The notes under the pieces: generated by a model | What the model saw: the letters and a program-made list of their open reading frames with translations, nothing else | What the model was told of the DNA's origin: nothing | Database searches by the model: none | Made by a program: the position numbers and the translations under genes | Shown here: piece after piece, positions 1 through 49,578 of the stretch | How the letters are laid out: each line of letters begins with the position of its first letter | How positions within the stretch are numbered: position 1 is the first letter of the stretch | Sequence record: OR753409.1 | Source: Enterobacter phage vB_EclS_AS5 | Length of the DNA stretch: 49,578 bases | Reading direction: 5' to 3' (one strand)

Positions 1-610
1 GCTGCACAAGGCACGCAGCCAGTTTGTTAAAGTCAAAAAAGATCGCCAAAACACACATCTTAAAAACAAATACGCAACGCTTGATAGCGTGCTTGATGCA
101 ATCACGCCAGCATTGACGGAAAATAAATTAATGATCATGCAGGACGGCGAGCGCATCGAAAACACAATGCGCGTCGAAACCACCGTGATACATATTTCCG
201 GTCAGTGGGCGAAATTTTATTTTGATATCCCAATAGCCAAAAACGATCCGCAAGGAGTAGGATCTGCATTCACATACGGGCGACGCTATGCACTGGCTGC
301 GGCGTTCGGACTAAGCCAGGCAGACGACGACGCGCAAATTGCTGTGAAGTCTGCGCAGGATTGGAAGCGAGATCTCGACAAGTGCGAGACTGTAGACGAC
401 TTGCAAGGCGTGTTGCGTGATGCGTGGAAGTCAAGCGACAAAGCGAACCAGGTGATCATTAAAGAGCACTACGAGAAGCGCAAAGCAGAGATTGAGATCG
501 GAAGCGCTCGCGGTTTTAGCGCCGCCGCTCCAAAGCAAAACCTTGCCACTAAGGTTGACGAGCCGCAAAAGCAAGCTGTAGAATCACAGCCAATCACCAG
601 TTTTGAATAA
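1..610 (+). CDS. erf: Erf-family single-strand annealing protein, C-terminal part. The frame is open from nt 2 and continues the ORF that starts at 49541 across the window ends.
   Basis: Frame 2 is open from nt 2 to the stop at 608-610. Motifs [11 protein letters not shown] and [18 protein letters not shown] resemble P22 Erf. Joining 49541..49578 to nt 1 gives the in-frame peptide MKLSENFDEILPSLHKARSQ... Confidence 0.75.
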
Positions 611-615
611 TCACT

Positions 616-640
616 CGGGGCGCTAGCCGCCCCAATTTTA
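616..640 (+). terminator. Weak stem-loop after erf, possibly an attenuator.
   Basis: GGGGCG-ctagc-CGCCCC followed by aatttta. The T tract is interrupted. Confidence 0.3.
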
Positions 641-652
641 CAGGAGAAAGCA

Positions 653-1075
653 ATGCACATTATCACCGGAGAAATTCGAAAAGAGCCTAGAATCAAGCAG
701 ACTCAAAACGGCACGCTTTACGTTGTTGAGTTATCAGAGCGCTACAAAGACCGTGAAGGAAACGCGCAATACACGAACTACACGTTTTTCTTTAATGCTC
801 GCGCCGGATCTGAGGGCATGAAAAACTGGTATGATGAAGCGTTCCAGGTTGGAAAAGTGATCTCTGTTTCTTGCGAAACGCTAAAGGCTGAATTGCGAGA
901 GTATGAGGGCAAGACGTATGTCACCATGCAAGCGGCAGACTTCCCGAAACTGCTGTTTAGCCAGCGCGGAGGCTCAGCGCCACAACAGCAAAGCCAGCAG
1001 CGACAGCAAACGCATAGCCAGCCACGGCAGAGCCAAGAACCGCCAATTGACTTTGACGACGATATCCCGTTCTAA
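653..1075 (+). CDS. ssb: Single-stranded DNA-binding protein.
   Basis: OB-fold-like N-terminus, a Q/P-rich linker and the acidic tail DFDDDIPF typical of SSB. RBS caggagaaagcaATG. Confidence 0.85.
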   Translation: MHIITGEIRKEPRIKQTQNGTLYVVELSERYKDREGNAQYTNYTFFFNARAGSEGMKNWYDEAFQVGKVISVSCETLKAELREYEGKTYVTMQAADFPKLLFSQRGGSAPQQQSQQRQQTHSQPRQSQEPPIDFDDDIPF

Positions 1076-1080
1076 AATAA

Positions 1081-1105
1081 AGGAGCCTTTCGGCTCCTTT
1101 TTTTA
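1081..1105. terminator. Bidirectional rho-independent terminator between convergent ssb and the tail-fibre gene.
   Basis: AGGAGCC-tttc-GGCTCCT followed by TTTTTTT. An A/T tract is present on both sides. Confidence 0.8.
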
Positions 1106-2254
1106 TTATTCAAAGTCCTCTGGGAATTTGAAAGCAAGATATGCCTCAAGCTTTTTAACCCGATCCTCAAGGCTCTTTCTCTTAGCCTTTTCATCCTTAA
1201 ATGCGGCGTGCATGTAACCTAACAGCCCCATGTAGTCAACCTGCAATGATCCGTCAGCATCGTTTGATGAAACAAGTTGAGGCATCCAGTTTTGCAACTC
1301 TTGCGCGATAACTCCAGCCGTGTAGCGACTACCATCCTTGTATCGGTAAGAGTACGTGCCAACCTTATCAAGAAGATCACTAACAAACTCGCCGTCAAGC
1401 TCAGTAACATCAGCTTTCTTATCGAAATCACATGTTAGCGTTACGCCCTTACTAATAACCAATCCCAATGTGTTGATATTTCCATCACGCGTATTAATCA
1501 AAACTGCTGGCTTACCCTGCTTAATACCGTTCGTTGGTGATGTATAAGCAGTGCAAAACGCAACGCCATACCATGAGTAAAGGTTAATGTTTGATGCGTT
1601 ATCAAAGTTGTTGGTATCAGTGCCAGCATGAATTCCGCGCAAACCAGCGCCAATAGGTGCCGTTGCATCAGCAGATGCGGGAACCTGAATACTTCCTCCA
1701 GCAAGCTTAAACTCGCCATAAGTTATCGCAGGGCAACGGATGTTGAAATCAGTAGTTTCAATGTTAATTCGACCACCAGTAAATGAGTATGACCCCTTTG
1801 TGTCCATGTTGATGTAACCAGCATAAAAGCGCAAGTTTCCACCACCAACCTGATCTGAGTTGTACCCGTCACATACTATTCTTGCGTCGTAGTCATACTT
1901 AGCTCCATAATGAAAGTCAACGTAAGCAGCCGAGTCTTTGTTTGATTTACCTAATTCAAGAGATCTAAATTCTGGGGTTGAGCTAACACCAAGGCCGATG
2001 TTTTCACGAGCACCAGCCGCATCCTTTGCACCAGTACCGCCCTGGTCAATCTTCAATGCAACATATTGAAAGTCTTTTTCATTGTAGCATCCCCACACAC
2101 CGCTTTGATGAACCATGAGAGCATATTTATCATCACCAACTTGCGGAGATAGAATAAGAGTTCGATCAGCGCCTTGAATATGCTTATCAACCTGTAGATT
2201 ACCCCTTGCGGTTGCCTTATTTGCAACGTCTGACAGGTTATTAGCTTTCTTCAA
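1106..2254 (-). CDS. Tail fibre, C-terminal segment, with distal domain and C-terminal intramolecular-chaperone (peptidase S74-like) domain. The same frame is open upstream to about 2737, but no ATG lies in that stretch.
   Basis: The C-terminal YSYRYKDGSRYTAGVIAQELQ...VDYMGLLGYM...LEDRVKKLE resembles the auto-cleaving chaperone of endosialidase-type tail fibres. The upstream frame reads as Ala/Ser/Thr-rich linker repeats. Confidence 0.7.
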   Translation of the reverse strand: MKKANNLSDVANKATARGNLQVDKHIQGADRTLILSPQVGDDKYALMVHQSGVWGCYNEKDFQYVALKIDQGGTGAKDAAGARENIGLGVSSTPEFRSLELGKSNKDSAAYVDFHYGAKYDYDARIVCDGYNSDQVGGGNLRFYAGYINMDTKGSYSFTGGRINIETTDFNIRCPAITYGEFKLAGGSIQVPASADATAPIGAGLRGIHAGTDTNNFDNASNINLYSWYGVAFCTAYTSPTNGIKQGKPAVLINTRDGNINTLGLVISKGVTLTCDFDKKADVTELDGEFVSDLLDKVGTYSYRYKDGSRYTAGVIAQELQNWMPQLVSSNDADGSLQVDYMGLLGYMHAAFKDEKAKRKSLEDRVKKLEAYLAFKFPEDFE

Positions 2255-2649
2255 CTGGTTATCAGGGTTTGCAGTTTGTGCGCGGTCTGCTTCCGCTTTT
2301 GCGCGATCCGCTTGCTGCGTTGCCGTGGTAGCCGATGCCGCCGCAGCGCTCTTTGATGCGTTTGCGCTTGATGCAGCTGTCTGAGCCTCGTTCTTTGCTG
2401 TATTTGCCGCGCTTGCACTGCTTGCTGCGTTTGTCTCGCTTGATTTTGCGTTTGTCTCGCTTGTTTTCGCAGCGCTTGCTGATGATGCCGCCGCCGTCTT
2501 GCTTGCACTTGCGTTTGTCTCGCTTGTTTTCGCAGCGCTGGCGCTAGCAGACGCAGCATCCTTATGCTGGCTTGCGGTTGTCGCTGAGCTTGCCGCCGCG
2601 CTAGCAGAGTTAGCCGCCGCCGTCTTGCTCGATGCCGCGTTGTTCTCGC

Positions 2650-3258
2650 TTACCTTTGCTGCGCTTGCTGATGATGCCGCCGCGCTTGCTTGCTGGCTTG
2701 CAGTTGTTGCTGATGCAGCCGCCGCATTCTTGCTTGAGCGCTTGCTGATGATGCCGCCGCGCTTGCTTGCTGGCTTGCAGTTGTTGCTGATGCAGCCGCC
2801 GCATTCTTGCTTGAGTTTGCATTGCTTTCGCTTTGCGCAGCCGCCCTTGCGCTAGCGTCAGCAGCCGCAGCGTTAGCCTCCGTGTTGCGATCAATTTCTT
2901 CAAGTTTTTGCCAATCAAAGCCTTTCAGGAATTCAACAAACTCCTGATACATTGTTTCCTGCCCCTGGTAGTAACGCAGAGTTTCAGCAACGTCTTGCGC
3001 CAGGCCGTCAACGGTGATCGAATCATGAAGCAGAATCACATAGTCGCCGCGAGGCACTACAGCGCCGCCAGTAGACGTGGCACGCAGCGAGGTATCATTC
3101 ACGATCTCGCTAATTGTTGCGTATGCAACCGGATTGGATGCAAACACGATTGTTGCACCTGGACGAATCAGCGTTAATGCTGTTTTCCACTTTGTGCCGT
3201 AACCAGTGATATAGCCGTCAGCGTCCATTGACGCTTGACCAGTGCGATAAATAGCCAT
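2650..3258 (-). CDS. Tail fibre, N-terminal segment. It ends prematurely after reading through the duplicated 77-bp unit.
   Basis: ATG at 3258 (MAIYRTGQASMDADGYITGYG...) preceded by the RBS gggag. The product ends ...SSKNAAAASATTASQQASAAASSASA and then reads out-of-frame QR-rich sequence before the stop at 2650. Confidence 0.65.
   Translation of the reverse strand: MAIYRTGQASMDADGYITGYGTKWKTALTLIRPGATIVFASNPVAYATISEIVNDTSLRATSTGGAVVPRGDYVILLHDSITVDGLAQDVAETLRYYQGQETMYQEFVEFLKGFDWQKLEEIDRNTEANAAAADASARAAAQSESNANSSKNAAAASATTASQQASAAASSASAQARMRRLHQQQLQASKQARRHHQQAQQR
2662..2815. repeat. Perfect 77-bp tandem duplication (2662-2738 and 2739-2815) inside the tail-fibre Ala/Ser-rich linker.
   Basis: Two identical copies of cgcttgctgatgatgccgccgcgcttgcttgctggcttgcagttgttgctgatgcagccgccgcattcttgcttgag. 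Because 77 is not a multiple of 3, the pair causes a frameshift. Imperfect in-frame repeats lie nearby at 2400-2560. Confidence 0.9.
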
Positions 3259-3273
3259 ATGTAAAATCTCCCA

Positions 3274-3293
3274 AATAGCACGTTTTGTTAATG
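3274..3293 (+). promoter_or_regulatory. Degenerate copy of the conserved cassette core (aatagcacgttttgttaa).
   Basis: Matches the AATAGCAC-N5-TGYTAA core, but the usual 22-bp spacing to a -10 element is absent. Confidence 0.3.
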
Positions 3294-3302
3294 ACAAGTC
3301 GG

Positions 3303-3311
3303 ATTATAGCA
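3303..3311 (-). promoter_or_regulatory. Extended -10 promoter (TGcTATAAT on the minus strand) for the tail-fibre gene.
   Basis: The minus strand reads aaTGcTATAATcc about 45 nt upstream of the ATG at 3258. Confidence 0.4.
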
Positions 3312-3324
3312 TTGCGCAAGGCAT

Positions 3325-3347
3325 AAAAAAACCCCGCCTAAGCGGGG
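3325..3347 (-). terminator. Rho-independent terminator of the primase gene.
   Basis: On the minus strand CCCCGC-ttag-GCGGGG is followed by TTTTTTT. Confidence 0.7.
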
Positions 3348-3362
3348 CAAGAAAGCAATGGT

Positions 3363-4319
3363 TTACCGTGTCGGGAGTAAAGTTTCCGGCTTGTAAAGCT
3401 TTCGCTCTATCCCTTGCCGGAAATTATCGTTAATAGGAAGCATTACGTCAAGCCCCCTCTCCTCTGCGGCGATCATTACGTCCTGATCGGTTGATCTGCA
3501 CACTACGCGCATCTTTCTATCTCCTTTGTATCTGTGCGCAACAATCTCAACGTTATAACTTGAGAAGCAAGCCCACACCTCCTGGCCTGTAGATAGGTGA
3601 ATGTGTTGAGCATCAACCCAATCAACGCACAGATAGATCGTGTTGTCAGTTTTACCAGTCACCGCAACTGAGCCGCGTGTATATTCCTTTGCATAGAAAC
3701 TTTTCTCGCCTAGCTCGTCAATCATGAGGATGTTACACATTTCATCATCTAAACCATCGCCATGCACAAGGTAGCAAGGGATTGCATGAATAAGCGATTC
3801 TCCGCCATTCTCCAGCGCTTTTACGCCTACAGAGTACATTTCATCATCTGGAGGAGCGATACCCTCAAAAACGCTTAGAGGCGTTTTTAGCACGCCTTTG
3901 GTTCTCTCCATTACTGCAACACAGTTTTCATGAGGAGCCTGGGATCCGAAAGAGTAACCTGATGCGCGAGAGGCTCGCTTGTTCGCCTTAACTATATACT
4001 CCTGAGGAACCTTTCCGAGAAAGCGCCCTAAGATGTTGATGCACTCGCTATATGGCTCTCCAGTGAGCTTCATTAGCCAACCAATGCCGCTATCGTTTCC
4101 GCAGCCGTTACAGACTGCGCCGCCGTCGCCGTCAGTGCTAAGTTTGTCAGTCCAACGGAATCGGTCTTTACCACCGCAGTGGGGGCAAGGTTGGTGTTTC
4201 TTGTTGAAAACGTCATTGCTCAATCCGCAAATGCTTTGTAGCGCATCGCGCCACATCCCTTTCATGTACGGCAAAACGTCCTCTTTCTGAAACATCATGT
4301 TTGGGTGTACTTCTTGCAT
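3363..4319 (-). CDS. DNA primase with a zinc-ribbon and a TOPRIM-like domain.
   Basis: CPHCGGKDRFRW...CNGCG matches a Prim_Zn_ribbon. Acidic E / DxD motifs follow (MIDELGEK, HGDGLDDE). ATG at 4319 with RBS ggag; the ORF track used an upstream TTG. Confidence 0.7.
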   Translation of the reverse strand: MQEVHPNMMFQKEDVLPYMKGMWRDALQSICGLSNDVFNKKHQPCPHCGGKDRFRWTDKLSTDGDGGAVCNGCGNDSGIGWLMKLTGEPYSECINILGRFLGKVPQEYIVKANKRASRASGYSFGSQAPHENCVAVMERTKGVLKTPLSVFEGIAPPDDEMYSVGVKALENGGESLIHAIPCYLVHGDGLDDEMCNILMIDELGEKSFYAKEYTRGSVAVTGKTDNTIYLCVDWVDAQHIHLSTGQEVWACFSSYNVEIVAHRYKGDRKMRVVCRSTDQDVMIAAEERGLDVMLPINDNFRQGIERKLYKPETLLPTR

Positions 4320-4332
4320 GATTTTCTCCAAT

Positions 4333-4370
4333 AAAAAAATCGCGTAGCCGGATGATACCAGATACGCGAT
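4333..4370 (-). terminator. Rho-independent terminator of the HTH gene.
   Basis: On the minus strand the 8-bp stem ATCGCGTA...TACGCGAT is followed by TTTTTTT. Confidence 0.6.
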
Positions 4371-4377
4371 CTTTGGT

Positions 4378-4818
4378 TTAGCTATTCGTGCTGTTTATGA
4401 AGTCCGACTCTTTAACGACGCGTAGCATTTCATACCTGTCACATTTCGTCGTTAGCGCTTTGCCGTTTGAGTCAAATCTCAGATCTGGACGGCAGAATGA
4501 GGCACGATAACCCTTGCATCCATTCCGCTTATAGTCAGCGTGAACCTTTTCGGCTCCAGAAACGGAAATCATCCCGCGCTTGCGCCACTGCTGAATAACC
4601 TGGTGAGTAACCTTTAAGCGTCTTGTCATTTCCGCCTGAGATCCGTAATATTCGCAAACGGCATCAAGTCGAGCACGCAATCCGGCTTTGACTTCATCTT
4701 TTAGAACGTAGTAGCCTGTTTTGCGCTTGCGCTTTTTCTTGTCTTTACCGCGCTTTACACCGTTGTTGCCATTGATTGTGCGCTTGTCAATTTCGCCAGT
4801 TGATGCAGCAATTTTCAT
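4378..4818 (-). CDS. Cro/CI-like HTH DNA-binding protein with a basic K/R tract.
   Basis: QAEMTRRLKVTHQVIQQWRKRG fits a helix-turn-helix. ATG at 4818 with RBS ggagg. The basic stretch is KRGKDKKKRKRK. Confidence 0.6.
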   Translation of the reverse strand: MKIAASTGEIDKRTINGNNGVKRGKDKKKRKRKTGYYVLKDEVKAGLRARLDAVCEYYGSQAEMTRRLKVTHQVIQQWRKRGMISVSGAEKVHADYKRNGCKGYRASFCRPDLRFDSNGKALTTKCDRYEMLRVVKESDFINSTNS

Positions 4819-4830
4819 ATTAAAACCTCC

Positions 4831-4875
4831 GATAGCACTTTTTGCTAAAAACATTCAAAACGTAGGCGCTATTAT
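4831..4875 (+). promoter_or_regulatory. Regulatory cassette: core gATAGCACtttttTGCTAAAA, 22 bp, then TATTAT. It overlaps a divergent minus-strand TGtATAAT.
   Basis: Conserved core with 22-bp spacing to the -10. A minus-strand -10 (tgtataat) overlaps at about 4866-4877. Confidence 0.5.
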
Positions 4876-4907
4876 ACATTCAATCGGTTAACGAATAAAG
4901 GTTAAAA

Positions 4908-6908
4908 ATGGCAATTCCAAACATTGATAAACAGCTTTCCGCTTTGGGTGAGGCGGTAATTAAAGCGATTCAAGATCGCTTTACGTTTGGCGAAATCACC
5001 CCATACCCTTACCAGTGTGTTGCTTACACTGAGATCGCAAAACGCATGAAAAATTACGAACATCCTTTCTTTGTGAAAGCGTCCGTATCTGCTGGTAAAA
5101 CCATGATTTTTGCAATGGTAGCGGCTCAGTGCCAGAGAATGGGGCTTAAAATGATGGTTCTTGCTCGCCAGGGTGAGATCGTAGATCAGGATTCAGAGGA
5201 GATCAGTAATTTCGGCGTGCCTAACTCCGTTTACTGCGCGGCGCTGAAACTCAAGGGAGTACACTTCCCCATCGTTGTTGGTTCCGAGGGAACCGTTTCA
5301 AATGGACTCTTTAAGGCGCTTGGTGACTACGTGCCACACGTTATCGGGATTGACGAATGCCACCAAGTAGATTGGGAGGATTTAGCTGAGGCAATCGAAA
5401 ACGAGGAGCCGTGGGAGCAAATGACCACGAAAAAAGGCGAGATTGTCCTGAATGGTGACGGCTCCCGCGCTCTCAACAATGACGGCGAGCCAATGGAGGG
5501 AACCGGACGCACGCAATACACTCTTATAATTCGCGAAATGCAGCGCCGATGCAAAGAGACATACGGGCATGAGTTGCGCATTTTTGGAATGACTGGATCA
5601 GAGTTTCGCGGCGTTGTTCCAATCCTGGTAGAAGATAAGCGCCAGCGCGGTTTCTGGCGTGAACAGGTGACGAACATTGATACCAACTACCTTATCAAGT
5701 TCGGATCCGTTGTTCCTACAAATTTTGGCGGCGTGGATGGATTGGGTTATGACCTTTCAGAGTTCACGGCATCAAGTGAGGACGGCGTAGCAGACTTTGA
5801 CCAGAAAACTTTGCGCAAGATGGAGGAGAAGATCCATAAAGATGCAACCATGACGCAAAAAATCATGGCACGCGTGCATGAGATCTGCAAAGACAGAAAC
5901 GGCGTGCTGGTAACTTGCGCGGGTGAGCGTCACTGTAAAGAGGCCGCTGCCGCACTTCCGCCAGGAGCAACATACAGGATCATCACTGGAAAGACCGGAG
6001 AGAAACAACGTAAGGAATGGTTAAAGGAGGCATTCGAGGGGAAAGTAAAATACATTTTCCAGGTTCAAGCGCTAACAACTGGCGTAAACGTTCCATATTG
6101 GGACACGTCAGTTATCCTGCGCAAAATCGGATCGCTTACTCTGCTGATCCAGCTTTTGGGGCGCGGTATGAGACTTTTAAAGAAATGGCACATCGAGCAA
6201 GGATTCAAAAAAGACGATCACCTTGTTCTCGACTTTGCCGGATGTATGGACGAGTTGGGGCAACTTTACTTTGATCCTATTCTGGAACAAGCGCAGTATC
6301 AGCGCCGTGGCGACAACGGAAAAGATCCTAAATTCTGCCCTGACTGCGGCACGGAAAACTCATTCTATGCACGCCGTTGCATTCACGTTGACGAAAACGG
6401 AAATCGCTGTGAGTATTTCTGGAAGTATCGAGAGTGCGAGGATCAGGTAGACCCGAGAACGAAAAAGGTTGTCGTTAAAGGTTGCGGTACTAAAAACGAC
6501 ATATCCGCTAGAATTTGCCGTTGCTGTGACGTGTCGCTTATTGACCCTAACGAAAAGTTATCCGGCAAGCACTACACTAAAAACGATTGGTGTAATGTAA
6601 AATCATTCAGAGTTGACATGACCAAAAACCAGCGCGGGATCGTGTTCTGTTATGAGCTTGAGTCTCACGGCGAAACGTTCAAAGCTTATGAGCGATTCTT
6701 CCCTGAGTCTGACAACCAGATCTGCAAGACGCTATGGAGGCAAACGGCGCTCAAGCATATTGCAGATCGCAGGATTGCAGGTGTTACTGCGAGCTATCGA
6801 AACGCTCGCAAGATTATGCAAAACGCGCATCACATTATGGCTCCGAAACGCGTTACGCATCGCAAAAACGCGAAAGGAGAGGACATTATTTATCATCGGG
6901 AGTTTTGA
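4908..6908 (+). CDS. SF2 DEAH/DECH-box DNA helicase with a C-terminal zinc-finger region.
   Basis: Walker A SVSAGKT, motif II IGIDECHQ, and CPDCG...C..C Zn-binding cysteines near the C-terminus. Confidence 0.85.
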   Translation: MAIPNIDKQLSALGEAVIKAIQDRFTFGEITPYPYQCVAYTEIAKRMKNYEHPFFVKASVSAGKTMIFAMVAAQCQRMGLKMMVLARQGEIVDQDSEEISNFGVPNSVYCAALKLKGVHFPIVVGSEGTVSNGLFKALGDYVPHVIGIDECHQVDWEDLAEAIENEEPWEQMTTKKGEIVLNGDGSRALNNDGEPMEGTGRTQYTLIIREMQRRCKETYGHELRIFGMTGSEFRGVVPILVEDKRQRGFWREQVTNIDTNYLIKFGSVVPTNFGGVDGLGYDLSEFTASSEDGVADFDQKTLRKMEEKIHKDATMTQKIMARVHEICKDRNGVLVTCAGERHCKEAAAALPPGATYRIITGKTGEKQRKEWLKEAFEGKVKYIFQVQALTTGVNVPYWDTSVILRKIGSLTLLIQLLGRGMRLLKKWHIEQGFKKDDHLVLDFAGCMDELGQLYFDPILEQAQYQRRGDNGKDPKFCPDCGTENSFYARRCIHVDENGNRCEYFWKYRECEDQVDPRTKKVVVKGCGTKNDISARICRCCDVSLIDPNEKLSGKHYTKNDWCNVKSFRVDMTKNQRGIVFCYELESHGETFKAYERFFPESDNQICKTLWRQTALKHIADRRIAGVTASYRNARKIMQNAHHIMAPKRVTHRKNAKGEDIIYHREF

Positions 6909-6910
6909 AT

Positions 6911-7327
6911 ATGGTTACTGACAAAGGCGATTATCTGGAATATTACGAACGGGATCCGAGCGACACACGCAAGGAGGATTCACACCAGGTTGATTGTGTG
7001 GCGTGGTTGCGCCACCATTACCCACACTTGCTCTTTTGGCACACTGTTAATGAGGGGAGCAAGACGATCACCACCGCGCTGCGTGACGAACAGGCCGGAT
7101 TGCTAAAAGGAGTATCCGACTTTGTTATACTGATTGGTTCTGGTAAATACCCGTTCGCAGCCATAGAGCTAAAGCAAGTCAACAAATCAGGCAAGCGCAA
7201 GGCTTCACCAGTCAGCGATAACCAGAAAGCTTTCTTAAGTAAGGTTAGGCACCTGGGAGGTTTCGCAGCCGTTTGCTATGGCGTGAAGCAATTCAAGCTT
7301 GCAATTGCAGATCTCTTGCAGGAATAG
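6911..7327 (+). CDS. VRR-NUC domain PD-(D/E)XK nuclease.
   Basis: VSDFVIL...AAIELKQ fits a D...E.K catalytic core. ATG at 6911 is 2 nt after the helicase TGA. The stop TAG lies inside the cassette core. Confidence 0.7.
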   Translation: MVTDKGDYLEYYERDPSDTRKEDSHQVDCVAWLRHHYPHLLFWHTVNEGSKTITTALRDEQAGLLKGVSDFVILIGSGKYPFAAIELKQVNKSGKRKASPVSDNQKAFLSKVRHLGGFAAVCYGVKQFKLAIADLLQE

Positions 7328-7367
7328 CACTTTTTGCTAAAACAGTCGCAAAGGAATGCGCCATAAT
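7323..7367 (+). promoter_or_regulatory. Regulatory cassette: core AATAGCACtttttTGCTAAAA, 22 bp, then CATAAT.
   Basis: Conserved core and spacing. It is followed by the leader cacccaacgaaacaaacacggag. Confidence 0.55.
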
Positions 7368-7399
7368 GCACCCAACGAAACAAACACGGAGAATTAACC

Positions 7400-7678
7400 A
7401 TGAAAAAGATGTTATCAGTAGTTGCTTTATCGCTTGCCATTGTCGGTTGCATGGATAAACCAAAAGCATATATTTGCGGAAATGAAGTGTTTGAGGTTAC
7501 AAGCAAATACATGAAAGTTGTAAAAGGTAAAAACACGGGCGTTGTAATGGATAATATCAGCAAAAATAAATACAAGCTGTTTACGCCAATTGGAACAGCT
7601 TTTTACACTGTTAACGATAGCACCATTGATGTTAGAGTCGGAATCTTTCAGCACACTTTAACTTGCGAGGTGAAATAA
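7400..7678 (+). CDS. Small lipoprotein.
   Basis: Signal peptide MKKMLSVVALSLAIVGC with a lipobox. Confidence 0.65.
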   Translation: MKKMLSVVALSLAIVGCMDKPKAYICGNEVFEVTSKYMKVVKGKNTGVVMDNISKNKYKLFTPIGTAFYTVNDSTIDVRVGIFQHTLTCEVK

Positions 7679-7679
7679 A

Positions 7680-8426
7680 ATGGCTAAAGACATTTTGGAC
7701 AACTCAACAATCGACGGTATCGAGCAGGTTGATGAAATGGACTTTCACGAATTGCAGCACGGAAAGTATTCAGATATTTCACTGCGTTCAGGTGGTCATT
7801 ACCAGGCCGTGAAACCTTGCCAGTATTACAAGGTCACAGGAAACCGTTACGCCGGAAGCAACACTCCAGATGTTGTCCGTGACCTTTGGGCTACTCCACG
7901 CGATGTTGTTGCGTACATGGAAAACCGCTACGGCAAATATGATCTTGACGCTGCGGCAAGCGAGGACAATAAAGTATGTGAAAAATTCTACAGCAAGGAA
8001 ACCAACTGCTTAAAGCGCTGGTGGGGAAGCAAGAAGCACGTATGGCTTAATCCGCCATATTCAAATCCAGATCCGTTTGTGCTCAAGGCCATTGAGCAGA
8101 TGGAGCACTACAATCAGATCGATATATTGCTTCCAGCCGACAACTCAACGGCATGGTTTAGCGATGCGCAAAAGAACGCTGCGGAAATTATCTGGATCAC
8201 TGGCGAAACATGGAAAGATGAAGATGGGCGCGAGTATTCACGAACCGGACGATTAGCGTTTATTTCCGGCCTGACAGGTGAGCCAGTTAGCGGCAACAAC
8301 AAAGGCAGCGTGATTTTTGTCATGCGCAAATTGAAAGATGGTGAAACGCAACAAACTCACTACGTGAAAATCAGCGACATTTGCCCGTCAGTTAAAAACA
8401 AACGAGCCAAAGCAAGGAGTTTTTAA
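7680..8426 (+). CDS. dam: DNA N6-adenine methyltransferase of the phage T1 Dam family.
   Basis: Catalytic NPPY motif (WLNPPYSN). Start coupled as TAAAATG. Confidence 0.8.
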   Translation: MAKDILDNSTIDGIEQVDEMDFHELQHGKYSDISLRSGGHYQAVKPCQYYKVTGNRYAGSNTPDVVRDLWATPRDVVAYMENRYGKYDLDAAASEDNKVCEKFYSKETNCLKRWWGSKKHVWLNPPYSNPDPFVLKAIEQMEHYNQIDILLPADNSTAWFSDAQKNAAEIIWITGETWKDEDGREYSRTGRLAFISGLTGEPVSGNNKGSVIFVMRKLKDGETQQTHYVKISDICPSVKNKRAKARSF

Positions 8427-8537
8427 TGAAACATGATCTTGCATCACTTGGAATGCTTTGTGCATTCATGATCGGCGGCGGTTTTTGTTCTTACGCGCTC
8501 ATTGCGCTAATCATCAAAATAGGGGAGTTGATTTAAT
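8427..8537 (+). CDS. Small membrane peptide of 36 aa (hypothetical).
   Basis: MKHDLASLGMLCAFMIGGGFCSYALIALIIKIGELI, with one transmembrane segment. Its stop overlaps the next ATG. Confidence 0.3.
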
Positions 8538-8784
8538 GGGCGAGAGAAATTTGACACTAAACGAGACTGGTTTATTTCTGCTGTATCGCGCTATGGTGTG
8601 CCAGGCTATTGACCTAAATCCACACATTAAGGATGTAATAGAGGTTGACCCGTGGGAGTATTCCAGCGCTCTTGACATGAGCTTTGAGGAAACCGCAAAA
8701 CTACCTCTTGAGAAGTGGCATATCAAGATTGCTGATGATCTGGATGAAATGTGGCAAGACCTTAAAAAGCGAGTTGCTCACTAA
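8537..8784 (+). CDS. Hypothetical protein of 82 aa.
   Basis: ORF starting MGERNLTLNETG... The stop TAA lies just before the cassette core. Confidence 0.5.
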
Positions 8785-8828
8785 ATAGCACTTTTTGTTA
8801 AAAATGCCCGGCTAAAGTCGGGCATAAT
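8784..8828 (+). promoter_or_regulatory. Regulatory cassette: core AATAGCACtttttTGTTAAAA, hairpin GCCCG..CGGGC, then CATAAT.
   Basis: 22 bp from TTGTTA to CATAAT. Leader aaaaccactgaggaaaacgaaATG. Confidence 0.5.
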
Positions 8829-8860
8829 CATTTCCAACGAAAACCACTGAGGAAAACGAA

Positions 8861-9070
8861 ATGAAAATTTACAGCAAATCAGCCCTGGAAATTGCACAAC
8901 AAGCAGCACGCGATGCCGTTAAGTTTGGCGTTGTCGGCGGCGGCGACCTTGATTGGGCTGCGGCTATGATTTGGCTGAAAATCGCAACCGGACATGCGCC
9001 AGTTTTCAAGTATGAGGAGCGCGGAATTCGTTCAATCGTCGCGTCGATGGAGGGAAAAAATGAAGGTTGA
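8861..9070 (+). CDS. Hypothetical protein of 69 aa.
   Basis: ORF with RBS gaggaaaacgaaATG. Confidence 0.5.
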   Translation: MKIYSKSALEIAQQAARDAVKFGVVGGGDLDWAAAMIWLKIATGHAPVFKYEERGIRSIVASMEGKNEG

Positions 9071-9308
9071 GCAAGGCCGAGAGGCCGTTTGGAATCACGC
9101 AAAAGAAACCGGAATGGCAGACGATATAGCACGAATTGCCAAAATCTTTGATCTGGCTGATGTTAGTATTATCAGCGACGGGAAAATGACTTACTTGCAC
9201 GAGAGGCCGCGCAAAATGCATCGCGTGCCAGCAATCCCGACAAAAATTGACTTCAAAGAAGCAATGGCAAAAATCAGAGAGCCTAAAAAGTATTACAAAG
9301 GAGAATAG
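9060..9308 (+). CDS. Hypothetical protein of 83 aa.
   Basis: ATG at 9060 (MKVEQGREAV...) after ggagggaaaaa. It overlaps the preceding ORF end. Confidence 0.5.
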   Translation: MKVEQGREAVWNHAKETGMADDIARIAKIFDLADVSIISDGKMTYLHERPRKMHRVPAIPTKIDFKEAMAKIREPKKYYKGE

Positions 9309-9402
9309 TCATCATGTGGAGCTTGCTTGTTCTTCCAATGCCCGTTATCATTGCCGCCGTTGTTATGTACGCACTTGTTATGTGATTTAAGAGGAAAAAT
9401 TA

Positions 9403-10521
9403 ATGATTCAGAAAATGACAGACCAGCAGTTTAAAGACGCACGAGCGGAGGGTAAAACCTACAAGCAGATCGCGGATGAGTTCGGTTTGAATGTTCGCAC
9501 CGTTGAGCGACGCGCGGCACGCCTTGCTCGCCAGGGTGAGACTGACACGAAAGGAGCACCAGGTTTTGCGGTTGTTCGTGAGTCAGTCCTGACCCGCGCA
9601 AACGGAGAAGAAGTGATGCGCTGGACTATCACCAACAAAGATAAAGAGCAGTTGGAAGCACTCATGCAAGCCGCGATGGATGCATTTGCTGAGGAAGTGC
9701 CGCGCCTTGAGCCTCAGCCGGAAAGCCGAAATGACTACAGCGAAAGCCTGGCTCTATACCCTATCTTTGACATGCACATTGGCGCAATGGCTCACAAGCA
9801 TGAATGTGGTGAGAATTGGGATACTGCAACAGCCGAGAAAGTCATGAATGACTTCTTTGATTATGCGGTTGAGTGTGCGCCAAATAGCGAGAAAGCCGTG
9901 CTCCTGATTGGTGGTGATATGCTTCACAGTGACGGCCTGGAGGCTGTAACACCTGCCAGCGGTCACGTTCTGGATCAGGATAGCCGCTACGCTAAACTTG
10001 TTTATGTCGCAATCCGAGCAACTCGCCGCGCTATCTCATTGATGTTAACCAAGCACAAAGAGGTTGAAATTCAGGTGATCGAGGGCAATCATGACCAATC
10101 AGGCATGATCTGGCTACGCGCAGCAATGGCTGCGGCATACGAGGACGAGCCGCGCGTGATGGTTGATGTTTCTCCCCGCGTTGTGCATCACACGCAGTAC
10201 GGAAAAACCTTCCTCGCTTATCATCACGGTCACACCGTGCGCAAGCCGGAAACGTTATTGATGATGTGCGCGGCAGATTGGCGCGAGGATTTTGGCAAAT
10301 CAAAATCAATGTATGCTCATGTAGGCCATTGGCATCACCAGACCGTAACAGAAACCAGCCTTGGGATTGTTGAAGTTCATAGCACTATGGCGGCTAAAGA
10401 TGCATATGCGGCTCGCGGTGGTTGGCGCTCTCGTCGTCGCGCTGCGGTTATCATCTACGATAAAGAGCACGGAGAGATCGGGCGCTTTATGTTCTACCCT
10501 GAAATGATGGAGTCAAAATAA
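9403..10521 (+). CDS. Fusion protein: an N-terminal HTH (sigma70 region-4/LuxR-like) joined to a calcineurin-like metallophosphoesterase.
   Basis: N-terminus TYKQIADEFGLNVRTVERRAARLARQ. Phosphoesterase motifs LLIGGDMLHSD and VIEGNHDQ, plus His-rich HHGH and HWHH. Confidence 0.65.
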   Translation: MIQKMTDQQFKDARAEGKTYKQIADEFGLNVRTVERRAARLARQGETDTKGAPGFAVVRESVLTRANGEEVMRWTITNKDKEQLEALMQAAMDAFAEEVPRLEPQPESRNDYSESLALYPIFDMHIGAMAHKHECGENWDTATAEKVMNDFFDYAVECAPNSEKAVLLIGGDMLHSDGLEAVTPASGHVLDQDSRYAKLVYVAIRATRRAISLMLTKHKEVEIQVIEGNHDQSGMIWLRAAMAAAYEDEPRVMVDVSPRVVHHTQYGKTFLAYHHGHTVRKPETLLMMCAADWREDFGKSKSMYAHVGHWHHQTVTETSLGIVEVHSTMAAKDAYAARGGWRSRRRAAVIIYDKEHGEIGRFMFYPEMMESK

Positions 10522-10691
10522 TGAAAGTTAAATGCGTTGAGAATTCATCTAAAACACTGCCTTACTACGAGGGCTTTGTGTACGAGGCCGATCCATTACC
10601 TGGCGGGATGTACAAGATTAAAGATGAATCAGGGCAGCATGTTATTGCACCGCTAAAAGGGCATTATCTGGAGTTTTTACGGGTTGATTAA
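10521..10691 (+). CDS. Small hypothetical protein of 56 aa.
   Basis: ATG overlaps the upstream TAA. Sequence MKVKCVENSSKTLPYYEGFVYEADPLPGGMYKIKDESGQHVIAPLKGHYLEFLRVD. Confidence 0.4.
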   Translation: MKVKCVENSSKTLPYYEGFVYEADPLPGGMYKIKDESGQHVIAPLKGHYLEFLRVD

Positions 10692-10713
10692 CATTTAACT
10701 TCATGAGCTTACA

Positions 10714-10743
10714 AAGGGTTAGCATTTGCTAGCCCTTTTTTTA
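10714..10743 (+). terminator. Rho-independent terminator ending the rightward early-left operon.
   Basis: GGGTTAG..CTAGCCC stem followed by TTTTTTTTATT. Confidence 0.65.
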
Positions 10744-10818
10744 TTGTTTTGTTTTTACTCGTTGCTGGTTAACATACACACACTTGACTATTGACATTTA
10801 AAACAAGGAGATCAGATT

Positions 10819-11034
10819 ATGAGAGAATTTTTAAACGCAGCTACAACCAGCACCGGAGGCGCGTCACTGGCTGGAGCGGCAACAGGTCAAATTACAATTG
10901 CGGTTGCTGGCCTTGTACTTATGGCTGCCTTTGGATTTTGGGGCGCTTACTTGCGCTGGAAAGATAGCAAGGCGTTGCGAGAAGCTTTGGATCGTGAAGA
11001 TATCAAAGAGGCAATTCGAATCAGGGGGAAATAA
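10819..11034 (+). CDS. Holin (single transmembrane segment).
   Basis: 71 aa with the [24 protein letters not shown] and a charged C-terminus. It lies immediately upstream of the endolysin. RBS aaggagatcagattATG. Confidence 0.6.
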
Positions 11035-11036
11035 TC

Positions 11037-11531
11037 ATGAGTTTACAGAGAAGCGCGGCATACGCTTTATTTGGCGCTGCGCTCTCGTTAACTTCTCCGC
11101 TCCTGGAGGAGATCGAGGGCATCCGGTACAAGCCTTATAAAGATATTGCCGGAATCTGGACAGTCTGCGCGGGTATTACCGGATCTGATGTTGTGCTTGG
11201 TAAGACGTACACGCAGAGAGAATGTGACGCACTTCTTGCCAAGCACATCGGGATCGCAAAGGCAGAAGTCGATAAGCGCGTAAAGGTTGAGATACCGGAC
11301 ACTATGCGTGCGGCGATGTATAGCTTCACTTACAACGCTGGTACTGGAGCGTTTCGCAAGTCAACCATGCTCAAGAAGATCAATAATGGCGATCTTTATG
11401 GGGCGTGCGACGAGCTTTGGAAATGGACGTATTACTACAATCCAAAAACTGGTAAGCGCGAGAAGTCCAAAGGGTTAAAAAACCGTCGCGCGGTTGAGTA
11501 TAAATATTGCACTAAGGATCTGAAAAAATGA
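11037..11531 (+). CDS. Endolysin, a GH24 phage lysozyme.
   Basis: T4/lambda-R-like lysozyme signature [19 protein letters not shown]... with catalytic Glu and Asp context. Confidence 0.85.
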
Positions 11532-11923
11532 AACGATTAGCTTTGGCGGTACTGGTTGCCGCCTCTCTTTCTGGTTGTTCAGCGTCAAGCGCTCTGAGCG
11601 GTTTAATCGGCAGTAAGCCGGAAATCACAGCGCAGGCCGGAGCTGAAAACGTAAAGCAAACAGTAGGCGTTACGGCAAAGAATGACGAGAGCAGCAAGCA
11701 GGAAAACACGATCAAGGATTCGCAGGTTGGCAAGGTTGACTCCTCCAACAAAAAGAAGGTGAGCACTTCAAGCATCCAGGCTGATACAATAACAGCCGAC
11801 AAGATCGAGATCAGAAACAGCGAGAGTGATTTGTATGTGATGTTCTTTGCGCTTGCTTGCTTATTTGTTGCTGGCTTTGCCGCTGGCGTTTTTTGGAATG
11901 GCAGAAAAAATAAAGGGGCATAA
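11528..11923 (+). CDS. Unimolecular spanin of the T1 gp11 type.
   Basis: N-terminal lipoprotein signal (LSGC lipobox) plus a C-terminal [25 protein letters not shown]. The ATGA start overlaps the endolysin stop. Confidence 0.7.
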
Positions 11924-11936
11924 TGCCCCTTTTTTC
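11912..11936. terminator. Bidirectional rho-independent terminator. The spanin stop codon lies in its loop.
   Basis: GGGGCA-taa-TGCCCC followed by TTTTTT, with an A tract upstream. Confidence 0.75.
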
Positions 11937-12126
11937 ATTCCAGTAGTCTGACGTTGACTAATACAACTCCGTCCTCGTCGTGCAGGTTGTGCTCCTTTGC
12001 CGGATTAGCTCGCATATCGCTGTACAGGATCAGGAGTATCGCTCTGATCATATCGTCATGCGATACCGAATTTACGGCGCAGTGCTTCATAATCGCATCT
12101 ATTAGATTTTGTGTTGAATAATTCAT
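11935..12126 (-). CDS. Small hypothetical protein. Its start is uncertain; an internal ATG lies at 12051.
   Basis: The ORF overlaps the upstream gene by 70 nt. The alternative start MIRAILL sits 5 nt after the upstream stop. Confidence 0.35.
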   Translation of the reverse strand: MNYSTQNLIDAIMKHCAVNSVSHDDMIRAILLILYSDMRANPAKEHNLHDEDGVVLVNVRLLE

Positions 12127-12448
12127 CGTCGCTTAACTCGTCAAGGTGAAACAGATCGTAAATATATTTATTGCTCTCACCCTCCAGGCTATACAGTTCA
12201 AACCCAAACGGCCTCTTGTGCGAGCCGTGGCACGTCACCACGCCTTTATCTATCCCAAGATATCCCAATGTAGCCATTCGCGGTATAAACTCAAGAGAGA
12301 CGCTTGAGGCGAATTTACGAGGCGTCATATTGGCGGCTCTTGCGAGCCGCTCACACTCTTTGTGCTGAAAAACAAATCTGGCTAAGTGCTGACGGTTAAA
12401 CCAATCGTAACTTTCGCAAAACTTATACAGATCCAGCAGAAACATCAT
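12056..12448 (-). CDS. Hypothetical protein of 130 aa.
   Basis: ATG is 3 nt after the stop of the DUF3987-like gene, consistent with a translationally coupled operon. Confidence 0.55.
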   Translation of the reverse strand: MMFLLDLYKFCESYDWFNRQHLARFVFQHKECERLARAANMTPRKFASSVSLEFIPRMATLGYLGIDKGVVTCHGSHKRPFGFELYSLEGESNKYIYDLFHLDELSDDELFNTKSNRCDYEALRRKFGIA

Positions 12449-12451
12449 TTA

Positions 12452-14029
12452 TCACCCCATTAAAGCAGGATTCACAAACACGCGCCCATTCGTGAGGCAT
12501 ACGTAATTCAGATCTTCAAGGATTGGCAGCAAGTGATCCTCAATTCGCTTCATCACGCCAGCCTGACCCAAGAACGGACGAACCTTGCGCACGGATTCGT
12601 AAATCGCTCGTGCAGTGATAGCGCCCTTATTTGCTTTTCCGAGCCTGGTTATCGTGTCGATAATCTTGATCAACTCTGCATCCTGACCAGCATGACCGGA
12701 AGCATTCGCCGCGCTGATGTAGGTCTTGCTTAACTCCTGGAACATCAAGAGCGCCTCCTGCATCGTCTCAACGTCAATATCTCGTGACTTTGTGGCGGTT
12801 CCGTTAACGTCCTGCCAGTTTCGGATCGTGTGGATAACGGAGGCCAGGCGAATAACCTGCTTATCCATTTTACCCAACGCGCCGCGTAGCATTGTGTGAG
12901 AATATTCTCCGCCGTCTGCTAGTTTTGGCTCCATTTCCTGGCGTGCCATGTTGAGCACTCGCATAGCGGAGCGGCTAACCTTCAATGAAACTGATTGCTC
13001 CGTCATGATATTGTGGATCAGCTTGTAATAATCCGCCTTAAGACCTGCATCAACTGGCGTGTAGGTTGTGTCTCCTTTGTCGTCAACAAACTTACGGCGG
13101 CCTAAGAATGATTCCTCGCGCACCAGCAAGAAGCGCTCAGAAACACCGATACCACGAGCACCAGCCTCCATAATGCCGCTGATTGTTTCGTCCTGCGCAA
13201 TCACAGCCATGCAACCGAGAGCCGTAAAGCTCATGTTGTTTTCTGCATTCGCACGGGCAATGGAAACGTGACCGCTATCCCAAGCTTTAAGCACCAATTC
13301 GCTGTTAGTCTTGCGCTCGCTATTGGCGTATGTCAGACCTAGCAATGAGTTTATACTTGTTGCCTCGTCCGATATAACAGCAAAGTTACCCTGGCGGAAG
13401 TTGATTTTAGCCAAGCCCTCTGGAGTGGTATCTGAAACCGGAAACACAACGTCGCACAGTTTTGCGAGCTTTTCCTCGTACTCCTCTTTCTCCTCATAAA
13501 GTGCGGCGTACTCAGTGCCGGAGCGCTCTGATTTTAATTCCTTTGCGATCCCGTTGAGTTTTGCCTGAATCTTTTTGCGCTCTTTCTTACGTTGCTCGTT
13601 GATGCGCTCAACCTCTGCAACAATCGGAGCAATAGCCATTGAGTTGATCGCGGATTTACCAGTAGACGGCGGCTGGCTGGTAACAACGTATAGCGCCGTT
13701 GGCTGATCGGTTCCGTGGTACTCCACTGTGAATCGTCCGAGCATTGCGGCAGACACGCAGCCTACAAAGTGCATATAGGCAGATGAAACAGGGAATTGCA
13801 CAGACTCCGCCAGGCTGCGAGACAACTTGCCTACAACGTCGCAATCGTTGCCGAGGGAAATAACAGGGTATTTGTCGTTTCCGCTGTTAATGTCCTTCAC
13901 GTCACCCCAAAAACCAGACGAGCGAGAGTATCCGTTTGCCTGTATTGCAACCTTAACGGCGCTCAAGCCTTGAGCCTCAGCCGTTGAAATGATTTGTTGT
14001 GGTGTCAGCGTGGATTGTTCAAAAAACAT
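12452..14029 (-). CDS. DUF3987-like P-loop NTPase, a putative replicative helicase or primase-associated ATPase.
   Basis: Walker A QPPSTGKS and Walker B AVISDEA. RBS aaggag. 525 aa. Confidence 0.65.
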   Translation of the reverse strand: MFFEQSTLTPQQIISTAEAQGLSAVKVAIQANGYSRSSGFWGDVKDINSGNDKYPVISLGNDCDVVGKLSRSLAESVQFPVSSAYMHFVGCVSAAMLGRFTVEYHGTDQPTALYVVTSQPPSTGKSAINSMAIAPIVAEVERINEQRKKERKKIQAKLNGIAKELKSERSGTEYAALYEEKEEYEEKLAKLCDVVFPVSDTTPEGLAKINFRQGNFAVISDEATSINSLLGLTYANSERKTNSELVLKAWDSGHVSIARANAENNMSFTALGCMAVIAQDETISGIMEAGARGIGVSERFLLVREESFLGRRKFVDDKGDTTYTPVDAGLKADYYKLIHNIMTEQSVSLKVSRSAMRVLNMARQEMEPKLADGGEYSHTMLRGALGKMDKQVIRLASVIHTIRNWQDVNGTATKSRDIDVETMQEALLMFQELSKTYISAANASGHAGQDAELIKIIDTITRLGKANKGAITARAIYESVRKVRPFLGQAGVMKRIEDHLLPILEDLNYVCLTNGRVFVNPALMG

Positions 14030-14056
14030 CTTAAAGTCTCCTTGTTGGTTGACCCG

Positions 14057-14102
14057 TATTATAGGTAAACCATCTTACAGCCTTTTAGCAATTCGTGCTA
14101 TT
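14057..14102 (-). promoter_or_regulatory. Regulatory cassette on the minus strand: AATAGCACgaatTGCTAAAA, 22 bp, then TATAAT.
   Basis: Reverse complement of 14083-14102 equals the core. The -10 is at 14057-14062. The stop TAG of the upstream gene (14098) lies in the core. Confidence 0.55.
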
Positions 14103-14343
14103 TTAAACGTTCAACTTTTGCGAGAAGTTTCGATCCGTCATGGCTCCAGCATTCGAGCGTTTCAGGATCAAAGTCTAAAGACCTGTGGAATGTGTGACCA
14201 ATCAGCAGATATCCGCCACGTTGACGAATCTGATAAACAGTTTCGCCAACCGTGAATATTGAAATGTCGCTGTATGTCACCTTAAATCTGTTAGCCAGCA
14301 TACTCTTTGGTATGTGGCGCGTGTATTCTACACCTTGAATCAT
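14098..14343 (-). CDS. Hypothetical protein of 81 aa.
   Basis: ORF ending ...KVERLK with TAG inside the cassette core. Confidence 0.5.
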   Translation of the reverse strand: MIQGVEYTRHIPKSMLANRFKVTYSDISIFTVGETVYQIRQRGGYLLIGHTFHRSLDFDPETLECWSHDGSKLLAKVERLK

Positions 14344-14726
14344 GAATATTTCGCCTCGAATAAGTAAGCACCACCAGCAGAGAAACCAACCTCCTCCCGA
14401 TACAGAGTGAAGCGGTCGCCGTCCTCGTCAAAAACGTAGCCAGCAACTCCGCCCAATACGCGCCCTTGTTCGATCTGGTAGCGATTGCCAGCCTTAAACG
14501 TTTTCTTGTGCTTCATGCTATGATCAACCCAAGTACATTTTATTGTTTTTGTCTTGATCTCGCGGAAATCATTAATGTTAGCCTCAGTCCACTTGCTACC
14601 TTTCGTCAGTTCTCGAACCTGGAAAACCTCCATTTCAACGAGTTCACCACTGTCATTGACAGGAACCATTGCCGCTTTAAAGCGTCCATTCATTAATTTG
14701 TTGTCGGCGTTACGGATAACTTTCAT
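14340..14726 (-). CDS. Hypothetical protein of 128 aa.
   Basis: ORF with RBS aaggagtaaataATG. Overlaps the downstream gene as ATGA. Confidence 0.55.
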   Translation of the reverse strand: MKVIRNADNKLMNGRFKAAMVPVNDSGELVEMEVFQVRELTKGSKWTEANINDFREIKTKTIKCTWVDHSMKHKKTFKAGNRYQIEQGRVLGGVAGYVFDEDGDRFTLYREEVGFSAGGAYLFEAKYS

Positions 14727-14755
14727 TATTTACTCCTTTGGTTTGATGTGGTTGC

Positions 14756-14800
14756 ATAATAGCGGATCTTATCGACCCGCTTTTAACAAAAAGTGCTATT
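14756..14800 (-). promoter_or_regulatory. Regulatory cassette on the minus strand: core aatagcactttttgttaaaa, 21 bp, then TATTAT.
   Basis: Reverse complement of 14781-14800. An imperfect hairpin gcgggtc..gatccgc precedes the -10. The Dcm stop TAG lies in the core. Confidence 0.5.
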
Positions 14801-15509
14801 TTGAGTTAGCCAGCCATACAGCAATCGCCAGGCCGCGAGGAGTTAGCGAGCGAATCAGTTTTGTTCGCGCTGATTTACCGCCTAATTTCTTCCAGCCTGG
14901 ATTATCATTACCAACCGGATCCACTGGTAAATGCTCAGGCATCACAAAGCCGTTACCAGTCCAAAGGCAAGTTTTCTTATTGTAAGCGTCGCTCGCTGGG
15001 ATGATATCAGGGAAAGCAGGGTGCGCTTCATCCTTGATATGGATATAGCCGCCATAGTCGCACGGATGGAATTTGTGATCCGGCTTGCGCCATAGCGTTG
15101 ACAGCTTGCCTACAGGGTTTTCGATCATGTACGGAGCGCCAAAGTGATCAGCAATCTCCGCCGCAATCTTGCAGGTCGCCGCCGCCTTAACCTGGAAATC
15201 TGGATCAATCTCTGCTTTTCGCTTCCAGTGGCGAGAGCCGGAGTTTGCAAGGTCAGTACATGGAGGAAACGCCATAATGAAATCAGGCTTACCCCAAAGC
15301 AGGTTGCACGCGCTCGCCTTGAAATCATCGTCAATCCAGGCGTTAACATATTCAATGTTCGGATGCGTTACGCGCACTGACTGGTACGAGCCGTGATCAC
15401 CTTCATCGGCATTGAAGCAGACGACTTTATAACCAGCTTTAGCCCACGGAAGCGCCGCATAGCCGGAGCCGTCGAACATTGAGAAAACCAGGCCTTTACG
15501 TTCAAACAT
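14796..15509 (-). CDS. DNA cytosine-C5 methyltransferase-like protein, small and Dcm-like.
   Basis: Motif I FSMFDGSGYA, motif IV AFPPCTDLANSG (a PC dipeptide) and motif VI MIENPVGKL (ENV). The likely start is MFERKG at 15509 with RBS gaggtg. Confidence 0.55.
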   Translation of the reverse strand: MFERKGLVFSMFDGSGYAALPWAKAGYKVVCFNADEGDHGSYQSVRVTHPNIEYVNAWIDDDFKASACNLLWGKPDFIMAFPPCTDLANSGSRHWKRKAEIDPDFQVKAAATCKIAAEIADHFGAPYMIENPVGKLSTLWRKPDHKFHPCDYGGYIHIKDEAHPAFPDIIPASDAYNKKTCLWTGNGFVMPEHLPVDPVGNDNPGWKKLGGKSARTKLIRSLTPRGLAIAVWLANSK

Positions 15510-15519
15510 ATCTATCACC

Positions 15520-15744
15520 TCAGAATGGGAAGCAACGTTTGCAAGCCGGATCAAAATCACAGCCGCAGTCATTTACAATCATGGTTGGATCGGCAAACAT
15601 CGCTCCGCTCTCCATATCCATATCCATATCACCAAGCGCATCATCAAGTGTGCGCAGTTTGTAAGCAACCTCAAGCGCAGCCTCTTTGTTCAGTCCAGCC
15701 GCCTCCGCCTCATGCAGACGGGCAAAAAACTCGTCTTGTACCAC
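15520..15744 (-). CDS. Hypothetical acidic, Cys-containing protein of 74 aa.
   Basis: GTG start after gaggag. C-terminal CGCDFDPACKRC. Confidence 0.45.
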   Translation of the reverse strand: MVQDEFFARLHEAEAAGLNKEAALEVAYKLRTLDDALGDMDMDMESGAMFADPTMIVNDCGCDFDPACKRCFPF

Positions 15745-15801
15745 AATTCACTCCTCTAAAACTGGCGGCGCAATTGCCGCCTTTAAACCAATCAGGACTT
15801 A

Positions 15802-16029
15802 TCAGGCTTTCCAGGTTTCGATATACATCGAATTTTCATCAAGGAAGTTGATCACATCCTGCTTGCTGTAATGGCGCAGAGTGCAGCGCGGCGACGTTCC
15901 AACGGTGTAGCAGCCTTTACCCTCTGTGATTGTCACTTGCTTGATTTTCTCGCCTGGGATGTCGCACTTGATGATCACGCGGTGATGGCTATCAAGGGTT
16001 TTCATGATGTTTTCGGTTTTGAGTTTCAT
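15802..16029 (-). CDS. Hypothetical protein of 75 aa.
   Basis: ORF with leader ...gaggacaaacgaATG. A terminator-like GGCGGC..GCCGCC stem lies downstream at about 15760-15785. Confidence 0.5.
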   Translation of the reverse strand: MKLKTENIMKTLDSHHRVIIKCDIPGEKIKQVTITEGKGCYTVGTSPRCTLRHYSKQDVINFLDENSMYIETWKA

Positions 16030-16054
16030 TCGTTTGTCCTCGCTCGTTGTCGAT

Positions 16055-16105
16055 GGCGCTACTATACAAGGTCGCAGCGCCGGAGTTTTAACAAAAAGTG
16101 CTATC
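16055..16105 (-). promoter_or_regulatory. Regulatory cassette on the minus strand (class A): core, 22 bp, then TATAGT flanked by the inverted repeat GGCGCT/AGCGCC.
   Basis: Reverse complement of 16086-16105 is the core. The -10 is at 16062-16067 with IR arms at 16055-16060 and 16076-16081. Confidence 0.55.
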
Positions 16106-16182
16106 AGTTCCAGAATGAGTGTCGGGGCGCACGTTTACCATCACCGCCGTAGTGGTCATTGGCTACGGCAATCATCCAGGCG

Positions 16183-16464
16183 TTAGCGAATATCAGCAGC
16201 CGCATAAATCACTCCTTTAATCTTCTTGATCTCGTCAACTAGCTCTTGCTCGTCGTGAATCATGGCTGGCGAGCACTCCCAACAAGCGGAGGGGAGTTTC
16301 TTGTTCTTTCCCTTAATCAGAAAGCCGCCCATTAACTCCCAATTGCAGATAAGGCGATCATCACGCATATCGTACAGGTTGAACAGGTTGCGACGCTCGC
16401 CGCTAACATAAATCTTCATCCCATTGTTGCGGCAGAATCCTCGCAATTCTTTCGTAACTCGCAT
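16183..16464 (-). CDS. Hypothetical protein of 93 aa.
   Basis: Overlaps the next gene as ATGA. Confidence 0.5.
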   Translation of the reverse strand: MRVTKELRGFCRNNGMKIYVSGERRNLFNLYDMRDDRLICNWELMGGFLIKGKNKKLPSACWECSPAMIHDEQELVDEIKKIKGVIYAAADIR

Positions 16465-16658
16465 TATTCACTCTCCAGTACAGTAACAGGTTCCAGGCGC
16501 TCCAGCACAACTTTGAAGTCGGCAAAGAATGTCGGCCTACGTTCGGTTAACTCCGTATAGGTGTCAGTCGCCAGCGTTGCGCGATCACCTTCATAGCACA
16601 CTACACGCTTTCCATCTGCGCGGCTGATTGCCACCACGCGATAAGTGTTTTTGATCAT
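16464..16658 (-). CDS. Hypothetical protein of 64 aa.
   Basis: ORF in the leftward early operon. Confidence 0.5.
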   Translation of the reverse strand: MIKNTYRVVAISRADGKRVVCYEGDRATLATDTYTELTERRPTFFADFKVVLERLEPVTVLESE

Positions 16659-16677
16659 GCGTTATCTCCTGATTGGT

Positions 16678-16941
16678 TTAGTTCTTAACCTGGCTCATGC
16701 GATCCATTTCACGATACCAGATAATCAAATCATCAAGCGCCAGGAACAAGTCAGCTTTCTTTGTCTCCTTGATGGTGTCACAAACCAGGTTGATATCACA
16801 CTCCAGTACGCCAAGGTACTCACCATACTGACGGCAACCTTCAATATTGTCCGCCTTGCTTGTGCGGCGTATGTTGCGCTGCGCACGGCAAATCAGGCTG
16901 ATCACGTTGCTGGTTTCTTTGCTGGTTATGTGATAGGTCAT
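16678..16941 (-). CDS. Hypothetical protein of 88 aa.
   Basis: ATG at 16941 (MTYHITSK...) preceded by the conserved leader catcgaaacgaactgaggaaaacgaaATG. Confidence 0.5.
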   Translation of the reverse strand: MTYHITSKETSNVISLICRAQRNIRRTSKADNIEGCRQYGEYLGVLECDINLVCDTIKETKKADLFLALDDLIIWYREMDRMSQVKN

Positions 16942-16972
16942 TTCGTTTTCCTCAGTTCGTTTCGATGAATGC

Positions 16973-17017
16973 ATTATGCCAAATCCAGATCACGTAGTTT
17001 TAGCAAAAAGTGCTATT
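16973..17017 (-). promoter_or_regulatory. Regulatory cassette on the minus strand driving the leftward early operon: core, 22 bp, then CATAAT.
   Basis: Reverse complement of 16998-17017 is aatagcactttttgctaaaa. The -10 is at 16973-16978. Confidence 0.5.
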
Positions 17018-17024
17018 CAATCGG

Positions 17025-17140
17025 TAGTTAGATGATTTGGTGATTTTCTGACCTGCATTTTGATGGTTAGTTTGATGCGCGTCAGCTTTTGACGAGATTT
17101 GATGATTGTTGATTAGATTTGATTGGATTTGATTGTGGGA
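17025..17140. repeat. Cluster of 5-6 direct GATTTGATTG-type iterons in the divergent early control region, a candidate replication origin.
   Basis: gatgatttggtgatttt, ttttgatggttagtttgatg and gatttgatgattgttgattagatttgattggatttgattgtggg, embedded in 690 bp of AT-rich non-coding DNA. Confidence 0.55.
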
Positions 17141-17594
17141 ATCATCATGGTCTGACGATGCCGTTTTTGCGCTCCAGAAAACTCCATTCTGTTATTTCCT
17201 GTTTACACTCGTTTCCTCTTGTTACCGAAAGTACGGTGGCGTAGTTTGTTCGCGTTTTTCGCGTGACGAAAACAAAAAAAACTTTCAATCACCCTATAAA
17301 CAACTAATAAAATCAATAGTTTATTTTATATATGTTATGTTTGTTTTCACTACGTTATACTTGTTCCATATGGTATGGTGTGGTTATGGGATTTTATTAT
17401 TGGTGGTATTGGTTAATTTATAGGCATTTTCCGCTCAGGATGTGTGCGATTCATCATTGGGCTATGGTTGCTTTGGGTGACATATACATATCTATTATGG
17501 CCTCCGAAAAAACTGTAACACCGGTAACATGGAAAAAACACGTTTTGTGGTTAAGCAAATCAGTAACTTACGACAAATTTTGTTTTTTGGCTCA

Positions 17595-17631
17595 AAAAAA
17601 ACTTGTGGAAACCGATTGTAACATGCATAAT
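17595..17631 (+). promoter_or_regulatory. Sigma70-type promoter TTGTGG-N17-CATAAT for the rightward early operon.
   Basis: cTTGTGGaaaccgattgtaacatgCATAAT followed by the conserved-type leader caccacgaaacgaacaaacggagg. Confidence 0.45.
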
Positions 17632-17663
17632 GCACCACGAAACGAACAAACGGAGGTAAAACT

Positions 17664-18089
17664 ATGTCAGATCAATCATTTGGCGATCAGTTGCGTGCAG
17701 CAGCGCGAATGTTGGCGAGTGGCGAGCGTGATGAAATCATCATGACCGACTACCAGTTACAGCAAGCGTCCGGCAAGGAGAAAATCAACCCAAGCCACAT
17801 CCGTACCACGATGGCGCGAGAGGTTCGCACCCTGGGAGCTATCAGCGTGAAGCGAATCACGGATCCGATTGGGTACGTTTGCACATTCAACCCTGATCCG
17901 AAAAAGCGAGCGGTTGCCAGCGACGAGCTACCAGCTATCAAGGTGCGAGCGGCTAACAAGTCGCTGAAAGCGATTGCAGACGTTATGCCAAATCTCACAG
18001 ACCTGGAGGGAGAGCAGTTGCAGGGCGCTATCATTGCAGTGCAGCGCTACCAGGATTTAATCAAGAAGCAAATCAAAGAGGAGGCTTAA
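17664..18089 (+). CDS. Hypothetical early protein of 141 aa.
   Basis: First gene of the rightward early operon. RBS acggaggtaaaactATG. Confidence 0.6.
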   Translation: MSDQSFGDQLRAAARMLASGERDEIIMTDYQLQQASGKEKINPSHIRTTMAREVRTLGAISVKRITDPIGYVCTFNPDPKKRAVASDELPAIKVRAANKSLKAIADVMPNLTDLEGEQLQGAIIAVQRYQDLIKKQIKEEA

Positions 18090-18091
18090 TT

Positions 18092-18352
18092 ATGTGCAAC
18101 GAGAAAATCGATCAGCTTGTGGATGAAATCATTGAGACGCACGACCGCGCCGGATTCAACTCTATCTTTATGATATGCCCTGACGCGTGCGGCGTTACAG
18201 AGAGCGAGCTTAAAGAAGCAGTTGAGCAGGTTGAGTCCGTACTCCGAACCGATAACCCTGACGACGAAATCTTTTCAGCCTTGACCGCTTGCGATGGTGG
18301 CGGAGTGTTTGCCCTGTCATTCATCAACGCGAATACGATCTTGACCGTCTGA
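18092..18352 (+). CDS. Hypothetical protein of 86 aa.
   Basis: ORF closely following the previous gene. Confidence 0.55.
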   Translation: MCNEKIDQLVDEIIETHDRAGFNSIFMICPDACGVTESELKEAVEQVESVLRTDNPDDEIFSALTACDGGGVFALSFINANTILTV

Positions 18353-18358
18353 TTGGTA

Positions 18359-18403
18359 AATAGCACTTTTTGCTAAAACAGCCCCGCGAGAGTGGGGCAT
18401 AAT
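18359..18403 (+). promoter_or_regulatory. Regulatory cassette (class B): core, hairpin GCCCC..GGGGC, then CATAAT.
   Basis: 22 bp from TTGCTA to CATAAT. Confidence 0.55.
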
Positions 18404-18436
18404 AGCCTCAACTAAACGAATTGAGGAGATAGTAAA

Positions 18437-18685
18437 ATGACTAAAGCACAAGAAATGAAGAACATCATGGAATCAGCAAAGATGATGCTCGAATTTTCAA
18501 CCAAGCAGGAATTGATCGACAACCTTCATAAGGTGTGCATGATTGACAATGCTGGTGATATCGCGTACCGCACTATTTTTGAACAGTACATGAGCATGAG
18601 CGCCGTTCTTCATCCGTCCGTGGCGATTGACAACATTATTGCAGGGATCGAAAAACATGCAGACCACTACAACACGAGTAAGTAA
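18437..18685 (+). CDS. Hypothetical protein of 82 aa.
   Basis: RBS gaggagatagtaaaATG. Confidence 0.55.
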   Translation: MTKAQEMKNIMESAKMMLEFSTKQELIDNLHKVCMIDNAGDIAYRTIFEQYMSMSAVLHPSVAIDNIIAGIEKHADHYNTSK

Positions 18686-18866
18686 GGATGTTCGCGAATC
18701 TGCAATTGACAGATTTAAGCGCTACCACGGAAACCACACACACCATGTTTGCATCTCGCTTGACTCGATGGCGCTAAAGATAAACCTTGACCGATACAGG
18801 GATAGGCTTGATAAAAGATATGTAGAAATGATTGAGAGTAATTTGCTAAAGGAGATCGAGAAATGA
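18657..18866 (+). CDS. Hypothetical protein of about 69 aa. It overlaps the 3' end of the preceding gene and its start is uncertain.
   Basis: ORF in a different frame. The first ATG that would limit the overlap is at 18657. Confidence 0.35.
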   Translation: MQTTTTRVSKDVRESAIDRFKRYHGNHTHHVCISLDSMALKINLDRYRDRLDKRYVEMIESNLLKEIEK

Positions 18867-19054
18867 TCCGATTCAACGTTGACTATCCAGGCTTTAAATC
18901 TGGCAAGACCTATCAAGCAAAATACGCCATGCATCCATATTACGGCTACCTGGCAATCAAGGTTGTGGACGAGGACGGCGATACGCGATACCTGGCGCCT
19001 GGTCTGCTTGAGGATGGCTCAATCGTGGAGGTTGATGAAGATGAAGATCACTAA
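18863..19054 (+). CDS. Hypothetical small acidic protein of 63 aa, a member of the small GK.Y-like family.
   Basis: ATGA overlap. Sequence FKSGKTYQAKY...VDEDEDH. Confidence 0.5.
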   Translation: MIRFNVDYPGFKSGKTYQAKYAMHPYYGYLAIKVVDEDGDTRYLAPGLLEDGSIVEVDEDEDH

Positions 19055-19391
19055 TCAAGCGCGAAACTATGCATTGAAGCACGGTGTTCATATCTACGGC
19101 CTGACCAACGAGCAGAGCCGCGCCATGGTTTTCTACGATATCGCCAGCGGCACAAAGCTATGTACTTACAAGGGCTACAGCGATGATAACCCATTGCAGA
19201 AGTCTATCAACTACAAGATGAAGCCGGAAACCTGGCGAGCCATGCCTGACGATATCCGCACGGCTCAGGGTGTACAAAAAGCAATCGACGCTATGGTTGC
19301 AACTGGCACGGCGCGACTGCTGGACGAGGACGAGATAGCGGAGGCGCGCAACAAGATCCTTAAGCGGTCAACGGGGGTTGAGATCCTATGA
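19035..19391 (+). CDS. Hypothetical protein of 118 aa.
   Basis: ATG at 19035 (MKMKITNQ...) after the RBS tggaggttg. Confidence 0.55.
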   Translation: MKMKITNQARNYALKHGVHIYGLTNEQSRAMVFYDIASGTKLCTYKGYSDDNPLQKSINYKMKPETWRAMPDDIRTAQGVQKAIDAMVATGTARLLDEDEIAEARNKILKRSTGVEIL

Positions 19392-19450
19392 GCAGTTGGC
19401 ACAATGAGCACGTAATGCAATTCTACCGCCAAAGAATAAAGAAAATCCTC

Positions 19451-19501
19451 AATAGCACGAATTGCTAAAACACCAGATCGGGGTTGCGCTATAGTAACCC
19501 C
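19451..19501 (+). promoter_or_regulatory. Regulatory cassette (class A): AATAGCACgaatTGCTAAAA, 22 bp, then TATAGT in the loop of the inverted repeat GGGGTT/AACCCC.
   Basis: Core 19451-19470, -10 at 19490-19495, IR arms at 19480-19485 and 19496-19501. Confidence 0.6.
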
Positions 19502-19532
19502 ATCGAAACGAAACGAACCAAAGGGGTTTAGC

Positions 19533-19712
19533 ATGGATAAGGTTATGATGATGAGCGAAATAAAAGCAGGAATGATGGTTAAGTTCGGTGGAGTCTATCG
19601 CTTGGTTCTGAATAACTGCCGCAAGGAGAACATCCTTACTATCCGCGTGAGAGGCAAGGCTCAACTCATCGCACCTGCTGGAGATATAGAGCTTGAGGTA
19701 AGAATCAAATAG
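19533..19712 (+). CDS. Small hypothetical protein of 59 aa.
   Basis: ATG after gggtttagc. The stop TAG is embedded in the next cassette core. Confidence 0.45.
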   Translation: MDKVMMMSEIKAGMMVKFGGVYRLVLNNCRKENILTIRVRGKAQLIAPAGDIELEVRIK

Positions 19713-19758
19713 CACGAATTGCTAAAAACTGGATCGGGTGTGCTGGTATAGTACACCC
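19708..19758 (+). promoter_or_regulatory. Regulatory cassette (class A): core, 22 bp, then TATAGT flanked by GGGTGT/ACACCC.
   Basis: Core 19708-19727, -10 at 19747-19752, IR arms at 19736-19741 and 19753-19758. Confidence 0.6.
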
Positions 19759-19783
19759 ATACCAAACAACTGAGGAATTAACA

Positions 19784-19951
19784 ATGAAATCTCGCAAATA
19801 CCGCAACATCTTCAACAACCTGGCGTACTGGCTGGAGGACGGCGCTGTCATGGTTAGCAACGGCGAGCAAACAAAGAAATCGCTGTTAAGCGCAGAGGAG
19901 TTTTTCATTGCGGTCGCTCGTGACATTCTGGTACTGATCGAGGAGGAATAA
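19784..19951 (+). CDS. Small hypothetical protein of 55 aa.
   Basis: RBS gaggaattaacaATG. Confidence 0.45.
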   Translation: MKSRKYRNIFNNLAYWLEDGAVMVSNGEQTKKSLLSAEEFFIAVARDILVLIEEE

Positions 19952-19954
19952 TAC

Positions 19955-20197
19955 ATGCTGTCAATTCGCAACTGGTTTATGCGTCTAATCGGGAAAGAGG
20001 TTGATGCTTTCGGCTACAACATTCCGGCAAACTTCAAGCGTGCTTGCCCTGGCAATGCGGCTGGAGTGTATTGGGAAATGCCAGACGGCACATACTGGTT
20101 CACGGTGGTTTCTGGAACGTCAATTGAGGTTAGCGAGCGCGACTATGAGCGCGGCACATGGTTTAAGGCAATGCTGGAAGTAGGGGAGGAATTTTAA
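19955..20197 (+). CDS. Hypothetical protein of 80 aa.
   Basis: ORF coupled to the neighbouring genes. Confidence 0.55.
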   Translation: MLSIRNWFMRLIGKEVDAFGYNIPANFKRACPGNAAGVYWEMPDGTYWFTVVSGTSIEVSERDYERGTWFKAMLEVGEEF

Positions 20198-20733
20198 TGA
20201 TCAAATTTGAGCTTTGGGGTCACACATACCACTTGCGCGGCACTTATGGTGTCGTCATTGTAGACCTGGACGGCACGCTATCGGACGGCACGCACCGCTT
20301 GCACATGATGCCAACAAAAGACCTGCACCTCACTGAAAGCTGGAGCGAGTTTAACAGGGCGGCGCAGAATGACGCGCCAATCCAGGACACGATTGATACT
20401 GTTAACATGCTTTGGAAAGCTGGAATGGGCGTGGTTATCCTGACTGGTCGATCTGATGAGGTGGAAACAGAAACCATCCTTTGGCTAGATCGCCACAAAG
20501 TCAAATATGACTGGCTTATCATGCGCCGCGCCGATGACAACCGCAAGGACACCGTTATCAAAGAGGAGGTATTGCGCACAATCGGCTTGCATCATATTAC
20601 GTGCGCCTTTGATGATTCGCCAAGTGTGATCAAGCACTTCCGCAGCCTGGGGATCACAACCTATCAGGTGACGGAATACGACAAGCCGCACGCTCATTTA
20701 CAGAGTCACGGCGTGGACAAGCTGGATGGATAA
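20197..20733 (+). CDS. HAD-superfamily phosphatase, resembling a Pnk-type 3'-phosphatase or a nucleotidase.
   Basis: Motif I VIVDLDGTL, motif II VILTGR and motif IV AFDDSP. Confidence 0.65.
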   Translation: MIKFELWGHTYHLRGTYGVVIVDLDGTLSDGTHRLHMMPTKDLHLTESWSEFNRAAQNDAPIQDTIDTVNMLWKAGMGVVILTGRSDEVETETILWLDRHKVKYDWLIMRRADDNRKDTVIKEEVLRTIGLHHITCAFDDSPSVIKHFRSLGITTYQVTEYDKPHAHLQSHGVDKLDG

Positions 20734-20938
20734 GATCGTAACTTTTATTTTCGGGGCGGTTATCTCCGCCCTATCAATCCTGCTGGTGTTTATTCTCTGC
20801 GCTGGCATATACATGACGACGAGCGACGATTACACCTGTGAGAAAACAGGTCGCCAGGTTCTCGTGATGTTGCCAGCCGGAAAGGTAATGGTTCCTGTCA
20901 TGCAGGAAGAAACTATTTGCAAGAGGGTAGAGAAATGA
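20726..20938 (+). CDS. Small membrane protein of 70 aa.
   Basis: TMD IFGAVISALSILLVFILCAGIYM. Confidence 0.5.
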   Translation: MDKIVTFIFGAVISALSILLVFILCAGIYMTTSDDYTCEKTGRQVLVMLPAGKVMVPVMQEETICKRVEK

Positions 20939-21150
20939 TTGTGACGCACGATGTAGAGCCAGGCGCGAGCACTGCGCAGGACATGGTTGCCGGAATGCCG
21001 CCAAAATCGCACAGAATGGTGCGTATACGCGGTTATAAATTCAATGTAAGCCAAACACTCAAGGAAATTTTAGCCTTGCCAGAAGTCGATACAGCGATTG
21101 TGGGAGTGCATACAAACGAATATGTTTCTTTCCACATTGTGACGAAATAG
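20935..21150 (+). CDS. Hypothetical protein of 71 aa.
   Basis: ATGA overlap. The stop TAG lies inside the cassette core. Confidence 0.5.
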   Translation: MIVTHDVEPGASTAQDMVAGMPPKSHRMVRIRGYKFNVSQTLKEILALPEVDTAIVGVHTNEYVSFHIVTK

Positions 21151-21190
21151 CACGAATTGCTAAAAACGGGGTGGGCAACCCCGTTATAAT
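21146..21190 (+). promoter_or_regulatory. Regulatory cassette: core, hairpin ACGGGGT..ACCCCGT, then TATAAT.
   Basis: Core 21146-21165, -10 at 21185-21190, 22-bp spacing. Confidence 0.6.
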
Positions 21191-21222
21191 GCACCCATAC
21201 CAACCAACGAGAGGAAAACAAA

Positions 21223-21456
21223 ATGCGAGCAATGATTAAAACAACTGGCGGCTACACTGGCATGAAGAATGTGAAATTACCGCTCACTCTCAAAGCGGTT
21301 TCCAGCGGCTACGGCACTGTAGATGTTAGCATGGCGGAGTTGATTTACCACGGCTACGATTTCGCAGCAGGACAGGCAGACGAGATCCCTGACTGCGAAT
21401 TTAATTCTCAGACACTTACTTTCACCATTGGCGCAGAGGCGGATATTGTAGAATGA
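21223..21456 (+). CDS. Hypothetical protein of 77 aa.
   Basis: RBS gagaggaaaacaaaATG. Confidence 0.55.
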   Translation: MRAMIKTTGGYTGMKNVKLPLTLKAVSSGYGTVDVSMAELIYHGYDFAAGQADEIPDCEFNSQTLTFTIGAEADIVE

Positions 21457-21680
21457 AATTTCAGATCTTTAAGGCGATTGACAAGTTAGACGGCAAGCTT
21501 TCCCTTTTCATGTTCGACGAGGAAAACAATTATACTGTCGTGTGGTACGAAGATGAGAACATAGCAAAACTGGTTAAGGCGGCACGAAAGCGCGGTTGCG
21601 ATTGGTCTGATATACCAGGTAAGAAGTCACGCCGCGACTACATGATTGATCCGGTTCTGCTCTGTGAGATTGAAGCATGA
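21453..21680 (+). CDS. Hypothetical protein of 75 aa, paralogous to the product of 23459..23677.
   Basis: The N-terminus MKFQIFKAIDKLDGKLSLFMF parallels MKFSIYRAIDITDGHDSLFLV. Confidence 0.55.
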   Translation: MKFQIFKAIDKLDGKLSLFMFDEENNYTVVWYEDENIAKLVKAARKRGCDWSDIPGKKSRRDYMIDPVLLCEIEA

Positions 21681-21868
21681 AGTGCATCCGGTCAACATAC
21701 GATCTATTCAAGGCGGGTGAGAGTTACCCGCTAGTTGAGAAAGGCCAGGTCTGGCGGTTCACTGTGTACGAGTACACTGACGCGCAGGGTTGGGTTTATA
21801 CGTTCGGACTCGACGAGAACGGCGAGAACGAAACAGACGGCAATTTCATGAAATTCACAAAGGAGTAA
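21677..21868 (+). CDS. Hypothetical protein of 63 aa.
   Basis: ATGA overlap. Confidence 0.5.
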   Translation: MKCIRSTYDLFKAGESYPLVEKGQVWRFTVYEYTDAQGWVYTFGLDENGENETDGNFMKFTKE

Positions 21869-21872
21869 CAAG

Positions 21873-22103
21873 ATGATTGAGATCAAATTCAAAGGCAACA
21901 CCAAGCGATTCAACGGCGCACCAATCCACAAGGACGCAACGCACGCGGTAGCTGGTCGCAATTTCGGCACTTACTTTAAGCTCAACGGCGAATGGTATTT
22001 CACTGTTTTCCCTGGTTACGCTCTTAAATGCATGGTTGCAGATCAGGATTTTGATATCCGCAAACACATCAAAGACGACGCGGAAATCACAGAGCTTAAA
22101 TAG
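21873..22103 (+). CDS. Hypothetical protein of 76 aa.
   Basis: RBS aaaggagtaacaagATG. The stop TAG lies in the cassette core. Confidence 0.55.
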   Translation: MIEIKFKGNTKRFNGAPIHKDATHAVAGRNFGTYFKLNGEWYFTVFPGYALKCMVADQDFDIRKHIKDDAEITELK

Positions 22104-22150
22104 CACTTTTTGCTAAAGACTTTCCGCGAGGCCATTGTTATAGTGGCCTC
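22099..22150 (+). promoter_or_regulatory. Regulatory cassette (class A): core, then TATAGT flanked by GAGGCCA/TGGCCTC.
   Basis: Core 22099-22118, -10 at 22139-22144, IR arms at 22128-22134 and 22144-22150. Confidence 0.55.
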
Positions 22151-22182
22151 ATTGAAAGCAACCACGCAAACAGGAGATAAAA

Positions 22183-22337
22183 ATGCGTAACTTTGAGAAA
22201 ATCCGCACTAACAAAGACCGCCGCGCTGCTGGTGAGATTGTAGATTCACACCGTCGCCGCAAGAAAACACAAAAGCGCGGGAGTGCGGCAAAGCGCATGA
22301 ATTGGGATCGGCTTCAAACTAACTACAGGGCGAAATA
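22183..22337 (+). CDS. Small, very basic protein of 51 aa.
   Basis: RBS caggagataaaaATG. Rich in K/R (RRRKKTQKRGSAAKR). Confidence 0.45.
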
Positions 22338-22526
22338 ATGTTTACAATGCGTGACCACAGCGAATTGCAGGACAAAACGGCGGAATACCTCCGACAACTT
22401 GCAGACGACATAGAGAGCGGTAAAGTGTGCGTTGACCGCATGACCATCGAATCATCAATCGAATGGTTCAAGATCGAGAAGCGCGAAATCATAATCAACA
22501 CTCAAGAGGTGAAAGACGATGAATAA
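22338..22526 (+). CDS. Hypothetical protein of 62 aa.
   Basis: Starts at the upstream stop as TAATG. Confidence 0.5.
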   Translation: MFTMRDHSELQDKTAEYLRQLADDIESGKVCVDRMTIESSIEWFKIEKREIIINTQEVKDDE

Positions 22527-23091
22527 AAAGGTTATCATCCTCAATGCTCCGCCAGGTGCTGGCAAGGACACAATCGGTGGCCTGATCTGCAAGCACGCGC
22601 CACAATACGTTGTTAAGCGCTCATTCAAAGAGCCGATGTTTAAGATCGCAAAGGCAATGTTGGGTGATTATCGTTTCGGCCTGTTTATGCAATCCTATGA
22701 CGACAGGGAGAGAAAAGAAAAAGCGCAATCTTTCCTGAATGGTAAATCACCTCGCCAGTTTATGATCTGGATTAGCGAGGACGTGATAAAACCTCAGTTT
22801 GGGAATCAGTATTTTGGTACGGTAATGGCTGAGGCGGTGCGAGATAGCCAGGTTCCGGTTGTCATTACTGACGGCGGTTTTCCTGATGAAGTTAAGCCAC
22901 TGGTCAGCGCTGGGGTTCAGGTAAACATTTGCCGACTGCACCGCACAGGATATGCTTTTGATGGTGACAGCCGCGATTATCTAAACCTGGATGGCTACCA
23001 TCACCGCATTGTTACGCGAGATTACATTCTTGTCCATGGTGATCCAATGCACACTGTAGACCAGATTTGCGAGGATATACTAAGTGATTAG
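22519..23091 (+). CDS. P-loop kinase, dNMP-kinase-like.
   Basis: Walker A NAPPGAGKDT resembles the T4 gp1 GxxGSGKDT motif. A second region is VVITDGGFPDE. Confidence 0.55.
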   Translation: MNKKVIILNAPPGAGKDTIGGLICKHAPQYVVKRSFKEPMFKIAKAMLGDYRFGLFMQSYDDRERKEKAQSFLNGKSPRQFMIWISEDVIKPQFGNQYFGTVMAEAVRDSQVPVVITDGGFPDEVKPLVSAGVQVNICRLHRTGYAFDGDSRDYLNLDGYHHRIVTRDYILVHGDPMHTVDQICEDILSD

Positions 23092-23187
23092 CACACCGAA
23101 CGATCCAAAAGAGCCATTTGACTTCCACAAGGCCGCCGTTATCGGCCTTACAATCCTGACCATCTTTTACACTGTGCGAGGTGTTTT

Positions 23188-23385
23188 ATGGCTGTTAACA
23201 CACTAAAGCGAATCGGCGTTATCATGCTAATTATCGGAGGGTCATTGCTAACAGAACCAGGTTTTGCAAACACGGTTGGAAGTATGGCGCTGTTAATTGG
23301 CGGTCTTATTGGCGGCTACATGGACGGCGTAAAGGCTGGGCGGCGTGAGGCGTTCGGCGGCGAAGATAAAAATCCGATCAAATAG
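23188..23385 (+). CDS. Small membrane protein of 65 aa.
   Basis: Two hydrophobic segments. The stop TAG lies in the cassette core. Confidence 0.5.
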   Translation: MAVNTLKRIGVIMLIIGGSLLTEPGFANTVGSMALLIGGLIGGYMDGVKAGRREAFGGEDKNPIK

Positions 23386-23431
23386 CACGAATTGCTAAAA
23401 CAGGTTAAAGGGCTTGCGGTATAGTAAGCCC
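23381..23431 (+). promoter_or_regulatory. Regulatory cassette (class A): core, 22 bp, then TATAGT flanked by GGGCTT/AAGCCC.
   Basis: Core 23381-23400, -10 at 23420-23425, IR arms at 23410-23415 and 23426-23431. Confidence 0.6.
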
Positions 23432-23458
23432 ATACCAAACAAACAGGAGGAAAACGAA

Positions 23459-23677
23459 ATGAAATTCTCTATCTACCGCGCAATCGACATCACTGATGGT
23501 CATGACTCACTTTTCCTTGTTCGTGAGGATAGCAAAGAGGCAATATGTATTTTTTATTTTGCCGACTACCAGATTGACCACCTGAGAGATTGCGCCAAGA
23601 ATTACGAGAATGAATTGTGGTTCTCAAGCGAGAGCCTTATGCGAGAGCAAACACTGATTGAAGTTATTGAGATTTGA
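23459..23677 (+). CDS. Hypothetical protein of 72 aa, paralogous to the product of 21453..21680.
   Basis: RBS caggaggaaaacgaaATG. N-terminus MKFSIYRAIDITDGHDSLF. Confidence 0.55.
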   Translation: MKFSIYRAIDITDGHDSLFLVREDSKEAICIFYFADYQIDHLRDCAKNYENELWFSSESLMREQTLIEVIEI

Positions 23678-23725
23678 CATCACGAATTGCTAAAACTTCC
23701 GCTAGGGCATTTGATATAGTGCCCT
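23678..23725 (+). promoter_or_regulatory. Regulatory cassette with a degenerate core (catcacgaatTGCTAAAA), 22 bp, then TATAGT flanked by AGGGCA/TGCCCT.
   Basis: -10 at 23715-23720, IR arms at 23704-23709 and 23720-23725. Confidence 0.5.
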
Positions 23726-23761
23726 CATTGAAGTAAAGCAACCAATCAAGGAGATAACGAA

Positions 23762-24040
23762 ATGGCTACTATCCGCAAACACCTGGTAAACGCATTCGAG
23801 AACGTTGGCGAGCGCTACGGCTGGGATGATGGACTGAAAACACCTTATACGGCACGCCGCCAGGGTTTCAAATCACTGCGCGAGTGGGCGCGTTGCATGG
23901 CGGCTAACTACATGCCGGAGAACTGGCAACTCATGCCTGACTCGCTGCGCGAAATGATCGAAGAAGCACAGGCGGCAGGTGTGCCACTAACTCAGCATGA
24001 TTTTGACGACTACGCAGAGGAAGAAATTTTATGCTGGTAA
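23762..24040 (+). CDS. Hypothetical protein of 92 aa.
   Basis: RBS caaggagataacgaaATG. Confidence 0.55.
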   Translation: MATIRKHLVNAFENVGERYGWDDGLKTPYTARRQGFKSLREWARCMAANYMPENWQLMPDSLREMIEEAQAAGVPLTQHDFDDYAEEEILCW

Positions 24041-24225
24041 AAATCCGCACGGATTATGAGGACTCGCCGTGGATAGCGGAGGGTAAGATTTACGAGGCGG
24101 TATTGGTCAAAACAGGCCGCTACGCTGGAACATATAAGTTTATTGGGGAGTTAGGCTCCCCATGCTACACAAGGCTTGAGCATTCAATTCATATCGGCGG
24201 AAAAGATTGGGAGATTGTAGAATGA
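24031..24225 (+). CDS. Hypothetical protein of 64 aa, a member of the small GK.Y family.
   Basis: Overlapping start. Contains AEGKIYEAVLVKTGRYAGTYKF. Confidence 0.5.
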   Translation: MLVKIRTDYEDSPWIAEGKIYEAVLVKTGRYAGTYKFIGELGSPCYTRLEHSIHIGGKDWEIVE

Positions 24226-24677
24226 AATATTACGTGCGTCCTACTGTAGATGGTGAAAACTTTACTGCTGGCAAACTCTACGAGATTCAGCATTGTTTTG
24301 GAACTGGTCGCGTTATCGTGCTCAACGATGCAAAAGAGGAAACCATTGTGCGTTGCGATGGTGTTGTGTCGGCTCGCCTGGACTGGCGCGGAAAGTTTGA
24401 GCGCGTGAACATTCCAGGAGCACAAGAAGCGATGGAATCGGCAGAACGCGCTGCGGCTCAAGCGATCAGAATGATGCGAAGCGGTAGCGGCTGGCTAATT
24501 GAGAAAGACGGTGTGTTTATCGCTAGCGGAAATTTCAAGGCGGCAGATAAAGATCCAAATGTCGAAGTCCTGGAAAAGCTGCGTGAAATCCTGCGCGTAC
24601 CGGAGGGTGAGAACATCCTGACACATGCGAAAGTTGTGCGAGTGCTGGCTGATGGGTTAATCAAACTCCAAAAGTAA
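24222..24677 (+). CDS. Hypothetical protein of 151 aa.
   Basis: ATGA overlap. The N-terminus FTAGKLYEIQ is like the small-family motif. Confidence 0.55.
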   Translation: MKYYVRPTVDGENFTAGKLYEIQHCFGTGRVIVLNDAKEETIVRCDGVVSARLDWRGKFERVNIPGAQEAMESAERAAAQAIRMMRSGSGWLIEKDGVFIASGNFKAADKDPNVEVLEKLREILRVPEGENILTHAKVVRVLADGLIKLQK

Positions 24678-24729
24678 AATAGCACTTTTTGCTAAAACTC
24701 AGATGGGGGTAGGCTGGTATAGTTACCCC
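24678..24729 (+). promoter_or_regulatory. Regulatory cassette (class A): core, 23 bp, then TATAGT flanked by GGGGTA/TACCCC.
   Basis: Core 24678-24697, -10 at 24718-24723, IR arms at 24706-24711 and 24724-24729. Leader catcgaaacgaaacggagaaacgaaaATG. Confidence 0.6.
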
Positions 24730-24754
24730 ATCGAAACGAAACGGAGAAACGAAA

Positions 24755-24973
24755 ATGGCAGTATTTACAGAAAGCTACTTTGAAGCACGTCGCACTTATG
24801 GCGCAATCATGGCGGGTTGCCAGTATGAGCTTGTGGCAACCGATGATGGATATGGCCTCGTGATTGACGATTGCGGCACTTGCTACGAGGTGACTTTCGA
24901 TAAGTACGATCCAGATGTGGCTATGCTGAAAAATGCACCACTGATTAAATTTGACCGTGTGGAGGAAGAATGA
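24755..24973 (+). CDS. Hypothetical protein of 72 aa.
   Basis: ORF with the conserved leader and an RBS. Confidence 0.55.
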   Translation: MAVFTESYFEARRTYGAIMAGCQYELVATDDGYGLVIDDCGTCYEVTFDKYDPDVAMLKNAPLIKFDRVEEE

Positions 24974-25230
24974 TCCAGATTAACCTTTCAGTGCAGCAAG
25001 CGCGGCAACTCCTTGAGTCCCTGGGCTGGCGCATCGACATCGGCAATGTGTCGGCTTGTCACGTTGACTCAGAAGTTGCAAAGGAAATGTTTATGCAGCT
25101 TGAGCAAAAGCTGATGCCAGTGGGAACCGAACAGGCGAATCTGGCGGCATGGCGTGCAGAAGCTGGTTACACTGCAAAAGCCGTCGAGGATTGGAAGCGC
25201 AAGAATGAGACAATGGAGGGTTTTGAATGA
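24970..25230 (+). CDS. Hypothetical protein of 86 aa.
   Basis: ATGA overlap. Confidence 0.55.
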   Translation: MIQINLSVQQARQLLESLGWRIDIGNVSACHVDSEVAKEMFMQLEQKLMPVGTEQANLAAWRAEAGYTAKAVEDWKRKNETMEGFE

Positions 25231-25547
25231 TTTTCGTACACACATACAAGATTGGAACAAACGAGAACAAGAAAGAGCGCCGCGCTATTTGGGATAGCCA
25301 AGAGGAGGCGCTTGCGCAGCAGAGAGTTTTGGGTGGCGTGGTTCAGGCGTTTGAGGCAGTTGAAAACCTCGCAGCAAACGAGTATTACAAAGACGTTATT
25401 GTTGACGAGGTGGCAACCATTATCGACGAAATGAGCACAGACGCGCCAGGCTCGCCACGAGAGCTTGAGCCAGGTTCGGCGGCATGGGATAGCTACAAAG
25501 TTAAGACGCTGAATAACATTCGCGATCTACTTGACGAAATTAATTAA
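25227..25547 (+). CDS. Hypothetical protein of 106 aa.
   Basis: ATGA overlap. Confidence 0.55.
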   Translation: MIFVHTYKIGTNENKKERRAIWDSQEEALAQQRVLGGVVQAFEAVENLAANEYYKDVIVDEVATIIDEMSTDAPGSPRELEPGSAAWDSYKVKTLNNIRDLLDEIN

Positions 25548-25613
25548 AATTCTATAGCGTTTAAAGCGCCTCAGAGCGATTCTAAGAGGTGCAAATTTTA
25601 GGAAGGTGATTAC

Positions 25614-25742
25614 ATGGATAACTACGAAAAACCGTCTCAGTGGTGCGCACGCAAGCAGGAGGAGGCGCTTGAGCGCGGAGACCAGAAAGCGTCTTTAAAT
25701 TATTTTCAGATGTTCCAACTTTGGCAAAGCAGAGGGCTATAA
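25614..25742 (+). CDS. Small hypothetical protein of 42 aa.
   Basis: RBS ggaaggtgattacATG. Confidence 0.4.
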   Translation: MDNYEKPSQWCARKQEEALERGDQKASLNYFQMFQLWQSRGL

Positions 25743-25743
25743 A

Positions 25744-25974
25744 ATGTTCGGATTGAATGAGGCAGAATTCAACATCGTCAAGCGTGCGGCAAAAGATTGC
25801 GTAAACGAGATCGCTGATCGCATTGAGCAGAAGGACGAGAAATATGATCGCATTGCTGCGGGTGTTATTTGCAAACACTATCAGCCGATTAGCACTCTGC
25901 TAACGAAAACGCAGTTTATATGGCTCGCCGGATATCTGCGCGGAAGGTGGGGAAAGAATTTTGACCGCGAATGA
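25744..25974 (+). CDS. Hypothetical protein of 76 aa.
   Basis: TAAAATG coupling to the preceding ORF. Confidence 0.5.
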   Translation: MFGLNEAEFNIVKRAAKDCVNEIADRIEQKDEKYDRIAAGVICKHYQPISTLLTKTQFIWLAGYLRGRWGKNFDRE

Positions 25975-26116
25975 TTGACGTCACGCCTCTGATTGGTTAA
26001 CCTAATCCACGTAAACATAAGAGGCTTAATCGAGCAACGCGCCAGGCGACACTGGCAACTACAGCGCCGCGCTGGTTATTTAACCGTAAGACGCGGCGTT
26101 TTAACAGGAGAAAGCA

Positions 26117-26284
26117 ATGAAACGATATCCAGAAGAAAGCGCAAAGGTAACAATCATCGTTGAGCGAAACGGAGTAAAAACTCGCTATAAGAAGCGATTC
26201 AAGAAAGGCGAGGCGATGTTAGGCCGAATCTCTGATTTCATGGTCAAGATTCAAGAGGATAAACCAGATGAAATGGAAGGTTAA
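26117..26284 (+). CDS. Small basic protein of 55 aa.
   Basis: RBS caggagaaagcaATG, an 18-nt context identical to the ssb RBS. Confidence 0.45.
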   Translation: MKRYPEESAKVTIIVERNGVKTRYKKRFKKGEAMLGRISDFMVKIQEDKPDEMEG

Positions 26285-26453
26285 GCTTACCATCCGGCGA
26301 ATGGGGCGACAATGCCGCTCCTGTAAGCAAGTTTTTGAATGCGAGGTTTCAGCCTCAAGCGAGGTAGAGGCGGCGCAGTTTGCAAAGGAGCTTTCTGGTG
26401 CAGATCCAGAAACACACAAATTCTCAATTGACTATTTAAGGAGTTTATCATGA
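26268..26453 (+). CDS. Hypothetical Cys-containing small protein of 61 aa.
   Basis: Overlaps the previous ORF. Contains CRSCKQVFECEV. Confidence 0.5.
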   Translation: MKWKVKLTIRRMGRQCRSCKQVFECEVSASSEVEAAQFAKELSGADPETHKFSIDYLRSLS

Positions 26454-26683
26454 TCTTAGGCTTTGTAATTGGATTCGTTACCGCTATCGTTATGGTTATT
26501 ATTATCGGCGGAGCAGCGCAGAAATACGCAATCAAAAAAGGCTGGTTTGCTTCCGCTATCTGGATCGAGAAAGAGAAGCGCTGGAAAGTGCGCGGTCGAT
26601 TCCTAAGTGTGGCATCTAAGCTTCACGCTGGCATCCTTGAAGAATACCGCTCAGGGCGGAAAACCGTCAAATACGTAGATTAA
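26450..26683 (+). CDS. Small membrane protein of 77 aa.
   Basis: N-terminal TMD ILGFVIGFVTAIVMVIIIGGAA. Confidence 0.5.
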   Translation: MILGFVIGFVTAIVMVIIIGGAAQKYAIKKGWFASAIWIEKEKRWKVRGRFLSVASKLHAGILEEYRSGRKTVKYVD

Positions 26684-26686
26684 TCG

Positions 26687-26713
26687 AAGCCCCGCGTTTG
26701 CGGGGTTTTTTTG
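26687..26713 (+). terminator. Rho-independent terminator at the end of the early region.
   Basis: GCCCCGC-gttt-GCGGGG followed by TTTTTTT. Confidence 0.75.
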
Positions 26714-26752
26714 TGCCTGTTATAATTGGCCTCCAACAAGAGGAGGCTAACC

Positions 26753-27283
26753 ATGAGCAGAGAAGAAAAGCAAAAGCCATTCACGGCTTACAATTTCAAG
26801 AAGCTATATAACAAGCAATATGGCGACATTGCCACGTTAGGCAAGCAACACCGATACACGCCGGAGCAGGTTTTCAATCTTGCTGTCAAATACTTTGAAT
26901 GGGCTGAGTCCAATGCACTAAAGGCGGCTGAATCTTCATCGTTCCAAGGTCGCACGTACCAGGATGAAGTAAACAAGCCACGCGTTTTCACTTTCAACGG
27001 TCTGCGCCTGTTTTGCGGCTGGTCGCGCTGCGCGATGGAGAAATGGAAGAAAGAGCCTGGCTTCTCTGAGGTCATGGAGTTTATCGAATCTGTGATCTAT
27101 GAGCAAAAATTCCAGCTTGCGGCTAACGGCGTGATCAACGCTGCATTCATCGCCAAAGATTTAGGAGTTGATCAGCCAGCGCAAATCAACGTTAGCGCAA
27201 ACTCTGAGTCAAGCGCTGCAATCGCAGAGGTTGGAGCAGACGAGGTGCGCGAGGCGGTTCGTGATATTCTGGCGGAGATTTAA
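26753..27283 (+). CDS. Terminase small subunit.
   Basis: Sits directly upstream of terL. RBS aggaggctaaccATG. Confidence 0.6.
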   Translation: MSREEKQKPFTAYNFKKLYNKQYGDIATLGKQHRYTPEQVFNLAVKYFEWAESNALKAAESSSFQGRTYQDEVNKPRVFTFNGLRLFCGWSRCAMEKWKKEPGFSEVMEFIESVIYEQKFQLAANGVINAAFIAKDLGVDQPAQINVSANSESSAAIAEVGADEVREAVRDILAEI

Positions 27284-27285
27284 TC

Positions 27286-28857
27286 ATGCTGATTTGGGAA
27301 GATTTAACAGTGGCGCAGAAACGCGCCATTAAAGAAATGAGTGAATACTCGTTCGAGAAAATGATCCGTATATGGTTTCAGTTGCTACAGGGGCAGAAGT
27401 TTTTAGGCAACTGGCATTTCAGCTACTTGTGCCACGAGGTGGAGAAAATCATTTCCGGCGAATCGCAAAACGTGATCTTCAACATCACGCCAGGCTCAGG
27501 TAAGACTGAGGTTTTCTCGATCCATATGTCGCCTTATGCGTCGCTGAAAAGCAAGAAGGTGCGAAACCTCAACTTGTCATTCTCTGATGGCCTTGTCCAG
27601 CAGAACAGCAACCGAATCAAGGAAATTATCGGCTCTCCAGAATGGCAGGAGCTATGGCCTGGCAAGCTGGCGAAAGCGAGCGCGAAAGATCTGATTGTGC
27701 AGGACGGCAACGGCAAGGTTAAATTGCAGGTCAACTCTCGCTCCATCGGCGGACAGGTAACGGGTTTGCGTGGCGGCTACATGGATGATGGATTTACAGG
27801 AATGTTGGTACTTGACGATCCAGATAAACCTGACGACATGTTTTCAAAGGTGCGCCGCGAAGCGATTCACAGCCGCCTCAAAAACACCGTTCGATCTCGT
27901 CGAATGAAAGACACCACGCCTATTGTGATGGTTCAGCAGCGCTTGCACGTCAACGATTCGACGTGGTTTATGACAAGCGGCGGTATGGGTGGCATTGAGT
28001 TTAAGGTTGTAAGCATTCCGGCACTGGTAACGAAAGAGTATGGCGATTCGCTACCTGATTGGTTAAAACCAGAGTTTGAGCGTGACGTGCTGAGTAGCGA
28101 GCCAGTTTACATTGACGGCGTGGCTCATTACTCATTCTGGCCTGCAAAGGAGAGTGCAAAGGACTTGCTCGCACTACGGGAAGCGGATCCGTATACTTTT
28201 GCGTCTCAGTACCAGCAACAGCCAATAGCGCTGGGTGGTAACGTGTTCAAGGTGGATTGGTTCCAGTTTTACGGCGACGGAGAGAAATGCACGCTACCGA
28301 AACCGGATCGCTTTGAATATACGTTTATCACTGGCGATACGGCGCAGAAAGCCGGAGAGCTTAACGACTACTCTGTTTTCTGCTATTGGGGCATGTTCAA
28401 GAATCGCGTTTACTTCATTGACGGCATACGCGGAAAATGGGAGGCTCCAGATCTTGAGACGAATTTCAAGGCTTTCGTCAATCAGTGCTGGAAGCGCAAC
28501 AAGGAGTGTGGCAGCTTGCGCCGGATCCACATAGAGGACAAAGCGAGCGGTACGGGTTTGATTCAGGGTGCGCAAAAGAGCTTGCCTATTGATATAAATC
28601 CCGTTCAGCGCAGCACGGACAAAGTTACACGCGCAATGGATGCCGCGCCAGTTATGCGAGCCGGACGCGTTGCTCTACCAGAGAGTCACCCGATGTTAAA
28701 CGAGATTCTCGCAGAGGTAGCGGCTTTCACTTTCGACGACTCACATCCAAACGACGATATCGTAGATAACATTGTTGATGCTGTTAACGTTGAAATGAAC
28801 CTTGCAGACGATCCAGTTGCGCGAATGAAAAAGCTTGCTGGGCTACGGAAGAAATAG
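27286..28857 (+). CDS. Terminase large subunit.
   Basis: N-terminal ATPase with Walker A ITPGSGKT and Walker B LVLDDPD, plus a C-terminal nuclease region. The stop TAG lies in a cassette core. Confidence 0.9.
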   Translation: MLIWEDLTVAQKRAIKEMSEYSFEKMIRIWFQLLQGQKFLGNWHFSYLCHEVEKIISGESQNVIFNITPGSGKTEVFSIHMSPYASLKSKKVRNLNLSFSDGLVQQNSNRIKEIIGSPEWQELWPGKLAKASAKDLIVQDGNGKVKLQVNSRSIGGQVTGLRGGYMDDGFTGMLVLDDPDKPDDMFSKVRREAIHSRLKNTVRSRRMKDTTPIVMVQQRLHVNDSTWFMTSGGMGGIEFKVVSIPALVTKEYGDSLPDWLKPEFERDVLSSEPVYIDGVAHYSFWPAKESAKDLLALREADPYTFASQYQQQPIALGGNVFKVDWFQFYGDGEKCTLPKPDRFEYTFITGDTAQKAGELNDYSVFCYWGMFKNRVYFIDGIRGKWEAPDLETNFKAFVNQCWKRNKECGSLRRIHIEDKASGTGLIQGAQKSLPIDINPVQRSTDKVTRAMDAAPVMRAGRVALPESHPMLNEILAEVAAFTFDDSHPNDDIVDNIVDAVNVEMNLADDPVARMKKLAGLRKK

Positions 28858-28872
28858 CACGAATTGCTAAAA
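28853..28872 (+). promoter_or_regulatory. Cassette core AATAGCACgaatTGCTAAAA with no -10 at the usual spacing. A terminator follows instead.
   Basis: The core is present but the 22-bp spaced -10 is replaced by a terminator hairpin. Confidence 0.4.
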
Positions 28873-28885
28873 GCGTGTACAATAA

Positions 28886-28911
28886 AGGCTGGACTTTTCC
28901 AGCCTTTTTTA
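28886..28911 (+). terminator. Rho-independent terminator between terL and the portal gene.
   Basis: GGCTGGA-cttt-TCCAGCC followed by TTTTTT. Confidence 0.7.
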
Positions 28912-28928
28912 TTATGGGAGATCAGATA

Positions 28929-30203
28929 ATGACAGAGAAAACAAAACTCGTTAAGGCTGACGGCTACAACGAGATCTTTAAAGGGGAGCAGCGAGTAGAG
29001 ACTCCGTTTTATATGCAGGGAGGCGTTGCAAAGCAGAGCCTAGCAACGTTCTATGAGCGTGACGGCATGGCAAAACGAATCATTGACGTGATCCCGGAGG
29101 ATATGGTTACGCCAGGATTTAACGTTGACGGAGTAAAAGACGAGGCAGCGCTCCGCTCTCTTTGGGATGAGAAAAAAATGGACTCAAAGATCATTGACGC
29201 TCTTTGCTGGTCGCGCTTGTTTGGCGGCTCCGCTATTGTCGCTGTTATCAACGATGGGCGAATGCTGAAATCTCCAGCCAAAGAAGGAGCGCCACTTGAA
29301 GATATTCGCGTTTATGACCGATTCCAGATCCGAGTTGAGAAGCGGGAAACAAACGCGCGTAGCGTGCGCTATGGCGAGCCTGTTTTGTACACCATCATGC
29401 CAGGCGGCGAGATTCCAGAGTATCAGGTGCATTACACGCGAATCTGTATCATTGACGGCGAGCGCTTACCTAACGAGCAGCGCCAAAAAAATGATGGCTG
29501 GGGCGCGTCAATCCTAAACAAAAAGCTGATCGAGGCAATCCATGATTATAACTATTGCGAGGAGTTAGCGACTCAGCTTTTGCGTCGCAAGCAGCAAGCA
29601 GTCTGGAAAGCTAAAGGACTAGCGGATTTGTGCGACGATGAAGAAGGTGTATCTGCGGCGCGTCTGCGATTGGCTCAAGTTGACGACGAGGGCGGCGTTG
29701 GTCGAGCAATCGGAATTGACGCAACGGACGAGGAATACGAGGTGCTTAACTCTGATATTTCCGGCGTTGACGCATTCCTTGAGAAGAAAATGGATCGCAT
29801 CGTTTCGCTTACTGGCATCCATGAAATCATCTTGAAGAACAAAAACACCGGAGGCGTTAGCGCAAGCCAAAACACGGCGCTTGATACATATCACAAGCTG
29901 ATTGAGCGCAAACGCAAAGAGGACTACAAGCCGATCCTGGAATTCATCTTGCCATTCATGATCGCAGAGCAAGAGTGGTCTATTTCGTTTGATCCGCTTT
30001 CGGTTCCTAGCGACAAAGACCAGGCTGAAATCCTGAATAAAAACATTGACTCGATCAGCAAGGCGATTGAAGGTCAGTTTATGGATGTTGAGGAAGGACG
30101 CGACACATTGCGCTCTATCGCTCCGTCTCTTAAACTGAAAGACGGAAACAAAATTAAGCTACCGGAGCCGGAGCAGGAGCCGGAGCCAGGAACGGAGGTT
30201 TAA
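28929..30203 (+). CDS. Portal protein.
   Basis: 424 aa, immediately after terL. RBS gggagatcagataATG. Confidence 0.85.
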   Translation: MTEKTKLVKADGYNEIFKGEQRVETPFYMQGGVAKQSLATFYERDGMAKRIIDVIPEDMVTPGFNVDGVKDEAALRSLWDEKKMDSKIIDALCWSRLFGGSAIVAVINDGRMLKSPAKEGAPLEDIRVYDRFQIRVEKRETNARSVRYGEPVLYTIMPGGEIPEYQVHYTRICIIDGERLPNEQRQKNDGWGASILNKKLIEAIHDYNYCEELATQLLRRKQQAVWKAKGLADLCDDEEGVSAARLRLAQVDDEGGVGRAIGIDATDEEYEVLNSDISGVDAFLEKKMDRIVSLTGIHEIILKNKNTGGVSASQNTALDTYHKLIERKRKEDYKPILEFILPFMIAEQEWSISFDPLSVPSDKDQAEILNKNIDSISKAIEGQFMDVEEGRDTLRSIAPSLKLKDGNKIKLPEPEQEPEPGTEV

Positions 30204-30206
30204 TCC

Positions 30207-30956
30207 ATGAAGGTAAAAGGAATCGTTAAACAGTGGCGATTTCCCGAAGCCAGCGAGCGGCAATTAAGCCGCTCCATTAAAGAGGCTGTAAGGGATCTGG
30301 TTGTGTTTATGCGCAGCAAGACAAAGGCGATGAAGTTTGACGCTACAGATCAGGAGATCAGCAGCGCAGAGGACGAGATCAAGGAGTTCGCAAAAGAGCT
30401 TGCACTCTCCCTGATTGGTCTGCTTCCGGCGCTAGCGTCTGCTGTATACAAATTCAACTCTAAGCAATGGGTCAATGTTGCGAAGTCAACCGGAGGGGCT
30501 AACAATCCTGTTATCATCCTGCTAATCGCAGTCGGAGCCAATCAGAGCGAGGAGTGGTATCAAACGCTTTACGGCGAATGGCGCAACATGAGCGCAGCCT
30601 CGTTTGATAAGCTTTTCACAAACATAATTAACGATTGGTCTGCGAACATCCGGCAAGCAAATTTCACAGGAAAGAAAGCAGAGCAGGTAAACGAGATCGC
30701 GGAGCGTCGTTTCATGGTCTACTCGTCTTGGGCTGGCAACCGCGCAACGGGAATCATTGGATCTTGGAATAGTCGCCTTATGCGCCAGAGATTACTTGAC
30801 GCTGGGGTGAATTCTTATTACTGGCATGGTATGCTAGACGAACGCGAGCGACTTAAACACTTACAATGGGAGGGAAAGGAGATCGGGATTGACGAGATTC
30901 ACCCCTTCCCTGGTGAGGAGTACGGTTGCAGATGTTGGGCGATTCCGAAATGGTAA
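30207..30956 (+). CDS. Minor head (head morphogenesis) protein, SPP1 gp7 / Mu F-like.
   Basis: Follows the portal gene. 249 aa. RBS ggaggtttaatccATG. Confidence 0.65.
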   Translation: MKVKGIVKQWRFPEASERQLSRSIKEAVRDLVVFMRSKTKAMKFDATDQEISSAEDEIKEFAKELALSLIGLLPALASAVYKFNSKQWVNVAKSTGGANNPVIILLIAVGANQSEEWYQTLYGEWRNMSAASFDKLFTNIINDWSANIRQANFTGKKAEQVNEIAERRFMVYSSWAGNRATGIIGSWNSRLMRQRLLDAGVNSYYWHGMLDERERLKHLQWEGKEIGIDEIHPFPGEEYGCRCWAIPKW

Positions 30957-30967
30957 AGGAGAATTTA

Positions 30968-32083
30968 ATGAAAAAGGTACAACGTTTTGATAGCGTGCAG
31001 TTTAAAGCGAAGATTGACGAGAACGGTTTTTTAGTTGACCGTCCGATTGTTGCGCGTATCGGATTGCAGGTTTACAAGACTCCGTTTGGAGAGCGTCGAG
31101 AGTTTCGCCCCGCCTCTGAGGTTTTCAAGGCTGACTCCCTGGCTACGTTCTCAGGCAAGCCGATCACAATCGGGCACGTGACTGTAACGCCGGAGAATGC
31201 AAAGGAGGTTGTAGTTGGCGCTTGCGCTGGCGCTGGCGTGCCAAATGGGATCGGGGTTGAGGTTCCGTTAAGCATTTACGACAAGCGAGCAATTCAGAGC
31301 GCCAAAACAAAGCAAACTCCAGAGCTATCGGTTGGTTACACCTCAGTTGATATTGATAAGCCAGGTTGGGGCAATAATGCAACTGGTGAGTATTTCTTTG
31401 ATGAAGATATGCCTGAGGGCTGGAAAGCTGACTCAGATGATTGGGTGCGATTCGATGCGGTTCAAACGAATATCAGCGTTAATCATATCGCTATGGTGTT
31501 CAAAGGCCGCGCAGGTATCGCAAAATTAAATCTTGATAGCGAGCAGGAATTCCCGTATCATGACGAGGAATTTTCAAACAAAGAGGATGAAGTTATGACC
31601 GTAAAAATCAAACTGGACGGCGCGGTAGAGTTTGACGTGCCAAAAGAGGTAGCAGATCACATCAACGCAATCACAGCAAAAGCAGATGCAGCAACCGCAA
31701 AAGCTGACGGCCTGGAAGCGGAGCGTGATGCACTGAAAGCGAAAGTAGACGGCATTCCGGCACAAATCGAGGCTGCGGTTGCTAAGGCAAAAGCTGACGC
31801 AGAGGCGCACGCCGAACTGGTTGCGGTTGCTGGCGAGGCTGGCGTTAAGTGCGACGGCCTGGACGCAAAAGCGATCAAAGTTGCCTACGTCAAAGAGGTT
31901 ACTGGCGCTGACATCGCAGAGAAAACCGACGCTTATATTGATGCGGCGTTTGATCTGGCGAAAAACTCTGATAAAATGGCAGCACAGCGCAAAGCCATTA
32001 AAGGCGATGCAGAGAAGCAAGAGAAGCAAGACGGCGAAGATAAACCGCTGAATCCTGCGGCTCGTTTGGCTAAAGTACAGTAA
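30968..32083 (+). CDS. Putative scaffolding or head-maturation protein with an Ala/Lys/Asp-rich coiled-coil C-terminus.
   Basis: ATG at 30968 after aaaggagaatttaATG. The C-terminal AKADAATAKADGLEAERDALKAKVDG... is typical of scaffolds. Confidence 0.5.
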   Translation: MKKVQRFDSVQFKAKIDENGFLVDRPIVARIGLQVYKTPFGERREFRPASEVFKADSLATFSGKPITIGHVTVTPENAKEVVVGACAGAGVPNGIGVEVPLSIYDKRAIQSAKTKQTPELSVGYTSVDIDKPGWGNNATGEYFFDEDMPEGWKADSDDWVRFDAVQTNISVNHIAMVFKGRAGIAKLNLDSEQEFPYHDEEFSNKEDEVMTVKIKLDGAVEFDVPKEVADHINAITAKADAATAKADGLEAERDALKAKVDGIPAQIEAAVAKAKADAEAHAELVAVAGEAGVKCDGLDAKAIKVAYVKEVTGADIAEKTDAYIDAAFDLAKNSDKMAAQRKAIKGDAEKQEKQDGEDKPLNPAARLAKVQ

Positions 32084-32095
32084 GGAGAAATAAAC

Positions 32096-32581
32096 ATGGC
32101 AATTCCAGCAACTTATCAAGCTACAATGGCACGCGCCCTGCCTGGTCAGGTATCCGACACCTCAGCTTATAACATCGACGGCGCTTGCGTGCTCGACGGC
32201 ACTGACGGACAGGTAAGCGTAGCTAATATCCTGGTTGGCGTTGCGGTACAGCATAACGGCGTTGACTCAATGGGTAACAAGAAAGTCAAGCCTATGGCAA
32301 CTGGTGGTAAGGCTTATGGCGTAGCAATCCGCTCACACTTCCAGACTACTTCCGCCGATGGTCGAATGGTTTATGAAGTTGGTGGCGGAATCAACGTAAT
32401 GACTAAAGGCCGCGTGTGGATGGTTGCAGCAGAAGAAGTAAACGCCTCATTTGGCGATGAGATCAAGCTTGATGAAAATGGTCAAGTCGCATCTGCTGGC
32501 GAAGTAACCACCAACTGGATCGCAACTGGCGACAATACCAAGTTTGGCGATATCTTCTTGGTTGAGGTTCAGGTTCAGTAA
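32096..32581 (+). CDS. Putative head (decoration) protein, paralogous to the product of 32624..33343.
   Basis: Shares the GK.YGVA...GRVW...FGD pattern with the next gene. Lies between the scaffold and major capsid genes. Confidence 0.5.
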   Translation: MAIPATYQATMARALPGQVSDTSAYNIDGACVLDGTDGQVSVANILVGVAVQHNGVDSMGNKKVKPMATGGKAYGVAIRSHFQTTSADGRMVYEVGGGINVMTKGRVWMVAAEEVNASFGDEIKLDENGQVASAGEVTTNWIATGDNTKFGDIFLVEVQVQ

Positions 32582-32585
32582 TATA

Positions 32586-32611
32586 CAGGCGCTCAATGAG
32601 CGCCTTTTTTA
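32586..32611 (+). terminator. Rho-independent terminator.
   Basis: GGCGCTC-aat-GAGCGCC followed by TTTTTT. Confidence 0.75.
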
Positions 32612-32623
32612 TTGGAGGTAAAA

Positions 32624-33343
32624 ATGAGCGATTATTCATCACTGATTGGTGTAGCGGCTCCTGGATGCCTTGTTGACTCAACAACTCACACAATAAACGG
32701 CGCTGGAGTTTGTTATGACAATTACATTTTGCCTGGGGTTGTTGTAAGGATTGCCGACAGGGTTGACGGCTACAACATGATCGGGGTTTCTGGTGGAAAG
32801 GTTGCCGGAGTTGCTGTAAAGCCTTTTATTTGCGGAGAAGTATACGAGCAAGGAGATCCGGTTAGCGTCATATCTCGCGGAAGGGTTTGGTGTTTAACAT
32901 CGTTGGATGAAGCGCCAAATTTTGGCGATCCCGTTCAGGTTGATGTGAGCGGATTTGTTTGCAGCGATGGGATAGAGGCCGTTCCAGGATGGAAGTTTTC
33001 TGGTGAATTTGAGAGGATCGATTATGGTGCTTATATTGCTGGCGTGATTCTTGATTCAGTTATCGTAAACATCCACAAAGTTAAAAGCGCTGAGATTGTC
33101 GCACCATTCGATGAAAGCGAACCACAGCCAAACAACAAGCCATTTACGCTTAAGGTTAATGTCTATCCAGACTACGCAACTGATAAGACTGGAGTTTGGA
33201 CTTGCTACAGCGAAGATCTGGCAGAAGTCGATCAGAATGGAAATGTTTTCCCGAAAGGCATTGGCGGACTTTGCTTTGTTGACTGGACGGCGAACGATGG
33301 AGGAGGGGCTACAGATACCTGTGTGATTACATTTGCCGACTAA
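32624..33343 (+). CDS. Putative head decoration protein with a C-terminal Ig-like (Big_2-type) domain.
   Basis: ATG after ggaggtaaaaATG. The N-terminus is paralogous to 32096..32581. C-terminal TLKVNVYPDYATDKTGVWTCYSEDLAEVDQNG... Confidence 0.55.
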   Translation: MSDYSSLIGVAAPGCLVDSTTHTINGAGVCYDNYILPGVVVRIADRVDGYNMIGVSGGKVAGVAVKPFICGEVYEQGDPVSVISRGRVWCLTSLDEAPNFGDPVQVDVSGFVCSDGIEAVPGWKFSGEFERIDYGAYIAGVILDSVIVNIHKVKSAEIVAPFDESEPQPNNKPFTLKVNVYPDYATDKTGVWTCYSEDLAEVDQNGNVFPKGIGGLCFVDWTANDGGGATDTCVITFAD

Positions 33344-33424
33344 CACAAAAACCTATTGCACGTTTAACAAAAAGTGCTATCATTGAGGCTGTTAATCGCT
33401 AACAGCCTTTTAAGGAGAAGAAAC

Positions 33425-34387
33425 ATGACTAAAAAGTATGACGAATTTGACGCTAGCGTAGTTACCGCTCACCTGCAAATGCAGGGCGTTAAGGCTGACG
33501 CTTCCGACATGGGTATCTGGACTGCGCAGGAGCTTCACAAGATCCGCTCCTCTGCATACGAAAAAGAATACCCTGTAGGCTCCGCGCTGCGTGTGTTCCC
33601 TGTCACCAACGAACTGAGCGACACGGACAAAACTTTCGAATACCAGACTTTTGATAAAGTTGGCTACGCGAAAATCATCGCAGACTACACTGACGATCTG
33701 CCAACCGTTGACGCGCTGATGTCTACTGAGTTTGGTAAAGTGTTCCGCCTGGGTAACGCGTTCCTGATCTCCATTGACGAAATCAAAGCGGGTCAACGTA
33801 CTGGTAAGAGCCTGAGCGCTCGCAAGGCAAACGCCGCGCAGAATGCTCACGATCAGCTTGTTAACTTCCTGGTGTTCAAGGGTTCCAAGCCGCACAAAAT
33901 TCTTAGCGTGTTTGATCACCCTAACCTCACCAAGATTGTTGCGGCTAAACAGTGGTACGACTCAAGCACTAAGACGAAAGAGCCAGAGCAAGCTTTCGAC
34001 GATCTGACTGCGGCAATCGAAGCGCTGGAAACTCAGACCAACGGGCAGCACCGCGCCACCCACATTCTGATCCCGCCAAGCGTGCGCAAAGTCCTGACGG
34101 TTCGCATGGAAAACACCACTGAGAGCTACCTGGAATACTTCCAGAAGCAAAACGGCGGTATCACCATTGAAGCAATCGCAGAGCTTGAAGATATCGACGG
34201 CTCCGGCGGCAAGGGCGTACTGGTGTACGAAAAAGATCCGATGAATATGTCCATTGAGATCCCGGAAGCATTCAATATGCTGCCAGCACAGCCTAAAGAC
34301 CTGCATTTCAAAGTGCCTTGCACCTCTAAATGCACTGGCCTGACAATCTATCGCCCATTAACTCTTGTGTTAATCACTGGCGTGTAA
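33425..34387 (+). CDS. Major capsid protein (HK97 fold).
   Basis: 320 aa in the expected position between decoration and connector genes. RBS taaggagaagaaacATG. Strong terminator downstream. Confidence 0.8.
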   Translation: MTKKYDEFDASVVTAHLQMQGVKADASDMGIWTAQELHKIRSSAYEKEYPVGSALRVFPVTNELSDTDKTFEYQTFDKVGYAKIIADYTDDLPTVDALMSTEFGKVFRLGNAFLISIDEIKAGQRTGKSLSARKANAAQNAHDQLVNFLVFKGSKPHKILSVFDHPNLTKIVAAKQWYDSSTKTKEPEQAFDDLTAAIEALETQTNGQHRATHILIPPSVRKVLTVRMENTTESYLEYFQKQNGGITIEAIAELEDIDGSGGKGVLVYEKDPMNMSIEIPEAFNMLPAQPKDLHFKVPCTSKCTGLTIYRPLTLVLITGV

Positions 34388-34393
34388 TATCAT

Positions 34394-34424
34394 GGGAGCC
34401 TCTTTGGAGGTTCCCTTTTTTTAT
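34394..34424 (+). terminator. Rho-independent terminator after the major capsid gene.
   Basis: GGGAGCCTC..GAGGTTCCC followed by TTTTTTT. Confidence 0.7.
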
Positions 34425-34439
34425 TCAGGAGATAAAGTA

Positions 34440-34712
34440 ATGGCTAAAGAAAAAACTGTAACGCTGGTAAACTCTGGTGTTTGCTCAATCTTCATCAAAG
34501 GTGATCGCTATGTTCCAGGTGATGAAATTGAAGTTTTCGAGTCCGACATTGAGACTTCCGGCATTGAAATGTTGATCGCTCGCGGCGACCTGAAAGTTAA
34601 AAACGACGACGAAAAAACCGAAGCCGTAAAAGAGCGCGTGGGTAAGCGCAAGAAAGCAAGCCCTACCGAGGGCAAGACCAAGAAAGAGCTTGAGGACGGC
34701 GGCGAATTTTAA
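34440..34712 (+). CDS. Hypothetical structural protein of 90 aa.
   Basis: ATG after caggagataaagtaATG. The ORF track started earlier. Confidence 0.5.
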   Translation: MAKEKTVTLVNSGVCSIFIKGDRYVPGDEIEVFESDIETSGIEMLIARGDLKVKNDDEKTEAVKERVGKRKKASPTEGKTKKELEDGGEF

Positions 34713-34718
34713 TCATGA

Positions 34719-34744
34719 GGGAGCCTAGCGCTCCCTTTTCTTTT
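34719..34744 (+). terminator. Rho-independent terminator.
   Basis: GGGAGC-ctag-GCTCCC followed by TTTTCTTTT. Confidence 0.7.
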
Positions 34745-34755
34745 AGGAGGAAATC

Positions 34756-35154
34756 ATGAATCAAGATGTTATTGACCAGATCGTAAAAATTGCCCCTCCT
34801 TTCGCTGGTGTTGATCCGGCTTTGCTACAGGTATGGATTGAGCTAGCGGGGGAATTTGTTTGCAAGAAGCGTTTCAAGGATTCATACACCAAAGCCGTTG
34901 CGCTCTACACCTTGCACCTAATGACGCTTGACGGAGCAATGAAGCAGGAGGGGGAAAGCGTAGAATCATACTCTCAGCGCGTCGCGTCATTCTCCCTGAC
35001 TGGTGAGTTTTCGCAGACGTTTGATCGCGTCTCCTCAGATTCCTCAGGCAAGGAGATCCGACAAACTCCGTGGGGGAAAATGTATGAGGCTTTAAACCGC
35101 AAGAGAGGCGGAGGATTTGGGCTTGTAACTGGATTGCGGCGGAGGTCTTGCTAA
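34756..35154 (+). CDS. Putative head-tail connector/adaptor protein.
   Basis: Position and size (132 aa) within the head-to-tail joining block. Confidence 0.45.
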
Positions 35155-35525
35155 TGAATTACGCTAACATTGCACGAATGGCTAAATCTGGAATCGCGTT
35201 TTTCAGTGATCGCAATGGGGTGTTTAAGCTTATCACTAGCGGAGGCGGCGTTGAGGTTGTCGGCGGTGTTGAGGTTGAAAAGCCTGAGCAATCAACCACC
35301 ATCAAAGGGCTTATTCGAGCGCCAAAGATTCGAGAGGTTGACGGCGAAACAATCCGCGTAACGGACAAGCTTGGAGTTTTCGACGCAGACATTGAGATCA
35401 AGAATGGGAACCAGATTGAGGTTGACGGAGAGCGATATGTAGTTGTTGAGGCAAGACCAATCAGACCAACGGGGCTAACGGTTGCTTATCGCCCGATACT
35501 GCGGAGGGTTGCGGTTCATGGCTAA
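35148..35525 (+). CDS. Putative head closure / head-tail joining protein.
   Basis: 125 aa with an overlapping start. Confidence 0.45.
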
Positions 35526-35958
35526 CTATTCGATCAGAGAGTTTCAGGGTAATATTGACAAGTGGATAAGCGCGGTTGAGAGCGGCCTAACTGATTGCAT
35601 TGAGATTTTCGGCGGTAAAGTTCAGGAGGCGCTCGTTAATGGATCGCCAGTTGATACGGGAAGATTCAGAGGAAACTGGCAGGTAACAGCAAACGAGCCT
35701 CCGCTCTACGCGCTCAACCAGTACGACAAGGACGGAAGCAAAACAATCGCATACGGAGAGCGAGCTATTCGCGCCATAATGCGCGGAGGCGGTGCGGTTC
35801 GCGCTATCTACTTTTCAAATATGCTTATCTACGCCAACGCGCTAGAATACGGACACTCAAAACAGGCTCCCGCTGGTGTTGTTGGAATCGTTGCGATTCG
35901 CTTGCGTTCATTCATGGCGGAGGCGATCAGAGAGTCGAGGGCTAAAAATGGATTATGA
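35518..35958 (+). CDS. Putative neck / tail completion protein.
   Basis: ATG at 35518 (MANYSIREF...) after ggaggg. It overlaps the upstream stop. Confidence 0.45.
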   Translation: MANYSIREFQGNIDKWISAVESGLTDCIEIFGGKVQEALVNGSPVDTGRFRGNWQVTANEPPLYALNQYDKDGSKTIAYGERAIRAIMRGGGAVRAIYFSNMLIYANALEYGHSKQAPAGVVGIVAIRLRSFMAEAIRESRAKNGL

Positions 35959-36349
35959 TCTAATGATGGCGGCACGCAAGGCATTCGCCGCCGAATACGA
36001 AAACAGATACGCAATCGCTTATGAGAACGTGGAGTTTACACCTCCAGTTGACGGCTCTATGTGGCTGGCGTTTCATTACGTTGAATCTGAGCCTTTGCGA
36101 TTATCGCTTGATCGCAAATGCGTTTCTTATATGGGGATGGTTCAGATCAATGTTACGTTTGCGCCTGGCACTGGAACAGAGACGCCGCGCAAGCTGGCAA
36201 AAGAGATTGCTGATTTTTTCAAAGATGGTAAAATGCTGGACGTGGGCTACATCTACGAGGGCGCTAGCGTCCGGTCAGTCCAGAAATCAGAAACGGGCTG
36301 GATTGTTCCGATCCGGTTTGTTGTAAGAGTTGACACAAAAGGAGAATAA
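35947..36349 (+). CDS. Putative tail terminator-like protein.
   Basis: ATG at 35947 (MDYDLMM...) after gagggctaaaaATG. Confidence 0.45.
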
Positions 36350-36350
36350 C

Positions 36351-37010
36351 ATGCATCTTCCAAACGGTTCACAAATTTTTATCGAAGCGTCTCGCGGCTC
36401 CGAGCTTTCCGCTAGCGCAATCAGCAACGCAGAAAAGCCAGTTTTCACCATGGCTGATACTGGCGATCTCGAAAAGGGTGATTACGTCATTGTAACTGAG
36501 TCCTCGTGGGGTAAACTGCTTGATCGCGTACTGCGCGTTAGCGAGGTTTCCAGCAACTCAAGCGCAACGCTTGAAGGTATTGACACCACTGATACCAACG
36601 TGTTCCCTGCCGGAGCAACAGCGAAGATCGCAAAGATTAACGCGTGGTCTGAAATCCCTTGCGTTCAGGATCTTGCGCAGGACGGCGGCGAGCAGCAGTA
36701 TTATACTTATCAGTGCTTGTCCGACGATCAAGAGCAGCAGCTACCTACCTATAAGAGCGCTGTTTCCCTGACGTACACCTTTGCGCACGAGTACGACAAC
36801 TTGATCTATCCTCTGCTGCGTAAAGCAGATGAAAGCGGCGAAGTCACAGCAATGCGTATGTACGTACCGAAAGCGAAGGAAATGCGTTGCTGGGCTGGCG
36901 TGCTGTCATTCAACGAGATCCCGCAAACTGCGGTTAACGAAATGGAAACTGTTTCCCTTTCTTGCTCGCTGAAAGGCCGATACACATTCCTTCCTGTATC
37001 GCAGGATTAA
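36351..37010 (+). CDS. Major tail protein.
   Basis: 219 aa immediately upstream of the G/GT chaperone pair. RBS aaaggagaataacATG. Strong terminator downstream. Confidence 0.65.
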   Translation: MHLPNGSQIFIEASRGSELSASAISNAEKPVFTMADTGDLEKGDYVIVTESSWGKLLDRVLRVSEVSSNSSATLEGIDTTDTNVFPAGATAKIAKINAWSEIPCVQDLAQDGGEQQYYTYQCLSDDQEQQLPTYKSAVSLTYTFAHEYDNLIYPLLRKADESGEVTAMRMYVPKAKEMRCWAGVLSFNEIPQTAVNEMETVSLSCSLKGRYTFLPVSQD

Positions 37011-37015
37011 TCACA

Positions 37016-37038
37016 AGGGGCGTTGCGCCCCTTTTTTA
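37016..37038 (+). terminator. Rho-independent terminator after the major tail gene.
   Basis: GGGGCG-ttg-CGCCCC followed by TTTTTT. Confidence 0.75.
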
Positions 37039-37085
37039 TTTGATGTAATATTACCCCAACATTTAACCACTAAGGAGAAACACCA

Positions 37086-37400
37086 ATGGCTAAAATGAAA
37101 TTGACTCTTGCCCCGCTTCCAGACTTCAAACTTCCAGTTAAATTTGTGTTGCCGGATGGTAACGAGCAAAAAATTGTGTTTACAGTTAAGCATAAAAAGG
37201 CAAGCGAGATTCAAGCACTTTACCAGAAAGAAGGCATTAAAGATCCAGAATTCATCATGAATGTTGCGTCAGGTTGGGATCTGGAAGAAGAATTCAACGA
37301 AGAAAACGCGCAACTGTTAGTTGATTATTACCCTAGCGCGGCGCTGGCACTAATGGGATCTTATTTAAGCGCTCTGGCAGGGCAGCGAGTAAAAAACTAA
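37086..37400 (+). CDS. Tail assembly chaperone G.
   Basis: 104 aa between the major tail and tape-measure genes. It ends at the slippery site. Confidence 0.7.
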   Translation: MAKMKLTLAPLPDFKLPVKFVLPDGNEQKIVFTVKHKKASEIQALYQKEGIKDPEFIMNVASGWDLEEEFNEENAQLLVDYYPSAALALMGSYLSALAGQRVKN

Positions 37401-37714
37401 AACGGGCGGTTTATCTGTACTACCAGAAGCCGCCCACAGATGCAGAGCTTGAGGCCGTAGGTTTAACACGCGCAGACTATGAAGGCGAGGAGCCGCCGGA
37501 AGTTATATTTGATGAATCAATGATGCAGTCATGGGATGTATTCTGCGCAATGCAGACTCAATGGCGATCTGCTGGTGGCGGCGCTTATGGCCTTGATTAC
37601 AATGTTTTGCCTATGTTGTTCAAAATCTATAAAATAGACGATGAAGAAATGGCATTGAACGACTTGCGGATCATGGAAAGTAAAGCGCTCGAAATGATGC
37701 ACGCAGGAAAATAA
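37086..37714 (+). CDS. Tail assembly chaperone GT, the product of a -1 programmed frameshift at A_AAA_AAC (37391-37397).
   Basis: The -1 frame is open from the slippery heptamer to 37714 with no stops over 37397-37520. This is the canonical G/GT arrangement upstream of the tape measure gene. Confidence 0.6.
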
Positions 37715-37715
37715 A

Positions 37716-37742
37716 CGAGCGCCTTTTGGCGCTCTTTTCTTA
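37716..37742 (+). terminator. Rho-independent terminator.
   Basis: GAGCGCC-tttt-GGCGCTC followed by TTTT. Confidence 0.7.
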
Positions 37743-37756
37743 TCTGGAGGTACTTA

Positions 37757-40700
37757 ATGGCGGAACAATACGCAGGCTTGACGTTAGGCGTTGACGTTCA
37801 GCAGGTAAACAACGCAGTTAAATCCCTGAGGGATTTTAAGACCGCTTCCGAGGGTGCGGCTGATGGTCTTGAGTCTTTCGTCAATGAGGAGCAGATTGCC
37901 AGACAGAGAGCCAAAGATTTGGCCTCAGAGCTTGCAAAGCAGAGAAAGGAATTTCAGAGCGTACAGGCCGCAATAGATCCGACTGCGGCAAAAATGGAGC
38001 GACTAAAGGTTGCTGCGGCTGACCTTGATAAGCTTTGGAAAAATGGAGTGGTTCCAGACGAGACATTTTTCCAGCTTGGAGAAATGATTGAGGCTCAGAC
38101 AAACAAGCTTGCAGCAAACAGAAAAGCGTTAACGGCTGAGGGCATGGCGGCAATCGAGGAGTCAAAGCAGAAAGCTAAAGCGGCGGCTGAGGCTCAGAAA
38201 TTCATTGCGGCTCTTGAGGCGCAAGCTGCTGCTGCTGGCAAGACGCAATCCGAACTGATGGAAATGAAAGCGGCTCAACTTGGTGTTACAGCGCAAGCGG
38301 CTCCATTCATTGAGAGAATGCGCCAGCAAGAGCAAGCGACACAGAAACTTGGAATCTCAATGGGTCAGTATAACCAAGCTATGCGAATGCTTCCGGCTCA
38401 GATCACTGACGTTGTAACGTCGCTTGCTTCCGGTATGCCTGTTTGGATGGTTGCAATTCAGCAGGGCGGTCAGATTAAGGACTCTTTCGGCAGCATAGGG
38501 AATGCATTTCAGGGGCTGAAAGATTTAATCCTTGGTGCGGGCGTAGATATTAATGAATCTCTGGATGAAACCAGCGAAAACGCCAACGATCTTGCTGAGG
38601 GTTTTAATAATATAGCCGATGCTGGCGGTAGGGTTGGCGGTCTCGCTAGGTTCATTAACCCAGTAACCATCGGTGCGGTTGCCCTTGTTGGTGCTATCGC
38701 AGCAATTGCAAAAGCTGGTTTCGATGCGTGGAAGTCACAAAGGGATCTGGCTAATGCTTTGGTAATTACTGGTGGATATGCTGCCACTACCACAGGGCAG
38801 ATTGACGATCTGGCGAATGAATTGAGCGAGACTTCAAGCGCAACTTCCGGAAGAATCAAGGATATCGCGTCAACTTTGGCATCCTCTGGGAAATACACTG
38901 TTAGCCAGATTAAGACCATTACCAAGACTACTGCGGAATGGGAAGCGCAAACAGGAGAGAGCAGCGATAAAATCAAAGGGTACTTTGACATGATTTTAAA
39001 AGATCCTGTCAAGGGTCTTGTCGAACTTAACGATAAATTCAACTTCCTGAATGAAGGGCAGCTAACCTATATTGATACACTGAGCAAAACCAAGGGCGAG
39101 GTAGCAGCAGCAGATGAAGCGACAAAACTATTTGCTGAAACGATGGATAAGCGACTGAAAGATGTGGCTGACAGCGCAACACCTCTTGAAGATATGTGGA
39201 TTGATATCAAGAAGTGGGCGTCAGATGCATGGGATTGGGTTGGGGATCACACGATGGCGGCGCTTAACCTGATCATTGACGTTGTAGCCGGAACGGTTGA
39301 GCAGGTTCGTTATTTGCTTAATCAGGGTGATATTCTCATTGGTGAATTTATTATATCTGCAACAAATGCTATGCAAAAAATACCTGGTCTTGATGGTGTT
39401 GGTGACTCAGTAATTGCAAAGCAACAGAATATTATAAATAACGCTAAGGAGAACAACAAGGAGCTATTAAAATCAATTGCCGAACGTAACGAGCGAGTCA
39501 AAAAAGGCGAGCAGGGTTACATTGACATGATGAAAAATCGTGCAGCGGTTGAACAGCAATATGCGACAAAAACAAAAGAGAATATCAGGAAGGAAGCCGA
39601 GGAATTAGCTAAGCGCAACAAAAAGCAAAAGGCTGAAAAAGCTAAGGTATCGGATGGCGATAAGCTGGAAGAACAATATCAGCGTGATATCCTTGCGCTA
39701 GAAACTCAATTAAGAGTTTTGAAAGAGCACAAGACGATCACAGATACAATAAGCCAGCAACGTAAATCTTTATGGGCTGAACAAGCTAAAATTCAGATTT
39801 TGCAAGAAGCCTCAACAAAACGGCAACTTACTGATGAAGAAAAAAGCATTTTAGCAAACAAAGATAAGATCCTGGCGATGGCTGAACAAAAAGCTATTTT
39901 GGGCGATCAGATTGTTGCGCAAACGCGCCTTAATCAGTTGCAAGATAGCTCAATCAAGTTTATCCAGCAGCAGAAAGCAGCAACGGAAGCACTAGCCAAA
40001 ACCAGAGGGTTAAGTGAGCGTGAAGCAGCAAGAGCGGAGGAACGTGCAAAGGTTGAGGCTGATTATCTTGCCAAAGGAGGCAAGGAAGGAGATCCGCAAC
40101 TCACCGCAATGATGGATGAATTAGATAATCGCTATAAAGAGGAAGATGCTAAACGTGCTGATTGGTTGGCTGGCGCTAAAAATGCCTTTGCGGAGTACGG
40201 CGAGGAAGCAATGAACATGTATGATAATATCGGCAACATTGCGAGCCAGGCGCTAAACGGCCTATCGCAACAAATGTCTGATTTTTTGACTACTGGACAA
40301 GCCAGCTTCAAAGACTTTGCAAAATCGATCATTAGCATGATTGTTCAGATGATCACAAAGATGGTTATCTTCAATAGCATTTCCGGCATGATGGGCGGCT
40401 CAACCTGGACAATGGGATCGCTAATGAGCGGCTTCTCGTCTGGTGGGTACACTGGAGACGGCGGCAAGTATGATCCGGCTGGCATTGTTCACAAAGGCGA
40501 GTTTGTTTTCACTAAGGAAGCAACGCAGCGAATCGGCGCTCGTAACCTTTACCGCCTGATGCGTGGATATGCAAACGGCGGCAGCGTTGGCGGCTCAGGT
40601 TACAGCAGGGCTTCAACTGGCGGCGCTGGACTTGCTTACTCGTTCGGTGATATCAACGTTGATATCAACAACGGGAGTGATCCAAAAGGTCTTGAAACTG

Positions 40701-40786
40701 GTGTTAGAATGCTGGTTACTGATATGCTCAAGCGTGAAATGGGTCAAGGCGGCAGCATTTACAATTTCGTTATGGAAAGGAGGTAA
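37757..40786 (+). CDS. Tail tape measure protein.
   Basis: 1009 aa, largely alpha-helical and coiled-coil, with a Gly-rich C-terminus. Follows the G/GT pair. Confidence 0.9.
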
Positions 40787-40788
40787 TT

Positions 40789-41142
40789 TTGGCTAACCTG
40801 GAAATGTTTAAATGGTGTACCCAAACGCAGGGAGGCGGCGGGAGCATGACGACTGAGGACACCGTGAGGGAGGTTGTTTTTGGGAATGGCTACACGCAAG
40901 TTGCGTCGTCTGGTTTAAACACGACGAAAAGAAGCTTTAGCGTTATCTACGCTGGCGCTGATTACATGGATGTGATCAGCTTCATGCAAAGGCATCTTGT
41001 TAAACCTTTCGCGTGGATTGCGCCTGATGGAAAGGCTGGATTGTTCAGGGTTAAAACTGGAACCATCGCAGCCAAGCCAATCTCCCCAACCGTTCAGGAG
41101 GTAGCGGCGACTTTCGTTGAGCAGTTTACCAGCATGGAATAA
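40789..41142 (+). CDS. Minor tail protein, lambda M-like.
   Basis: 117 aa immediately after the tape measure gene. Confidence 0.7.
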   Translation: MANLEMFKWCTQTQGGGGSMTTEDTVREVVFGNGYTQVASSGLNTTKRSFSVIYAGADYMDVISFMQRHLVKPFAWIAPDGKAGLFRVKTGTIAAKPISPTVQEVAATFVEQFTSME

Positions 41143-41145
41143 CCA

Positions 41146-41170
41146 AAGCCGCCTTTGTGCGGCTTTTTTA
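41146..41170 (+). terminator. Rho-independent terminator.
   Basis: AGCCGC-ctttgt-GCGGCT followed by TTTTTT. Confidence 0.75.
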
Positions 41171-41211
41171 TTGGTGCTACAATACGCAATTATCACAAAG
41201 GAGGTCTATCA

Positions 41212-41964
41212 ATGGCTACAGGCAAAGAAGAATTTGAGAACTGCTTACAGAGCCTTTACCCTGGCGAGATCATGACGCTTGTCGAGGTTGACGGCTCTAA
41301 GTTCGGCGCTGGCGTTTACAGATTCCACAATGAGAATGTGCAATACACGCCGGAGGAGATTATGAGGGCGGTTGAGAGCGGCACGCTACCACCTAAGGAA
41401 ATTATTTTCCATGGCGAGGCATACGGAGCGCGTCCTTTCGGAATTACTGGTATCAGCTTTACAAGTGACGGCAAAGCCGGAAAGCCGGAACTAACACTGT
41501 CAAACGTTGACAGCCAGGTATCGGCATTGATTCGTGCTTACAACGGCATGATGCAAGCAAAGGTCACAATATGGGTCACGTCAAAAGAAATGATTCAGAG
41601 TGACGGCAGCGTAAAAGACGGCGCTTATCGCAAGCTTGTCTACTACGTCGAGCGCCCTAGCTACTGCAATAAGAGCATAGCCAGATTCGAGCTAACCTCT
41701 CCATATGATATGGATGGAATAATGATCCCGCCACGAATCACTCAAAGCGTTTGCTATTGGGCGCAACGTGGATGGTATCGAAGCGGAAAGGGTTGCAGCT
41801 ACAACGGATCGCGAATGTTCGACAAGGACAATAACCCTGTAACAGATCCGAGCCTTGACCAATGCGCGGGAACAGTAACGGCCTGTAAGTTGCGTTTTGG
41901 CGCGGATCAAGAGTTAGATTTTGGCGGCTGCGCAGTCGCATCACTTTTAAGGAGCTACCAATGA
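41212..41964 (+). CDS. Minor tail protein, lambda L-like.
   Basis: ATG at 41212 after aaaggaggtctatcaATG. Lies between the M-like and K-like genes. Confidence 0.75.
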   Translation: MATGKEEFENCLQSLYPGEIMTLVEVDGSKFGAGVYRFHNENVQYTPEEIMRAVESGTLPPKEIIFHGEAYGARPFGITGISFTSDGKAGKPELTLSNVDSQVSALIRAYNGMMQAKVTIWVTSKEMIQSDGSVKDGAYRKLVYYVERPSYCNKSIARFELTSPYDMDGIMIPPRITQSVCYWAQRGWYRSGKGCSYNGSRMFDKDNNPVTDPSLDQCAGTVTACKLRFGADQELDFGGCAVASLLRSYQ

Positions 41965-42677
41965 TTAGCGCAAAAATTAAACTGGAAATAATGCGACACG
42001 CGCAGGACGTATACCCCGCTGAGTGTTGCGGGGTTGTAACCCAAAAGTCACGCGTCCAGCGATATCACCGAATCAATAACGTGCATGATGATCCAGAAAA
42101 TCATTTCTTGATGGATGCAGACGAGTACGCAGAGATTGAGGGAGGGGATCATGAGATTATCGCAATCGTTCACAGTCACACCGGAGACGGCGCAACAACG
42201 CTACCGAGCGCACACGATACTTGCATGTGTGACGAAATGGGCGTGACTTGGGTTATTGTATCGCTTCCAGAGGGTGATATGAGAATGATTGAACCTGCAA
42301 CTCGTCCTCTGATTGGTCGCCCGTGGTCGCTCGGTTCGTATGATTGCTGGGGCTTGATTATGGCGTGGCACAAGGAGCAAGGCGTGATCTTGAATGACTT
42401 TCGCAAACCTTACGAATGGTGGAAGCCGGAGCATGGCGAAAACCTCTACCAGGATAACTATCTGAAAGAGGGTTTCATTCCAACAGGCAAGGAGCCGGAG
42501 CCTGGAGATATGATAATAATGCAGCTTCAAGCGCCAGTATGGAACCATGCCGGAATCTACTTAGGCAATAATCAAATCCTGCATCATGCTTTTGGCAAGC
42601 TGTCAAGATCTGATATCTATTCTGGATGGTATCAGGAGCACACGGTAATGATTTGCAGACATAAGGAGCTAAAGTAA
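41961..42677 (+). CDS. Tail assembly protein K-like, with JAB/MPN and NlpC/P60 domains.
   Basis: JAB motif HSHTGDGATTLPSAHD and the NlpC/P60 Cys context YDCWGLI. Confidence 0.85.
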   Translation: MISAKIKLEIMRHAQDVYPAECCGVVTQKSRVQRYHRINNVHDDPENHFLMDADEYAEIEGGDHEIIAIVHSHTGDGATTLPSAHDTCMCDEMGVTWVIVSLPEGDMRMIEPATRPLIGRPWSLGSYDCWGLIMAWHKEQGVILNDFRKPYEWWKPEHGENLYQDNYLKEGFIPTGKEPEPGDMIIMQLQAPVWNHAGIYLGNNQILHHAFGKLSRSDIYSGWYQEHTVMICRHKELK

Positions 42678-43276
42678 TGCAGACACTAAAGAGAATTAAG
42701 CTTTCTGGCTCGCTGGGGCGTCGTTTCGGCGTTTTTCATGAGTTAGCCGTTGAATCATACCCAGAAGCGATTCGTGCGCTCTCCGTGGCTCTGGAGGGCT
42801 TTAAAGACTATATGCAAAGTGAAGTTGGATCGCGTATGCACTACGCTGTTTTTGTTGACGGGAAAAATGTAGGTCAGTATGACGAAAAGGCGTGGAAGTG
42901 CGGCAAGGAAATACGAATCATCCCGATCCCGTCCGGCTCAAAATCTGGTGGATTGTTCCAGGTTGTTTTAGGCGCAGCAATCATGGCTACGGCGTTCTTT
43001 ACTGGCGGCGCATCACTTGCCGCAATGGGCGCTCTATCCTCCTCAGCGTTCATGATGGGTGGCGCTATGGTTTTGGGCGGTGTTATGCAGATGATATCAC
43101 CACAGCGCGGCGGTATGCAGATGGAAGTAAAGAGTACGGAAAACAAGCCGTCATATGCGTTCGGCGGCGCTGTAAATACCACGGCGGCTGGTTATCCATT
43201 ACCACTTCCATATGGCTATCGAACCGTTGGAGGAGCCATCTGGAGTTCAGGAAGCTATGCAGAGGACAAAGTATAA
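42677..43276 (+). CDS. Tail assembly protein I-like.
   Basis: 199 aa with a hydrophobic, Gly-rich C-terminal half. Lies between the K-like and J-like genes. Confidence 0.7.
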   Translation: MQTLKRIKLSGSLGRRFGVFHELAVESYPEAIRALSVALEGFKDYMQSEVGSRMHYAVFVDGKNVGQYDEKAWKCGKEIRIIPIPSGSKSGGLFQVVLGAAIMATAFFTGGASLAAMGALSSSAFMMGGAMVLGGVMQMISPQRGGMQMEVKSTENKPSYAFGGAVNTTAAGYPLPLPYGYRTVGGAIWSSGSYAEDKV

Positions 43277-43280
43277 AACA

Positions 43281-43304
43281 AACCCCGCATTGCGGGGTTT
43301 TTTA
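43281..43304 (+). terminator. Rho-independent terminator.
   Basis: CCCCGC-att-GCGGGG followed by TTTTTT. Confidence 0.75.
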
Positions 43305-43363
43305 TTGGTTGCTATAATGCAACATCAAAACAGCACAAATTGTTAAAACTGGAGGCCAAAACT

Positions 43364-46300
43364 ATGATAAGCGGCAATAAGGGCGGCTCCTCTAAGCCGT
43401 ATACGCCAAAGGAGATGGAGGATAACCTAATCTCCATCAACAAAATCAAGATCCTCCTGGCGGTTTCAGACGGAGAGGTAGACGGCGAGTTTTCGCTAAA
43501 AAATCTCTACCTTGACGACGTGCCAGTGCAAAACGCAGACGGCTCGCTTAACTATAGCGGTGTTAGTGCTGAGTTCCGGCCAGGCACTCAAACGCAGGAC
43601 TACATCAAGGGATTTTCAGACACGTCAAGCGAAGTAACAATTCAGCGAGATCTGGCGCAGAATAACCCTTACAGCATTGCGGTAACAAACAAATCACTAT
43701 CTGCTATCAGGATCAAAATCCTGATGCCTCAGGGATACAAGCAGGAGGGTAACGGCGATCTGGTTGGTGTATCAGTGCAATACGCGGTTGATATGGCTGT
43801 AGACGGAGGCTCATTCAAGCGAGTTCTGACTGATACGATCACTGGTAAGACAAAAAGCGGCTACGACCGCAGCCAGCGAATCGACCTGCCAGCATTCAAC
43901 GAGCAGGTAATTTTGCGCGTTAGCCGAATCACGCCGGACTCTAACACAGGCCGAGTTGTTGACGCGATCAGATTGCAGAGCTATGCGGAGGTTGTTGATG
44001 CAAAATTCCGTTACCCTCTGACTGGTCTTGTTTATGTTGAGTTTGATAGCGAGCTTTTCCCGACTCAGCTACCGAACATTTCTATCAAGAAGAAATGGAA
44101 GCTGATCAAGGTTCCTGTTAACTACGATCCAGATTCGCGCACCTATAGCGGATCATGGAATGGTTTATTCAAGACTGCGTGGAGCAATAACCCTGCCTGG
44201 GTTCTGTATGACCTGATCACCAATCAGCGCTACGGACTCGACCAAAGGGAGCTTGGTATTGAGATTGACAAGTGGAGCATCTACGAGGCAGCGCAGTATT
44301 GCGATCAGATGGTTCCAGATGGCAAGGGCGGTTTAGAGCCTCGCTATCTTTGTGATGTGGTTATCCAGAGCCAGATTGAGGCGTTTAACCTTATCCGCGA
44401 TATTTGCTCAATCTTCCGTGGTATGAGCTTTTGGAACGGCGAGAGCCTTTCTATCGTGGTGGATAAGCCGCGCGATCCGTCTTACATTTTCAGTAATGAC
44501 AACGTGGTAAACGGCGATTTTCAGTACACATTTGCTAGCGAGAAAAGCATGTATACGCAGTGCAACGTGACTTTCGACGACGAGCAAAACATGTACAGCC
44601 AGGATATTGAGGGCGTTTTCGACACTGAGGCCGCTTTGCGTTTTGGTCACAATCCGACAAGTATCACAGCAATCGGATGCACACGACGCAGCGAGGCGAA
44701 CCGACGAGGGCGCTGGATTCTCAAGACTAACCTGCGCAGCACTACGGTAAACTTTGCAACAGGTCTTGAGGGTATGATCCCGACAATCGGAGACGTGATC
44801 GCAATCGCGGATAACTTCTGGTCAAGTAACTTGACGCTGAATCTTTCGGGGCGCGTCATGGAGGTTTCAGGGCTGCAAGTTTTCCTCCCGTTCCGAGTTG
44901 ATGCGCGGCCTGGTGATTTTATCCTGATAAACAAGCCGGACGGAAAGCCAGTTAAGCGCACTATCTCACGAGTTAGCGCAGACGGGAAAACTATTGAGTT
45001 AAACGTTGGCTTTGGTTTCGACGTTAAGCCGGACACGGTTTTCGCAATCGACAGGACTGATCTTGCGTTGCAGCAGTACGTTGTTACCGGAATAACAAGG
45101 GGCGACGATACGGAGCAATTCACGTACTCAATAACGGCGGTCGAATACGATCCAAACAAGTACGACGAGATTGATTACGGAGTGAACATTGACGACAGGC
45201 CAACAAGCATTGTAAACCCTGGAGTGATGAAAGCGCCGGAAAACGTCAAGATTTCATCATACTCTCGAATTGTTCAGGGGCAGAGCGTTGAAACGATGGT
45301 TGTAAGCTGGGGTAAGGTCGAATACGCAAGCCTGTATGAAGTTCAATGGCGCAAAGACAATGGCAACTGGCTAAACGTGCCTCAGACGGCAAACAAAGAG
45401 GTTGAGGTAGAGGGTATTTACTCAGGCAACTACTTTGTTAGGGTTCGATCAGTATCCGCTTCTGGAAGCACATCGCCTTGGTCTGGCGTTGTTTCCGCCG
45501 CATTAACTGGCAAGGTTGGCGAGCCTAAAATGCCTATTAACTTGACCGCCTCAGATAATGAGATATTTGGGATCCGCGTCAAGTGGGGTATGCCGGAGGG
45601 TGCTGGCGATACTGCTTACATAGAGCTACAGCAAGCGCCTGATGTTGACAGTCACCCAAGCGAGGAAAACGCAACGCTGTTAACGCTCGTTCCTTATCCT
45701 CAAATGGAGTATTGGCACGCCACGCTGAATCCAGGCTATATCAACTGGTATCGAGTGCGAAGCGTTGACAAGATCGGAAACGTGTCTGCATGGACTGAAT
45801 TTGTGCGCGGTATGTCGTCAACTAACGTTGATGATATTTTAGGCGACATTCTTGATGATATCCTGTATTCAGAAGGATTCGAGGAGTTCAAGGAGAATGC
45901 GGTTGATACTGCAAACAAGGTTAAAGATCAGGCGCAAAGTGTGATCCAGAATGCGCTAGCAATCGACACTAACCTACGATGGAACCGAGTAGAGAATGGG
46001 AAACGCAAGGCGGAGCACGGACAGGCGCTTGAGCTTATCGCAAACGAAACTGAGGCTCGTATTGAAGCCGTTGACATTCTGAGAACTGAGTTCGACGAGG
46101 GGATCTCCTCTAACATTACAGAAGTCAAGAAACTGATTTCTAACGAGGCGGAAACGCGAGCGAGCCAAGTTCAGCAGTTGGACGCTACATTCACGAAAAA
46201 AGTTTCTGACGTTAACGGCAGGGTTGACGATGTTTCGCAAGAGATCGTTAAGACAAACGCCAACGTTAGCAGCGCTCAACAGGCGATAGCAAACGAGACT

Positions 46301-47302
46301 GAGGCAAGGACTCAAGCGGTTAGCTCTCTTGACTCCAAGTTTACAGGGCAGATCAATGGCGTTAAGCAGGATTTATCATCAAACGTCACGAGGCTGGATC
46401 AGTCTATCGCGAACGAGACTCAAGCGAGAGCCAGTGCTGACACTGCGTTGTCAACTCGTGTTGGTAAAACGGAATCGGCAATTACTCAGAAGCTTGACTC
46501 TTGGGTAGACAACGGATCTATAGGTGCTCAGTACGTTCTCAAGCTTGGGATTAAGCGTGCTGGTGTTGAGTACACGGCTGGAGTTTCGCTATCGCTAATC
46601 CAATCAGGCAGTGAGATCAAGTCTCAATTCCTGGTTGATGCGGCTCGTTTCGGTGTTATGGTCAAGCAGGGAGGCAGCTACATTCTCCCGTTCGTGGTTG
46701 AAGGAACGCAAGTTATCATGAATAGCGCTCTAATCAAGAACGGCATGATTACTAATGCCATGATTGGTAATGAGATCAAATCTGATAACTTTGTTTCCGG
46801 CTCCGCTGGCTGGCGAATCCTCAAGAGTGGCGCGGCTGAGTTCAGTAACGCGACATTCCGAGGAACGGTTTACGCGACAAACGGATCGTTCAAGGGTACA
46901 GTTGAGGCTACGAGATTTGTTGGAGACATTGCGAACATAGGTGTTGGCGCTGATGCAACCGCCAAAGGATCAGAAAACGCGACAAGGACTATCACATACA
47001 CTGATAGTGTTGGTACTTCAACTCCTAGGTCTGCTGTGCTTGAGGCGATTGTATACGCTTCTACGAGCTTCCAGACTGCGTTTCAGGTTACTTTTGTGAT
47101 TAACGGAAACAGCAGGAGTTTTAAGTTTAAACTTTCTCAGGGAGAGGATCGTTGGATTACTTTGCGGCATGCCGTTGCTGGGATCACATCTCAGAAGGTA
47201 ACTGCTAGTATAACAATGGTCGGCGCTGGCACTGTGTCAAAGTCTATCAGATCGCCAACGTTAACAATTACTCGCGGAACTGGCTCATTCACCTCCTCAT
47301 AA
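43364..47302 (+). CDS. Tail tip / host specificity protein J-like (central tail fibre).
   Basis: 1312 aa. The N-terminal J-like region includes FN3-like stretches (YEVQWRKDNGNW...). ATG at 43364 after ggagg. Confidence 0.85.
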   Translation: MISGNKGGSSKPYTPKEMEDNLISINKIKILLAVSDGEVDGEFSLKNLYLDDVPVQNADGSLNYSGVSAEFRPGTQTQDYIKGFSDTSSEVTIQRDLAQNNPYSIAVTNKSLSAIRIKILMPQGYKQEGNGDLVGVSVQYAVDMAVDGGSFKRVLTDTITGKTKSGYDRSQRIDLPAFNEQVILRVSRITPDSNTGRVVDAIRLQSYAEVVDAKFRYPLTGLVYVEFDSELFPTQLPNISIKKKWKLIKVPVNYDPDSRTYSGSWNGLFKTAWSNNPAWVLYDLITNQRYGLDQRELGIEIDKWSIYEAAQYCDQMVPDGKGGLEPRYLCDVVIQSQIEAFNLIRDICSIFRGMSFWNGESLSIVVDKPRDPSYIFSNDNVVNGDFQYTFASEKSMYTQCNVTFDDEQNMYSQDIEGVFDTEAALRFGHNPTSITAIGCTRRSEANRRGRWILKTNLRSTTVNFATGLEGMIPTIGDVIAIADNFWSSNLTLNLSGRVMEVSGLQVFLPFRVDARPGDFILINKPDGKPVKRTISRVSADGKTIELNVGFGFDVKPDTVFAIDRTDLALQQYVVTGITRGDDTEQFTYSITAVEYDPNKYDEIDYGVNIDDRPTSIVNPGVMKAPENVKISSYSRIVQGQSVETMVVSWGKVEYASLYEVQWRKDNGNWLNVPQTANKEVEVEGIYSGNYFVRVRSVSASGSTSPWSGVVSAALTGKVGEPKMPINLTASDNEIFGIRVKWGMPEGAGDTAYIELQQAPDVDSHPSEENATLLTLVPYPQMEYWHATLNPGYINWYRVRSVDKIGNVSAWTEFVRGMSSTNVDDILGDILDDILYSEGFEEFKENAVDTANKVKDQAQSVIQNALAIDTNLRWNRVENGKRKAEHGQALELIANETEARIEAVDILRTEFDEGISSNITEVKKLISNEAETRASQVQQLDATFTKKVSDVNGRVDDVSQEIVKTNANVSSAQQAIANETEARTQAVSSLDSKFTGQINGVKQDLSSNVTRLDQSIANETQARASADTALSTRVGKTESAITQKLDSWVDNGSIGAQYVLKLGIKRAGVEYTAGVSLSLIQSGSEIKSQFLVDAARFGVMVKQGGSYILPFVVEGTQVIMNSALIKNGMITNAMIGNEIKSDNFVSGSAGWRILKSGAAEFSNATFRGTVYATNGSFKGTVEATRFVGDIANIGVGADATAKGSENATRTITYTDSVGTSTPRSAVLEAIVYASTSFQTAFQVTFVINGNSRSFKFKLSQGEDRWITLRHAVAGITSQKVTASITMVGAGTVSKSIRSPTLTITRGTGSFTSS

Positions 47303-47332
47303 CAAAAAGGCTCCCGATTGGGAGCCTTTTCT
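47302..47332. terminator. Bidirectional rho-independent terminator between J and the convergent lipoprotein gene.
   Basis: AGGCTCCC-gatt-GGGAGCCT with T tracts on both strands. Confidence 0.7.
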
Positions 47333-47569
47333 TTAGTCTTTCAAGCAGTTATTGCCAGGTCGCTGATACTTGACATCCAATTCAGAGCACCACTGCCCCG
47401 TCATTGGTAGCTTTTCGGTATCTTCAATTAAGTGACCGTCTCCATCACGCTTAACCTCTTTCGGGATTACTCCGCTGTTAGGTTTTCCGGTGTCAACGCC
47501 GCTACCACACCCGACAACAGCCATTGACATAAAGGTAGCCAGAGCGATTGCAAAAAGTTTCATTTTCAT
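47333..47569 (-). CDS. Small lipoprotein of 78 aa, a candidate Cor-like superinfection-exclusion protein.
   Basis: MKMKLFAIALATFMSMAVVGC has a lipobox. ATG at 47569 with RBS aaggagat. Its location downstream of J on the opposite strand matches cor in T1/phi80-like phages. Confidence 0.45.
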   Translation of the reverse strand: MKMKLFAIALATFMSMAVVGCGSGVDTGKPNSGVIPKEVKRDGDGHLIEDTEKLPMTGQWCSELDVKYQRPGNNCLKD

Positions 47570-47639
47570 AGCGTTATCTCCTTTGTGTATTGTGTGCGCA
47601 TAAATGATACCCCCACACGCTAAGACGTGCAACAACAAA

Positions 47640-48060
47640 CTAAAAATTTACCAGTTTGTTCTTTTTGTTTCTCGTTGTTTCCTATTGCGCCCACCGTAGG
47701 TTCGCACAACGTTTTAGAACAGAAAAAACAAAATAATCCATCTATAATATATAATAAAATCAATGGTTTAGTTTATATGTATTTGTATATTGTTATTTAT
47801 TGTTTCCAATGTTTCAGTGTTAATTGATGTACTGGATTGCTTTCGTCTGGATATCTCTATTAGCCATTTGATATGTGTATTTATATAAACCCCACCGTAA
47901 ATCCGTGAACAATGAAACAAAAAATAACGACTTTTAAAATCATGCACTTAAGCGCTGATTTTGTTATCTAGGCAGAAAGATGTGTTTTGAAAACAGAAAA
48001 AACAAAGATGGTATTGACTAAACGCCACAAATGGCTACAATGCACGTATAACAACACACA
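47640..48060. repeat. AT-rich non-coding region carrying two copies of a composite direct repeat (CCCACCGTA ... ACAGAAAAAACAAA).
   Basis: Copy 1 at about 47689-47740 and copy 2 at about 47887-48005. Also contains long A/T tracts and (TA)n. Confidence 0.45.
48014..48042 (+). promoter_or_regulatory. Sigma70-type promoter TTGACT-N16-TACAAT for the exonuclease operon.
   Basis: ggtaTTGACTaaacgccacaaatggcTACAATgc lies about 30 nt upstream of the RBS ggagcg. Confidence 0.5.
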
Positions 48061-48071
48061 GGAGCGAAAGA

Positions 48072-49130
48072 ATGAGTGATTTTAAGGTTTTCACAAGCGC
48101 AGAAATGCCGAACGAGGTTTATCACGATCCGAAAAGCTGGACGGCTGAATACACAAGCGGATCTAATCTGGCTGAGGTACATGAATCATCGCCAGCCTCA
48201 TGGCGATTCAAGGATCGCGATGAAAAATCAAAGCCACTGGTTTTCGGTACGCAGTCACACACCAACTTTGAAAGCAAGGCACTATTTGAAAGCACATATC
48301 GCAGAGCGCCAGCACCGGAAGATTACGAGGGCATAATCACAAGCCAGGCAGCTCTAGCCGCGAAACTGAAATCTTTCGGCCTGAAAGGTACAAGCGGGAA
48401 GTCATATCCAGAACTGATTAAGATGATGGTTGATTGTGGCGAAGATTTGCACGTCCAATGGCTCATTGAAATGATCGCAGAATCAGAAGCACGCGCCGCA
48501 GGTGTTGAGCTTATTAACGCGAAAGATTACGACGCTTGCGTAGCAATGCGCCAGGTTCTCGAATCCATACCGGAGCACAACGCGTGCATGAATAGCCCAA
48601 CGGCACAGCGCGAGCTTTCTATTTTTGGCGTTATCAACGGCGTAAAGGTTAAGGTTAGACTCGATCACATTGACGAGTGCGAGAATGTGGAGTACACCCT
48701 GATCACAGGATACGACGACAAATGGCAACCAATTAGCGAGGTGATCACATATCCAGAAGCAATTGTGATCACAGACTACAAAACAACAATGAGCGCAAAT
48801 CCTCGCGAATTTGAGCGCCAGGCTTTCGATAAAGGTTACTATCTAAAAATGGCATTACAGCATGACCTTTTCCGCAAAGCATACCCAAACGAAACGCGCC
48901 CCGTGGTGGTTCGACTGCTGGCGCAGGAGAAGAAAAAGCCTTACTTGCCTCTGGCGTTCAGGATGAATAGCGAACAACTTAAGATCGGGCGCATTCAGTA
49001 CATGAGTGTGATCAATCAGTTTGCAATGTGCCAGGCGCATAACATCTGGCCTTCATACGCAAACGGCGCGCCGGAGATTTCACTAACAACCCCTGATTGG
49101 GTGCGTCGCCAGTACAAAGAATTTCTGTAA
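48072..49130 (+). CDS. RecB-family PD-(D/E)XK exonuclease, the likely recombination partner of Erf and SSB.
   Basis: Nuclease motifs HIDECENVEY and VITDYKTT (motif III DYK). Confidence 0.55.
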   Translation: MSDFKVFTSAEMPNEVYHDPKSWTAEYTSGSNLAEVHESSPASWRFKDRDEKSKPLVFGTQSHTNFESKALFESTYRRAPAPEDYEGIITSQAALAAKLKSFGLKGTSGKSYPELIKMMVDCGEDLHVQWLIEMIAESEARAAGVELINAKDYDACVAMRQVLESIPEHNACMNSPTAQRELSIFGVINGVKVKVRLDHIDECENVEYTLITGYDDKWQPISEVITYPEAIVITDYKTTMSANPREFERQAFDKGYYLKMALQHDLFRKAYPNETRPVVVRLLAQEKKKPYLPLAFRMNSEQLKIGRIQYMSVINQFAMCQAHNIWPSYANGAPEISLTTPDWVRRQYKEFL

Positions 49131-49137
49131 ACAGCAC

Positions 49138-49181
49138 AAATAGCTAAACAGGTGAAAATGGAGGTGTTATAATGCCTCCAT
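49138..49181 (+). promoter_or_regulatory. Degenerate regulatory cassette (aaatagctaaa) with TATAAT in the loop of the inverted repeat ATGGAGG/CCTCCAT.
   Basis: IR arms at 49158-49164 and 49175-49181 flank the -10 at 49168-49173. The ATG at 49172 lies within this structure. Confidence 0.4.
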
Positions 49182-49207
49182 CAAATCAACAAAGAGAGGA
49201 TATCAAA

Positions 49208-49501
49208 ATGGAAAACATCACCAATGAAGAAATGATTAGCGCCGCATGTGAAGCTCATATGCGTATGTTTGTTAACCGCATCACATTCGCGATGAAGGAT
49301 TTTGTTAAACCGCTCAATCCAGCAGACGGCGAAGAAGAAATTAAATACATCCGTGACGTTATGGAGGCGGTTGATAATGTTGTAGCCACTGCGCTGATGG
49401 TCAAAGATAATCCAGATGCGATCAAGATGATGAAGGAATCCACCGACAGGCTGATCAATCAGCTTATCGAGATCCACAACGGCGGCGAAGTAAAACACTA
49501 A
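49208..49501 (+). CDS. Hypothetical protein of 97 aa.
   Basis: ATG at 49208 (MENITNEEM...). The upstream in-frame ATG at 49172 lies inside the promoter hairpin. Confidence 0.5.
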   Translation: MENITNEEMISAACEAHMRMFVNRITFAMKDFVKPLNPADGEEEIKYIRDVMEAVDNVVATALMVKDNPDAIKMMKESTDRLINQLIEIHNGGEVKH

Positions 49502-49540
49502 TAAATTACGGCGGCGAAAGCCGCCTTTAAGGAGAAAGTA

Positions 49541-49578
49541 ATGAAGTTATCAGAAAATTTCGACGAGATTTTGCCATC
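49541..49578 (+). CDS. erf: Erf N-terminus, truncated at the 3' window end. It continues in frame at position 1.
   Basis: A hairpin GGCGGC..GCCGCC and RBS aaggag precede the ATG. MKLSENFDEILP parallels the P22 Erf N-terminus, and the remainder (tc) joins g at nt 1 in frame. Confidence 0.6.
   Translation, partial: MKLSENFDEILP

What the first reader, a model, noticed from the sequence alone, without database searches (positions are those of the whole stretch)
1106..3258. Tail-fibre gene split by a perfect 77-bp tandem duplication in its Ala/Ser-rich linker
Copies at 2662-2738 and 2739-2815 are identical. Because 77 is 2 modulo 3, the N-terminal frame from the ATG at 3258 reads ...SSKNAAAASATTASQQASAAASSASA through the first-encountered copy, then slips into a Q/R-rich nonsense frame and stops at 2650. 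The C-terminal fibre frame (distal domain plus S74-type intramolecular chaperone, 1106-2254) is open upstream to about 2737 but contains no ATG there. Deleting one 77-bp copy fuses the two into a single tail-fibre ORF of about 690 aa. This is either a genuine frameshift or pseudogene, a slipped-strand ON/OFF switch for fibre expression, or an assembly artefact in a repeat-rich region. A further possibility is that the fibre is made by programmed ribosomal slippage within the repeat.
Basis: seen in the sequence. Interest (0 to 1): 0.7.

Follow-up and report, generated by a model that had tools for sequence, protein, structure and literature searches.

The report
Assembly overlap falsely splits tail-fibre gene
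The perfect 77-base duplication that breaks this phage's side tail-fibre gene is almost certainly a leftover assembler overlap (SPAdes, k = 77) that ended up inside the genome record when it was re-started to match a reference. It is a database error, not biology.

Summary
Window 2661-2815 holds a perfect 77-bp tandem duplication, and it frameshifts a lateral tail-fibre gene. Removing one copy gives a 691-aa ORF that matches intact single-ORF homologues.

The window is the GenBank genome of Enterobacter phage vB_EclS_AS5. Its first base matches base 1 of its closest reference, Henu7, and its erf gene runs across the record ends. So the contig was re-originated after assembly.

The isolating laboratory describes the same pipeline in its other phage papers: MiniSeq 2x150 reads, SPAdes, then manual curation against a reference. 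SPAdes is documented to leave identical 77-bp contig ends.

I scanned five other genomes from that laboratory. Three carry one perfect 77-bp tandem duplication, one of which splits the essential portal gene. A fourth carries a perfect 125-bp one. Two of these records become identical at all 43,369 bases once one copy of each duplication is removed.

Within the fibre gene:
- Offset 77 shows no homology. The natural repeat period is a multiple of 21 nt.
- No homologue has the segment twice (0 of 120).
- The overlap has no slippery site.

Verdict: not a real feature (about 95%). No AS5 reads were available, so a genuine recent duplication remains a small residual possibility.

The parts
2661..2815 (.). 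Perfect tandem duplication. Two 77-bp copies (2662-2738 and 2739-2815) plus one chance base of extra identity. One copy is the surplus contig-end overlap.
   Evidence: The DNA alignment with three relatives shows a clean +77 insertion in the window only.
1106..3258 (-). Lateral tail-fibre gene as it stands in the record, interrupted. With one 77-bp copy removed it is a single 691-aa ORF. Its parts are an N-terminal virion-attachment domain, an Ala/Ser-rich repeat shaft, a distal domain and a C-terminal S74 chaperone.
   Evidence: repaired ORF; colinear with P0001, and 172 of the first 174 residues are identical; the gene sits between ssb and the primase gene, as in Henu7 and IsaakIselin. PHROG tail-fibre families.
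2653..3258 (-). N-terminal fragment as deposited (WZK92980.1, 'hypothetical protein', 202 aa). It has 174 native residues followed by 28 out-of-frame residues.
1109..2116 (-). C-terminal fragment as deposited (WZK92978.1, 'tail fiber protein', 336 aa, starting at an internal ATG).
1271..1429 (-). Peptidase_S74 intramolecular chaperone domain (residues 585-637 of the repaired protein). The residue at the usual Ser nucleophile position is Cys584 (codon 1430-1432).
   Evidence: Pfam. Cys at this position in 9 of 120 homologues.
2290..2880 (-). Ala/Ser-rich repeat region of the fibre shaft. Its natural periodicity is a multiple of 21 nt, so natural length changes stay in frame.
   Evidence: Self-identity peaks at offsets 126, 63, 84 and 42. 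Offset 77 scores 0.215 against a mean of 0.286.
1..610 (+). The 3' part of the erf recombinase gene. The first 38 nt of the gene are at 49541-49578. The gene therefore runs across the record ends, which shows the record is a re-originated circular permutation. Base 1 matches base 1 of Henu7.
49541..49578 (+). The 5' end of the erf gene (ATG at 49541), continued at window position 1.
   Evidence: The joined 648 nt translate to 215 aa, the length of ERF in relatives.

Best explanation
The second 77-bp copy does not exist in the phage. My reconstruction is as follows.

1. The genome of Enterobacter phage vB_EclS_AS5 was assembled from 2x150-nt Illumina reads with SPAdes. Its largest default k for such reads is 77.
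2. For a circularly permuted genome, SPAdes emits a contig whose first and last k bases are identical.
3. The contig happened to break inside the tail-fibre gene.
4. During manual curation the contig was re-started at the base matching position 1 of the closest reference, Henu7. The old ends were joined without removing one copy of the overlap.
5. That turned the terminal overlap into an internal perfect 77-bp tandem duplication. Because 77 = 3x25+2, the gene appears frameshifted.

The real gene is a single 691-aa lateral tail fibre with a C-terminal S74 chaperone.

Shown here: the duplication, the re-origination of the record, and the same artefact in sister records from the same laboratory. 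Inferred: that AS5 itself went through that pipeline, and that its reads contain only one copy.
For: 1. **Source.** The window is vB_EclS_AS5, 49,578 bp.
2. **The record was re-originated.** Its base 1 aligns with base 1 of Henu7, which is an arbitrary point inside the erf gene. The 215-aa erf ORF is completed only by joining window 49541-49578 to 1-610.
3. **The length is exactly 77.** PMC9409062 states that SPAdes with default settings leaves identical 77-bp sequences at each contig end for circularly permuted phage genomes. PMC5923482 calls the corresponding 127-bp overlaps artefacts that must be removed.
4. **The laboratory's pipeline fits.** PMC11942677 cites the AS5/AS6 description as Gonzalez-Gomez et al., Virology 2024. 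[quoted passage not shown]
5. **Four of five other genomes from that laboratory carry one perfect tandem duplication.**
   - vB_VpaP_M3: 77 bp at 20372-20525. It splits the essential portal gene into two CDS, and removing one copy restores a 510-aa portal.
   - vB_VpaP_M9: 77 bp at 19686-19839.
   - vB_VpaS_ALK: 77 bp at 9252-9405.
   - vB_VpaP_C2: 125 bp at 20654-20903.
   - Henu7, from another laboratory, has none.
6. **M3 and C2 are the same genome.** After one copy of each duplication is removed, both are 43,369 nt. After rotation they are identical at every base. The duplications therefore belong to the records, not to the phage.
7. **No biological route to 77 nt is visible.** The two breakpoints share 12 of 50 positions. 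Offset 77 has below-average self-identity (0.215 against 0.286). The shaft repeats predict in-frame slips such as 84 nt, which matches 37 of 60 positions locally, against 10 of 60 at offset 77.
8. **The rest of the genome is clean.** Of the 60 Henu7 proteins that have a match in the window, only the fibre changes frame.
9. **All homologues are single ORFs.** Among 120 homologues, 62 have the segment once and none has it twice.
10. **The downstream frame is undamaged.** It stays open from 2851 to its stop at 1106 and is conserved against P0001 (dN/dS 0.28 for residues 321-691).
Against: - No AS5 reads or independent assembly could be examined. The junction 30-mer has no match in the viral, metagenome or genome contig collections. 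AS5 gene positions are not in the gene-position index.
- The AS5 paper (Virology 2024;595:110100) is not held. Its assembler and read length are inferred from the same group's other papers.
- One sister record has a 125-bp duplication, which is not a SPAdes default k. Another (M83) has no perfect duplication. The pipeline is therefore not uniform.
- Lateral tail fibres are thought to be dispensable on some hosts (PMC8594841). A real null allele would therefore be viable.
Confidence: 0.95

Rival explanations
1. The duplication is genuine and recent. An illegitimate 77-bp tandem duplication knocked out the lateral tail fibre, and the phage tolerates it because the fibre is not needed on the propagation host. 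This would resemble the stf frameshift of laboratory lambda.
For: - Drexlerviridae lateral fibres are proposed to bind O-antigen as a non-essential primary receptor (PMC8594841).
- The shaft region varies in length among homologues, so it is recombination-prone.
- The two copies are identical and the downstream frame is intact. That fits a very recent event as well as it fits an artefact.
Against: - The length equals the assembler's k exactly, and the breakpoints share only 1 nt of microhomology.
- The natural slippage register of the repeats is a multiple of 21 nt, not 77.
- The same perfect 77-bp duplication occurs at unrelated places in three other genomes from the same laboratory, one of them in an essential portal gene.
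- Two records that are otherwise identical differ only by such duplications.
- The AS5 record was demonstrably cut and re-joined.
Confidence: 0.04
2. The duplication is a reversible ON/OFF switch. It would be gained and lost by slipped-strand mispairing or by phage Erf-mediated annealing, giving mixed populations with and without lateral fibres.
For: - A 77-bp perfect tandem repeat would delete readily. This rests on my own knowledge of tandem-repeat instability.
- The phage encodes an ERF recombinase and a RecE-like exonuclease.
Against: This reading needs the duplication to be real in the first place, and the evidence against that is given under the first rival. In addition:
- None of 120 homologues has two copies, and none has any exact tandem block of 12 aa or more.
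- There is no homology at offset 77 that would regenerate the duplication. The ON-to-OFF direction therefore has no mechanism.
Confidence: 0.007
3. The full-length fibre is made from the two-copy sequence by a programmed -1 ribosomal frameshift, or by transcriptional slippage, within the repeat.
For: - The C-terminal frame is -1 relative to the N-terminal frame.
- Both frames are open over 2851-2653, so a -1 shift there would give a full-length protein.
Against: - The overlap has no X_XXY_YYZ heptamer in the N-terminal frame and no XXXYYY in any frame.
- It has no homopolymer run of 4 or more.
- Every relative encodes the fibre as one ORF with no frameshift.
Confidence: 0.003

Closest known systems
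SPAdes (de Bruijn) k-length terminal overlap on contigs of circular or circularly permuted genomes
   Same: - The copies are perfectly identical.
- The length equals the largest default k for 150-nt reads, 77. [quoted passage not shown] PMC5923482 reports the equivalent 127-bp artificial overlaps.
- The breakpoints share no homology.
- The duplication occurs once per genome.
   Different: The overlap is normally seen at the two ends of a contig. Here it is internal and tandem, because the record was re-started on a reference without trimming. As a result it looks like a frameshifting mutation in a gene.
Sister GenBank records from the same laboratory: Vibrio phages vB_VpaP_M3, vB_VpaP_M9, vB_VpaS_ALK (77 bp) and vB_VpaP_C2 (125 bp)
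   Same: - Each has a single perfect tandem duplication of odd length at an arbitrary internal position.
- In M3 and M9 the duplication splits genes in the annotation.
- The papers describing them report the same sequencing and assembly pipeline.
   Different: - The phages, genes and positions differ.
- C2 has 125 bp rather than 77 bp.
- M83 has no perfect duplication. It has a different anomaly instead.
Lateral tail fibres of Henuseptimavirus and other Drexlerviridae (Henu7 gp3, IsaakIselin bas10_0031)
   Same: - The locus lies between ssb and the primase gene.
- The N-terminal roughly 145 residues are nearly identical.
- The shaft is Ala/Ser-rich.
- The C-terminus carries a Peptidase_S74 chaperone.
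   Different: The distal receptor-binding part is mosaic. It is closest to the metagenomic protein P0001 rather than to Henu7. The S74 nucleophile position is Cys, not Ser.
The side tail-fibre (stf) frameshift of laboratory lambda (Hendrix and Duda 1992; cited from my own knowledge)
   Same: If the duplication were real, the outcome would be the same: a frameshift that inactivates a dispensable side fibre in a cultured siphovirus.
   Different: The lambda lesion is a real single-base change confirmed by comparison with Ur-lambda. Here the lesion has the signature of an assembler overlap.

Membership tests
Untrimmed assembler (k-mer) overlap artefact | The two copies are 100% identical and directly adjacent. 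| tested here: met
Untrimmed assembler (k-mer) overlap artefact | The length equals the assembler's largest k (77 for SPAdes with 150-nt reads). | tested here: met
   The unit is exactly 77 bp. The 77-bp SPAdes end overlap is documented in PMC9409062. The 2x150 plus SPAdes pipeline is documented for this laboratory's other phages, not for AS5 itself.
Untrimmed assembler (k-mer) overlap artefact | The record was cut and re-joined after assembly, so terminal copies can become internal. | tested here: met
   Window base 1 matches Henu7 base 1, and the erf gene spans the record ends.
Untrimmed assembler (k-mer) overlap artefact | The same signature recurs in other records made by the same pipeline, at unrelated positions. 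| tested here: met
   Four of five sister genomes carry one. M3 and C2 are identical once the duplications are removed.
Untrimmed assembler (k-mer) overlap artefact | Reads do not support the copy-to-copy junction. | not testable with these tools
   No reads are available, and no independent assembly was found.
Drexlerviridae lateral tail fibre with S74 intramolecular chaperone | Conserved N-terminal attachment domain, and a position between ssb and the primase gene. | tested here: met
Drexlerviridae lateral tail fibre with S74 intramolecular chaperone | A C-terminal Peptidase_S74 domain scoring above the Pfam cut-off. | tested here: met
   PF13884, 32.6 bits against a cut-off of 22.
Drexlerviridae lateral tail fibre with S74 intramolecular chaperone | A Ser-Lys catalytic dyad at the autocleavage site. 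| tested here: inconclusive
   The Lys is present, but the nucleophile position is Cys584 (..TLTCDFDKK..). Cys also occurs in 9 of 120 homologues. Activity was not tested.
Programmed -1 ribosomal frameshift | A slippery heptamer in the zone where the two frames overlap. | tested here: not met
   None found.
Programmed -1 ribosomal frameshift | The two-frame arrangement is conserved in relatives. | tested here: not met
   All relatives have one ORF.
Slipped-strand phase-variable locus | Repeat copy number varies among related genomes. | tested here: not met
   Among 120 homologues, 62 have the segment once and none has it twice.
Slipped-strand phase-variable locus | Homology in the register that would generate the repeat. 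| tested here: not met
   Offset 77 is below background, and the natural register is a multiple of 21 nt.

The most novel reading that the evidence does not exclude
The 77-bp duplication is physically present in at least part of the AS5 population. It would then act as an unstable, revertible null allele of the lateral tail fibre, and deletion of one copy by the phage's own Erf/exonuclease system would turn fibre production back on. That would be a phase-variation-like host-range switch in a virulent siphovirus.
Probability: 0.01. Interest if true: 0.6.

Novelty: not a real feature. Interest (0 to 1): 0.06.

Why it matters
There is no new biology here. The practical value is in data quality.
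- The AS5 GenBank record mis-annotates one 691-aa receptor-binding fibre as a 'hypothetical protein' plus a truncated 'tail fiber protein'.
- At least four other records from the same pipeline carry the same kind of surplus overlap, and one of them splits a portal gene.
- Such artefacts can be mistaken for pseudogenes, phase switches or programmed frameshifts. They also add false truncated proteins to protein databases.
- A simple screen would catch them: a perfect internal tandem duplication of odd length equal to a common k (55, 77, 99, 127) in a genome that was re-originated.

Tried and rejected
- **Programmed -1 frameshift or transcriptional slippage.** The overlap has no slippery heptamer, no XXXYYY and no run of 4 or more. 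Rejected.
- **Independent start for the C-terminal part.** There is no ATG, GTG or TTG in frame between 2851 and 2254. The candidates at 2254 and 2116 have no visible Shine-Dalgarno sequence. Rejected as a natural two-gene fibre.
- **Homology-driven slippage within the Ala/Ser repeats.** The periodicity is a multiple of 21 nt, and offset 77 is below background. Rejected as the origin.
- **Decay of the downstream part as a sign of a long-standing pseudogene.** The frame is intact and conserved. This does not discriminate between an artefact and a recent event.
- **Ser-to-Cys at the S74 nucleophile as a sign of decay.** The same Cys occurs in 9 of 120 homologues across three sequence subtypes. 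Rejected.
- **Search for an independent assembly.**
  - The junction 30-mer has no match in the viral, metagenome or genome contig collections.
  - A conserved 34-mer found only Henu7.
  - AS5 proteins are absent from the gene-position index.
  - The repaired 691-aa protein is not in the 15-billion-protein collection.
- **Literature.** The AS5 paper is not held, and a name search found nothing.

Full report
**1.

- Tandem Repeats Finder reports a period-77, two-copy, 100%-identical array at window 2661-2815.
- A direct comparison confirms that 2662-2738 equals 2739-2815. Period-77 identity extends over 155 nt, which is 2x77 plus one chance base.
- On the minus strand, the frame from ATG 3258 reads the first copy correctly (...SSKNAAAASATTASQQASAAASSASA). 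It changes frame in the second copy and stops at TAA 2652-2650, giving 202 aa.
- The downstream fibre frame is -1 relative to the upstream frame. It is open from 2851 and has no ATG, GTG or TTG before 2254.
- Deleting one copy gives a single 691-aa ORF with a Pfam Peptidase_S74 domain at residues 585-637 and PHROG tail-fibre matches.

**2. What the gene is**

The window is a complete Henuseptimavirus genome (Drexlerviridae, Tempevirinae), about 94% identical to Escherichia phage Henu7.

- In Henu7 and IsaakIselin, the gene between ssb and the primase gene is one ORF annotated as a tail fibre or lateral tail fibre, 611 and 666 aa.
- A search of 5.8 billion proteins found 507 homologues. All of those inspected are single ORFs of about 550-1060 aa.
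- The repaired protein is colinear with the best hit, P0001. Over the first 174 residues, 172 are identical.
- A DNA alignment with three relatives shows a clean +77 insertion in the window and nothing else.
- Among the 120 best homologues, 62 contain the duplicated segment once, 58 lack it and none has it twice. None contains any exact tandem block of 12 aa or more.

**3. Biological mechanisms tested**

- *Frameshifting.* A -1 shift anywhere in 2851-2653 would restore the protein. That stretch has no X_XXY_YYZ heptamer, no XXXYYY in any frame, and no homopolymer of 4 or more.
- *Slippage.* The Ala/Ser-rich shaft does have internal repeats, but their period is a multiple of 21 nt. Self-identity peaks at offsets 126, 63, 84 and 42.
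  - Offset 77 scores 0.215 against a mean of 0.286.
  - The two breakpoints share 12 of 50 positions.
  - Locally, offset 84 matches 37 of 60 positions while offset 77 matches 10 of 60.
  - Homology-driven slippage here would therefore give in-frame changes, not a 77-nt one.
- *Decay.* The downstream frame is intact from 2851 to its stop at 1106 and is conserved against P0001. Any real event would have to be very recent.
- *Overall sequence quality.* Of the 60 Henu7 proteins that have a match in the window, only the fibre changes frame.

**4. The artefact hypothesis and its tests**

The number 77 is the largest default k of SPAdes for 150-nt reads (my own knowledge). [quoted passage not shown] PMC5923482 treats the corresponding 127-bp overlaps as artefacts. 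If such a contig is re-started at another position without trimming, the two end copies become an internal perfect tandem duplication.

*Test A: was the record re-started?* Yes.
- Window base 1 aligns with base 1 of Henu7. That is an arbitrary point inside the erf recombinase gene.
- The 215-aa erf ORF is complete only when window 49541-49578 is joined to 1-610.

*Test B: who made the record, and how?*
- An exact-sequence look-up identifies the window as Enterobacter phage vB_EclS_AS5, 49,578 bp. The two fibre pieces are deposited as WZK92980.1 ('hypothetical protein', 202 aa) and WZK92978.1 ('tail fiber protein', 336 aa).
- PMC11942677 uses phages AS5 and AS6, isolated on E. cloacae ATCC 13047, and cites Gonzalez-Gomez et al., Virology 2024;595:110100 for them. 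That paper is not held.
- Three other phage-genome papers from the same group, from 2022 and 2025, describe MiniSeq 2x150, fastp and SPAdes 3.12-3.15.5. [quoted passage not shown]

*Test C: do other records from this pipeline show the same signature?* I fetched five and scanned each for perfect tandem duplications.

| Record | Perfect tandem duplication | Effect or note |
|---|---|---|
| vB_VpaP_M3 (ON457557) | 77 bp at 20372-20525 | Splits the essential portal gene into two annotated CDS. Removing one copy restores a 510-aa portal. |
| vB_VpaP_M9 (ON457555) | 77 bp at 19686-19839 | A gene upstream of the portal gene is annotated in two pieces. Only 15000-43268 was scanned. |
| vB_VpaS_ALK (ON457558) | 77 bp at 9252-9405 | None noted |
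| vB_VpaP_C2 (ON457556) | 125 bp at 20654-20903 | Lies over the start of the capsid gene. The portal gene is intact. |
| vB_VpaP_M83 (ON457554) | None | Has a 300-nt, 97% repeat in the capsid gene instead. |
| Henu7 (another laboratory, control) | None | None |

*Test D: are these duplications part of the phage or part of the record?* Remove one copy from M3 and one from C2. Both become 43,369 nt, and after rotation they are identical at every base. Two depositions of the same genome therefore differ only in where the record starts and in where, and how long, the perfect duplication is. This is what untrimmed contig-end overlaps produce. Real mutations would not show this pattern.

**5. Conclusion**

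The 77-bp duplication in the AS5 tail-fibre gene has every testable property of an untrimmed SPAdes overlap carried inside by re-origination.
- The copies are perfectly identical and the length is exactly k.
- The breakpoints share no homology.
- The record was demonstrably re-joined.
- The same signature recurs across the laboratory's other records, once in an essential gene.

I put the artefact at about 95%. The one missing piece is direct read-level evidence for AS5 itself. A genuine recent duplication (about 4%) would be viable, because lateral fibres are thought to be dispensable on some hosts (PMC8594841). A reversible switch or a programmed frameshift has essentially no support. The true gene is a 691-aa lateral tail fibre, and the true genome length would be 49,501 bp.

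**6. Comparison with known things, and novelty**

The underlying gene is an ordinary member of the Drexlerviridae lateral tail-fibre family. It has a conserved N-terminus, a mosaic distal part and an S74 chaperone. The 'split' is not a real feature. Its value is as a curation flag for this record and at least four sister records, and as a screening rule for similar false pseudogenes.

Noticed in passing
L007 (ON457557) 20372-20525; L012 (ON457555) record 19686-19839; L010 (ON457558) 9252-9405; L008 (ON457556) 20654-20903: Four other GenBank phage genomes from the same laboratory each carry one perfect internal tandem duplication. Three are 77 bp and one is 125 bp. In M3 it splits the portal gene into two annotated CDS. 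M3 and C2 are the same 43,369-bp genome once the duplications are removed.
   Followed up: yes
L008 (ON457556) 20654-20903: The C2 duplication is 125 bp. It is odd, as a de Bruijn k must be, but it is not a SPAdes default value. I do not know which assembler setting produced it.
   Followed up: no
L009 (ON457554) 22076-23046: vB_VpaP_M83 has the major capsid gene annotated twice (22118..22819 and 22789..23793). A 300-nt direct repeat at 97% identity, 671 nt apart, underlies this. It is a different kind of probable mis-assembly.
   Followed up: partly
L006 (Henu7 MN019128) record ends, compared with window 49507-49578: The Henu7 record lacks about 70 nt at its own circular junction. The missing stretch includes the ribosome-binding site and the first 38 nt of erf. 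Its 'gp1 hypothetical protein' (131..610) is therefore a truncated ERF recombinase. The AS5 record carries the complete 215-aa gene across its ends.
   Followed up: partly
window 1430-1432 (-), Cys584 of the repaired fibre: The residue at the usual Ser nucleophile of the S74 self-cleaving chaperone is Cys (..TLTCDFDKK..). Cys also occurs in 9 of 120 homologues, in three sequence contexts (GVTLTCD, QRVANCD, SRSPNCD). It therefore looks like a recurrent natural variant. Whether it still cleaves is unknown.
   Followed up: partly
window 2290-2880 (-); exact 31-mer at 2446 and 2509: The Ala/Ser-rich fibre shaft is built of imperfect repeats of 21 nt (7 aa). Homologues differ by whole blocks here; for example, IsaakIselin and P0068 lack most of it. 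The shaft length evidently varies through in-frame recombination.
   Followed up: partly
window 43340-47302 (+) and 47333-47638 (-): The central tail fibre (gpJ-like) ORF spans 1320 codons, against 1178 aa in Henu7. Henu7 gp63-65 downstream have no match here. A 101-aa ORF with a lipoprotein-type signal (..AVVGCGS..) lies on the opposite strand. This suggests a different terminal-receptor module and a possible superinfection-exclusion lipoprotein.
   Followed up: no
window about 2251-2918 (-): The GenBank protein numbering (WZK92978 for the C-terminal piece, WZK92980 for the N-terminal piece) implies that one more CDS, WZK92979, was called between them. It is presumably a spurious out-of-frame ORF in the repeat region, such as 2251..2559 or 2610..2918. 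I could not check this.
   Followed up: no

Follow-up and report, generated by a model that had tools for sequence, protein, structure and literature searches.

The window, the whole 49,578-nucleotide stretch of Enterobacter phage vB_EclS_AS5 that was analysed (OR753409.1), is a Drexlerviridae (T1-like) genome. It carries 18 intergenic, co-oriented cassettes with the core AATAGCAC-N4-TGCTAAAA, together with a few degenerate copies. A repeated 20-nt core had been described in an earlier note on this DNA, and a fuzzy search with this pattern recovered it at every coordinate listed there. Plus-strand copies start at 4831, 7323, 8784, 18359, 19451, 19708, 21146, 22099, 23381, 23676, 24678, and 28853, and minus-strand copies lie at 14083-14102, 14781-14800, 16086-16105, and 16998-17017. 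The copy previously placed at 23678 begins at 23676, and that reported as degenerate at 49138 is a full promoter copy (49130-49149). Another copy called degenerate, at 3274, lacks a -10 at the right spacing, and the core at 28853 is followed by a terminator hairpin instead of a -10 at class II distance. Three copies had been overlooked, at 4375-4394 (minus strand, the primase promoter), 9125 (plus strand), and 33361-33380 (minus strand). As had been pointed out, the core's own TAG can serve as the stop codon of the upstream ORF; this holds for the ORFs that end at 7327, 19712, 21150, 22103, 23385, and 28857 and, on the minus strand, at 14098 and 14796. The palindrome TAGCA-N5-TGCTA has 12 exact occurrences in the window, against 0.05 expected.

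At the level of sequence, the core matches the binding site of the host stress activators MarA, SoxS, and Rob (the marbox), for which the published soxbox/marbox consensus is AYNGCACNNWNNRYYAAAYN (PMC2064960). The features are given in these terms below.

4320-4395, minus strand: primase gene cassette; marbox 4375-4394 (no mismatch to AYNGCACNNWNNRYYAAAYN), TGgTATCAT with -10 at 4352-4357, bracketed by hairpin ATCGCGTA/TACGCGAT plus T-run, ATG 4319
4831-4907, plus strand: helicase gene cassette; marbox 4832-4851, -10 TATTAT 4870-4875, predicted +1 4882, ATG 4908
7323-7399, plus strand: cassette; upstream ORF stop 7325-7327 (TAG inside core), marbox 7324-7343, spacer hairpin GCGCA/TGCGC, -10 CATAAT 7362-7367, ATG 7400
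8784-8860, plus strand: cassette; marbox 8785-8804 (TTGTTA variant), spacer hairpin TGCCCG/CGGGCA (its final two bases open the -10), -10 CATAAT 8823-8828, ATG 8861
9125-9175, plus strand: possible internal promoter, inside an ORF and conserved in Henu7; marbox with 1 mismatch, 18 bp, weak -10 TAGTAT
14030-14102, minus strand: cassette of the gene for a 525-aa helicase; upstream ORF stop is core TAG, marbox 14082-14101, -10 TATAAT 14058-14063, ATG 14029
14727-14800, minus strand: cassette; marbox 14780-14799, spacer hairpin GCGGGTC/GATCCGC (one G·T pair), -10 TATTAT 14756-14761, ATG 14726
16030-16105, minus strand: cassette; marbox 16085-16104, hairpin GGCGCT/AGCGCC bracketing -10 TATAGT 16061-16066, ATG 16029
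16942-17017, minus strand: first leftward cassette, in divergent region; marbox 16997-17016, TGgCATAAT with -10 at 16973-16978, ATG 16941
18359-18436, plus strand: cassette; marbox 18360-18379, spacer hairpin GCCCC/GGGGC (its final base opens the -10), -10 CATAAT 18398-18403, ATG 18437
19451-19532, plus strand: cassette, bordering a window-specific cassette-plus-ORF insertion on its left; marbox 19452-19471, hairpin GGGGTT/AACCCC bracketing -10 TATAGT 19490-19495, leader ATCGAAACGAAAC, ATG 19533
19708-19783, plus strand: cassette, right flank of the same insertion; marbox 19709-19728, hairpin GGGTGT/ACACCC around TGgTATAGT with -10 at 19747-19752, ATG 19784
21146-21222, plus strand: cassette; marbox 21147-21166, spacer hairpin CGGGGT/ACCCCG, -10 TATAAT 21185-21190, ATG 21223
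22099-22182, plus strand: cassette; marbox 22100-22119, 19-bp spacer, hairpin GAGGCCA/TGGCCTC bracketing TATAGT 22139-22144, ATG 22183
23381-23458, plus strand: cassette; marbox 23382-23401, hairpin GGGCTT/AAGCCC around TATAGT 23420-23425, ATG 23459
23676-23761, plus strand: cassette with junction-damaged core (ACATCAC...), right flank of a second window-specific unit; hairpin AGGGCA/TGCCCT around TATAGT 23715-23720, ATG 23762
24678-24754, plus strand: cassette; marbox 24679-24698, 19-bp spacer, hairpin GATGGGG/CCCCATC around TGgTATAGT with -10 at 24718-24723, ATG 24755
28853-28930, plus strand: late-region variant in the terL/portal interval; terL stop is core TAG, no -10 at class II distance, intrinsic terminator 28884-28907 plus T-run after the marbox
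33355-33409, either strand: site that reads as marbox-like on each strand (minus-strand copy 33361-33380, perfect match), then hairpin GAGGCTGTTA/TAACAGCCT just 5' of the major capsid gene; position of the reverse copy conserved in T1, TLS, and Henu7
49130-49207, plus strand: cassette 3' of the exonuclease VIII gene; marbox 49131-49150 (perfect match), 17-bp spacer, hairpin ATGGAGG/CCTCCAT bracketing TGtTATAAT with -10 at 49168-49173, ATG 49208

The core agrees with two published E. coli MarA/SoxS/Rob consensus strings, the second being GCAHWWWWTGYYAAA (PMC6900184). In the window, AYNGCACNNWNNRYYAAAYN has 22 matches with at most one mismatch (1.2 expected), and GCAHWWWWTGYYAAA has 19 matches (1.7 expected). 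Agreement extends to 18 of 19 specified marbox positions and to 15 of 15 for the shorter consensus, and cores of the T type match all 15 positions of GCAHWWWWTGYYAAA. Across 61 phage sites, A1, G4, C5, A6, and A17 are invariant, and C7, G13, A16, and A18 are nearly so (59-60 sites), whereas the variable positions are those at which the marbox is degenerate (2, 8-10, 14, 19, and 20). Two positions, A3 and position 19 (mostly A), are more strictly kept in the phage consensus than in the marbox; an A is also common immediately 5' of the core, which is partly palindromic.

The core lies in forward orientation 18 bp (range 17-19) 5' of a good -10 hexamer, with no -35. The distance of 22 bp from TTGCTA to the hexamer reported earlier is correct; measured from the end of the 20-nt marbox it is 18 bp, except in four copies that have 17 or 19 bp. 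A composite of marbox, 18 N, and TANNNT gave 19 matches in the window against 0.27 expected, 19 in TLS against 0.63, and 16 in Rtp against 0.36. The same arrangement is common to T1, TLS, and Rtp (61 sites), in which the spacing is exactly 18 bp in 53 sites and all sites are co-oriented with the gene downstream. On average, only ~1.7 of the 6 TTGACA positions are matched in the -35 window, and 52 of 61 sites have A as the seventh nucleotide past the -10. An extended -10 (TGn) is found in 25 of 61, and these sites might be active with no activator. The window shows no enrichment of canonical sigma-70 promoters (10 found, 15.9 expected). At least one early promoter is of a non-marbox kind (A8 plus TTGTGG-17-CATAAT, 17593-17632); it precedes the first rightward genes, so a phage activator could be made first. 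Class II promoters are forward-oriented and centred near -41, with a canonical -10 and no recognisable -35 (PMC10268841, PMC8811837). The earlier promoter reading is supported by the good -10, by the missing -35, and by the upstream site, which lies where a class II activator would bind.

Most cassettes contain a covarying hairpin, which either lies within the spacer or brackets the -10. Complementarity of at least 6 nt was seen in 18 of 34 spacer-discriminator pairs from the same cassette, compared with 2% of swapped pairs (p <= 2e-4), and in 24 sites of the 61-site set, compared with 3%. Internal non-Watson-Crick pairs are G·T in 38 cases and A·C in 6, and this richness in G·U pairs points to a role at the RNA level, as a terminator or attenuator of read-through.

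Synteny breakpoints against the close relatives Henu7 and JohannLBurckhardt fall inside cassettes, and two cassette-plus-ORF units are extra in the window. At 22099-22182, the upstream half of the core differs in Henu7, so that a crossover maps within the marbox. The proposal of PeSL-like modular joints is therefore supported.

The repeat itself is already published. In phage TLS, 18 intergenic 21-nt repeats, aaATAGCACnnnTTGnTAAAA, run in the direction of transcription ~76 nt 5' of start codons and fall into T, G, and A subgroups; they are the same element and were also observed in T1, Rtp, and Rogue1 (PMC11447400). The TLS authors did not settle on a function and offered stoperators, enhancers, or UP elements as ideas (PMC11447400), and their paper is silent on the marbox match, the fixed 18-bp distance to the -10, the nested hairpins, and the recombination breakpoints, which are new here.

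Among known systems, the closest in site sequence are the class II MarA/SoxS/Rob(RamA) sigma-70 promoters of E. coli and Salmonella, in which it is identical (AYNGCACNNWNNRYYAAAYN, GCAHWWWWTGYYAAA). These promoters share the forward orientation, canonical -10, and absence of a usable -35, and in E. coli micF the marbox ACAGCACTGAATGTCAAAAC is followed by 18 bp and TAGAAT. The phage sites differ in lying on a virulent genome as the predicted main early promoter type (~18-20 per 49 kb), in being much nearer consensus, and in having a nested hairpin and an upstream stop inside the site. Promoter-early stem-loops (PeSLs) of the T4-type phages RB49 and phi1 have the same anatomy and behaviour: an upstream stop 5' of the promoter, a G-T-paired stem-loop between the promoter boxes or overlapping the -10, then an SD sequence followed by the start codon; the cassettes occupy regions with many small ORFs and bound the indels and replacements there (PMC2839356, PMC4122927). 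However, the sigma-70 promoter of PeSLs has both a consensus -35 and a consensus -10 and is preceded by an AT-rich region, whereas the present cassettes have a marbox instead of a -35. Over its first 30 kb, RB49 is not enriched in marboxes (12 matches, 9.6 expected), which makes the two analogues rather than one sequence family. T4 middle promoters likewise have no -35, and an activator site replaces recognition by sigma region 4; their MotA box, (a/t)(a/t)(a/t)TGCTTtA, has its centre near -30, and both its reader and the co-factor AsiA are phage-encoded. The site described here is centred near -40.5 and extends to -31, and searches by tblastn and among 55 ORFs turned up no phage reader.

The reader is somewhat more probably than otherwise a host protein, Rob, MarA, or SoxS. 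This is favoured because no phage protein of the AraC family was found (no MarA/SoxS homologue by tblastn, no AraC-type domain among the 55 ORFs), because canonical sigma-70 promoters are not enriched, and because the cassette occurs in unrelated T4-like phages that, by the matches sampled, lack the helix-turn-helix (HTH) regulator of the Drexlerviridae. The same core, hairpin, -10, and leader are present in Straboviridae such as EC-W1 and Matisse, and no sampled match to that regulator came from a Straboviridae genome of this kind; in these T4-like cassettes, however, 29-30 bp separate the marbox from the -10, a departure from class II geometry that counts against the reading. Rob is constitutively expressed and abundant. 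MarA and SoxS are scarce in unstressed cells. Being made without stress, Rob would be the best candidate. We know of no report of T1 resistance in rob, marA, or soxS mutants, and the searchable literature held nothing either way. In cells growing under standard conditions, Rob is sequestered in inactive clusters (PMC10268841). That clustering and the low levels of MarA and SoxS count against a host reader, as T1-like phages grow well in plain medium. The tighter consensus at A3 and position 19, the frequent upstream A, and the partial palindrome leave room for a second, phage-encoded reader.

The earlier note had envisaged a dimeric factor, and the reading of a palindrome by such a factor is not supported. 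That a phage factor reads TAGCA-N5-TGCTA, activating or silencing early promoters, with the marbox likeness incidental or secondary, seems unlikely; this view is near the TLS authors' stoperator and enhancer ideas. Its candidates are a conserved Cro/YdaS-like HTH regulator (4381-4818, minus strand; previously 4378-4818) or an unrecognised early protein. The 12 exact palindromes speak for it, as does the conservation, beyond the older marbox consensus, of A3 and T12, which complete the palindrome, although T12-G13 belongs to the newer MarA consensus (PMC6900184). The regulator is conserved in 830 Drexlerviridae-like records and lies between two cassettes in a divergent promoter region, and the non-marbox promoter before the first rightward genes makes the prior synthesis of an activator conceivable. 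Yet the regulator has a single HTH with weak family matches only, is not AraC-like, and had no match in cassette-bearing T4-like phages among those sampled; the other suggested protein (17664-18086, DUF7174) is in only 210 phage records and is not AraC-like. Both are poor candidates for the reader. Core variation tracks marbox degeneracy and does not preserve the palindrome, changes in which are uncompensated: position 14 is C or T while G4 is constant (pair 4-14 occurs 25 times as G:C and 14 times as G:T), and 25% of sites have a broken 2-16 pair. The copies at 4394 (minus strand) and 49131 are broken palindromes but perfect marboxes with good -10 hexamers. The core matches an asymmetric marbox, of the kind bound by monomeric MarA/SoxS/Rob.

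Rather less probable is an activator-independent element (UP-element-like, or an alpha-CTD/sigma contact) that, with a strong and often extended -10, would make the early promoters constitutive, conservation being kept mainly by a role in recombination homology. The 3' half of the core is A/T-rich (TTGCTAAAA) where proximal UP subsites lie, the TGn sites and the breakpoints within cassettes would fit, and UP elements were suggested for TLS (PMC11447400). The near-invariant GCAC and its exact 7-nt spacing to AAA are foreign to UP elements, however, and are the two recognition elements of MarA-type proteins; nor does recombination homology alone explain a -10 spacing fixed within 1 bp. Least probable is that the marboxes are not essential promoter elements and act as a sponge, titrating MarA/SoxS/Rob off the stress regulon, or as stress sensors for phage expression. 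Some 20 near-consensus sites in every copy of the genome and the late-region marbox-only copies without a -10 (28853, 33361-33380) are in keeping with this, but exact 18-bp spacing in 53 of 61 sites, all co-oriented, marks promoter function as the primary constraint.

Under the favoured host-activator reading, each cassette would form a compact boundary of transcription units, ordered as upstream stop (often the core TAG), marbox, spacer, -10, +1, and leader. The 20-bp forward marbox would span ~-50 to -31, followed by the 18-bp spacer, the sigma-70 -10 hexamer, a predicted start at the A seven nucleotides past it, and an A/C-rich leader of 22-35 nt with an RBS. This layout is that of an E. 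coli class II MarA/SoxS/Rob-dependent promoter, at which a monomeric activator with two HTHs lies over the -35 region, replaces sigma region 4 recognition, and recruits RNA polymerase. We infer that Rob, MarA, or SoxS binds and activates at the cassettes, with MarA, SoxS, or RamA supplementing Rob under stress. The hairpin would exist only in RNA reading through from upstream, which it probably terminates, attenuates, or stabilises, insulating units from each other. The conserved core and leader would offer short homology for inserting, deleting, or swapping cassette-plus-ORF units. On balance, we lean towards compact promoter-plus-hairpin cassettes that also serve as recombination joints, and a host activator probably drives most early genes of this T1-like phage.

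The recurring core described in the earlier note was recovered on both strands. There are 12 exact copies of the palindrome TAGCA-N5-TGCTA in the window, where 0.05 would be expected, and a fuzzy search of both strands with AATAGCAC-N4-TGCTAAAA returned every copy that had been listed. The hexamer 22 bp after TTGCTA, which corresponds to 18 bp after the 20-nt site discussed below, was likewise confirmed, as was the use of the TAG within the core as the stop codon of the upstream ORF (8 cases). The window is a complete or near-complete Drexlerviridae genome, collinear with Escherichia phage Henu7 (Tempevirinae), and the search of related genomes that had been proposed found the same arrangement in T1, TLS, and Rtp. 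The repeat family is not new here, having already been published for TLS. The TLS archetype paper (2024, PMC11447400) describes 18 intergenic 21-nt direct repeats, aaATAGCACnnnTTGnTAAAA, oriented with transcription at about 76 nt before start codons and present also in T1, Rtp, and Rogue1; it finds only three sigma-70-like promoters and leaves open what the repeat does. Copies in the window are also intergenic and co-oriented with their genes at about this distance, with 72-85 nt between the 20-nt site and the ATG.

Moved by one base, the core is in its sequence a marbox, the site bound by MarA, SoxS, and Rob, which are monomeric activators with two HTHs each. In the window, 22 matches with no more than one mismatch were found to the soxbox/marbox consensus AYNGCACNNWNNRYYAAAYN (PMC2064960) against 1.2 expected, and 19 against 1.7 to the marbox consensus GCAHWWWWTGYYAAA (PMC6900184), with which the CTTTT-type (T-type) cores agree at 15 of 15 positions. 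The natural marboxes of the E. coli marRAB and micF promoters read ATGCCACGTTTTGCTAAAT and ACAGCACTGAATGTCAAAAC, respectively. No link between the marbox, SoxS or Rob and the T1-like phages was found in the open-access literature.

Across the window, T1, TLS, and Rtp, 80 marbox matches were found, 61 of which have a good -10 hexamer at 17-19 bp. Within these 61 sites A1, G4, C5, A6, and A17 are invariant, C7, G13, A16, and A18 are nearly so (59-60 sites), and the varying positions (2, T/C; 8-10; 14, C/T; 19; 20) are those at which the marbox is degenerate. The earlier note had supposed that an unidentified dimeric factor reads the palindrome. The palindromic pair 4-14 is complementary in only 62% of sites because position 14 is C or T and its partner G4 never changes, and at the promoters 4394 (minus strand) and 49131 the palindrome is broken and the marbox is perfect. 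The core, as far as its sequence tells, is therefore an asymmetric site and not a palindrome, so that the dimeric factor was not borne out and a specific candidate reader appears to fit better. A UP element, which is A/T-rich from -60 to -40 and has no G/C-specific positions, was also considered and does not agree with the invariance or near invariance of G4, C5, G13, and C7.

The geometry of the sites is similarly constrained. The distance from marbox to -10 is exactly 18 bp in 53 of the 61 sites and 17 or 19 bp in the remainder, and the composite of marbox, 18 N and TANNNT occurs 19 times in the window, 19 times in TLS, and 16 times in Rtp against 0.27-0.63 expected. The same 18-bp spacing separates the marbox from TAGAAT in E. 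coli micF. All 18 composite sites examined in the window lie on the strand of their -10 and downstream gene, and this forward orientation relative to the gene is seen also in T1, TLS, and Rtp. As -10 hexamer the sites have TATAGT, CATAAT, TATAAT, or TATTAT. An A stands at the seventh position past the hexamer in 52 of 61 sites and is the likely +1; the position of the marbox relative to +1 is counted from this inferred start. Class II marbox promoters carry the site forward with its centre near -41, have no recognizable -35 and a canonical -10, and are activated by displacement of sigma region 4 from the -35 (PMC10268841, PMC8811837). On average the -35 window of the phage sites agrees with TTGACA in about 1.7 of 6 bases, and that of the Salmonella class II promoters in 1.9 of 6 (PMC10268841). 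In site sequence, orientation, distance and overlap with the -35, and the pairing of a poor -35 with a canonical -10, the phage sites thus look like class II marbox promoters, which supports the promoter role and class II position put forward earlier.

Nested hairpins, a feature absent from the earlier note, accompany these promoters. At about half of them the spacer from about -25 to -18 pairs with the six bases after the -10, leaving the hexamer in the loop, and most others have a GC-rich hairpin within the 18-bp spacer that abuts the -10. Complementarity of at least 6 nt was found at 18 of 34 promoters from the window and T1 compared with 2% of swapped spacer/discriminator pairs (p <= 2e-4), and at 24 of 61 in the four genomes compared with 3%. 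The stems differ from promoter to promoter (GGGGTT/AACCCC, GGGTGT/ACACCC, GAGGCCA/TGGCCTC, ATGGAGG/CCTCCAT, and others), so it is the pairing that is conserved. In 77 stems from seven genomes the internal non-Watson-Crick pairs number 38 G·T and 6 A·C; this bias is not expected of a DNA cruciform, a reading that is therefore disfavored, and is what pairing in the sense-strand RNA would give. The 3' arm of the hairpin ends at -1 relative to the predicted start; RNA begun at the promoter would therefore lack the hairpin, and only read-through RNA would have it. Most likely, as the G·U bias suggests for an RNA-level role, the hairpin would terminate, attenuate or protect the 3' end of upstream transcripts, leaving each unit insulated. 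A T-run follows only some of the hairpins (4394, minus strand; 28884-28907), the T1 record annotates spacer hairpins as terminators, and a search of the whole window against Rfam matched no family.

The idea that genes and cassettes are shuffled as modules was supported by comparison with Henu7 and JohannLBurckhardt, in which breakpoints fell at cores and cassettes. Between 17 and 25 kb, HSP ends coincide with cassettes at 18439, 19514/19708, 21146/21225, 22099/22175, 23401/23681, and 24757. About 10 of about 22 unique HSP ends, which are not independent, lie no more than 5 nt from cassette zones that make up 8.9% of 17.1-25 kb; among raw ends, also not independent, the figure is 23 of 38. Two additional units of cassette plus ORF, 19515-19707 and 23402-23680, are present in the window, with a cassette on either side of each. 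In Henu7 the gene at 19784 has a different cassette, the crossover lying within the leader, and at 22100 the crossover with Henu7 lies within the marbox itself. This resembles the promoter-early stem-loop (PeSL) cassettes of T4-type phages both in anatomy, the window cassettes and their hairpins being built alike, and in behavior, with indels and replacements between close relatives bounded by cassettes. PeSLs, however, have their own consensus -35/-10 sigma-70 promoter and an AT-rich upstream region, whereas the window cassettes have no -35, its place being taken by a marbox with a near-invariant GCAC block. Homology to the PeSLs of RB49 was rejected, as no marbox enrichment was found in the first 30 kb of that genome. 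For these reasons the relation to PeSLs is one of analogy and not of homology.

Cassettes with the core itself were found in other T4-like phages. In Enterobacter phage EC-W1 (Pseudotevenvirus) and Klebsiella phage Matisse (Slopekvirus) three elements come after the core, in this order: a terminator hairpin whose loop contains a TTGCAT -35, a -10, and the leader ATCGAAACGAAAC of the T1 type. The two examples are as follows.

EC-W1 (L008), 3998-4097: T4-like cassette with the same core and leader
Matisse (L009), 61-147: T4-like cassette with the same core and leader

Such T4-like Straboviridae have 4-7 copies per genome, with 29-30 bp between marbox and -10. The shared sequence suggests that cassettes have been transferred between phage families.

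The distribution of the core bears on what might read it. It is present in 1152 phage records, with several copies per genome, from Drexlerviridae and also from Straboviridae of roughly 175 kb. The earlier note had proposed phage HTH proteins (4378..4818 and 17664..18089) as readers, and these are not favored. The Drexlerviridae HTH regulator (4381-4818, minus strand) has matches in 830 records, which in the sampled rows are all genomes of 41-57 kb with none of the ~175-kb Straboviridae class. The DUF7174 protein (17664-18086), for which no PDB relative was found, was rejected as a universal reader because it occurs in only 210 phage records. No MarA/SoxS homologue was found in the phage by tblastn with MarA and SoxS sequences (best E 0.47), no AraC/HTH_18 domain was seen among the best 25 of 30 Pfam families matched by 55 early ORFs, and the early region (16.9-29 kb) shows no enrichment of canonical sigma-70 promoters. 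Since unrelated enterobacterial phages share the cis element without a shared phage regulator, the comparison points to a host protein as the putative reader. Rob would be the obvious candidate in unstressed cells, and MarA, SoxS or RamA under stress. Caveats to a host reader are that Rob is mostly held in inactive clusters under standard growth (PMC10268841), that 41% of sites have an extended -10, and that at least one promoter with no marbox (A8 + TTGTGG-17-CATAAT, 17593-17632) precedes the first rightward genes. Before the first of these (17664, DUF7174), the stretch 17593-17663 combines a CATAAT -10 with a leader like that of the cassettes; where a marbox would be expected it has the A8 tract and TTGTGG, 17 bp upstream of the -10, and it may be an activator-independent immediate-early promoter.

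T1-like genomes with the core are also recorded under Pseudomonas (Motto, PsgS01F) and Campylobacter jejuni (~20 records) hosts, which may be host misassignments. The 372-amino acid protein at 9403-10521 has an N-terminal HTH like sigma-70 region 4 (Pfam Sigma70_r4_2, E 1.2e-5, just below the cut-off), and its relatives are annotated as DNA repair exonuclease or phosphoesterase.

Some sites depart from the main pattern.

28853-28930: marbox and terminator without a promoter -10; the stop codon of terL is the TAG in a perfect core
Window, 33355-33409: reverse-oriented marbox with hairpin
T1, 15067-15086: reverse-oriented marbox with hairpin
TLS, about 14999-15042: reverse-oriented marbox with hairpin
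Henu7, 32652: reverse-oriented marbox with hairpin

Between the 28853 core and the portal gene lies a strong intrinsic terminator (28884-28907). In all four genomes the reverse marbox and hairpin adjoin the major capsid gene upstream, with no -10 at class II distance. Neither a composite marbox promoter nor any obvious canonical one is seen in the structural block (28900-47300); the T1 record places a terminator after almost every late operon. About 640 bp of non-coding sequence (17020-17663) separates the divergent early gene blocks. Besides several AT-rich inverted repeats, this stretch contains three iteron-like copies of TTTGAT(T/G)(A/G)GATTTGAT (17088-17133) and has CAAAAAAAACTT twice (17273 and 17593); an origin, pac region or control region could lie here. 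Between the helicase gene (4908) and the minus-strand gene of the HTH regulator (start 4818) lies a divergent region of 89 bp, 4819-4907, in which a TATTAT -10 (4870-4875, plus strand) and a TATAAT (4871-4876, minus strand) overlap face to face, with a marbox within the leader of the regulator.

It is possible, if not quite probable, that early and middle transcription in the Drexlerviridae, a family of virulent enterobacterial phages, is wired to host MarA/SoxS/Rob through near-consensus class II marboxes, and that the cassettes of some T4-like Klebsiella and Enterobacter phages are wired likewise. In the searchable open-access literature no account was found of the repeat of the T1 family being a class II marbox, of nested RNA hairpins, or of cross-family spread of the cassettes. 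The class II marbox reading is a concrete hypothesis, open to simple experiments, and if true would answer the question of function posed for the TLS and T1 repeat. T1-like phages are frequently met as contaminants in laboratories and are candidates for therapy. If the reading holds, the cassettes would form a natural collection of promoters that are very strong, compact, insulated, and activator-dependent, and it would be established that promoter-plus-hairpin cassettes pass from one phage family to another, unrelated one. Early phage genes would be coupled to the multidrug-resistance and stress regulon of the host, which matters for combining phages with antibiotics; their expression would depend on, or be tuned by, the regulators that confer tolerance of antibiotics, bile, and oxidative stress, MarA/SoxS/Rob could be drained from the host regulon by the many phage marboxes, and phage susceptibility would be tied to the mar/sox/rob status of clinical isolates.

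Follow-up and report, generated by a model that had tools for sequence, protein, structure and literature searches.

The divergent gap and its two putative promoters

The window analysed here is the whole stretch of 49,578 nucleotides in sequence record OR753409.1, from Enterobacter phage vB_EclS_AS5. It is the complete or nearly complete genome of a Henuseptimavirus (Tempevirinae, Drexlerviridae), a T1-like siphophage/coliphage. A large non-coding gap of ~720 bp (16942-17663) lies between two divergent gene series, much as an earlier note on this DNA had claimed, and is flanked by genes starting at 16941 (minus strand) and 17664 (plus strand). The first leftward early gene (16678..16941, minus strand, 87 aa) is recognized from the open reading frame (ORF) list, its match to phrog_21333 (function unknown), and synteny in Henu7 and the BASEL phages; a GAGGAA Shine-Dalgarno sequence precedes its ATG at 16941. 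The leftward operon continues with small genes, a Dcm methylase, and then a DUF3987 helicase (12452..14029, assigned with Pfam). The rightward series consists of a DUF7174 gene (17664..18089), small early genes, the small terminase, the large terminase, and the structural genes.

The region is well conserved among close relatives. Over 16600-18100, Henu7 is 95% identical to the window, and IsaakIselin, JohannLBurckhardt, and BubbaBully are 89-93% identical. The gap is non-coding in all four of these phages as well, with a mean column identity of 93% in the alignment. Its centre (17200-17500) keeps 92-97% identity, which is the level of the flanking genes. In JohannLBurckhardt and BubbaBully, the allele at 16700-17100 has diverged to 44-72% identity. 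Samwise shows a recombination breakpoint at ~17204, beyond which both the central module and the first rightward gene are of another kind. When we searched IMG/VR for further copies of the region, a 33-mer returned three contigs only, and single-protein queries found close relatives only. The same alignment of relatives breaks both ORFs predicted within the gap (17133..17423 and 17332..17745), so these are spurious, as the earlier note had suspected: the ATG at 17332 is changed to ATA or ATT in four of four close relatives, and single-base indels occur inside 17133..17423 in BubbaBully and JohannLBurckhardt.

Several of the smaller landmarks that had been pointed out are indeed present. The CGCG-TTTTT-CGCG palindrome is found at 17251-17263 (with a stem of only 4 bp), long A/T tracts include A8 at 17274-17281 and 17594-17601, and the GGT-rich oddity corresponds to a G/T-rich stretch at 17371..17414 (plus strand), a composition that is kept at the equivalent place of the module in TLS and other genera. 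Between the repeat array and the AT-rich core described below lies a conserved block (17141..17265), delimited with the help of the alignment and the Samwise sequence. It contains TGTTACC at 17220 and a small hairpin at 17220-17241; a terminator-like scan match within it is no better than those in shuffles.

Both ends of the gap carry the parts of a putative promoter. On the left, a -10 element CATAAT (16978..16973), preceded by TGG in an extended -10-like manner, and a 5'UTR box together occupy 16955..16979 on the minus strand; they were recognized by their inverted repeats and conservation. Upstream of them, at 16998..17018 on the same strand, is a direct repeat of 21 nt belonging to the T1 family (consensus aaATAGCACnnnTTGnTAAAA), matching exactly over 16998-17016 and co-oriented with transcription. 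This repeat (ATAGCACnnnTTGnTAAAA) has 20 matches in the window versus 0.12 expected, and they are almost always co-oriented with transcription. In TLS, T1, and Rtp, the 21-nt repeat lies ~76 nt upstream of start codons, and its function is unknown (PMC11447400). The same cassette arrangement is found here, where 76 nt separate 17017 from the start codon at 16941.

On the right, the putative early promoter (17594..17631, plus strand) was read from the sequence and is invariant in the relatives and in L014. It combines a UP-like A8 tract (17594-17601), a -35 element TTGTGG (17603-17608), a 17-nt spacer, and a -10 element CATAAT (17626-17631). The 5'UTR that follows (17637..17663, plus strand) contains a CGAAACGAAC box and, for the DUF7174 gene, the Shine-Dalgarno sequence GGAGG. 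The leader boxes GCATAATGCA and CGAAACGAAC are common to both divergent leaders in inverted orientation (10/10 complementary), and the leftward copy is invariant in the relatives. We read these shared boxes as a probable -10 region (CATAAT) plus a common 5'UTR. A scan with consensus promoter and terminator models gave no more matches than shuffled sequences did and left both conserved promoters uncalled. Judging by these shared and conserved parts, the divergent promoters are probably both active.

The TGAT array and the packaging ends of relatives

T1-like phages often contaminate laboratories, are considered for therapy, and carry out generalized transduction, and their pac sequence and origin have so far not been described at the nucleotide level in the literature. 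A feature that bears on this lies just beyond the leftward cassette: an array of ~105 bp of TGAT(T)/TTGAT direct repeats (17030..17135, plus strand), which we propose as pac on the basis of enrichment, phasing, positional homology, and conservation. The direct repeats that the earlier note had seen are real, as the cluster of TTGAT and TGATT stands far above chance and is the densest in the whole window. TTGAT starts at 17060, 17072, 17099, 17109, 17119, and 17129, and TGATT at 17033, 17041, 17103, 17110, 17120, and 17130; these counts of six each compare with 0.27 and 0.24 expected per 120 bp, respectively, and constitute the genome-wide maximum. The array is strongly one-sided (TGAT occurs eight times on the plus strand versus once on the minus strand), and its repeat units of 5-10 bp end in a run in which the last four TTGAT keep an exact 10-bp spacing. 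All three copies of GATTTGAT in the window are found inside it, along with two copies of AGATTTGAT and two of the hexamer AGATTT (17095 and 17115).

The repeats are maintained in relatives, even in places where the sequence around them has diverged. The diverged alleles of JohannLBurckhardt and BubbaBully still hold 8-9 TGAT units, and their small terminase is 99.4% identical to that of the window. In Samwise, the array is 96% identical despite the swapped central module, which marks the array as a separable unit. The L014/BHUENT9 lineage, finally, has a different repeat set, mostly on the opposite strand. Phages with the same array have a small terminase and a helicase that are both at least 98.7% identical, and the lineage with the replaced array is 76-90% identical everywhere, so covariation of array type with one or the other protein is indistinguishable.

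In three of the three relatives with end information (TLS, T1, and SU57), the packaging-initiation end lies at the homologous repeat block or at most ~150 bp away. For TLS, restriction mapping yielded a submolar pac-HindIII fragment of 6 kb with an EcoRV sub-fragment of 2.7 kb (PMC11447400). The TLS record has HindIII at 5876 and EcoRV at 2733, matching the published fragments; within the resolution of the gels, base 1 of the record thus corresponds to the packaging end that was mapped, with packaging proceeding rightward. This record opens at AGATTT inside the homologous TGAT run (...TGATgatTGATgtgtg|agattttgTGATtgaaatTGATtTGATtTGATtagatttgag). The end itself was determined to gel resolution only, with its final placement resting on a 6-nt similarity to the P22 pac site, and the authors named only the hexamer AGATTT as pac and described the genome as being without iteron-like repeats (PMC11447400). 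The RefSeq sequence of T1 begins midway through a TGAT/GTTGC repeat block, again within the corresponding divergent gap, and 1..2800 is marked there as a repeat region (terminal redundancy). In both TLS and T1, the homologous block is the genome-wide maximum of TGAT clustering. For SU57 (Braunvirinae), PhageTerm placed the end where read coverage changes abruptly, likewise within this untranslated gap, and its authors located pac in the corresponding region of T1; we find this end ~50-150 bp to the right of the repeat block of SU57. Our literature search on a T1 pac site or a Drexlerviridae origin returned nothing beyond the TLS and SU57 papers.

The likeness of the TLS and T1 pac region to the gap in the window extends to its surroundings. 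It too lies in a divergent gap, between a leftward helicase operon and rightward small early genes, ~9 kb upstream of the gene for a small terminase of the same family, and it shows the same succession of the 21-nt repeat, a TGAT-rich block, and an AT-rich module. The TLS and window arrays both contain GATTTGAT and AGATTTGA units. Those of T1 and SU57 have extra GTTGC/TGCAAT units, and the repeat sequences differ in detail. GATC sites occur at the edge of the array in TLS and T1, whereas the window has none there. In short, the region is probably a pac-plus-early-promoter gap of the kind known in T1-like phages.

The enzymes that would act on such a site are encoded in the rightward series. 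The small terminase (26753..27283, plus strand) belongs to the P22 gp3 family (Pfam GP3_package, E 9e-14; phrog_606, terminase small subunit), and the large terminase is a Terminase_6C protein; both subunits are of the headful type. The small terminase gene lies 9.6 kb downstream of the array. The pac site of gp3-type terminases usually sits inside the small-terminase gene. P22 shares with the window the GP3_package family and the headful mechanism, but its pac consists of one asymmetric site of 22 bp that lies within gene 3, as opposed to an intergenic multi-repeat array of 105 bp. When the 22-bp P22 pac consensus was compared with the array by eye, only the hexamer AGATTT was found in common, which in P22 lies within the pac core AAGATTTATCTG (PMC11447400).

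Multi-repeat designs are familiar from other phages. In P1, TGATCA/G hexamers accompany an IHF site, with several short repeats flanking the cut, and pac depends on Dam methylation of the GATC in the repeats. SPP1 has pacL and pacR boxes on bent DNA, again flanking the cut. The window resembles these designs in its short TGAT-containing repeats with an IHF consensus nearby, but the terminases of P1 and SPP1 are unrelated to those of the window, and the P1 repeats contain GATC whereas the repeats of the window do not. Moreover, as compared with P1 pac, the IHF consensus here is ~175 bp away from the array and is also found in a second module that has no array. ICP1 offers a further parallel, as its pac lies in a large (489-bp) intergenic region and not in the small-terminase gene, and in the PLE satellite, pac and ori lie side by side in one non-coding region, as is conceivable here. 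ICP1 and PLE are, however, an unrelated phage and satellite without sequence similarity to the window.

The AT-rich modules and the origin question

To the right of the array, the gap holds an AT-rich core with an IHF consensus (17270..17350), singled out by its AT ranking, the IHF count, a paralogue, and its conservation in other genera. With 83% A+T over 60 bp, it ranks second in the genome for AT content. At 17311-17323, it matches the IHF consensus exactly (AATCAATAGTTTA, pattern WATCAANNNNTTR), directly preceded by TAATAAA and with an A8 tract upstream; this is a candidate site for IHF binding. The whole window has only five matches to this consensus, two of which are in the two AT-rich cores. 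The most AT-rich stretch of the genome (87%) is at 47740, with the same IHF consensus at 47758. It belongs to a second module of this type (47570..48072), which sits in a divergent gap upstream of exonuclease VIII (48072..49130) and has no TGAT array. The two modules are colinear, the second aligning with 17190-17663 at z = 4.3 against shuffles that preserve local composition; the paralogue of the core is at 47740-47800 and includes a 27-nt match at 47752-47778. The pair of modules is found throughout the family. The one upstream of exonuclease VIII recurs across Drexlerviridae genera, where A-tracts and the AT-rich core are followed by a G/T-rich stretch, then by short repeats of the GAACA/GTAACA type, and finally by a strong promoter.

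These last repeats are represented in the window by the tandem heptamers TGTAACA and GGTAACA (17514..17529, plus strand), a third TGTAACA at 17617-17623, and an inverted GGTAACA at 17220-17226. The heptamer type is specific to the lineage: at the equivalent place, TLS has two copies of GTGAACA and T1 has three of GATTAACA. In T1, all six genomic TGTAACA are located in the two modules, as are four of the eight GTGAACA of TLS. The window has one GTGAACA in its 47.7-kb module and GTAACA variants in the 17-kb region. Within a single phage, the two modules differ in their heptamer, whose enrichment in the window is weak. The way these heptamers are distributed over the two modules hints at the binding of a specific protein. 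Neither the phased TGAT array nor the duplicated AT-rich IHF module is described in the literature covered.

The earlier note had interpreted the region as a replication origin combined with an early transcriptional switch. Its picture of a conserved, AT-rich, repeat-bearing divergent control region stands; its reading of the repeats as replication iterons is not supported and is probably wrong, as the packaging ends of relatives fall at the homologous place or close by. The window does show several direct repeats in one orientation, as iterons would be, and, like lambda ori and P4 ori, it combines direct repeats with neighbouring AT-rich DNA. In lambda, the origin is contained in the initiator gene and has 19-bp iterons. 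The annotation of P4 gives 8-bp repeats at ~10-bp spacing in two separate loci (ori and crr); the window has two AT-rich modules, but the TGAT array accompanies only one of these. GTGAACA, the heptamer of TLS, is the core of the annotated P4 ori type 1 repeat, and the primase of the window has a Zn-ribbon in common with P4 alpha. However, a homologue of the P4 alpha helicase or of its origin-binding domain was not found in the window, nor does the window show the bipartite ori/crr pattern of P4, with GGTGAACA-type octamers at two loci and an alpha-type primase-helicase. For want of these homologues, we keep the analogy to P4 ori/crr as an architectural lead only.

A search with Pfam and PHROG among the flanking genes and the helicase found no Rep-, O-, or DnaA-like protein or other initiator family, and the DUF3987 helicase had no match among solved structures. 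DnaA boxes amount to one single-mismatch match per module, among 26 in the genome. GC skew, which had been proposed as a check, does change sign at ~17 kb, but this is one of several changes (~5, 12, 17, and 47-48 kb), and the cumulative curve reaches its overall lowest point at ~5 kb. The coding strand switches at each of these sign changes, so the effect of gene orientation is not separable from the skew, which was rejected as an origin test. A distance of 140-200 bp separates the AT-rich core from the array, and at 47.7 kb the same core occurs with no array beside it; together with the swap in Samwise, this indicates that the array and the core are separable units. If the region holds an origin, the AT-rich IHF module (17270-17350 plus flanks) would be a better candidate for it than the repeats.

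A proposed composite region and the competing explanations

We consider it most probable (roughly 0.6) that the gap is a composite of a leftward promoter, a pac array, an AT-rich IHF module, and a rightward promoter, a reading drawn from the sequence and its comparison with relatives. From left to right, it would present a leftward early promoter of the family's 76-nt cassette type (21-nt repeat, -10, and fixed leader), the pac array, an AT-rich module that IHF could bend, and the rightward early promoter. On replicated concatemers, the TGAT repeats with their helical phasing would be recognized and bound by the small terminase of P22 gp3 type, after which the large terminase would cut near the array, and headful packaging would proceed rightward through the early genes and then the terminase and structural genes. 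Both the binding of the small terminase to the TGAT units and an exact cut site near the array are what we infer from this layout. The array is more likely a packaging signal than a replication origin because relatives start DNA packaging at the homologous place, and the simplest reading would make it the packaging initiation site, with phased repeats for a small-terminase oligomer. Some observations do not sit easily with a pac role, namely the 9.6 kb to the small-terminase gene, the restriction of the P22 likeness to AGATTT, and the differing repeats of L014/BHUENT9.

The presence of the packaging ends of TLS, T1, and SU57 in a family-wide phased TGAT array would offer a concrete target for small-terminase recognition. 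The pattern of the array may be useful for predicting pac-like sites in host DNA and for engineering packaging and transduction. It also corrects a natural misreading, as repeats and AT-rich DNA need not mean an origin.

Explanations other than packaging have to be weighed mainly for the array. That the TGAT repeats are iterons for a phage initiator (the DUF3987 helicase or an early protein), with the AT-rich neighbour as unwinding element, is attractive in so far as phased one-strand direct repeats lie beside the second most AT-rich stretch with its IHF consensus, at the head of the operon that ends in the DUF3987 helicase; short 8-bp iterons are also known in phage P4, and in the papers covered, no T1-like origin is mapped elsewhere. 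We nonetheless hold it to be unlikely, given that packaging ends of three relatives map to the repeat block or close to it, that array and AT-rich core do not form one unit (as seen from the 47.7-kb module and Samwise), that no Rep-, O-, or alpha-OBD-like protein was detected, and that GC skew tracks gene strand with its global minimum at ~5 kb. The same packaging ends, and the lack of an initiator-type protein alongside, speak against the GATTTGATTG repeats as origin iterons, as which the earlier note had presented them. Nor do the packaging ends find an explanation if the array serves as operator DNA through which a transcription factor, of phage or host, controls the divergent early promoters, which we regard as distinctly improbable. 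The array does lie between these promoters, at -65 to -170 from the leftward start, with phased short repeats that are typical of cooperative binders, and a regulator gene is present (Cro/YdaS-like, 4378..4854). Yet it overlaps neither core promoter and is 470-580 bp from the rightward one, and the other 19 promoter cassettes, as well as the 47.7-kb module, have no array. Another candidate binder under an operator function would be a ribbon-helix-helix-type protein on the phased repeats. A small RNA or small protein encoded by the conserved centre has hardly any probability in our view. The conservation of this non-coding DNA at the level of neighbouring genes and an ATG-initiated hydrophobic ORF of 17 codons (17370-17423) would suit it, but the best Rfam matches were far below gathering scores, scans for tRNA and tmRNA found none, folding gave z-scores of +0.37, -0.75, and +0.23, and the scan provided no convincing promoter-terminator pair; the 17-codon ORF lacks a Shine-Dalgarno sequence and has a stop at codon 3 in BubbaBully, and either the start codon or the reading frame of the larger ORFs is lost among relatives.

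An origin that leaves the packaging role of the array intact deserves separate treatment. The papers covered do not place the T1-like origin. The AT-rich IHF module (17141-17560), together with the paralogous one ahead of exonuclease VIII (47600-48050), may be the origin or one of two, with the array still serving as pac; we rate the chances of this as low. It is just as tentatively that we suggest the two modules as T1-like origins, be it as a two-locus system like P4 ori/crr or as promoter-activated unwinding elements. No other stretches of the genome are as AT-rich as these two, each with one of the five IHF matches, and they are colinear (z = 4.3), conserved across genera, and conserved like coding DNA. 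The concentration of six of six TGTAACA in T1 and four of eight GTGAACA in TLS inside the modules fits as well, as do the identity of GTGAACA with the P4 ori type 1 core, the primase with a P4 alpha Zn-ribbon, and the precedent of the PLE satellite, with pac and ori in one intergenic region. On the other hand, these features would also suit DNA that activates strong early promoters from upstream. The early promoters Mu Pe and lambda pL, for example, have IHF and UP-like A-tracts. The case is weakened further by the heptamer, which is not the same in both modules of a given phage and shows only weak enrichment in the window, and by the missing P4 alpha origin-binding domain and helicase homologue. 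The duplicated AT-rich IHF module is thus a specific candidate for either the missing origin or early-promoter control. An origin in the AT-rich modules would be compatible with the composite of promoters, pac array, and IHF module that we prefer, and in its arrangement, GTAACA/GTGAACA-type repeats flank an easily melted core beside a strong promoter.

A second AT-rich divergent gap and its counterparts

A second AT-rich divergent gap, located at 47570-48072 between the gene for a Cor-like lipoprotein and that for exonuclease VIII, is colinear with 17190-17663. It contains an integration host factor (IHF) consensus of a type identical to that found in 17190-17663, a near-consensus promoter (TTGACT-16-TACAAT) and the 60 bp with the highest A+T content in the whole genome.

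Phage T1 likewise has two AT-rich divergent gaps (60-538 and 29851-30377), and all six of the TGTAACA/TGTTACA heptamers in its genome are found there, with the first gap also harboring the tandem repeats GATTAACA (three copies) and AAATTACGCC (two copies). In the modules of TLS (413-438 and 28759-29011), a GTGAACA heptamer is repeated, which is the core of the annotated ori type 1 repeat GGTGAACA of phage P4 (9310-9413). The P4 alpha protein has its Zn-ribbon in common with the window's primase, and a search of the window for a homolog of its origin-binding domain found none.

Mosaicism of the non-coding region among relatives

Klebsiella phage Samwise (2500-3134, aligned with window 16975-17663) matches the window with 96% identity over the leftward gene and the TGAT array and then diverges near window position 17204, continuing into another central module, which resembles the type upstream of exonuclease VIII, and another first rightward gene. 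This switch is a mosaic joint within the non-coding region. An IMG/VR contig of the Enterobacter phage BHUENT9 lineage (3300045988_030853, 1329-1490) shows a replacement of the array itself: its left half is T1-like, and the TGAT array is swapped for a different repeat set, namely two copies of AATCAAAAGTTGTCATG, GGAATA, and AATAATCA, in which TGAT lies mostly on the opposite strand. The contig keeps the central module as well as both flanks, with 79-90% identity.

The G/T-rich stretch of the gap is spanned by a 17-codon open reading frame (17370-17423) with an ATG start and a hydrophobic product (MVWCGYGILLLVVLVNL). This frame is probably non-coding since no Shine-Dalgarno sequence precedes it and its third codon is turned into a stop in the close relative BubbaBully.

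The 21-nt repeat and its putative promoter cassettes

The 21-nt repeat ATAGCACnnnTTGnTAAAA, already known from TLS (PMC11447400), occurs 20 times in the window against an expectation of 0.12, for example at 4832, 7324, 8785, 18360, 19452, 19709, 21147, 23382, 24679, and 28854 and, on the minus strand, at 14083, 14781, 16086, and 16998. The copies fall into two subtypes (TTT and GAA), and throughout the window their orientation nearly always follows that of the genes. Combined with a -10-like element and the leader, the repeat forms a cassette of about 76 nt that recurs 5' of many genes.

The 43 nt at 16975-17017, comprising a putative promoter and the 21-nt repeat, are matched at 86% identity in T4-like Klebsiella phages of about 175 kb (e.g., Matisse and Miro), where the matches fall within annotated hypothetical-protein genes. 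Further matches occur in apparently T1-like genomes of about 50 kb that were deposited under the name 'Campylobacter phage'.

The Cro/YdaS-like regulator-primase operon and the SNF2-type helicase are separated by a third divergent junction (4854-4908), which is just about 54 bp long, and the cumulative GC skew reaches its global minimum there.

Follow-up and report, generated by a model that had tools for sequence, protein, structure and literature searches.

The DNA analysed here (the window) is a stretch of 49,578 nucleotides from Enterobacter phage vB_EclS_AS5 (OR753409.1), a T1-like, Henuseptimavirus-like phage (Drexlerviridae). Judging from the gene content of the window, this T1-type genome encodes no phage RNA polymerase; the DNA of T1-type phages is double-stranded. 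Repeated intergenic cassettes within it follow a single order: the upstream stop codon, a 21-nt box (aaATAGCACnnnTTGnTAAAA), a stem-loop, a -10 hexamer, C-1/A+1, an A/C-rich leader, a Shine-Dalgarno sequence (SD), and ATG. The box carries the palindrome TAGCA-N5-TGCTA, centered at about -42, and the -10 hexamer lies at a constant spacing of 22 bp from its TTGnTA. Across T1-like phages, 234 of 364 unique cassettes have the hexamer at offset 36 from the box, and G-14 (205/234), C-1 (187/234), and A+1 (204/234) are conserved among them. The first-pass annotation was right that the hexamer is a genuine -10-like element whose position is fixed. A -35 hexamer is absent, the spacer is G-rich, the discriminator is C-rich, and the leaders are poor in U and G. 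The promoter activity of the cassettes and their +1 positions are predictions from sequence; no mapping of transcription start sites or transcript ends was found in the literature for any Drexlerviridae phage.

All eight class A inverted repeats listed by the first-pass annotation are present at the positions it gave. On the plus strand, the cassette at 19450..19535 (box 19450-19470; -10 TATAGT 19490-19495; predicted +1 19502, with C-1 and A+1; ATG 19533) contains a stem-loop at 19476-19504 with the core GGGGTT/AACCCC (19480-19501; RNA -16.6 kcal/mol, z -4.0). The next one, at 19707..19786 (-10 TATAGT 19747-19752; predicted +1 ~19759; ATG 19784), has a box (19707-19727) that includes the TAG stop of ORF 19533-19712, and its stem-loop spans 19730-19764 around GGGTGT/ACACCC (19736-19758; -17.7 kcal/mol, z -3.8). 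Two further plus-strand copies are located at 23380..23461 (box 23380-23400; -10 TATAGT 23420-23425; predicted +1 ~23432; ATG 23459), with a stem-loop at 23403-23436 built on GGGCTT/AAGCCC (23410-23431; -17.1 kcal/mol, z -4.2), and at 24677..24757 (box 24677-24697; -10 TATAGT 24718-24723; predicted +1 ~24730; ATG 24755), with a stem-loop at 24699-24734 built on GGGGTA/TACCCC (24706-24729; -14.2 kcal/mol, z -2.0). An outer helix is added at 22098..22185 (+; box 22098-22118; -10 TATAGT 22139-22144; predicted +1 ~22151; ATG 22183), where the two-helix stem-loop at 22120-22158 combines GAGGCCA/TGGCCTC (22128-22150) with CTTTC/GAAAG (-19.6 kcal/mol, z -4.7), and at 23675..23764 (+; degenerate box 23675-23695; -10 TATAGT 23715-23720; predicted +1 ~23727; ATG 23762), where the stem-loop at 23695-23734 combines AGGGCA/TGCCCT (23704-23725) with ACTTC/GAAGT (-16.5 kcal/mol, z -4.2). 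The remaining repeats belong to the minus-strand cassette 16027..16106 (box 16086-16106; -10 TATAGT 16061-16066; predicted +1 ~16054; ATG 16029-16027; stem-loop 16055-16081, GGCGCT/AGCGCC with an 11-15 nt loop, -15.4 kcal/mol) and to the plus-strand cassette 49129..49210 (degenerate box 49129-49149; -10 TATAAT 49168-49173; predicted +1 ~49180; ATG 49208; stem-loop 49151-49187, ATGGAGG/CCTCCAT at 49158-49181, -13.8 kcal/mol, z -3.5). A class A copy weakened in this phage lies at 14027..14103 (-); its stem-loop (14046-14072, TGGTTtACC/GGTcAACCA) has one T.C mismatch; in Henu7, JohannLBurckhardt, and Samwise all 9 bp of this stem pair perfectly.

Class B hairpins lie directly 5' of CATAAT or TATAAT, as had been proposed, with coordinates now placed at 8804-8825, 18381-18398, and 21165-21185. 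The first belongs to cassette 8783..8863 (+; box 8783-8803; -10 CATAAT 8823-8828; ATG 8861) and has a G:U pair in its stem (-15.5 kcal/mol, z -4.4). The second, GCCCCGC-GAGA-GUGGGGC, combines a GNRA loop with a G:U pair (-15.4 kcal/mol) in cassette 18358..18439 (+; box 18358-18378; -10 CATAAT 18398-18403; ATG 18437). The third, ACGGGGT/ACCCCGT, occupies the spacer of cassette 21145..21225 (+; box 21145-21165, containing the upstream stop; -10 TATAAT 21185-21190; predicted +1 ~21197; ATG 21223). Another class B cassette, 14724..14801 (-; box 14781-14801; -10 TATTAT 14756-14761), has the stem AGCGGGTC/GATCCGCT with one G:U pair at 14761-14781.

Across cassettes the hairpin position varies between the spacer and the -10; in some copies the hairpin is a canonical terminator followed by a T-run. 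In cassette 4317..4396 (-), between a regulator gene and the primase gene, the hairpin ATCGCGTA/TACGCGAT at 4335-4374 is followed by T7 (-20.8 kcal/mol), with the -10-like TATCAT (4352-4357) in its loop. In cassette 28852..28931 (+; box 28852-28872), located 3' of the large terminase gene, the terminator AAAGGCTGG/CCAGCCTTT at 28884-28907 has a T-run merging into TATTAT. Hairpins with UUCG loops, A-tracts, and T-tracts occur at the cassettes of relatives. Two window cassettes that head divergent transcription units serve as controls; both retain the 21-nt box and the -10, yet the hairpin is present in 0/2. The one in front of the helicase gene, 4830..4910 (+; box 4830-4850; -10 TATTAT 4870-4875; C-1/A+1 4881-4882), yields no stem-loop on folding (between -1.4 and -2.3 kcal/mol according to the segment chosen, z +1.2), and the head of the leftward unit, 16939..17018 (-; box 16998-17018; -10 CATAAT 16973-16978), yields no significant one (-4.4 kcal/mol).

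The reality of the pairing was assessed with a re-pairing null, in which the upstream half of one cassette is joined to the downstream half of another, so that the G-rich spacer and C-rich discriminator are preserved. Of the 13 window cassettes whose hexamer sits at the standard offset, five have bracket stems of at least 6 bp; re-pairing gives 0.24 ± 0.46, and 0/1000 re-pairings reach five. Among the 234 unique cassettes of T1-like phages, 82 have stems of at least 6 bp around the -10, against 7.6 ± 2.7. In alignment A1, a 31-sequence subfamily selected on its loop motif alone, 91.8% of the cells are paired, compared with 78.6% in shuffles and 40-53% with slid partners; compensatory changes affect 8/13 pairs, and one position shows up to six pair types. 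The covariation check across related phages that had been suggested at the outset thus reveals compensatory pairing, and the inverted repeats that surround the -10 are confirmed as real and co-evolving. Because the arms co-vary at a fixed geometry, selection acts on base-pairing and not on a protein-binding sequence. This part of the original claim stands; its placement at the DNA level is not supported, since the stems show sense-strand RNA signatures (see below).

Cassettes are embedded in long runs of co-directional genes, so any polymerase reading through from upstream would transcribe each hairpin; the earlier view that the structure is not in the mRNA is not supported. A hairpin of -9 kcal/mol or lower is present in 169/206 cassettes that follow a co-directional ORF but in 5/18 of those that do not (Fisher p 3e-6, an overstatement of independence because the compared cassettes are partly orthologous). 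The inverted repeats are probably (at roughly 70%) stem-loops in RNA that enters from the upstream gene, superimposed on the promoter of the next one and likely to attenuate or terminate that transcription or to protect the 3' end of the message. A narrower reading, in which they are processing or stability elements only (a barrier to 3'-exonucleases, an obstacle to scanning by RNase E, or an insulator in polycistronic RNA that keeps the A/C-rich leader unpaired), is unlikely, though several observations point its way. Class A hairpins have U-poor 3' tails (mean 0.55 T in 8 nt), which sets them apart from the canonical intrinsic terminators that E. coli RNA polymerase recognizes, and a plus-strand terminator scan of 17-29 kb gave a single strong match, at 28884. 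Many copies have a second, outer helix that extends to +4..+8 of the downstream transcript and so pairs with the leader, itself poor in U and G. Against it, canonical terminators occupy the same place in a subset of cassettes, a stem-loop of the analogous PeSL cassettes discussed below reduced expression in vivo, and stems of 9 + 4 bp are too short for a classical RNase III site. Given the absent U-tracts, class A hairpins may serve either termination or 3'-end protection.

The selected pairing has the look of sense-strand RNA. In A1, G:U/U:G outnumber A:C/C:A by 16 to 2 where the stem is variable, and one U:G pair is constant in 31/31 sequences; family-wide the ratio is 18 to 5, which does not stand out clearly from a contaminated re-pairing null (309 to 135). 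Among 60 tetraloops, 17 are GNRA and 4 UNCG, where ~3% and 1.6% are expected at equal base frequencies. Sense RNA is the more stable strand in 164 cassettes and antisense in 68, with a mean sense advantage of 1.8 kcal/mol, whereas composition-matched shuffles favor antisense by 1.6. The hexamer TATAGT is associated with class A (odds ratio 8.5; p 3e-11, overstated for partly orthologous cassettes). The location of the -10 in the loop needs amendment: it is bracketed by the arms, but in RNA the stem reaches into the supposed loop, where the G and final T of TATAGT pair with the 5' arm (upstream GC or UU) and a loop of 3-6 nt remains.

These signatures make it very improbable that the arms form DNA hairpins or cruciforms exposing a single-stranded -10, with promoters dependent on supercoiling or ssDNA, as the first-pass annotation had suggested by analogy with N4 early and plasmid single-strand promoters. 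The conserved, co-varying geometry around the -10 would suit such a mechanism; class A cores are perfect Watson-Crick and equally compatible with pairing on both DNA strands, and promoters lacking a -35 hexamer require some unusual activation. However, the G:U pairs of the G:U-rich stems turn into A:C mismatches on the opposite DNA strand, GNRA and UUCG loops are enriched, and the window hairpins, about -14 to -20 kcal/mol as RNA (z -2 to -4.7), reach only -5 to -10 kcal/mol per strand when folded as DNA, with bottom-strand loops of 8-10 nt. Spacers of this length make cruciform extrusion very unfavorable. Moreover, cassettes that head transcription units retain box and -10 but have no hairpin, and class B hairpins and T-run terminators take other positions in the same cassette. 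What N4 and Frpo/ssi-type promoters have in common with the cassettes is an inverted repeat. N4 promoters are read by a virion RNA polymerase and form a stem of 5-7 bp closed by a 3-nt loop whose sequence is defined; in ssDNA promoters the -35 and -10 are part of the stem. The T1-like cassettes, by contrast, have no phage polymerase, loops of 6-15 nt, the -10 in the loop, RNA-type pairing, and a double-stranded genome. Homology breakpoints against five relatives fall within cassettes in 30 of 68 cases (8.8% expected), so that, by sequence comparison, the cassettes are evidently recombination junctions. That the arms are a by-product of this recombination or of the G-rich spacer and C-rich discriminator, with no selected structure, is barely credible, as it is contradicted by the composition-keeping re-pairing null and by the slid-partner and compensatory results in A1.

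The closest known counterparts are the PeSL (promoter-early stem-loop) elements, composite promoter/terminator cassettes of the T4-like phages RB49 and phi1; in vivo, a PeSL stem-loop lowered the output of a downstream reporter to a degree comparable with a strong terminator (Arbiol et al. 2010, PMC2839356; Comeau et al. 2014, PMC4122927). Like the window cassettes, PeSLs are repeated between genes, run from the upstream stop codon through the SD and ATG, and combine a sigma70-type host promoter (predicted for the T1-like cassettes) with a stem-loop of variable sequence, G/C-rich and containing G-T pairs, that sits between the -35 region and the -10 or overlaps the latter. Both kinds of cassette are concentrated among small early ORFan genes and coincide with insertion, deletion, and replacement junctions. 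The window cassettes differ in residing in a T1-like siphovirus, lack sequence homology to PeSL, replace the -35 hexamer/AT-rich UP region with the palindromic box and conserved G-14, and mostly lack a U-tract. PeSL features also include terminator activity and mini-circle formation; the T1-like cassettes are compared by sequence only. With intrinsic (Rho-independent) terminators they share G/C-rich stem-loops with GNRA or UUCG loops directly after the stop codon, and a full T-run in a few cases (the two above and several in relatives); they differ in that class A has almost no U after the stem and class B continues into the -10 hexamer (AUAAU) instead of a U-tract. The box aaATAGCACnnnTTGnTAAAA itself corresponds to a 21-nt intergenic direct repeat listed with unknown function in TLS and other T1-like phages, for which a stoperator, enhancer, or UP element has been suggested (Kropinski, Misra and colleagues 2024, PMC11447400). 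That repeat (subtypes GAA, TTT, and AAA) is co-oriented with transcription ~76 nt 5' of start codons; the consulted parts of that paper do not describe a -10 at a fixed 22 bp, C-1/A+1, or covarying stem-loops.

The stem-loop would thus form one half of a composite repeated cassette and would fold in RNA reading through from the upstream gene. Because the gap from box to +1 is only ~50 nt, the arms are limited to promoter positions that tolerate any sequence, which are the spacer, from about -30 to -13, and the discriminator, from -6 to -1. The -10 then falls within or close to the loop in class A and immediately 3' of the hairpin in class B. A transcript started by the cassette itself would have its 5' end at the base of the 3' arm, without the hairpin, whereas read-through RNA would include it. 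There, the most likely role of the hairpin is to attenuate or terminate transcription from upstream, to shield the 3' end of the upstream message, or both. As a result, each small early gene might be expressed chiefly from its own promoter.

The window corresponds roughly to the complete genome of a T1-like siphophage (49.6 kb), with a tail fibre (1320 aa), a tape measure protein (1009 aa), and helicases as its biggest ORFs. Megablast matches to its 19000-25000 region (84-90% identity) come from Escherichia phages Henu7, JohannLBurckhardt, and IsaakIselin and Klebsiella phage Samwise, which belong to Henuseptimavirus (Drexlerviridae, Tempevirinae). Neither an RNA polymerase nor a sigma factor is annotated in the genomes of five relatives, and the paper on phage TLS reports none for that phage (PMC11447400).

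The 21-nt box of the intergenic cassettes, described by the TAGCACGAATTGCTAAA pattern, has 18 copies in the window at up to three mismatches (0.16 expected) and 21 under a looser pattern. It is the 21-nt direct repeat aaATAGCACnnnTTGnTAAAA of phage TLS, whose function is listed as unknown and posed as an open question in the TLS paper (PMC11447400). In the searchable literature the repeat is mentioned only there, and hairpins and a fixed -10 are absent from the accessible part of that account (PMC11447400); a literature search on T1-like phages returned no transcription start site or transcriptome data and no earlier description of the hairpins. The window, together with five complete relatives and 120 IMG/VR stretches, supplied 364 unique cassettes, of which 234 have a -10-like hexamer (TATAGT, CATAAT, TATTAT, or TATAAT) that starts exactly 36 nt past the A of AGCAC. 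G-14 is present in 205 of these 234, and the positions 6-7 nt past the hexamer are occupied by C in 187 and by A in 204. The fixed hexamer, G-14, and C-A constitute the sequence signature of a putative extended -10 promoter with its predicted +1 at the conserved A, which places the box at about -52 to -32. A -35 hexamer at 16-18 bp from the -10 is absent, and a consensus promoter scan does not detect the cassettes as promoters. In most window cassettes the upstream gene stops inside the box or directly ahead of it (e.g., TAG at 19710, 21148, 22101, 23383, and 28855), and the cassette ends with a Shine-Dalgarno (SD) sequence and ATG 30-35 nt past the predicted +1. The leaders, 25-35 nt long (e.g., 19502-19532, 19759-19783, and 23727-23761), are A/C-rich and poor in U and G, and may be unstructured translation enhancers; motifs recurring in them 5' of the SD (ATCGAAACGAAAC, ATACCAAACAA, and ATTGAAGCAAAGCAACCAATCA) double as recombination junctions (+56 to +84).

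Three other promoter assignments were rejected. By inspection, the TAGCAC-N3-TTGC of the box is 2 nt short in spacing and has AG for GG relative to the sigma54 element TGGCAC-N5-TTGC. A sigma32 -10 might be read in the CCCCAT of some 3' arms, but CTTGAAA is absent at 13-15 nt and the motif is missing from other arms. TTGCTA as a -35 would have a 22-bp spacer, of which hairpin extrusion would leave about 1-5 bp in class B cassettes (hairpin in the spacer), or would remove the -10 in class A (stem arms bracketing the hexamer).

The box holds a palindrome, TAGCA-N5-TGCTA (e.g., 19450-19470, 19707-19727, and 21145-21165), centered at -42 if the hexamer occupies -12 to -7, which is where class II activators and, at PRM, lambda cI bind. 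In the 3' half-site the sole common variation is C versus T (151 to 81), at the position facing the G of the other half-site; this would fit a small RNA hairpin as well (G:C or G:U). A candidate binder of the box is the 158-aa product of ORF 4378-4854 (-), a phrog_2856 match (E 1e-72) that the annotations of relatives call a transcriptional regulator or lambda-repressor-like protein. Pfam yields only sub-threshold Cro/YdaS-like matches for this ORF. In the cassette following it, the hairpin is a canonical terminator. At 9124-9189 (+), a copy of the box (TAGCACGAATTGCCAAA) lies inside ORF 8994-9308 rather than between genes and is accompanied by a 6-7 bp hairpin (GCTGAT/ATCAGC) around TAGTAT/TATTAT; the site may be an internal promoter or a relic. 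The box-like TAGCACTTTTTGTTAAA at 33362-33382 (-) stands at the start of an ORF that matches the relatives' major capsid gene by position, and it is probably non-functional, as neither a -10 nor a hairpin is found downstream.

The inverted repeats at the -10 are real and family-wide in extent. The eight class A and three class B examples quoted in the first-pass annotation were all found in place. Chance was estimated by joining the upstream half of one cassette to the downstream half of another, a null that retains the G-rich spacer and the C-rich discriminator. Stems of at least 6 bp bracket the hexamer in 5 of 13 window cassettes with the standard offset (null 0.24 +/- 0.46; 0/1000 reach 5) and in 82 of 234 unique cassettes family-wide (null 7.6 +/- 2.7). 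The arms show no sequence conservation, the same positions being filled by dozens of sequences (e.g., AAGGCCA/TGGCCTT, GAGGACA/TGTCCTC, GGAGACA/TGTCTCC, TGAGTGCA/TGCACTCA, GGGATG/CATCCC, and GGGGCC/GGCCCC). In an ungapped alignment of 31 cassettes chosen by loop motif only, 91.8% of cells are paired according to a two-helix structure, against 78.6% in column shuffles (0/500) and 40-53% when the partners are slid by 1-3 columns, and one position accommodates six pair types. The compensatory changes that the first-pass annotation expected in related phages occur in 8 of the 13 pairs of this alignment; this covariation and the excess over the re-pairing null bear out its proposal that pairing, not sequence, is under selection.

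Several independent lines point to a structure in the sense-strand RNA. Variable stem positions of the 31-sequence alignment contain 16 G:U/U:G cells versus 2 A:C/C:A cells, and one U:G pair is invariant in 31/31 sequences; each sense-strand G:U becomes a mismatched A:C in the opposite strand of the DNA. When the two kinds of transition mismatch are scored equally across the family, the tally is 18 G:U versus 5 A:C; this is weaker evidence, since related cassettes recur in it and its re-pairing null is contaminated by real class B stems, so reliance is placed on the alignment and on the comparison of sense and antisense folds. A first count, made on bridging mismatches (35 to 7), was discarded as confounded by the conserved gcTGgTATAGT motif. 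The hexamer variant TATAGT is strongly linked to class A (odds ratio 8.5, p = 3e-11); the RNA folds show its G paired to C (22 cassettes) or U (17), and its final T to A (32) or G (24) in the 5' arm. With both residues paired to the 5' arm, the real RNA hairpin has 8-10 bp and a loop of 3-6 nt. Among 60 distinct tetraloops, 17 are GNRA and 4 UNCG, and in class B stems like GCCCCGC-GAGA-GUGGGGC a GNRA loop goes together with a G:U pair. From the box to +10, the mean fold is -12.6 kcal/mol for sense RNA, -10.8 for antisense RNA, and -5.4 for shuffled sequences; the sense fold is the more stable in 164 cassettes and the antisense fold in 68, while composition-matched shuffles favor antisense by 1.6 kcal/mol. 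An outer helix in many class A copies (CTTC/GAAG, CTTG/CAAG, CTTTC/GAAAG) co-varies and reaches +4 to +8 of the downstream transcript, where it would be useless to a promoter DNA structure. An Rfam scan of the whole window, both strands, matched no family at the gathering score.

The hairpin stabilities, whose prediction the first-pass annotation had proposed as a check, do not favor DNA: as RNA, the window hairpins reach -14 to -20 kcal/mol, with z from -2 to -4.7, versus only -5 to -10 kcal/mol per strand as DNA, with bottom-strand loops of 8-10 nt. In terms of cruciform energetics, DNA hairpins of this strength do not repay the melting of 22-30 bp of duplex. Likeness to N4 promoters fails as well. 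These are recognized by a phage (virion) RNA polymerase and have a 5-7 bp stem topped by a 3-nt loop, with position-specific conserved bases, whereas the cassettes have DNA loops of 6-17 nt that hold a sigma70 -10 hexamer, arms of variable sequence, and no phage RNA polymerase in the five relatives. In ssDNA promoters of the Frpo/ssi type, a replicon that arrives in the cell as a single strand folds into a long hairpin whose duplex stem reconstitutes the -35 and -10; in the cassettes, in contrast, the -10 lies in the loop, the -35 is missing, and the phage is a dsDNA T1-like siphovirus. The G:U bias, the GNRA and UNCG loops, the sense-fold bias, and the weak DNA folds speak against the earlier view of a DNA hairpin as the selected structure.

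The supposition that the structure lies outside the mRNA is likewise not supported: beside the sense-strand signatures, presence of the hairpin goes with incoming transcription. Of 206 cassettes preceded by a co-directional ORF, 169 have a stem-loop of -9 kcal/mol or lower, versus 5 of the 18 others (Fisher p = 3e-6, a figure inflated by orthologues). Two cassettes at the heads of divergent units, 4830-4910 (+) before a helicase gene and 16939-17018 (-), keep the box, the hexamer, and C-A but lack a significant hairpin (no stronger than -2.3 and -4.4 kcal/mol, respectively), which makes the hairpin dispensable for the promoter architecture.

Some cassette hairpins grade into terminators. Those at 28884-28907 and 4335-4374 (-), the latter with a -10-like TATCAT in its loop, are canonical terminators with a T-run and the only ones in the window with at least 5 U in 8 nt; a terminator consensus scan of 17-29 kb gave one strong plus-strand match, at 28884. 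In relatives, A-tract/UUCG/T-tract hairpins occur whose T-run runs into TATTAT. Class B hairpins, which lie in the spacer and end at the hexamer, reach 5 T in 8 nt in 10 of 114 copies. Class A copies average 0.55 T in the 8 nt past the stem (2/69 reach 5 T) and, because this sequence is U-poor, are not canonical intrinsic terminators; their role in RNA may be transcription attenuation, 3'-end protection, or both. Two further sites contain terminators or similar elements. Upstream of the 1320-aa tail-fibre gene (43285-43372, +), the cassette order is reversed: terminator CCCCGCATTGCGGGG with a T-run, GTTGC-TATAAT-GCAAC (43308-43323), and a degenerate box (43328-43348) that passes directly into SD and ATG. 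A perfect palindrome at 11912-11932 (AAAGGGG-CATAAT-G-CCCCTTT), with T/A runs on both sides at a convergent gene-block junction, looks like a bidirectional terminator with a chance -10-like hexamer in its loop.

With a probability of roughly 0.7, the cassette is a composite at the RNA level, in which a stem-loop serving read-through transcripts is laid over the free positions of the next promoter. An RNA element that serves for stability or processing alone is rather unlikely; the U-poor tails of class A and the T-run hairpins at 28884-28907 and 4335-4374 (-) bear on this possibility from either side. A classical RNase III site, which needs a helix longer than the 9 + 4 bp found here, was rejected and is kept only within this alternative. 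It is very unlikely that the arms have a two-level role, forming in read-through RNA and also turning terminator and promoter into a coupled switch instead of independent overlapping signals. The arms occupy the spacer and the G/C-rich discriminator ending at -1, and could thereby make the promoters, which have no -35 and depend on the box, respond to supercoiling or to an upstream polymerase passing through. In one version of such a switch, termination at the hairpin would hand RNA polymerase directly to the overlapping promoter; in another, the hairpin would be transiently extruded behind the transcribing polymerase. A DNA-level explanation of the repeats that bracket the hexamer is scarcely credible, as the defining features of N4-type and ssDNA promoters were tested for and are absent.

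The RNA stem-loop cassette is best supported as a T1-type variant of the promoter-early stem-loop (PeSL) cassettes of T4-like phages RB49 and phi1 (PMC2839356, PMC4122927); the variant is new, the principle already known. Both are repeated intergenic cassettes that extend from the stop codon of the upstream gene to the SD and start codon of the next, with a stable, variable stem-loop containing G-T (here G:U) pairs in the spacer (class B) or over the -10 (class A). PeSLs have consensus sigma70 -35 and -10 elements and an AT-rich upstream region, whereas the present cassettes have a fixed -10-like hexamer and no -35, the 21-nt box at -52 to -32 replacing -35/UP; they also belong to another phage family, share no sequence homology with PeSLs, and carry mostly U-less hairpins. 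One PeSL stem-loop cut expression of a downstream reporter in vivo about as much as rrnB T1 (PMC2839356).

PeSLs mediate modular shuffling (PMC2839356; PMC4122927), and the cassettes likewise sit where close relatives have indel or replacement junctions. Compared with five Henuseptimavirus genomes, 30 of 68 megablast HSP ends fall inside cassettes, for an expected share of 8.8% (their part of the region), and those ends lie in the box (-6 to +18) or the leader/SD (+56 to +84), whereas the hairpin contains none. In the segments 19515-19707 and 23402-23680, two small ORFs (19533-19712, phrog_8121; and 23459-23677) each stand between two cassettes, against a single one in relatives, and neither has a match in place among the five genomes. 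These breakpoints and cassette-flanked ORFs are the apparent mark, in genome comparison, of PeSL-like gene shuffling.

The TLS repeat is now placed at a fixed position (-52 to -32) of a predicted promoter devoid of a -35 and followed by a covarying RNA stem-loop, so that the whole unit resembles PeSL cassettes; in a concrete form that can be tested, this answers part of a question left open for T1-like phages, the function of the repeat. When genomes are scanned, an inverted repeat that overlies a -10 box should be checked first as an RNA element of the upstream transcript. For the early regions of Drexlerviridae, the cassettes provide a testable transcription map with one promoter and one stem-loop per small gene, and their layout accounts for the scarcity of consensus-scan promoters and terminators there. 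The findings also suggest independent origins, in two phage groups that are not related, of gene shuffling by cassettes.
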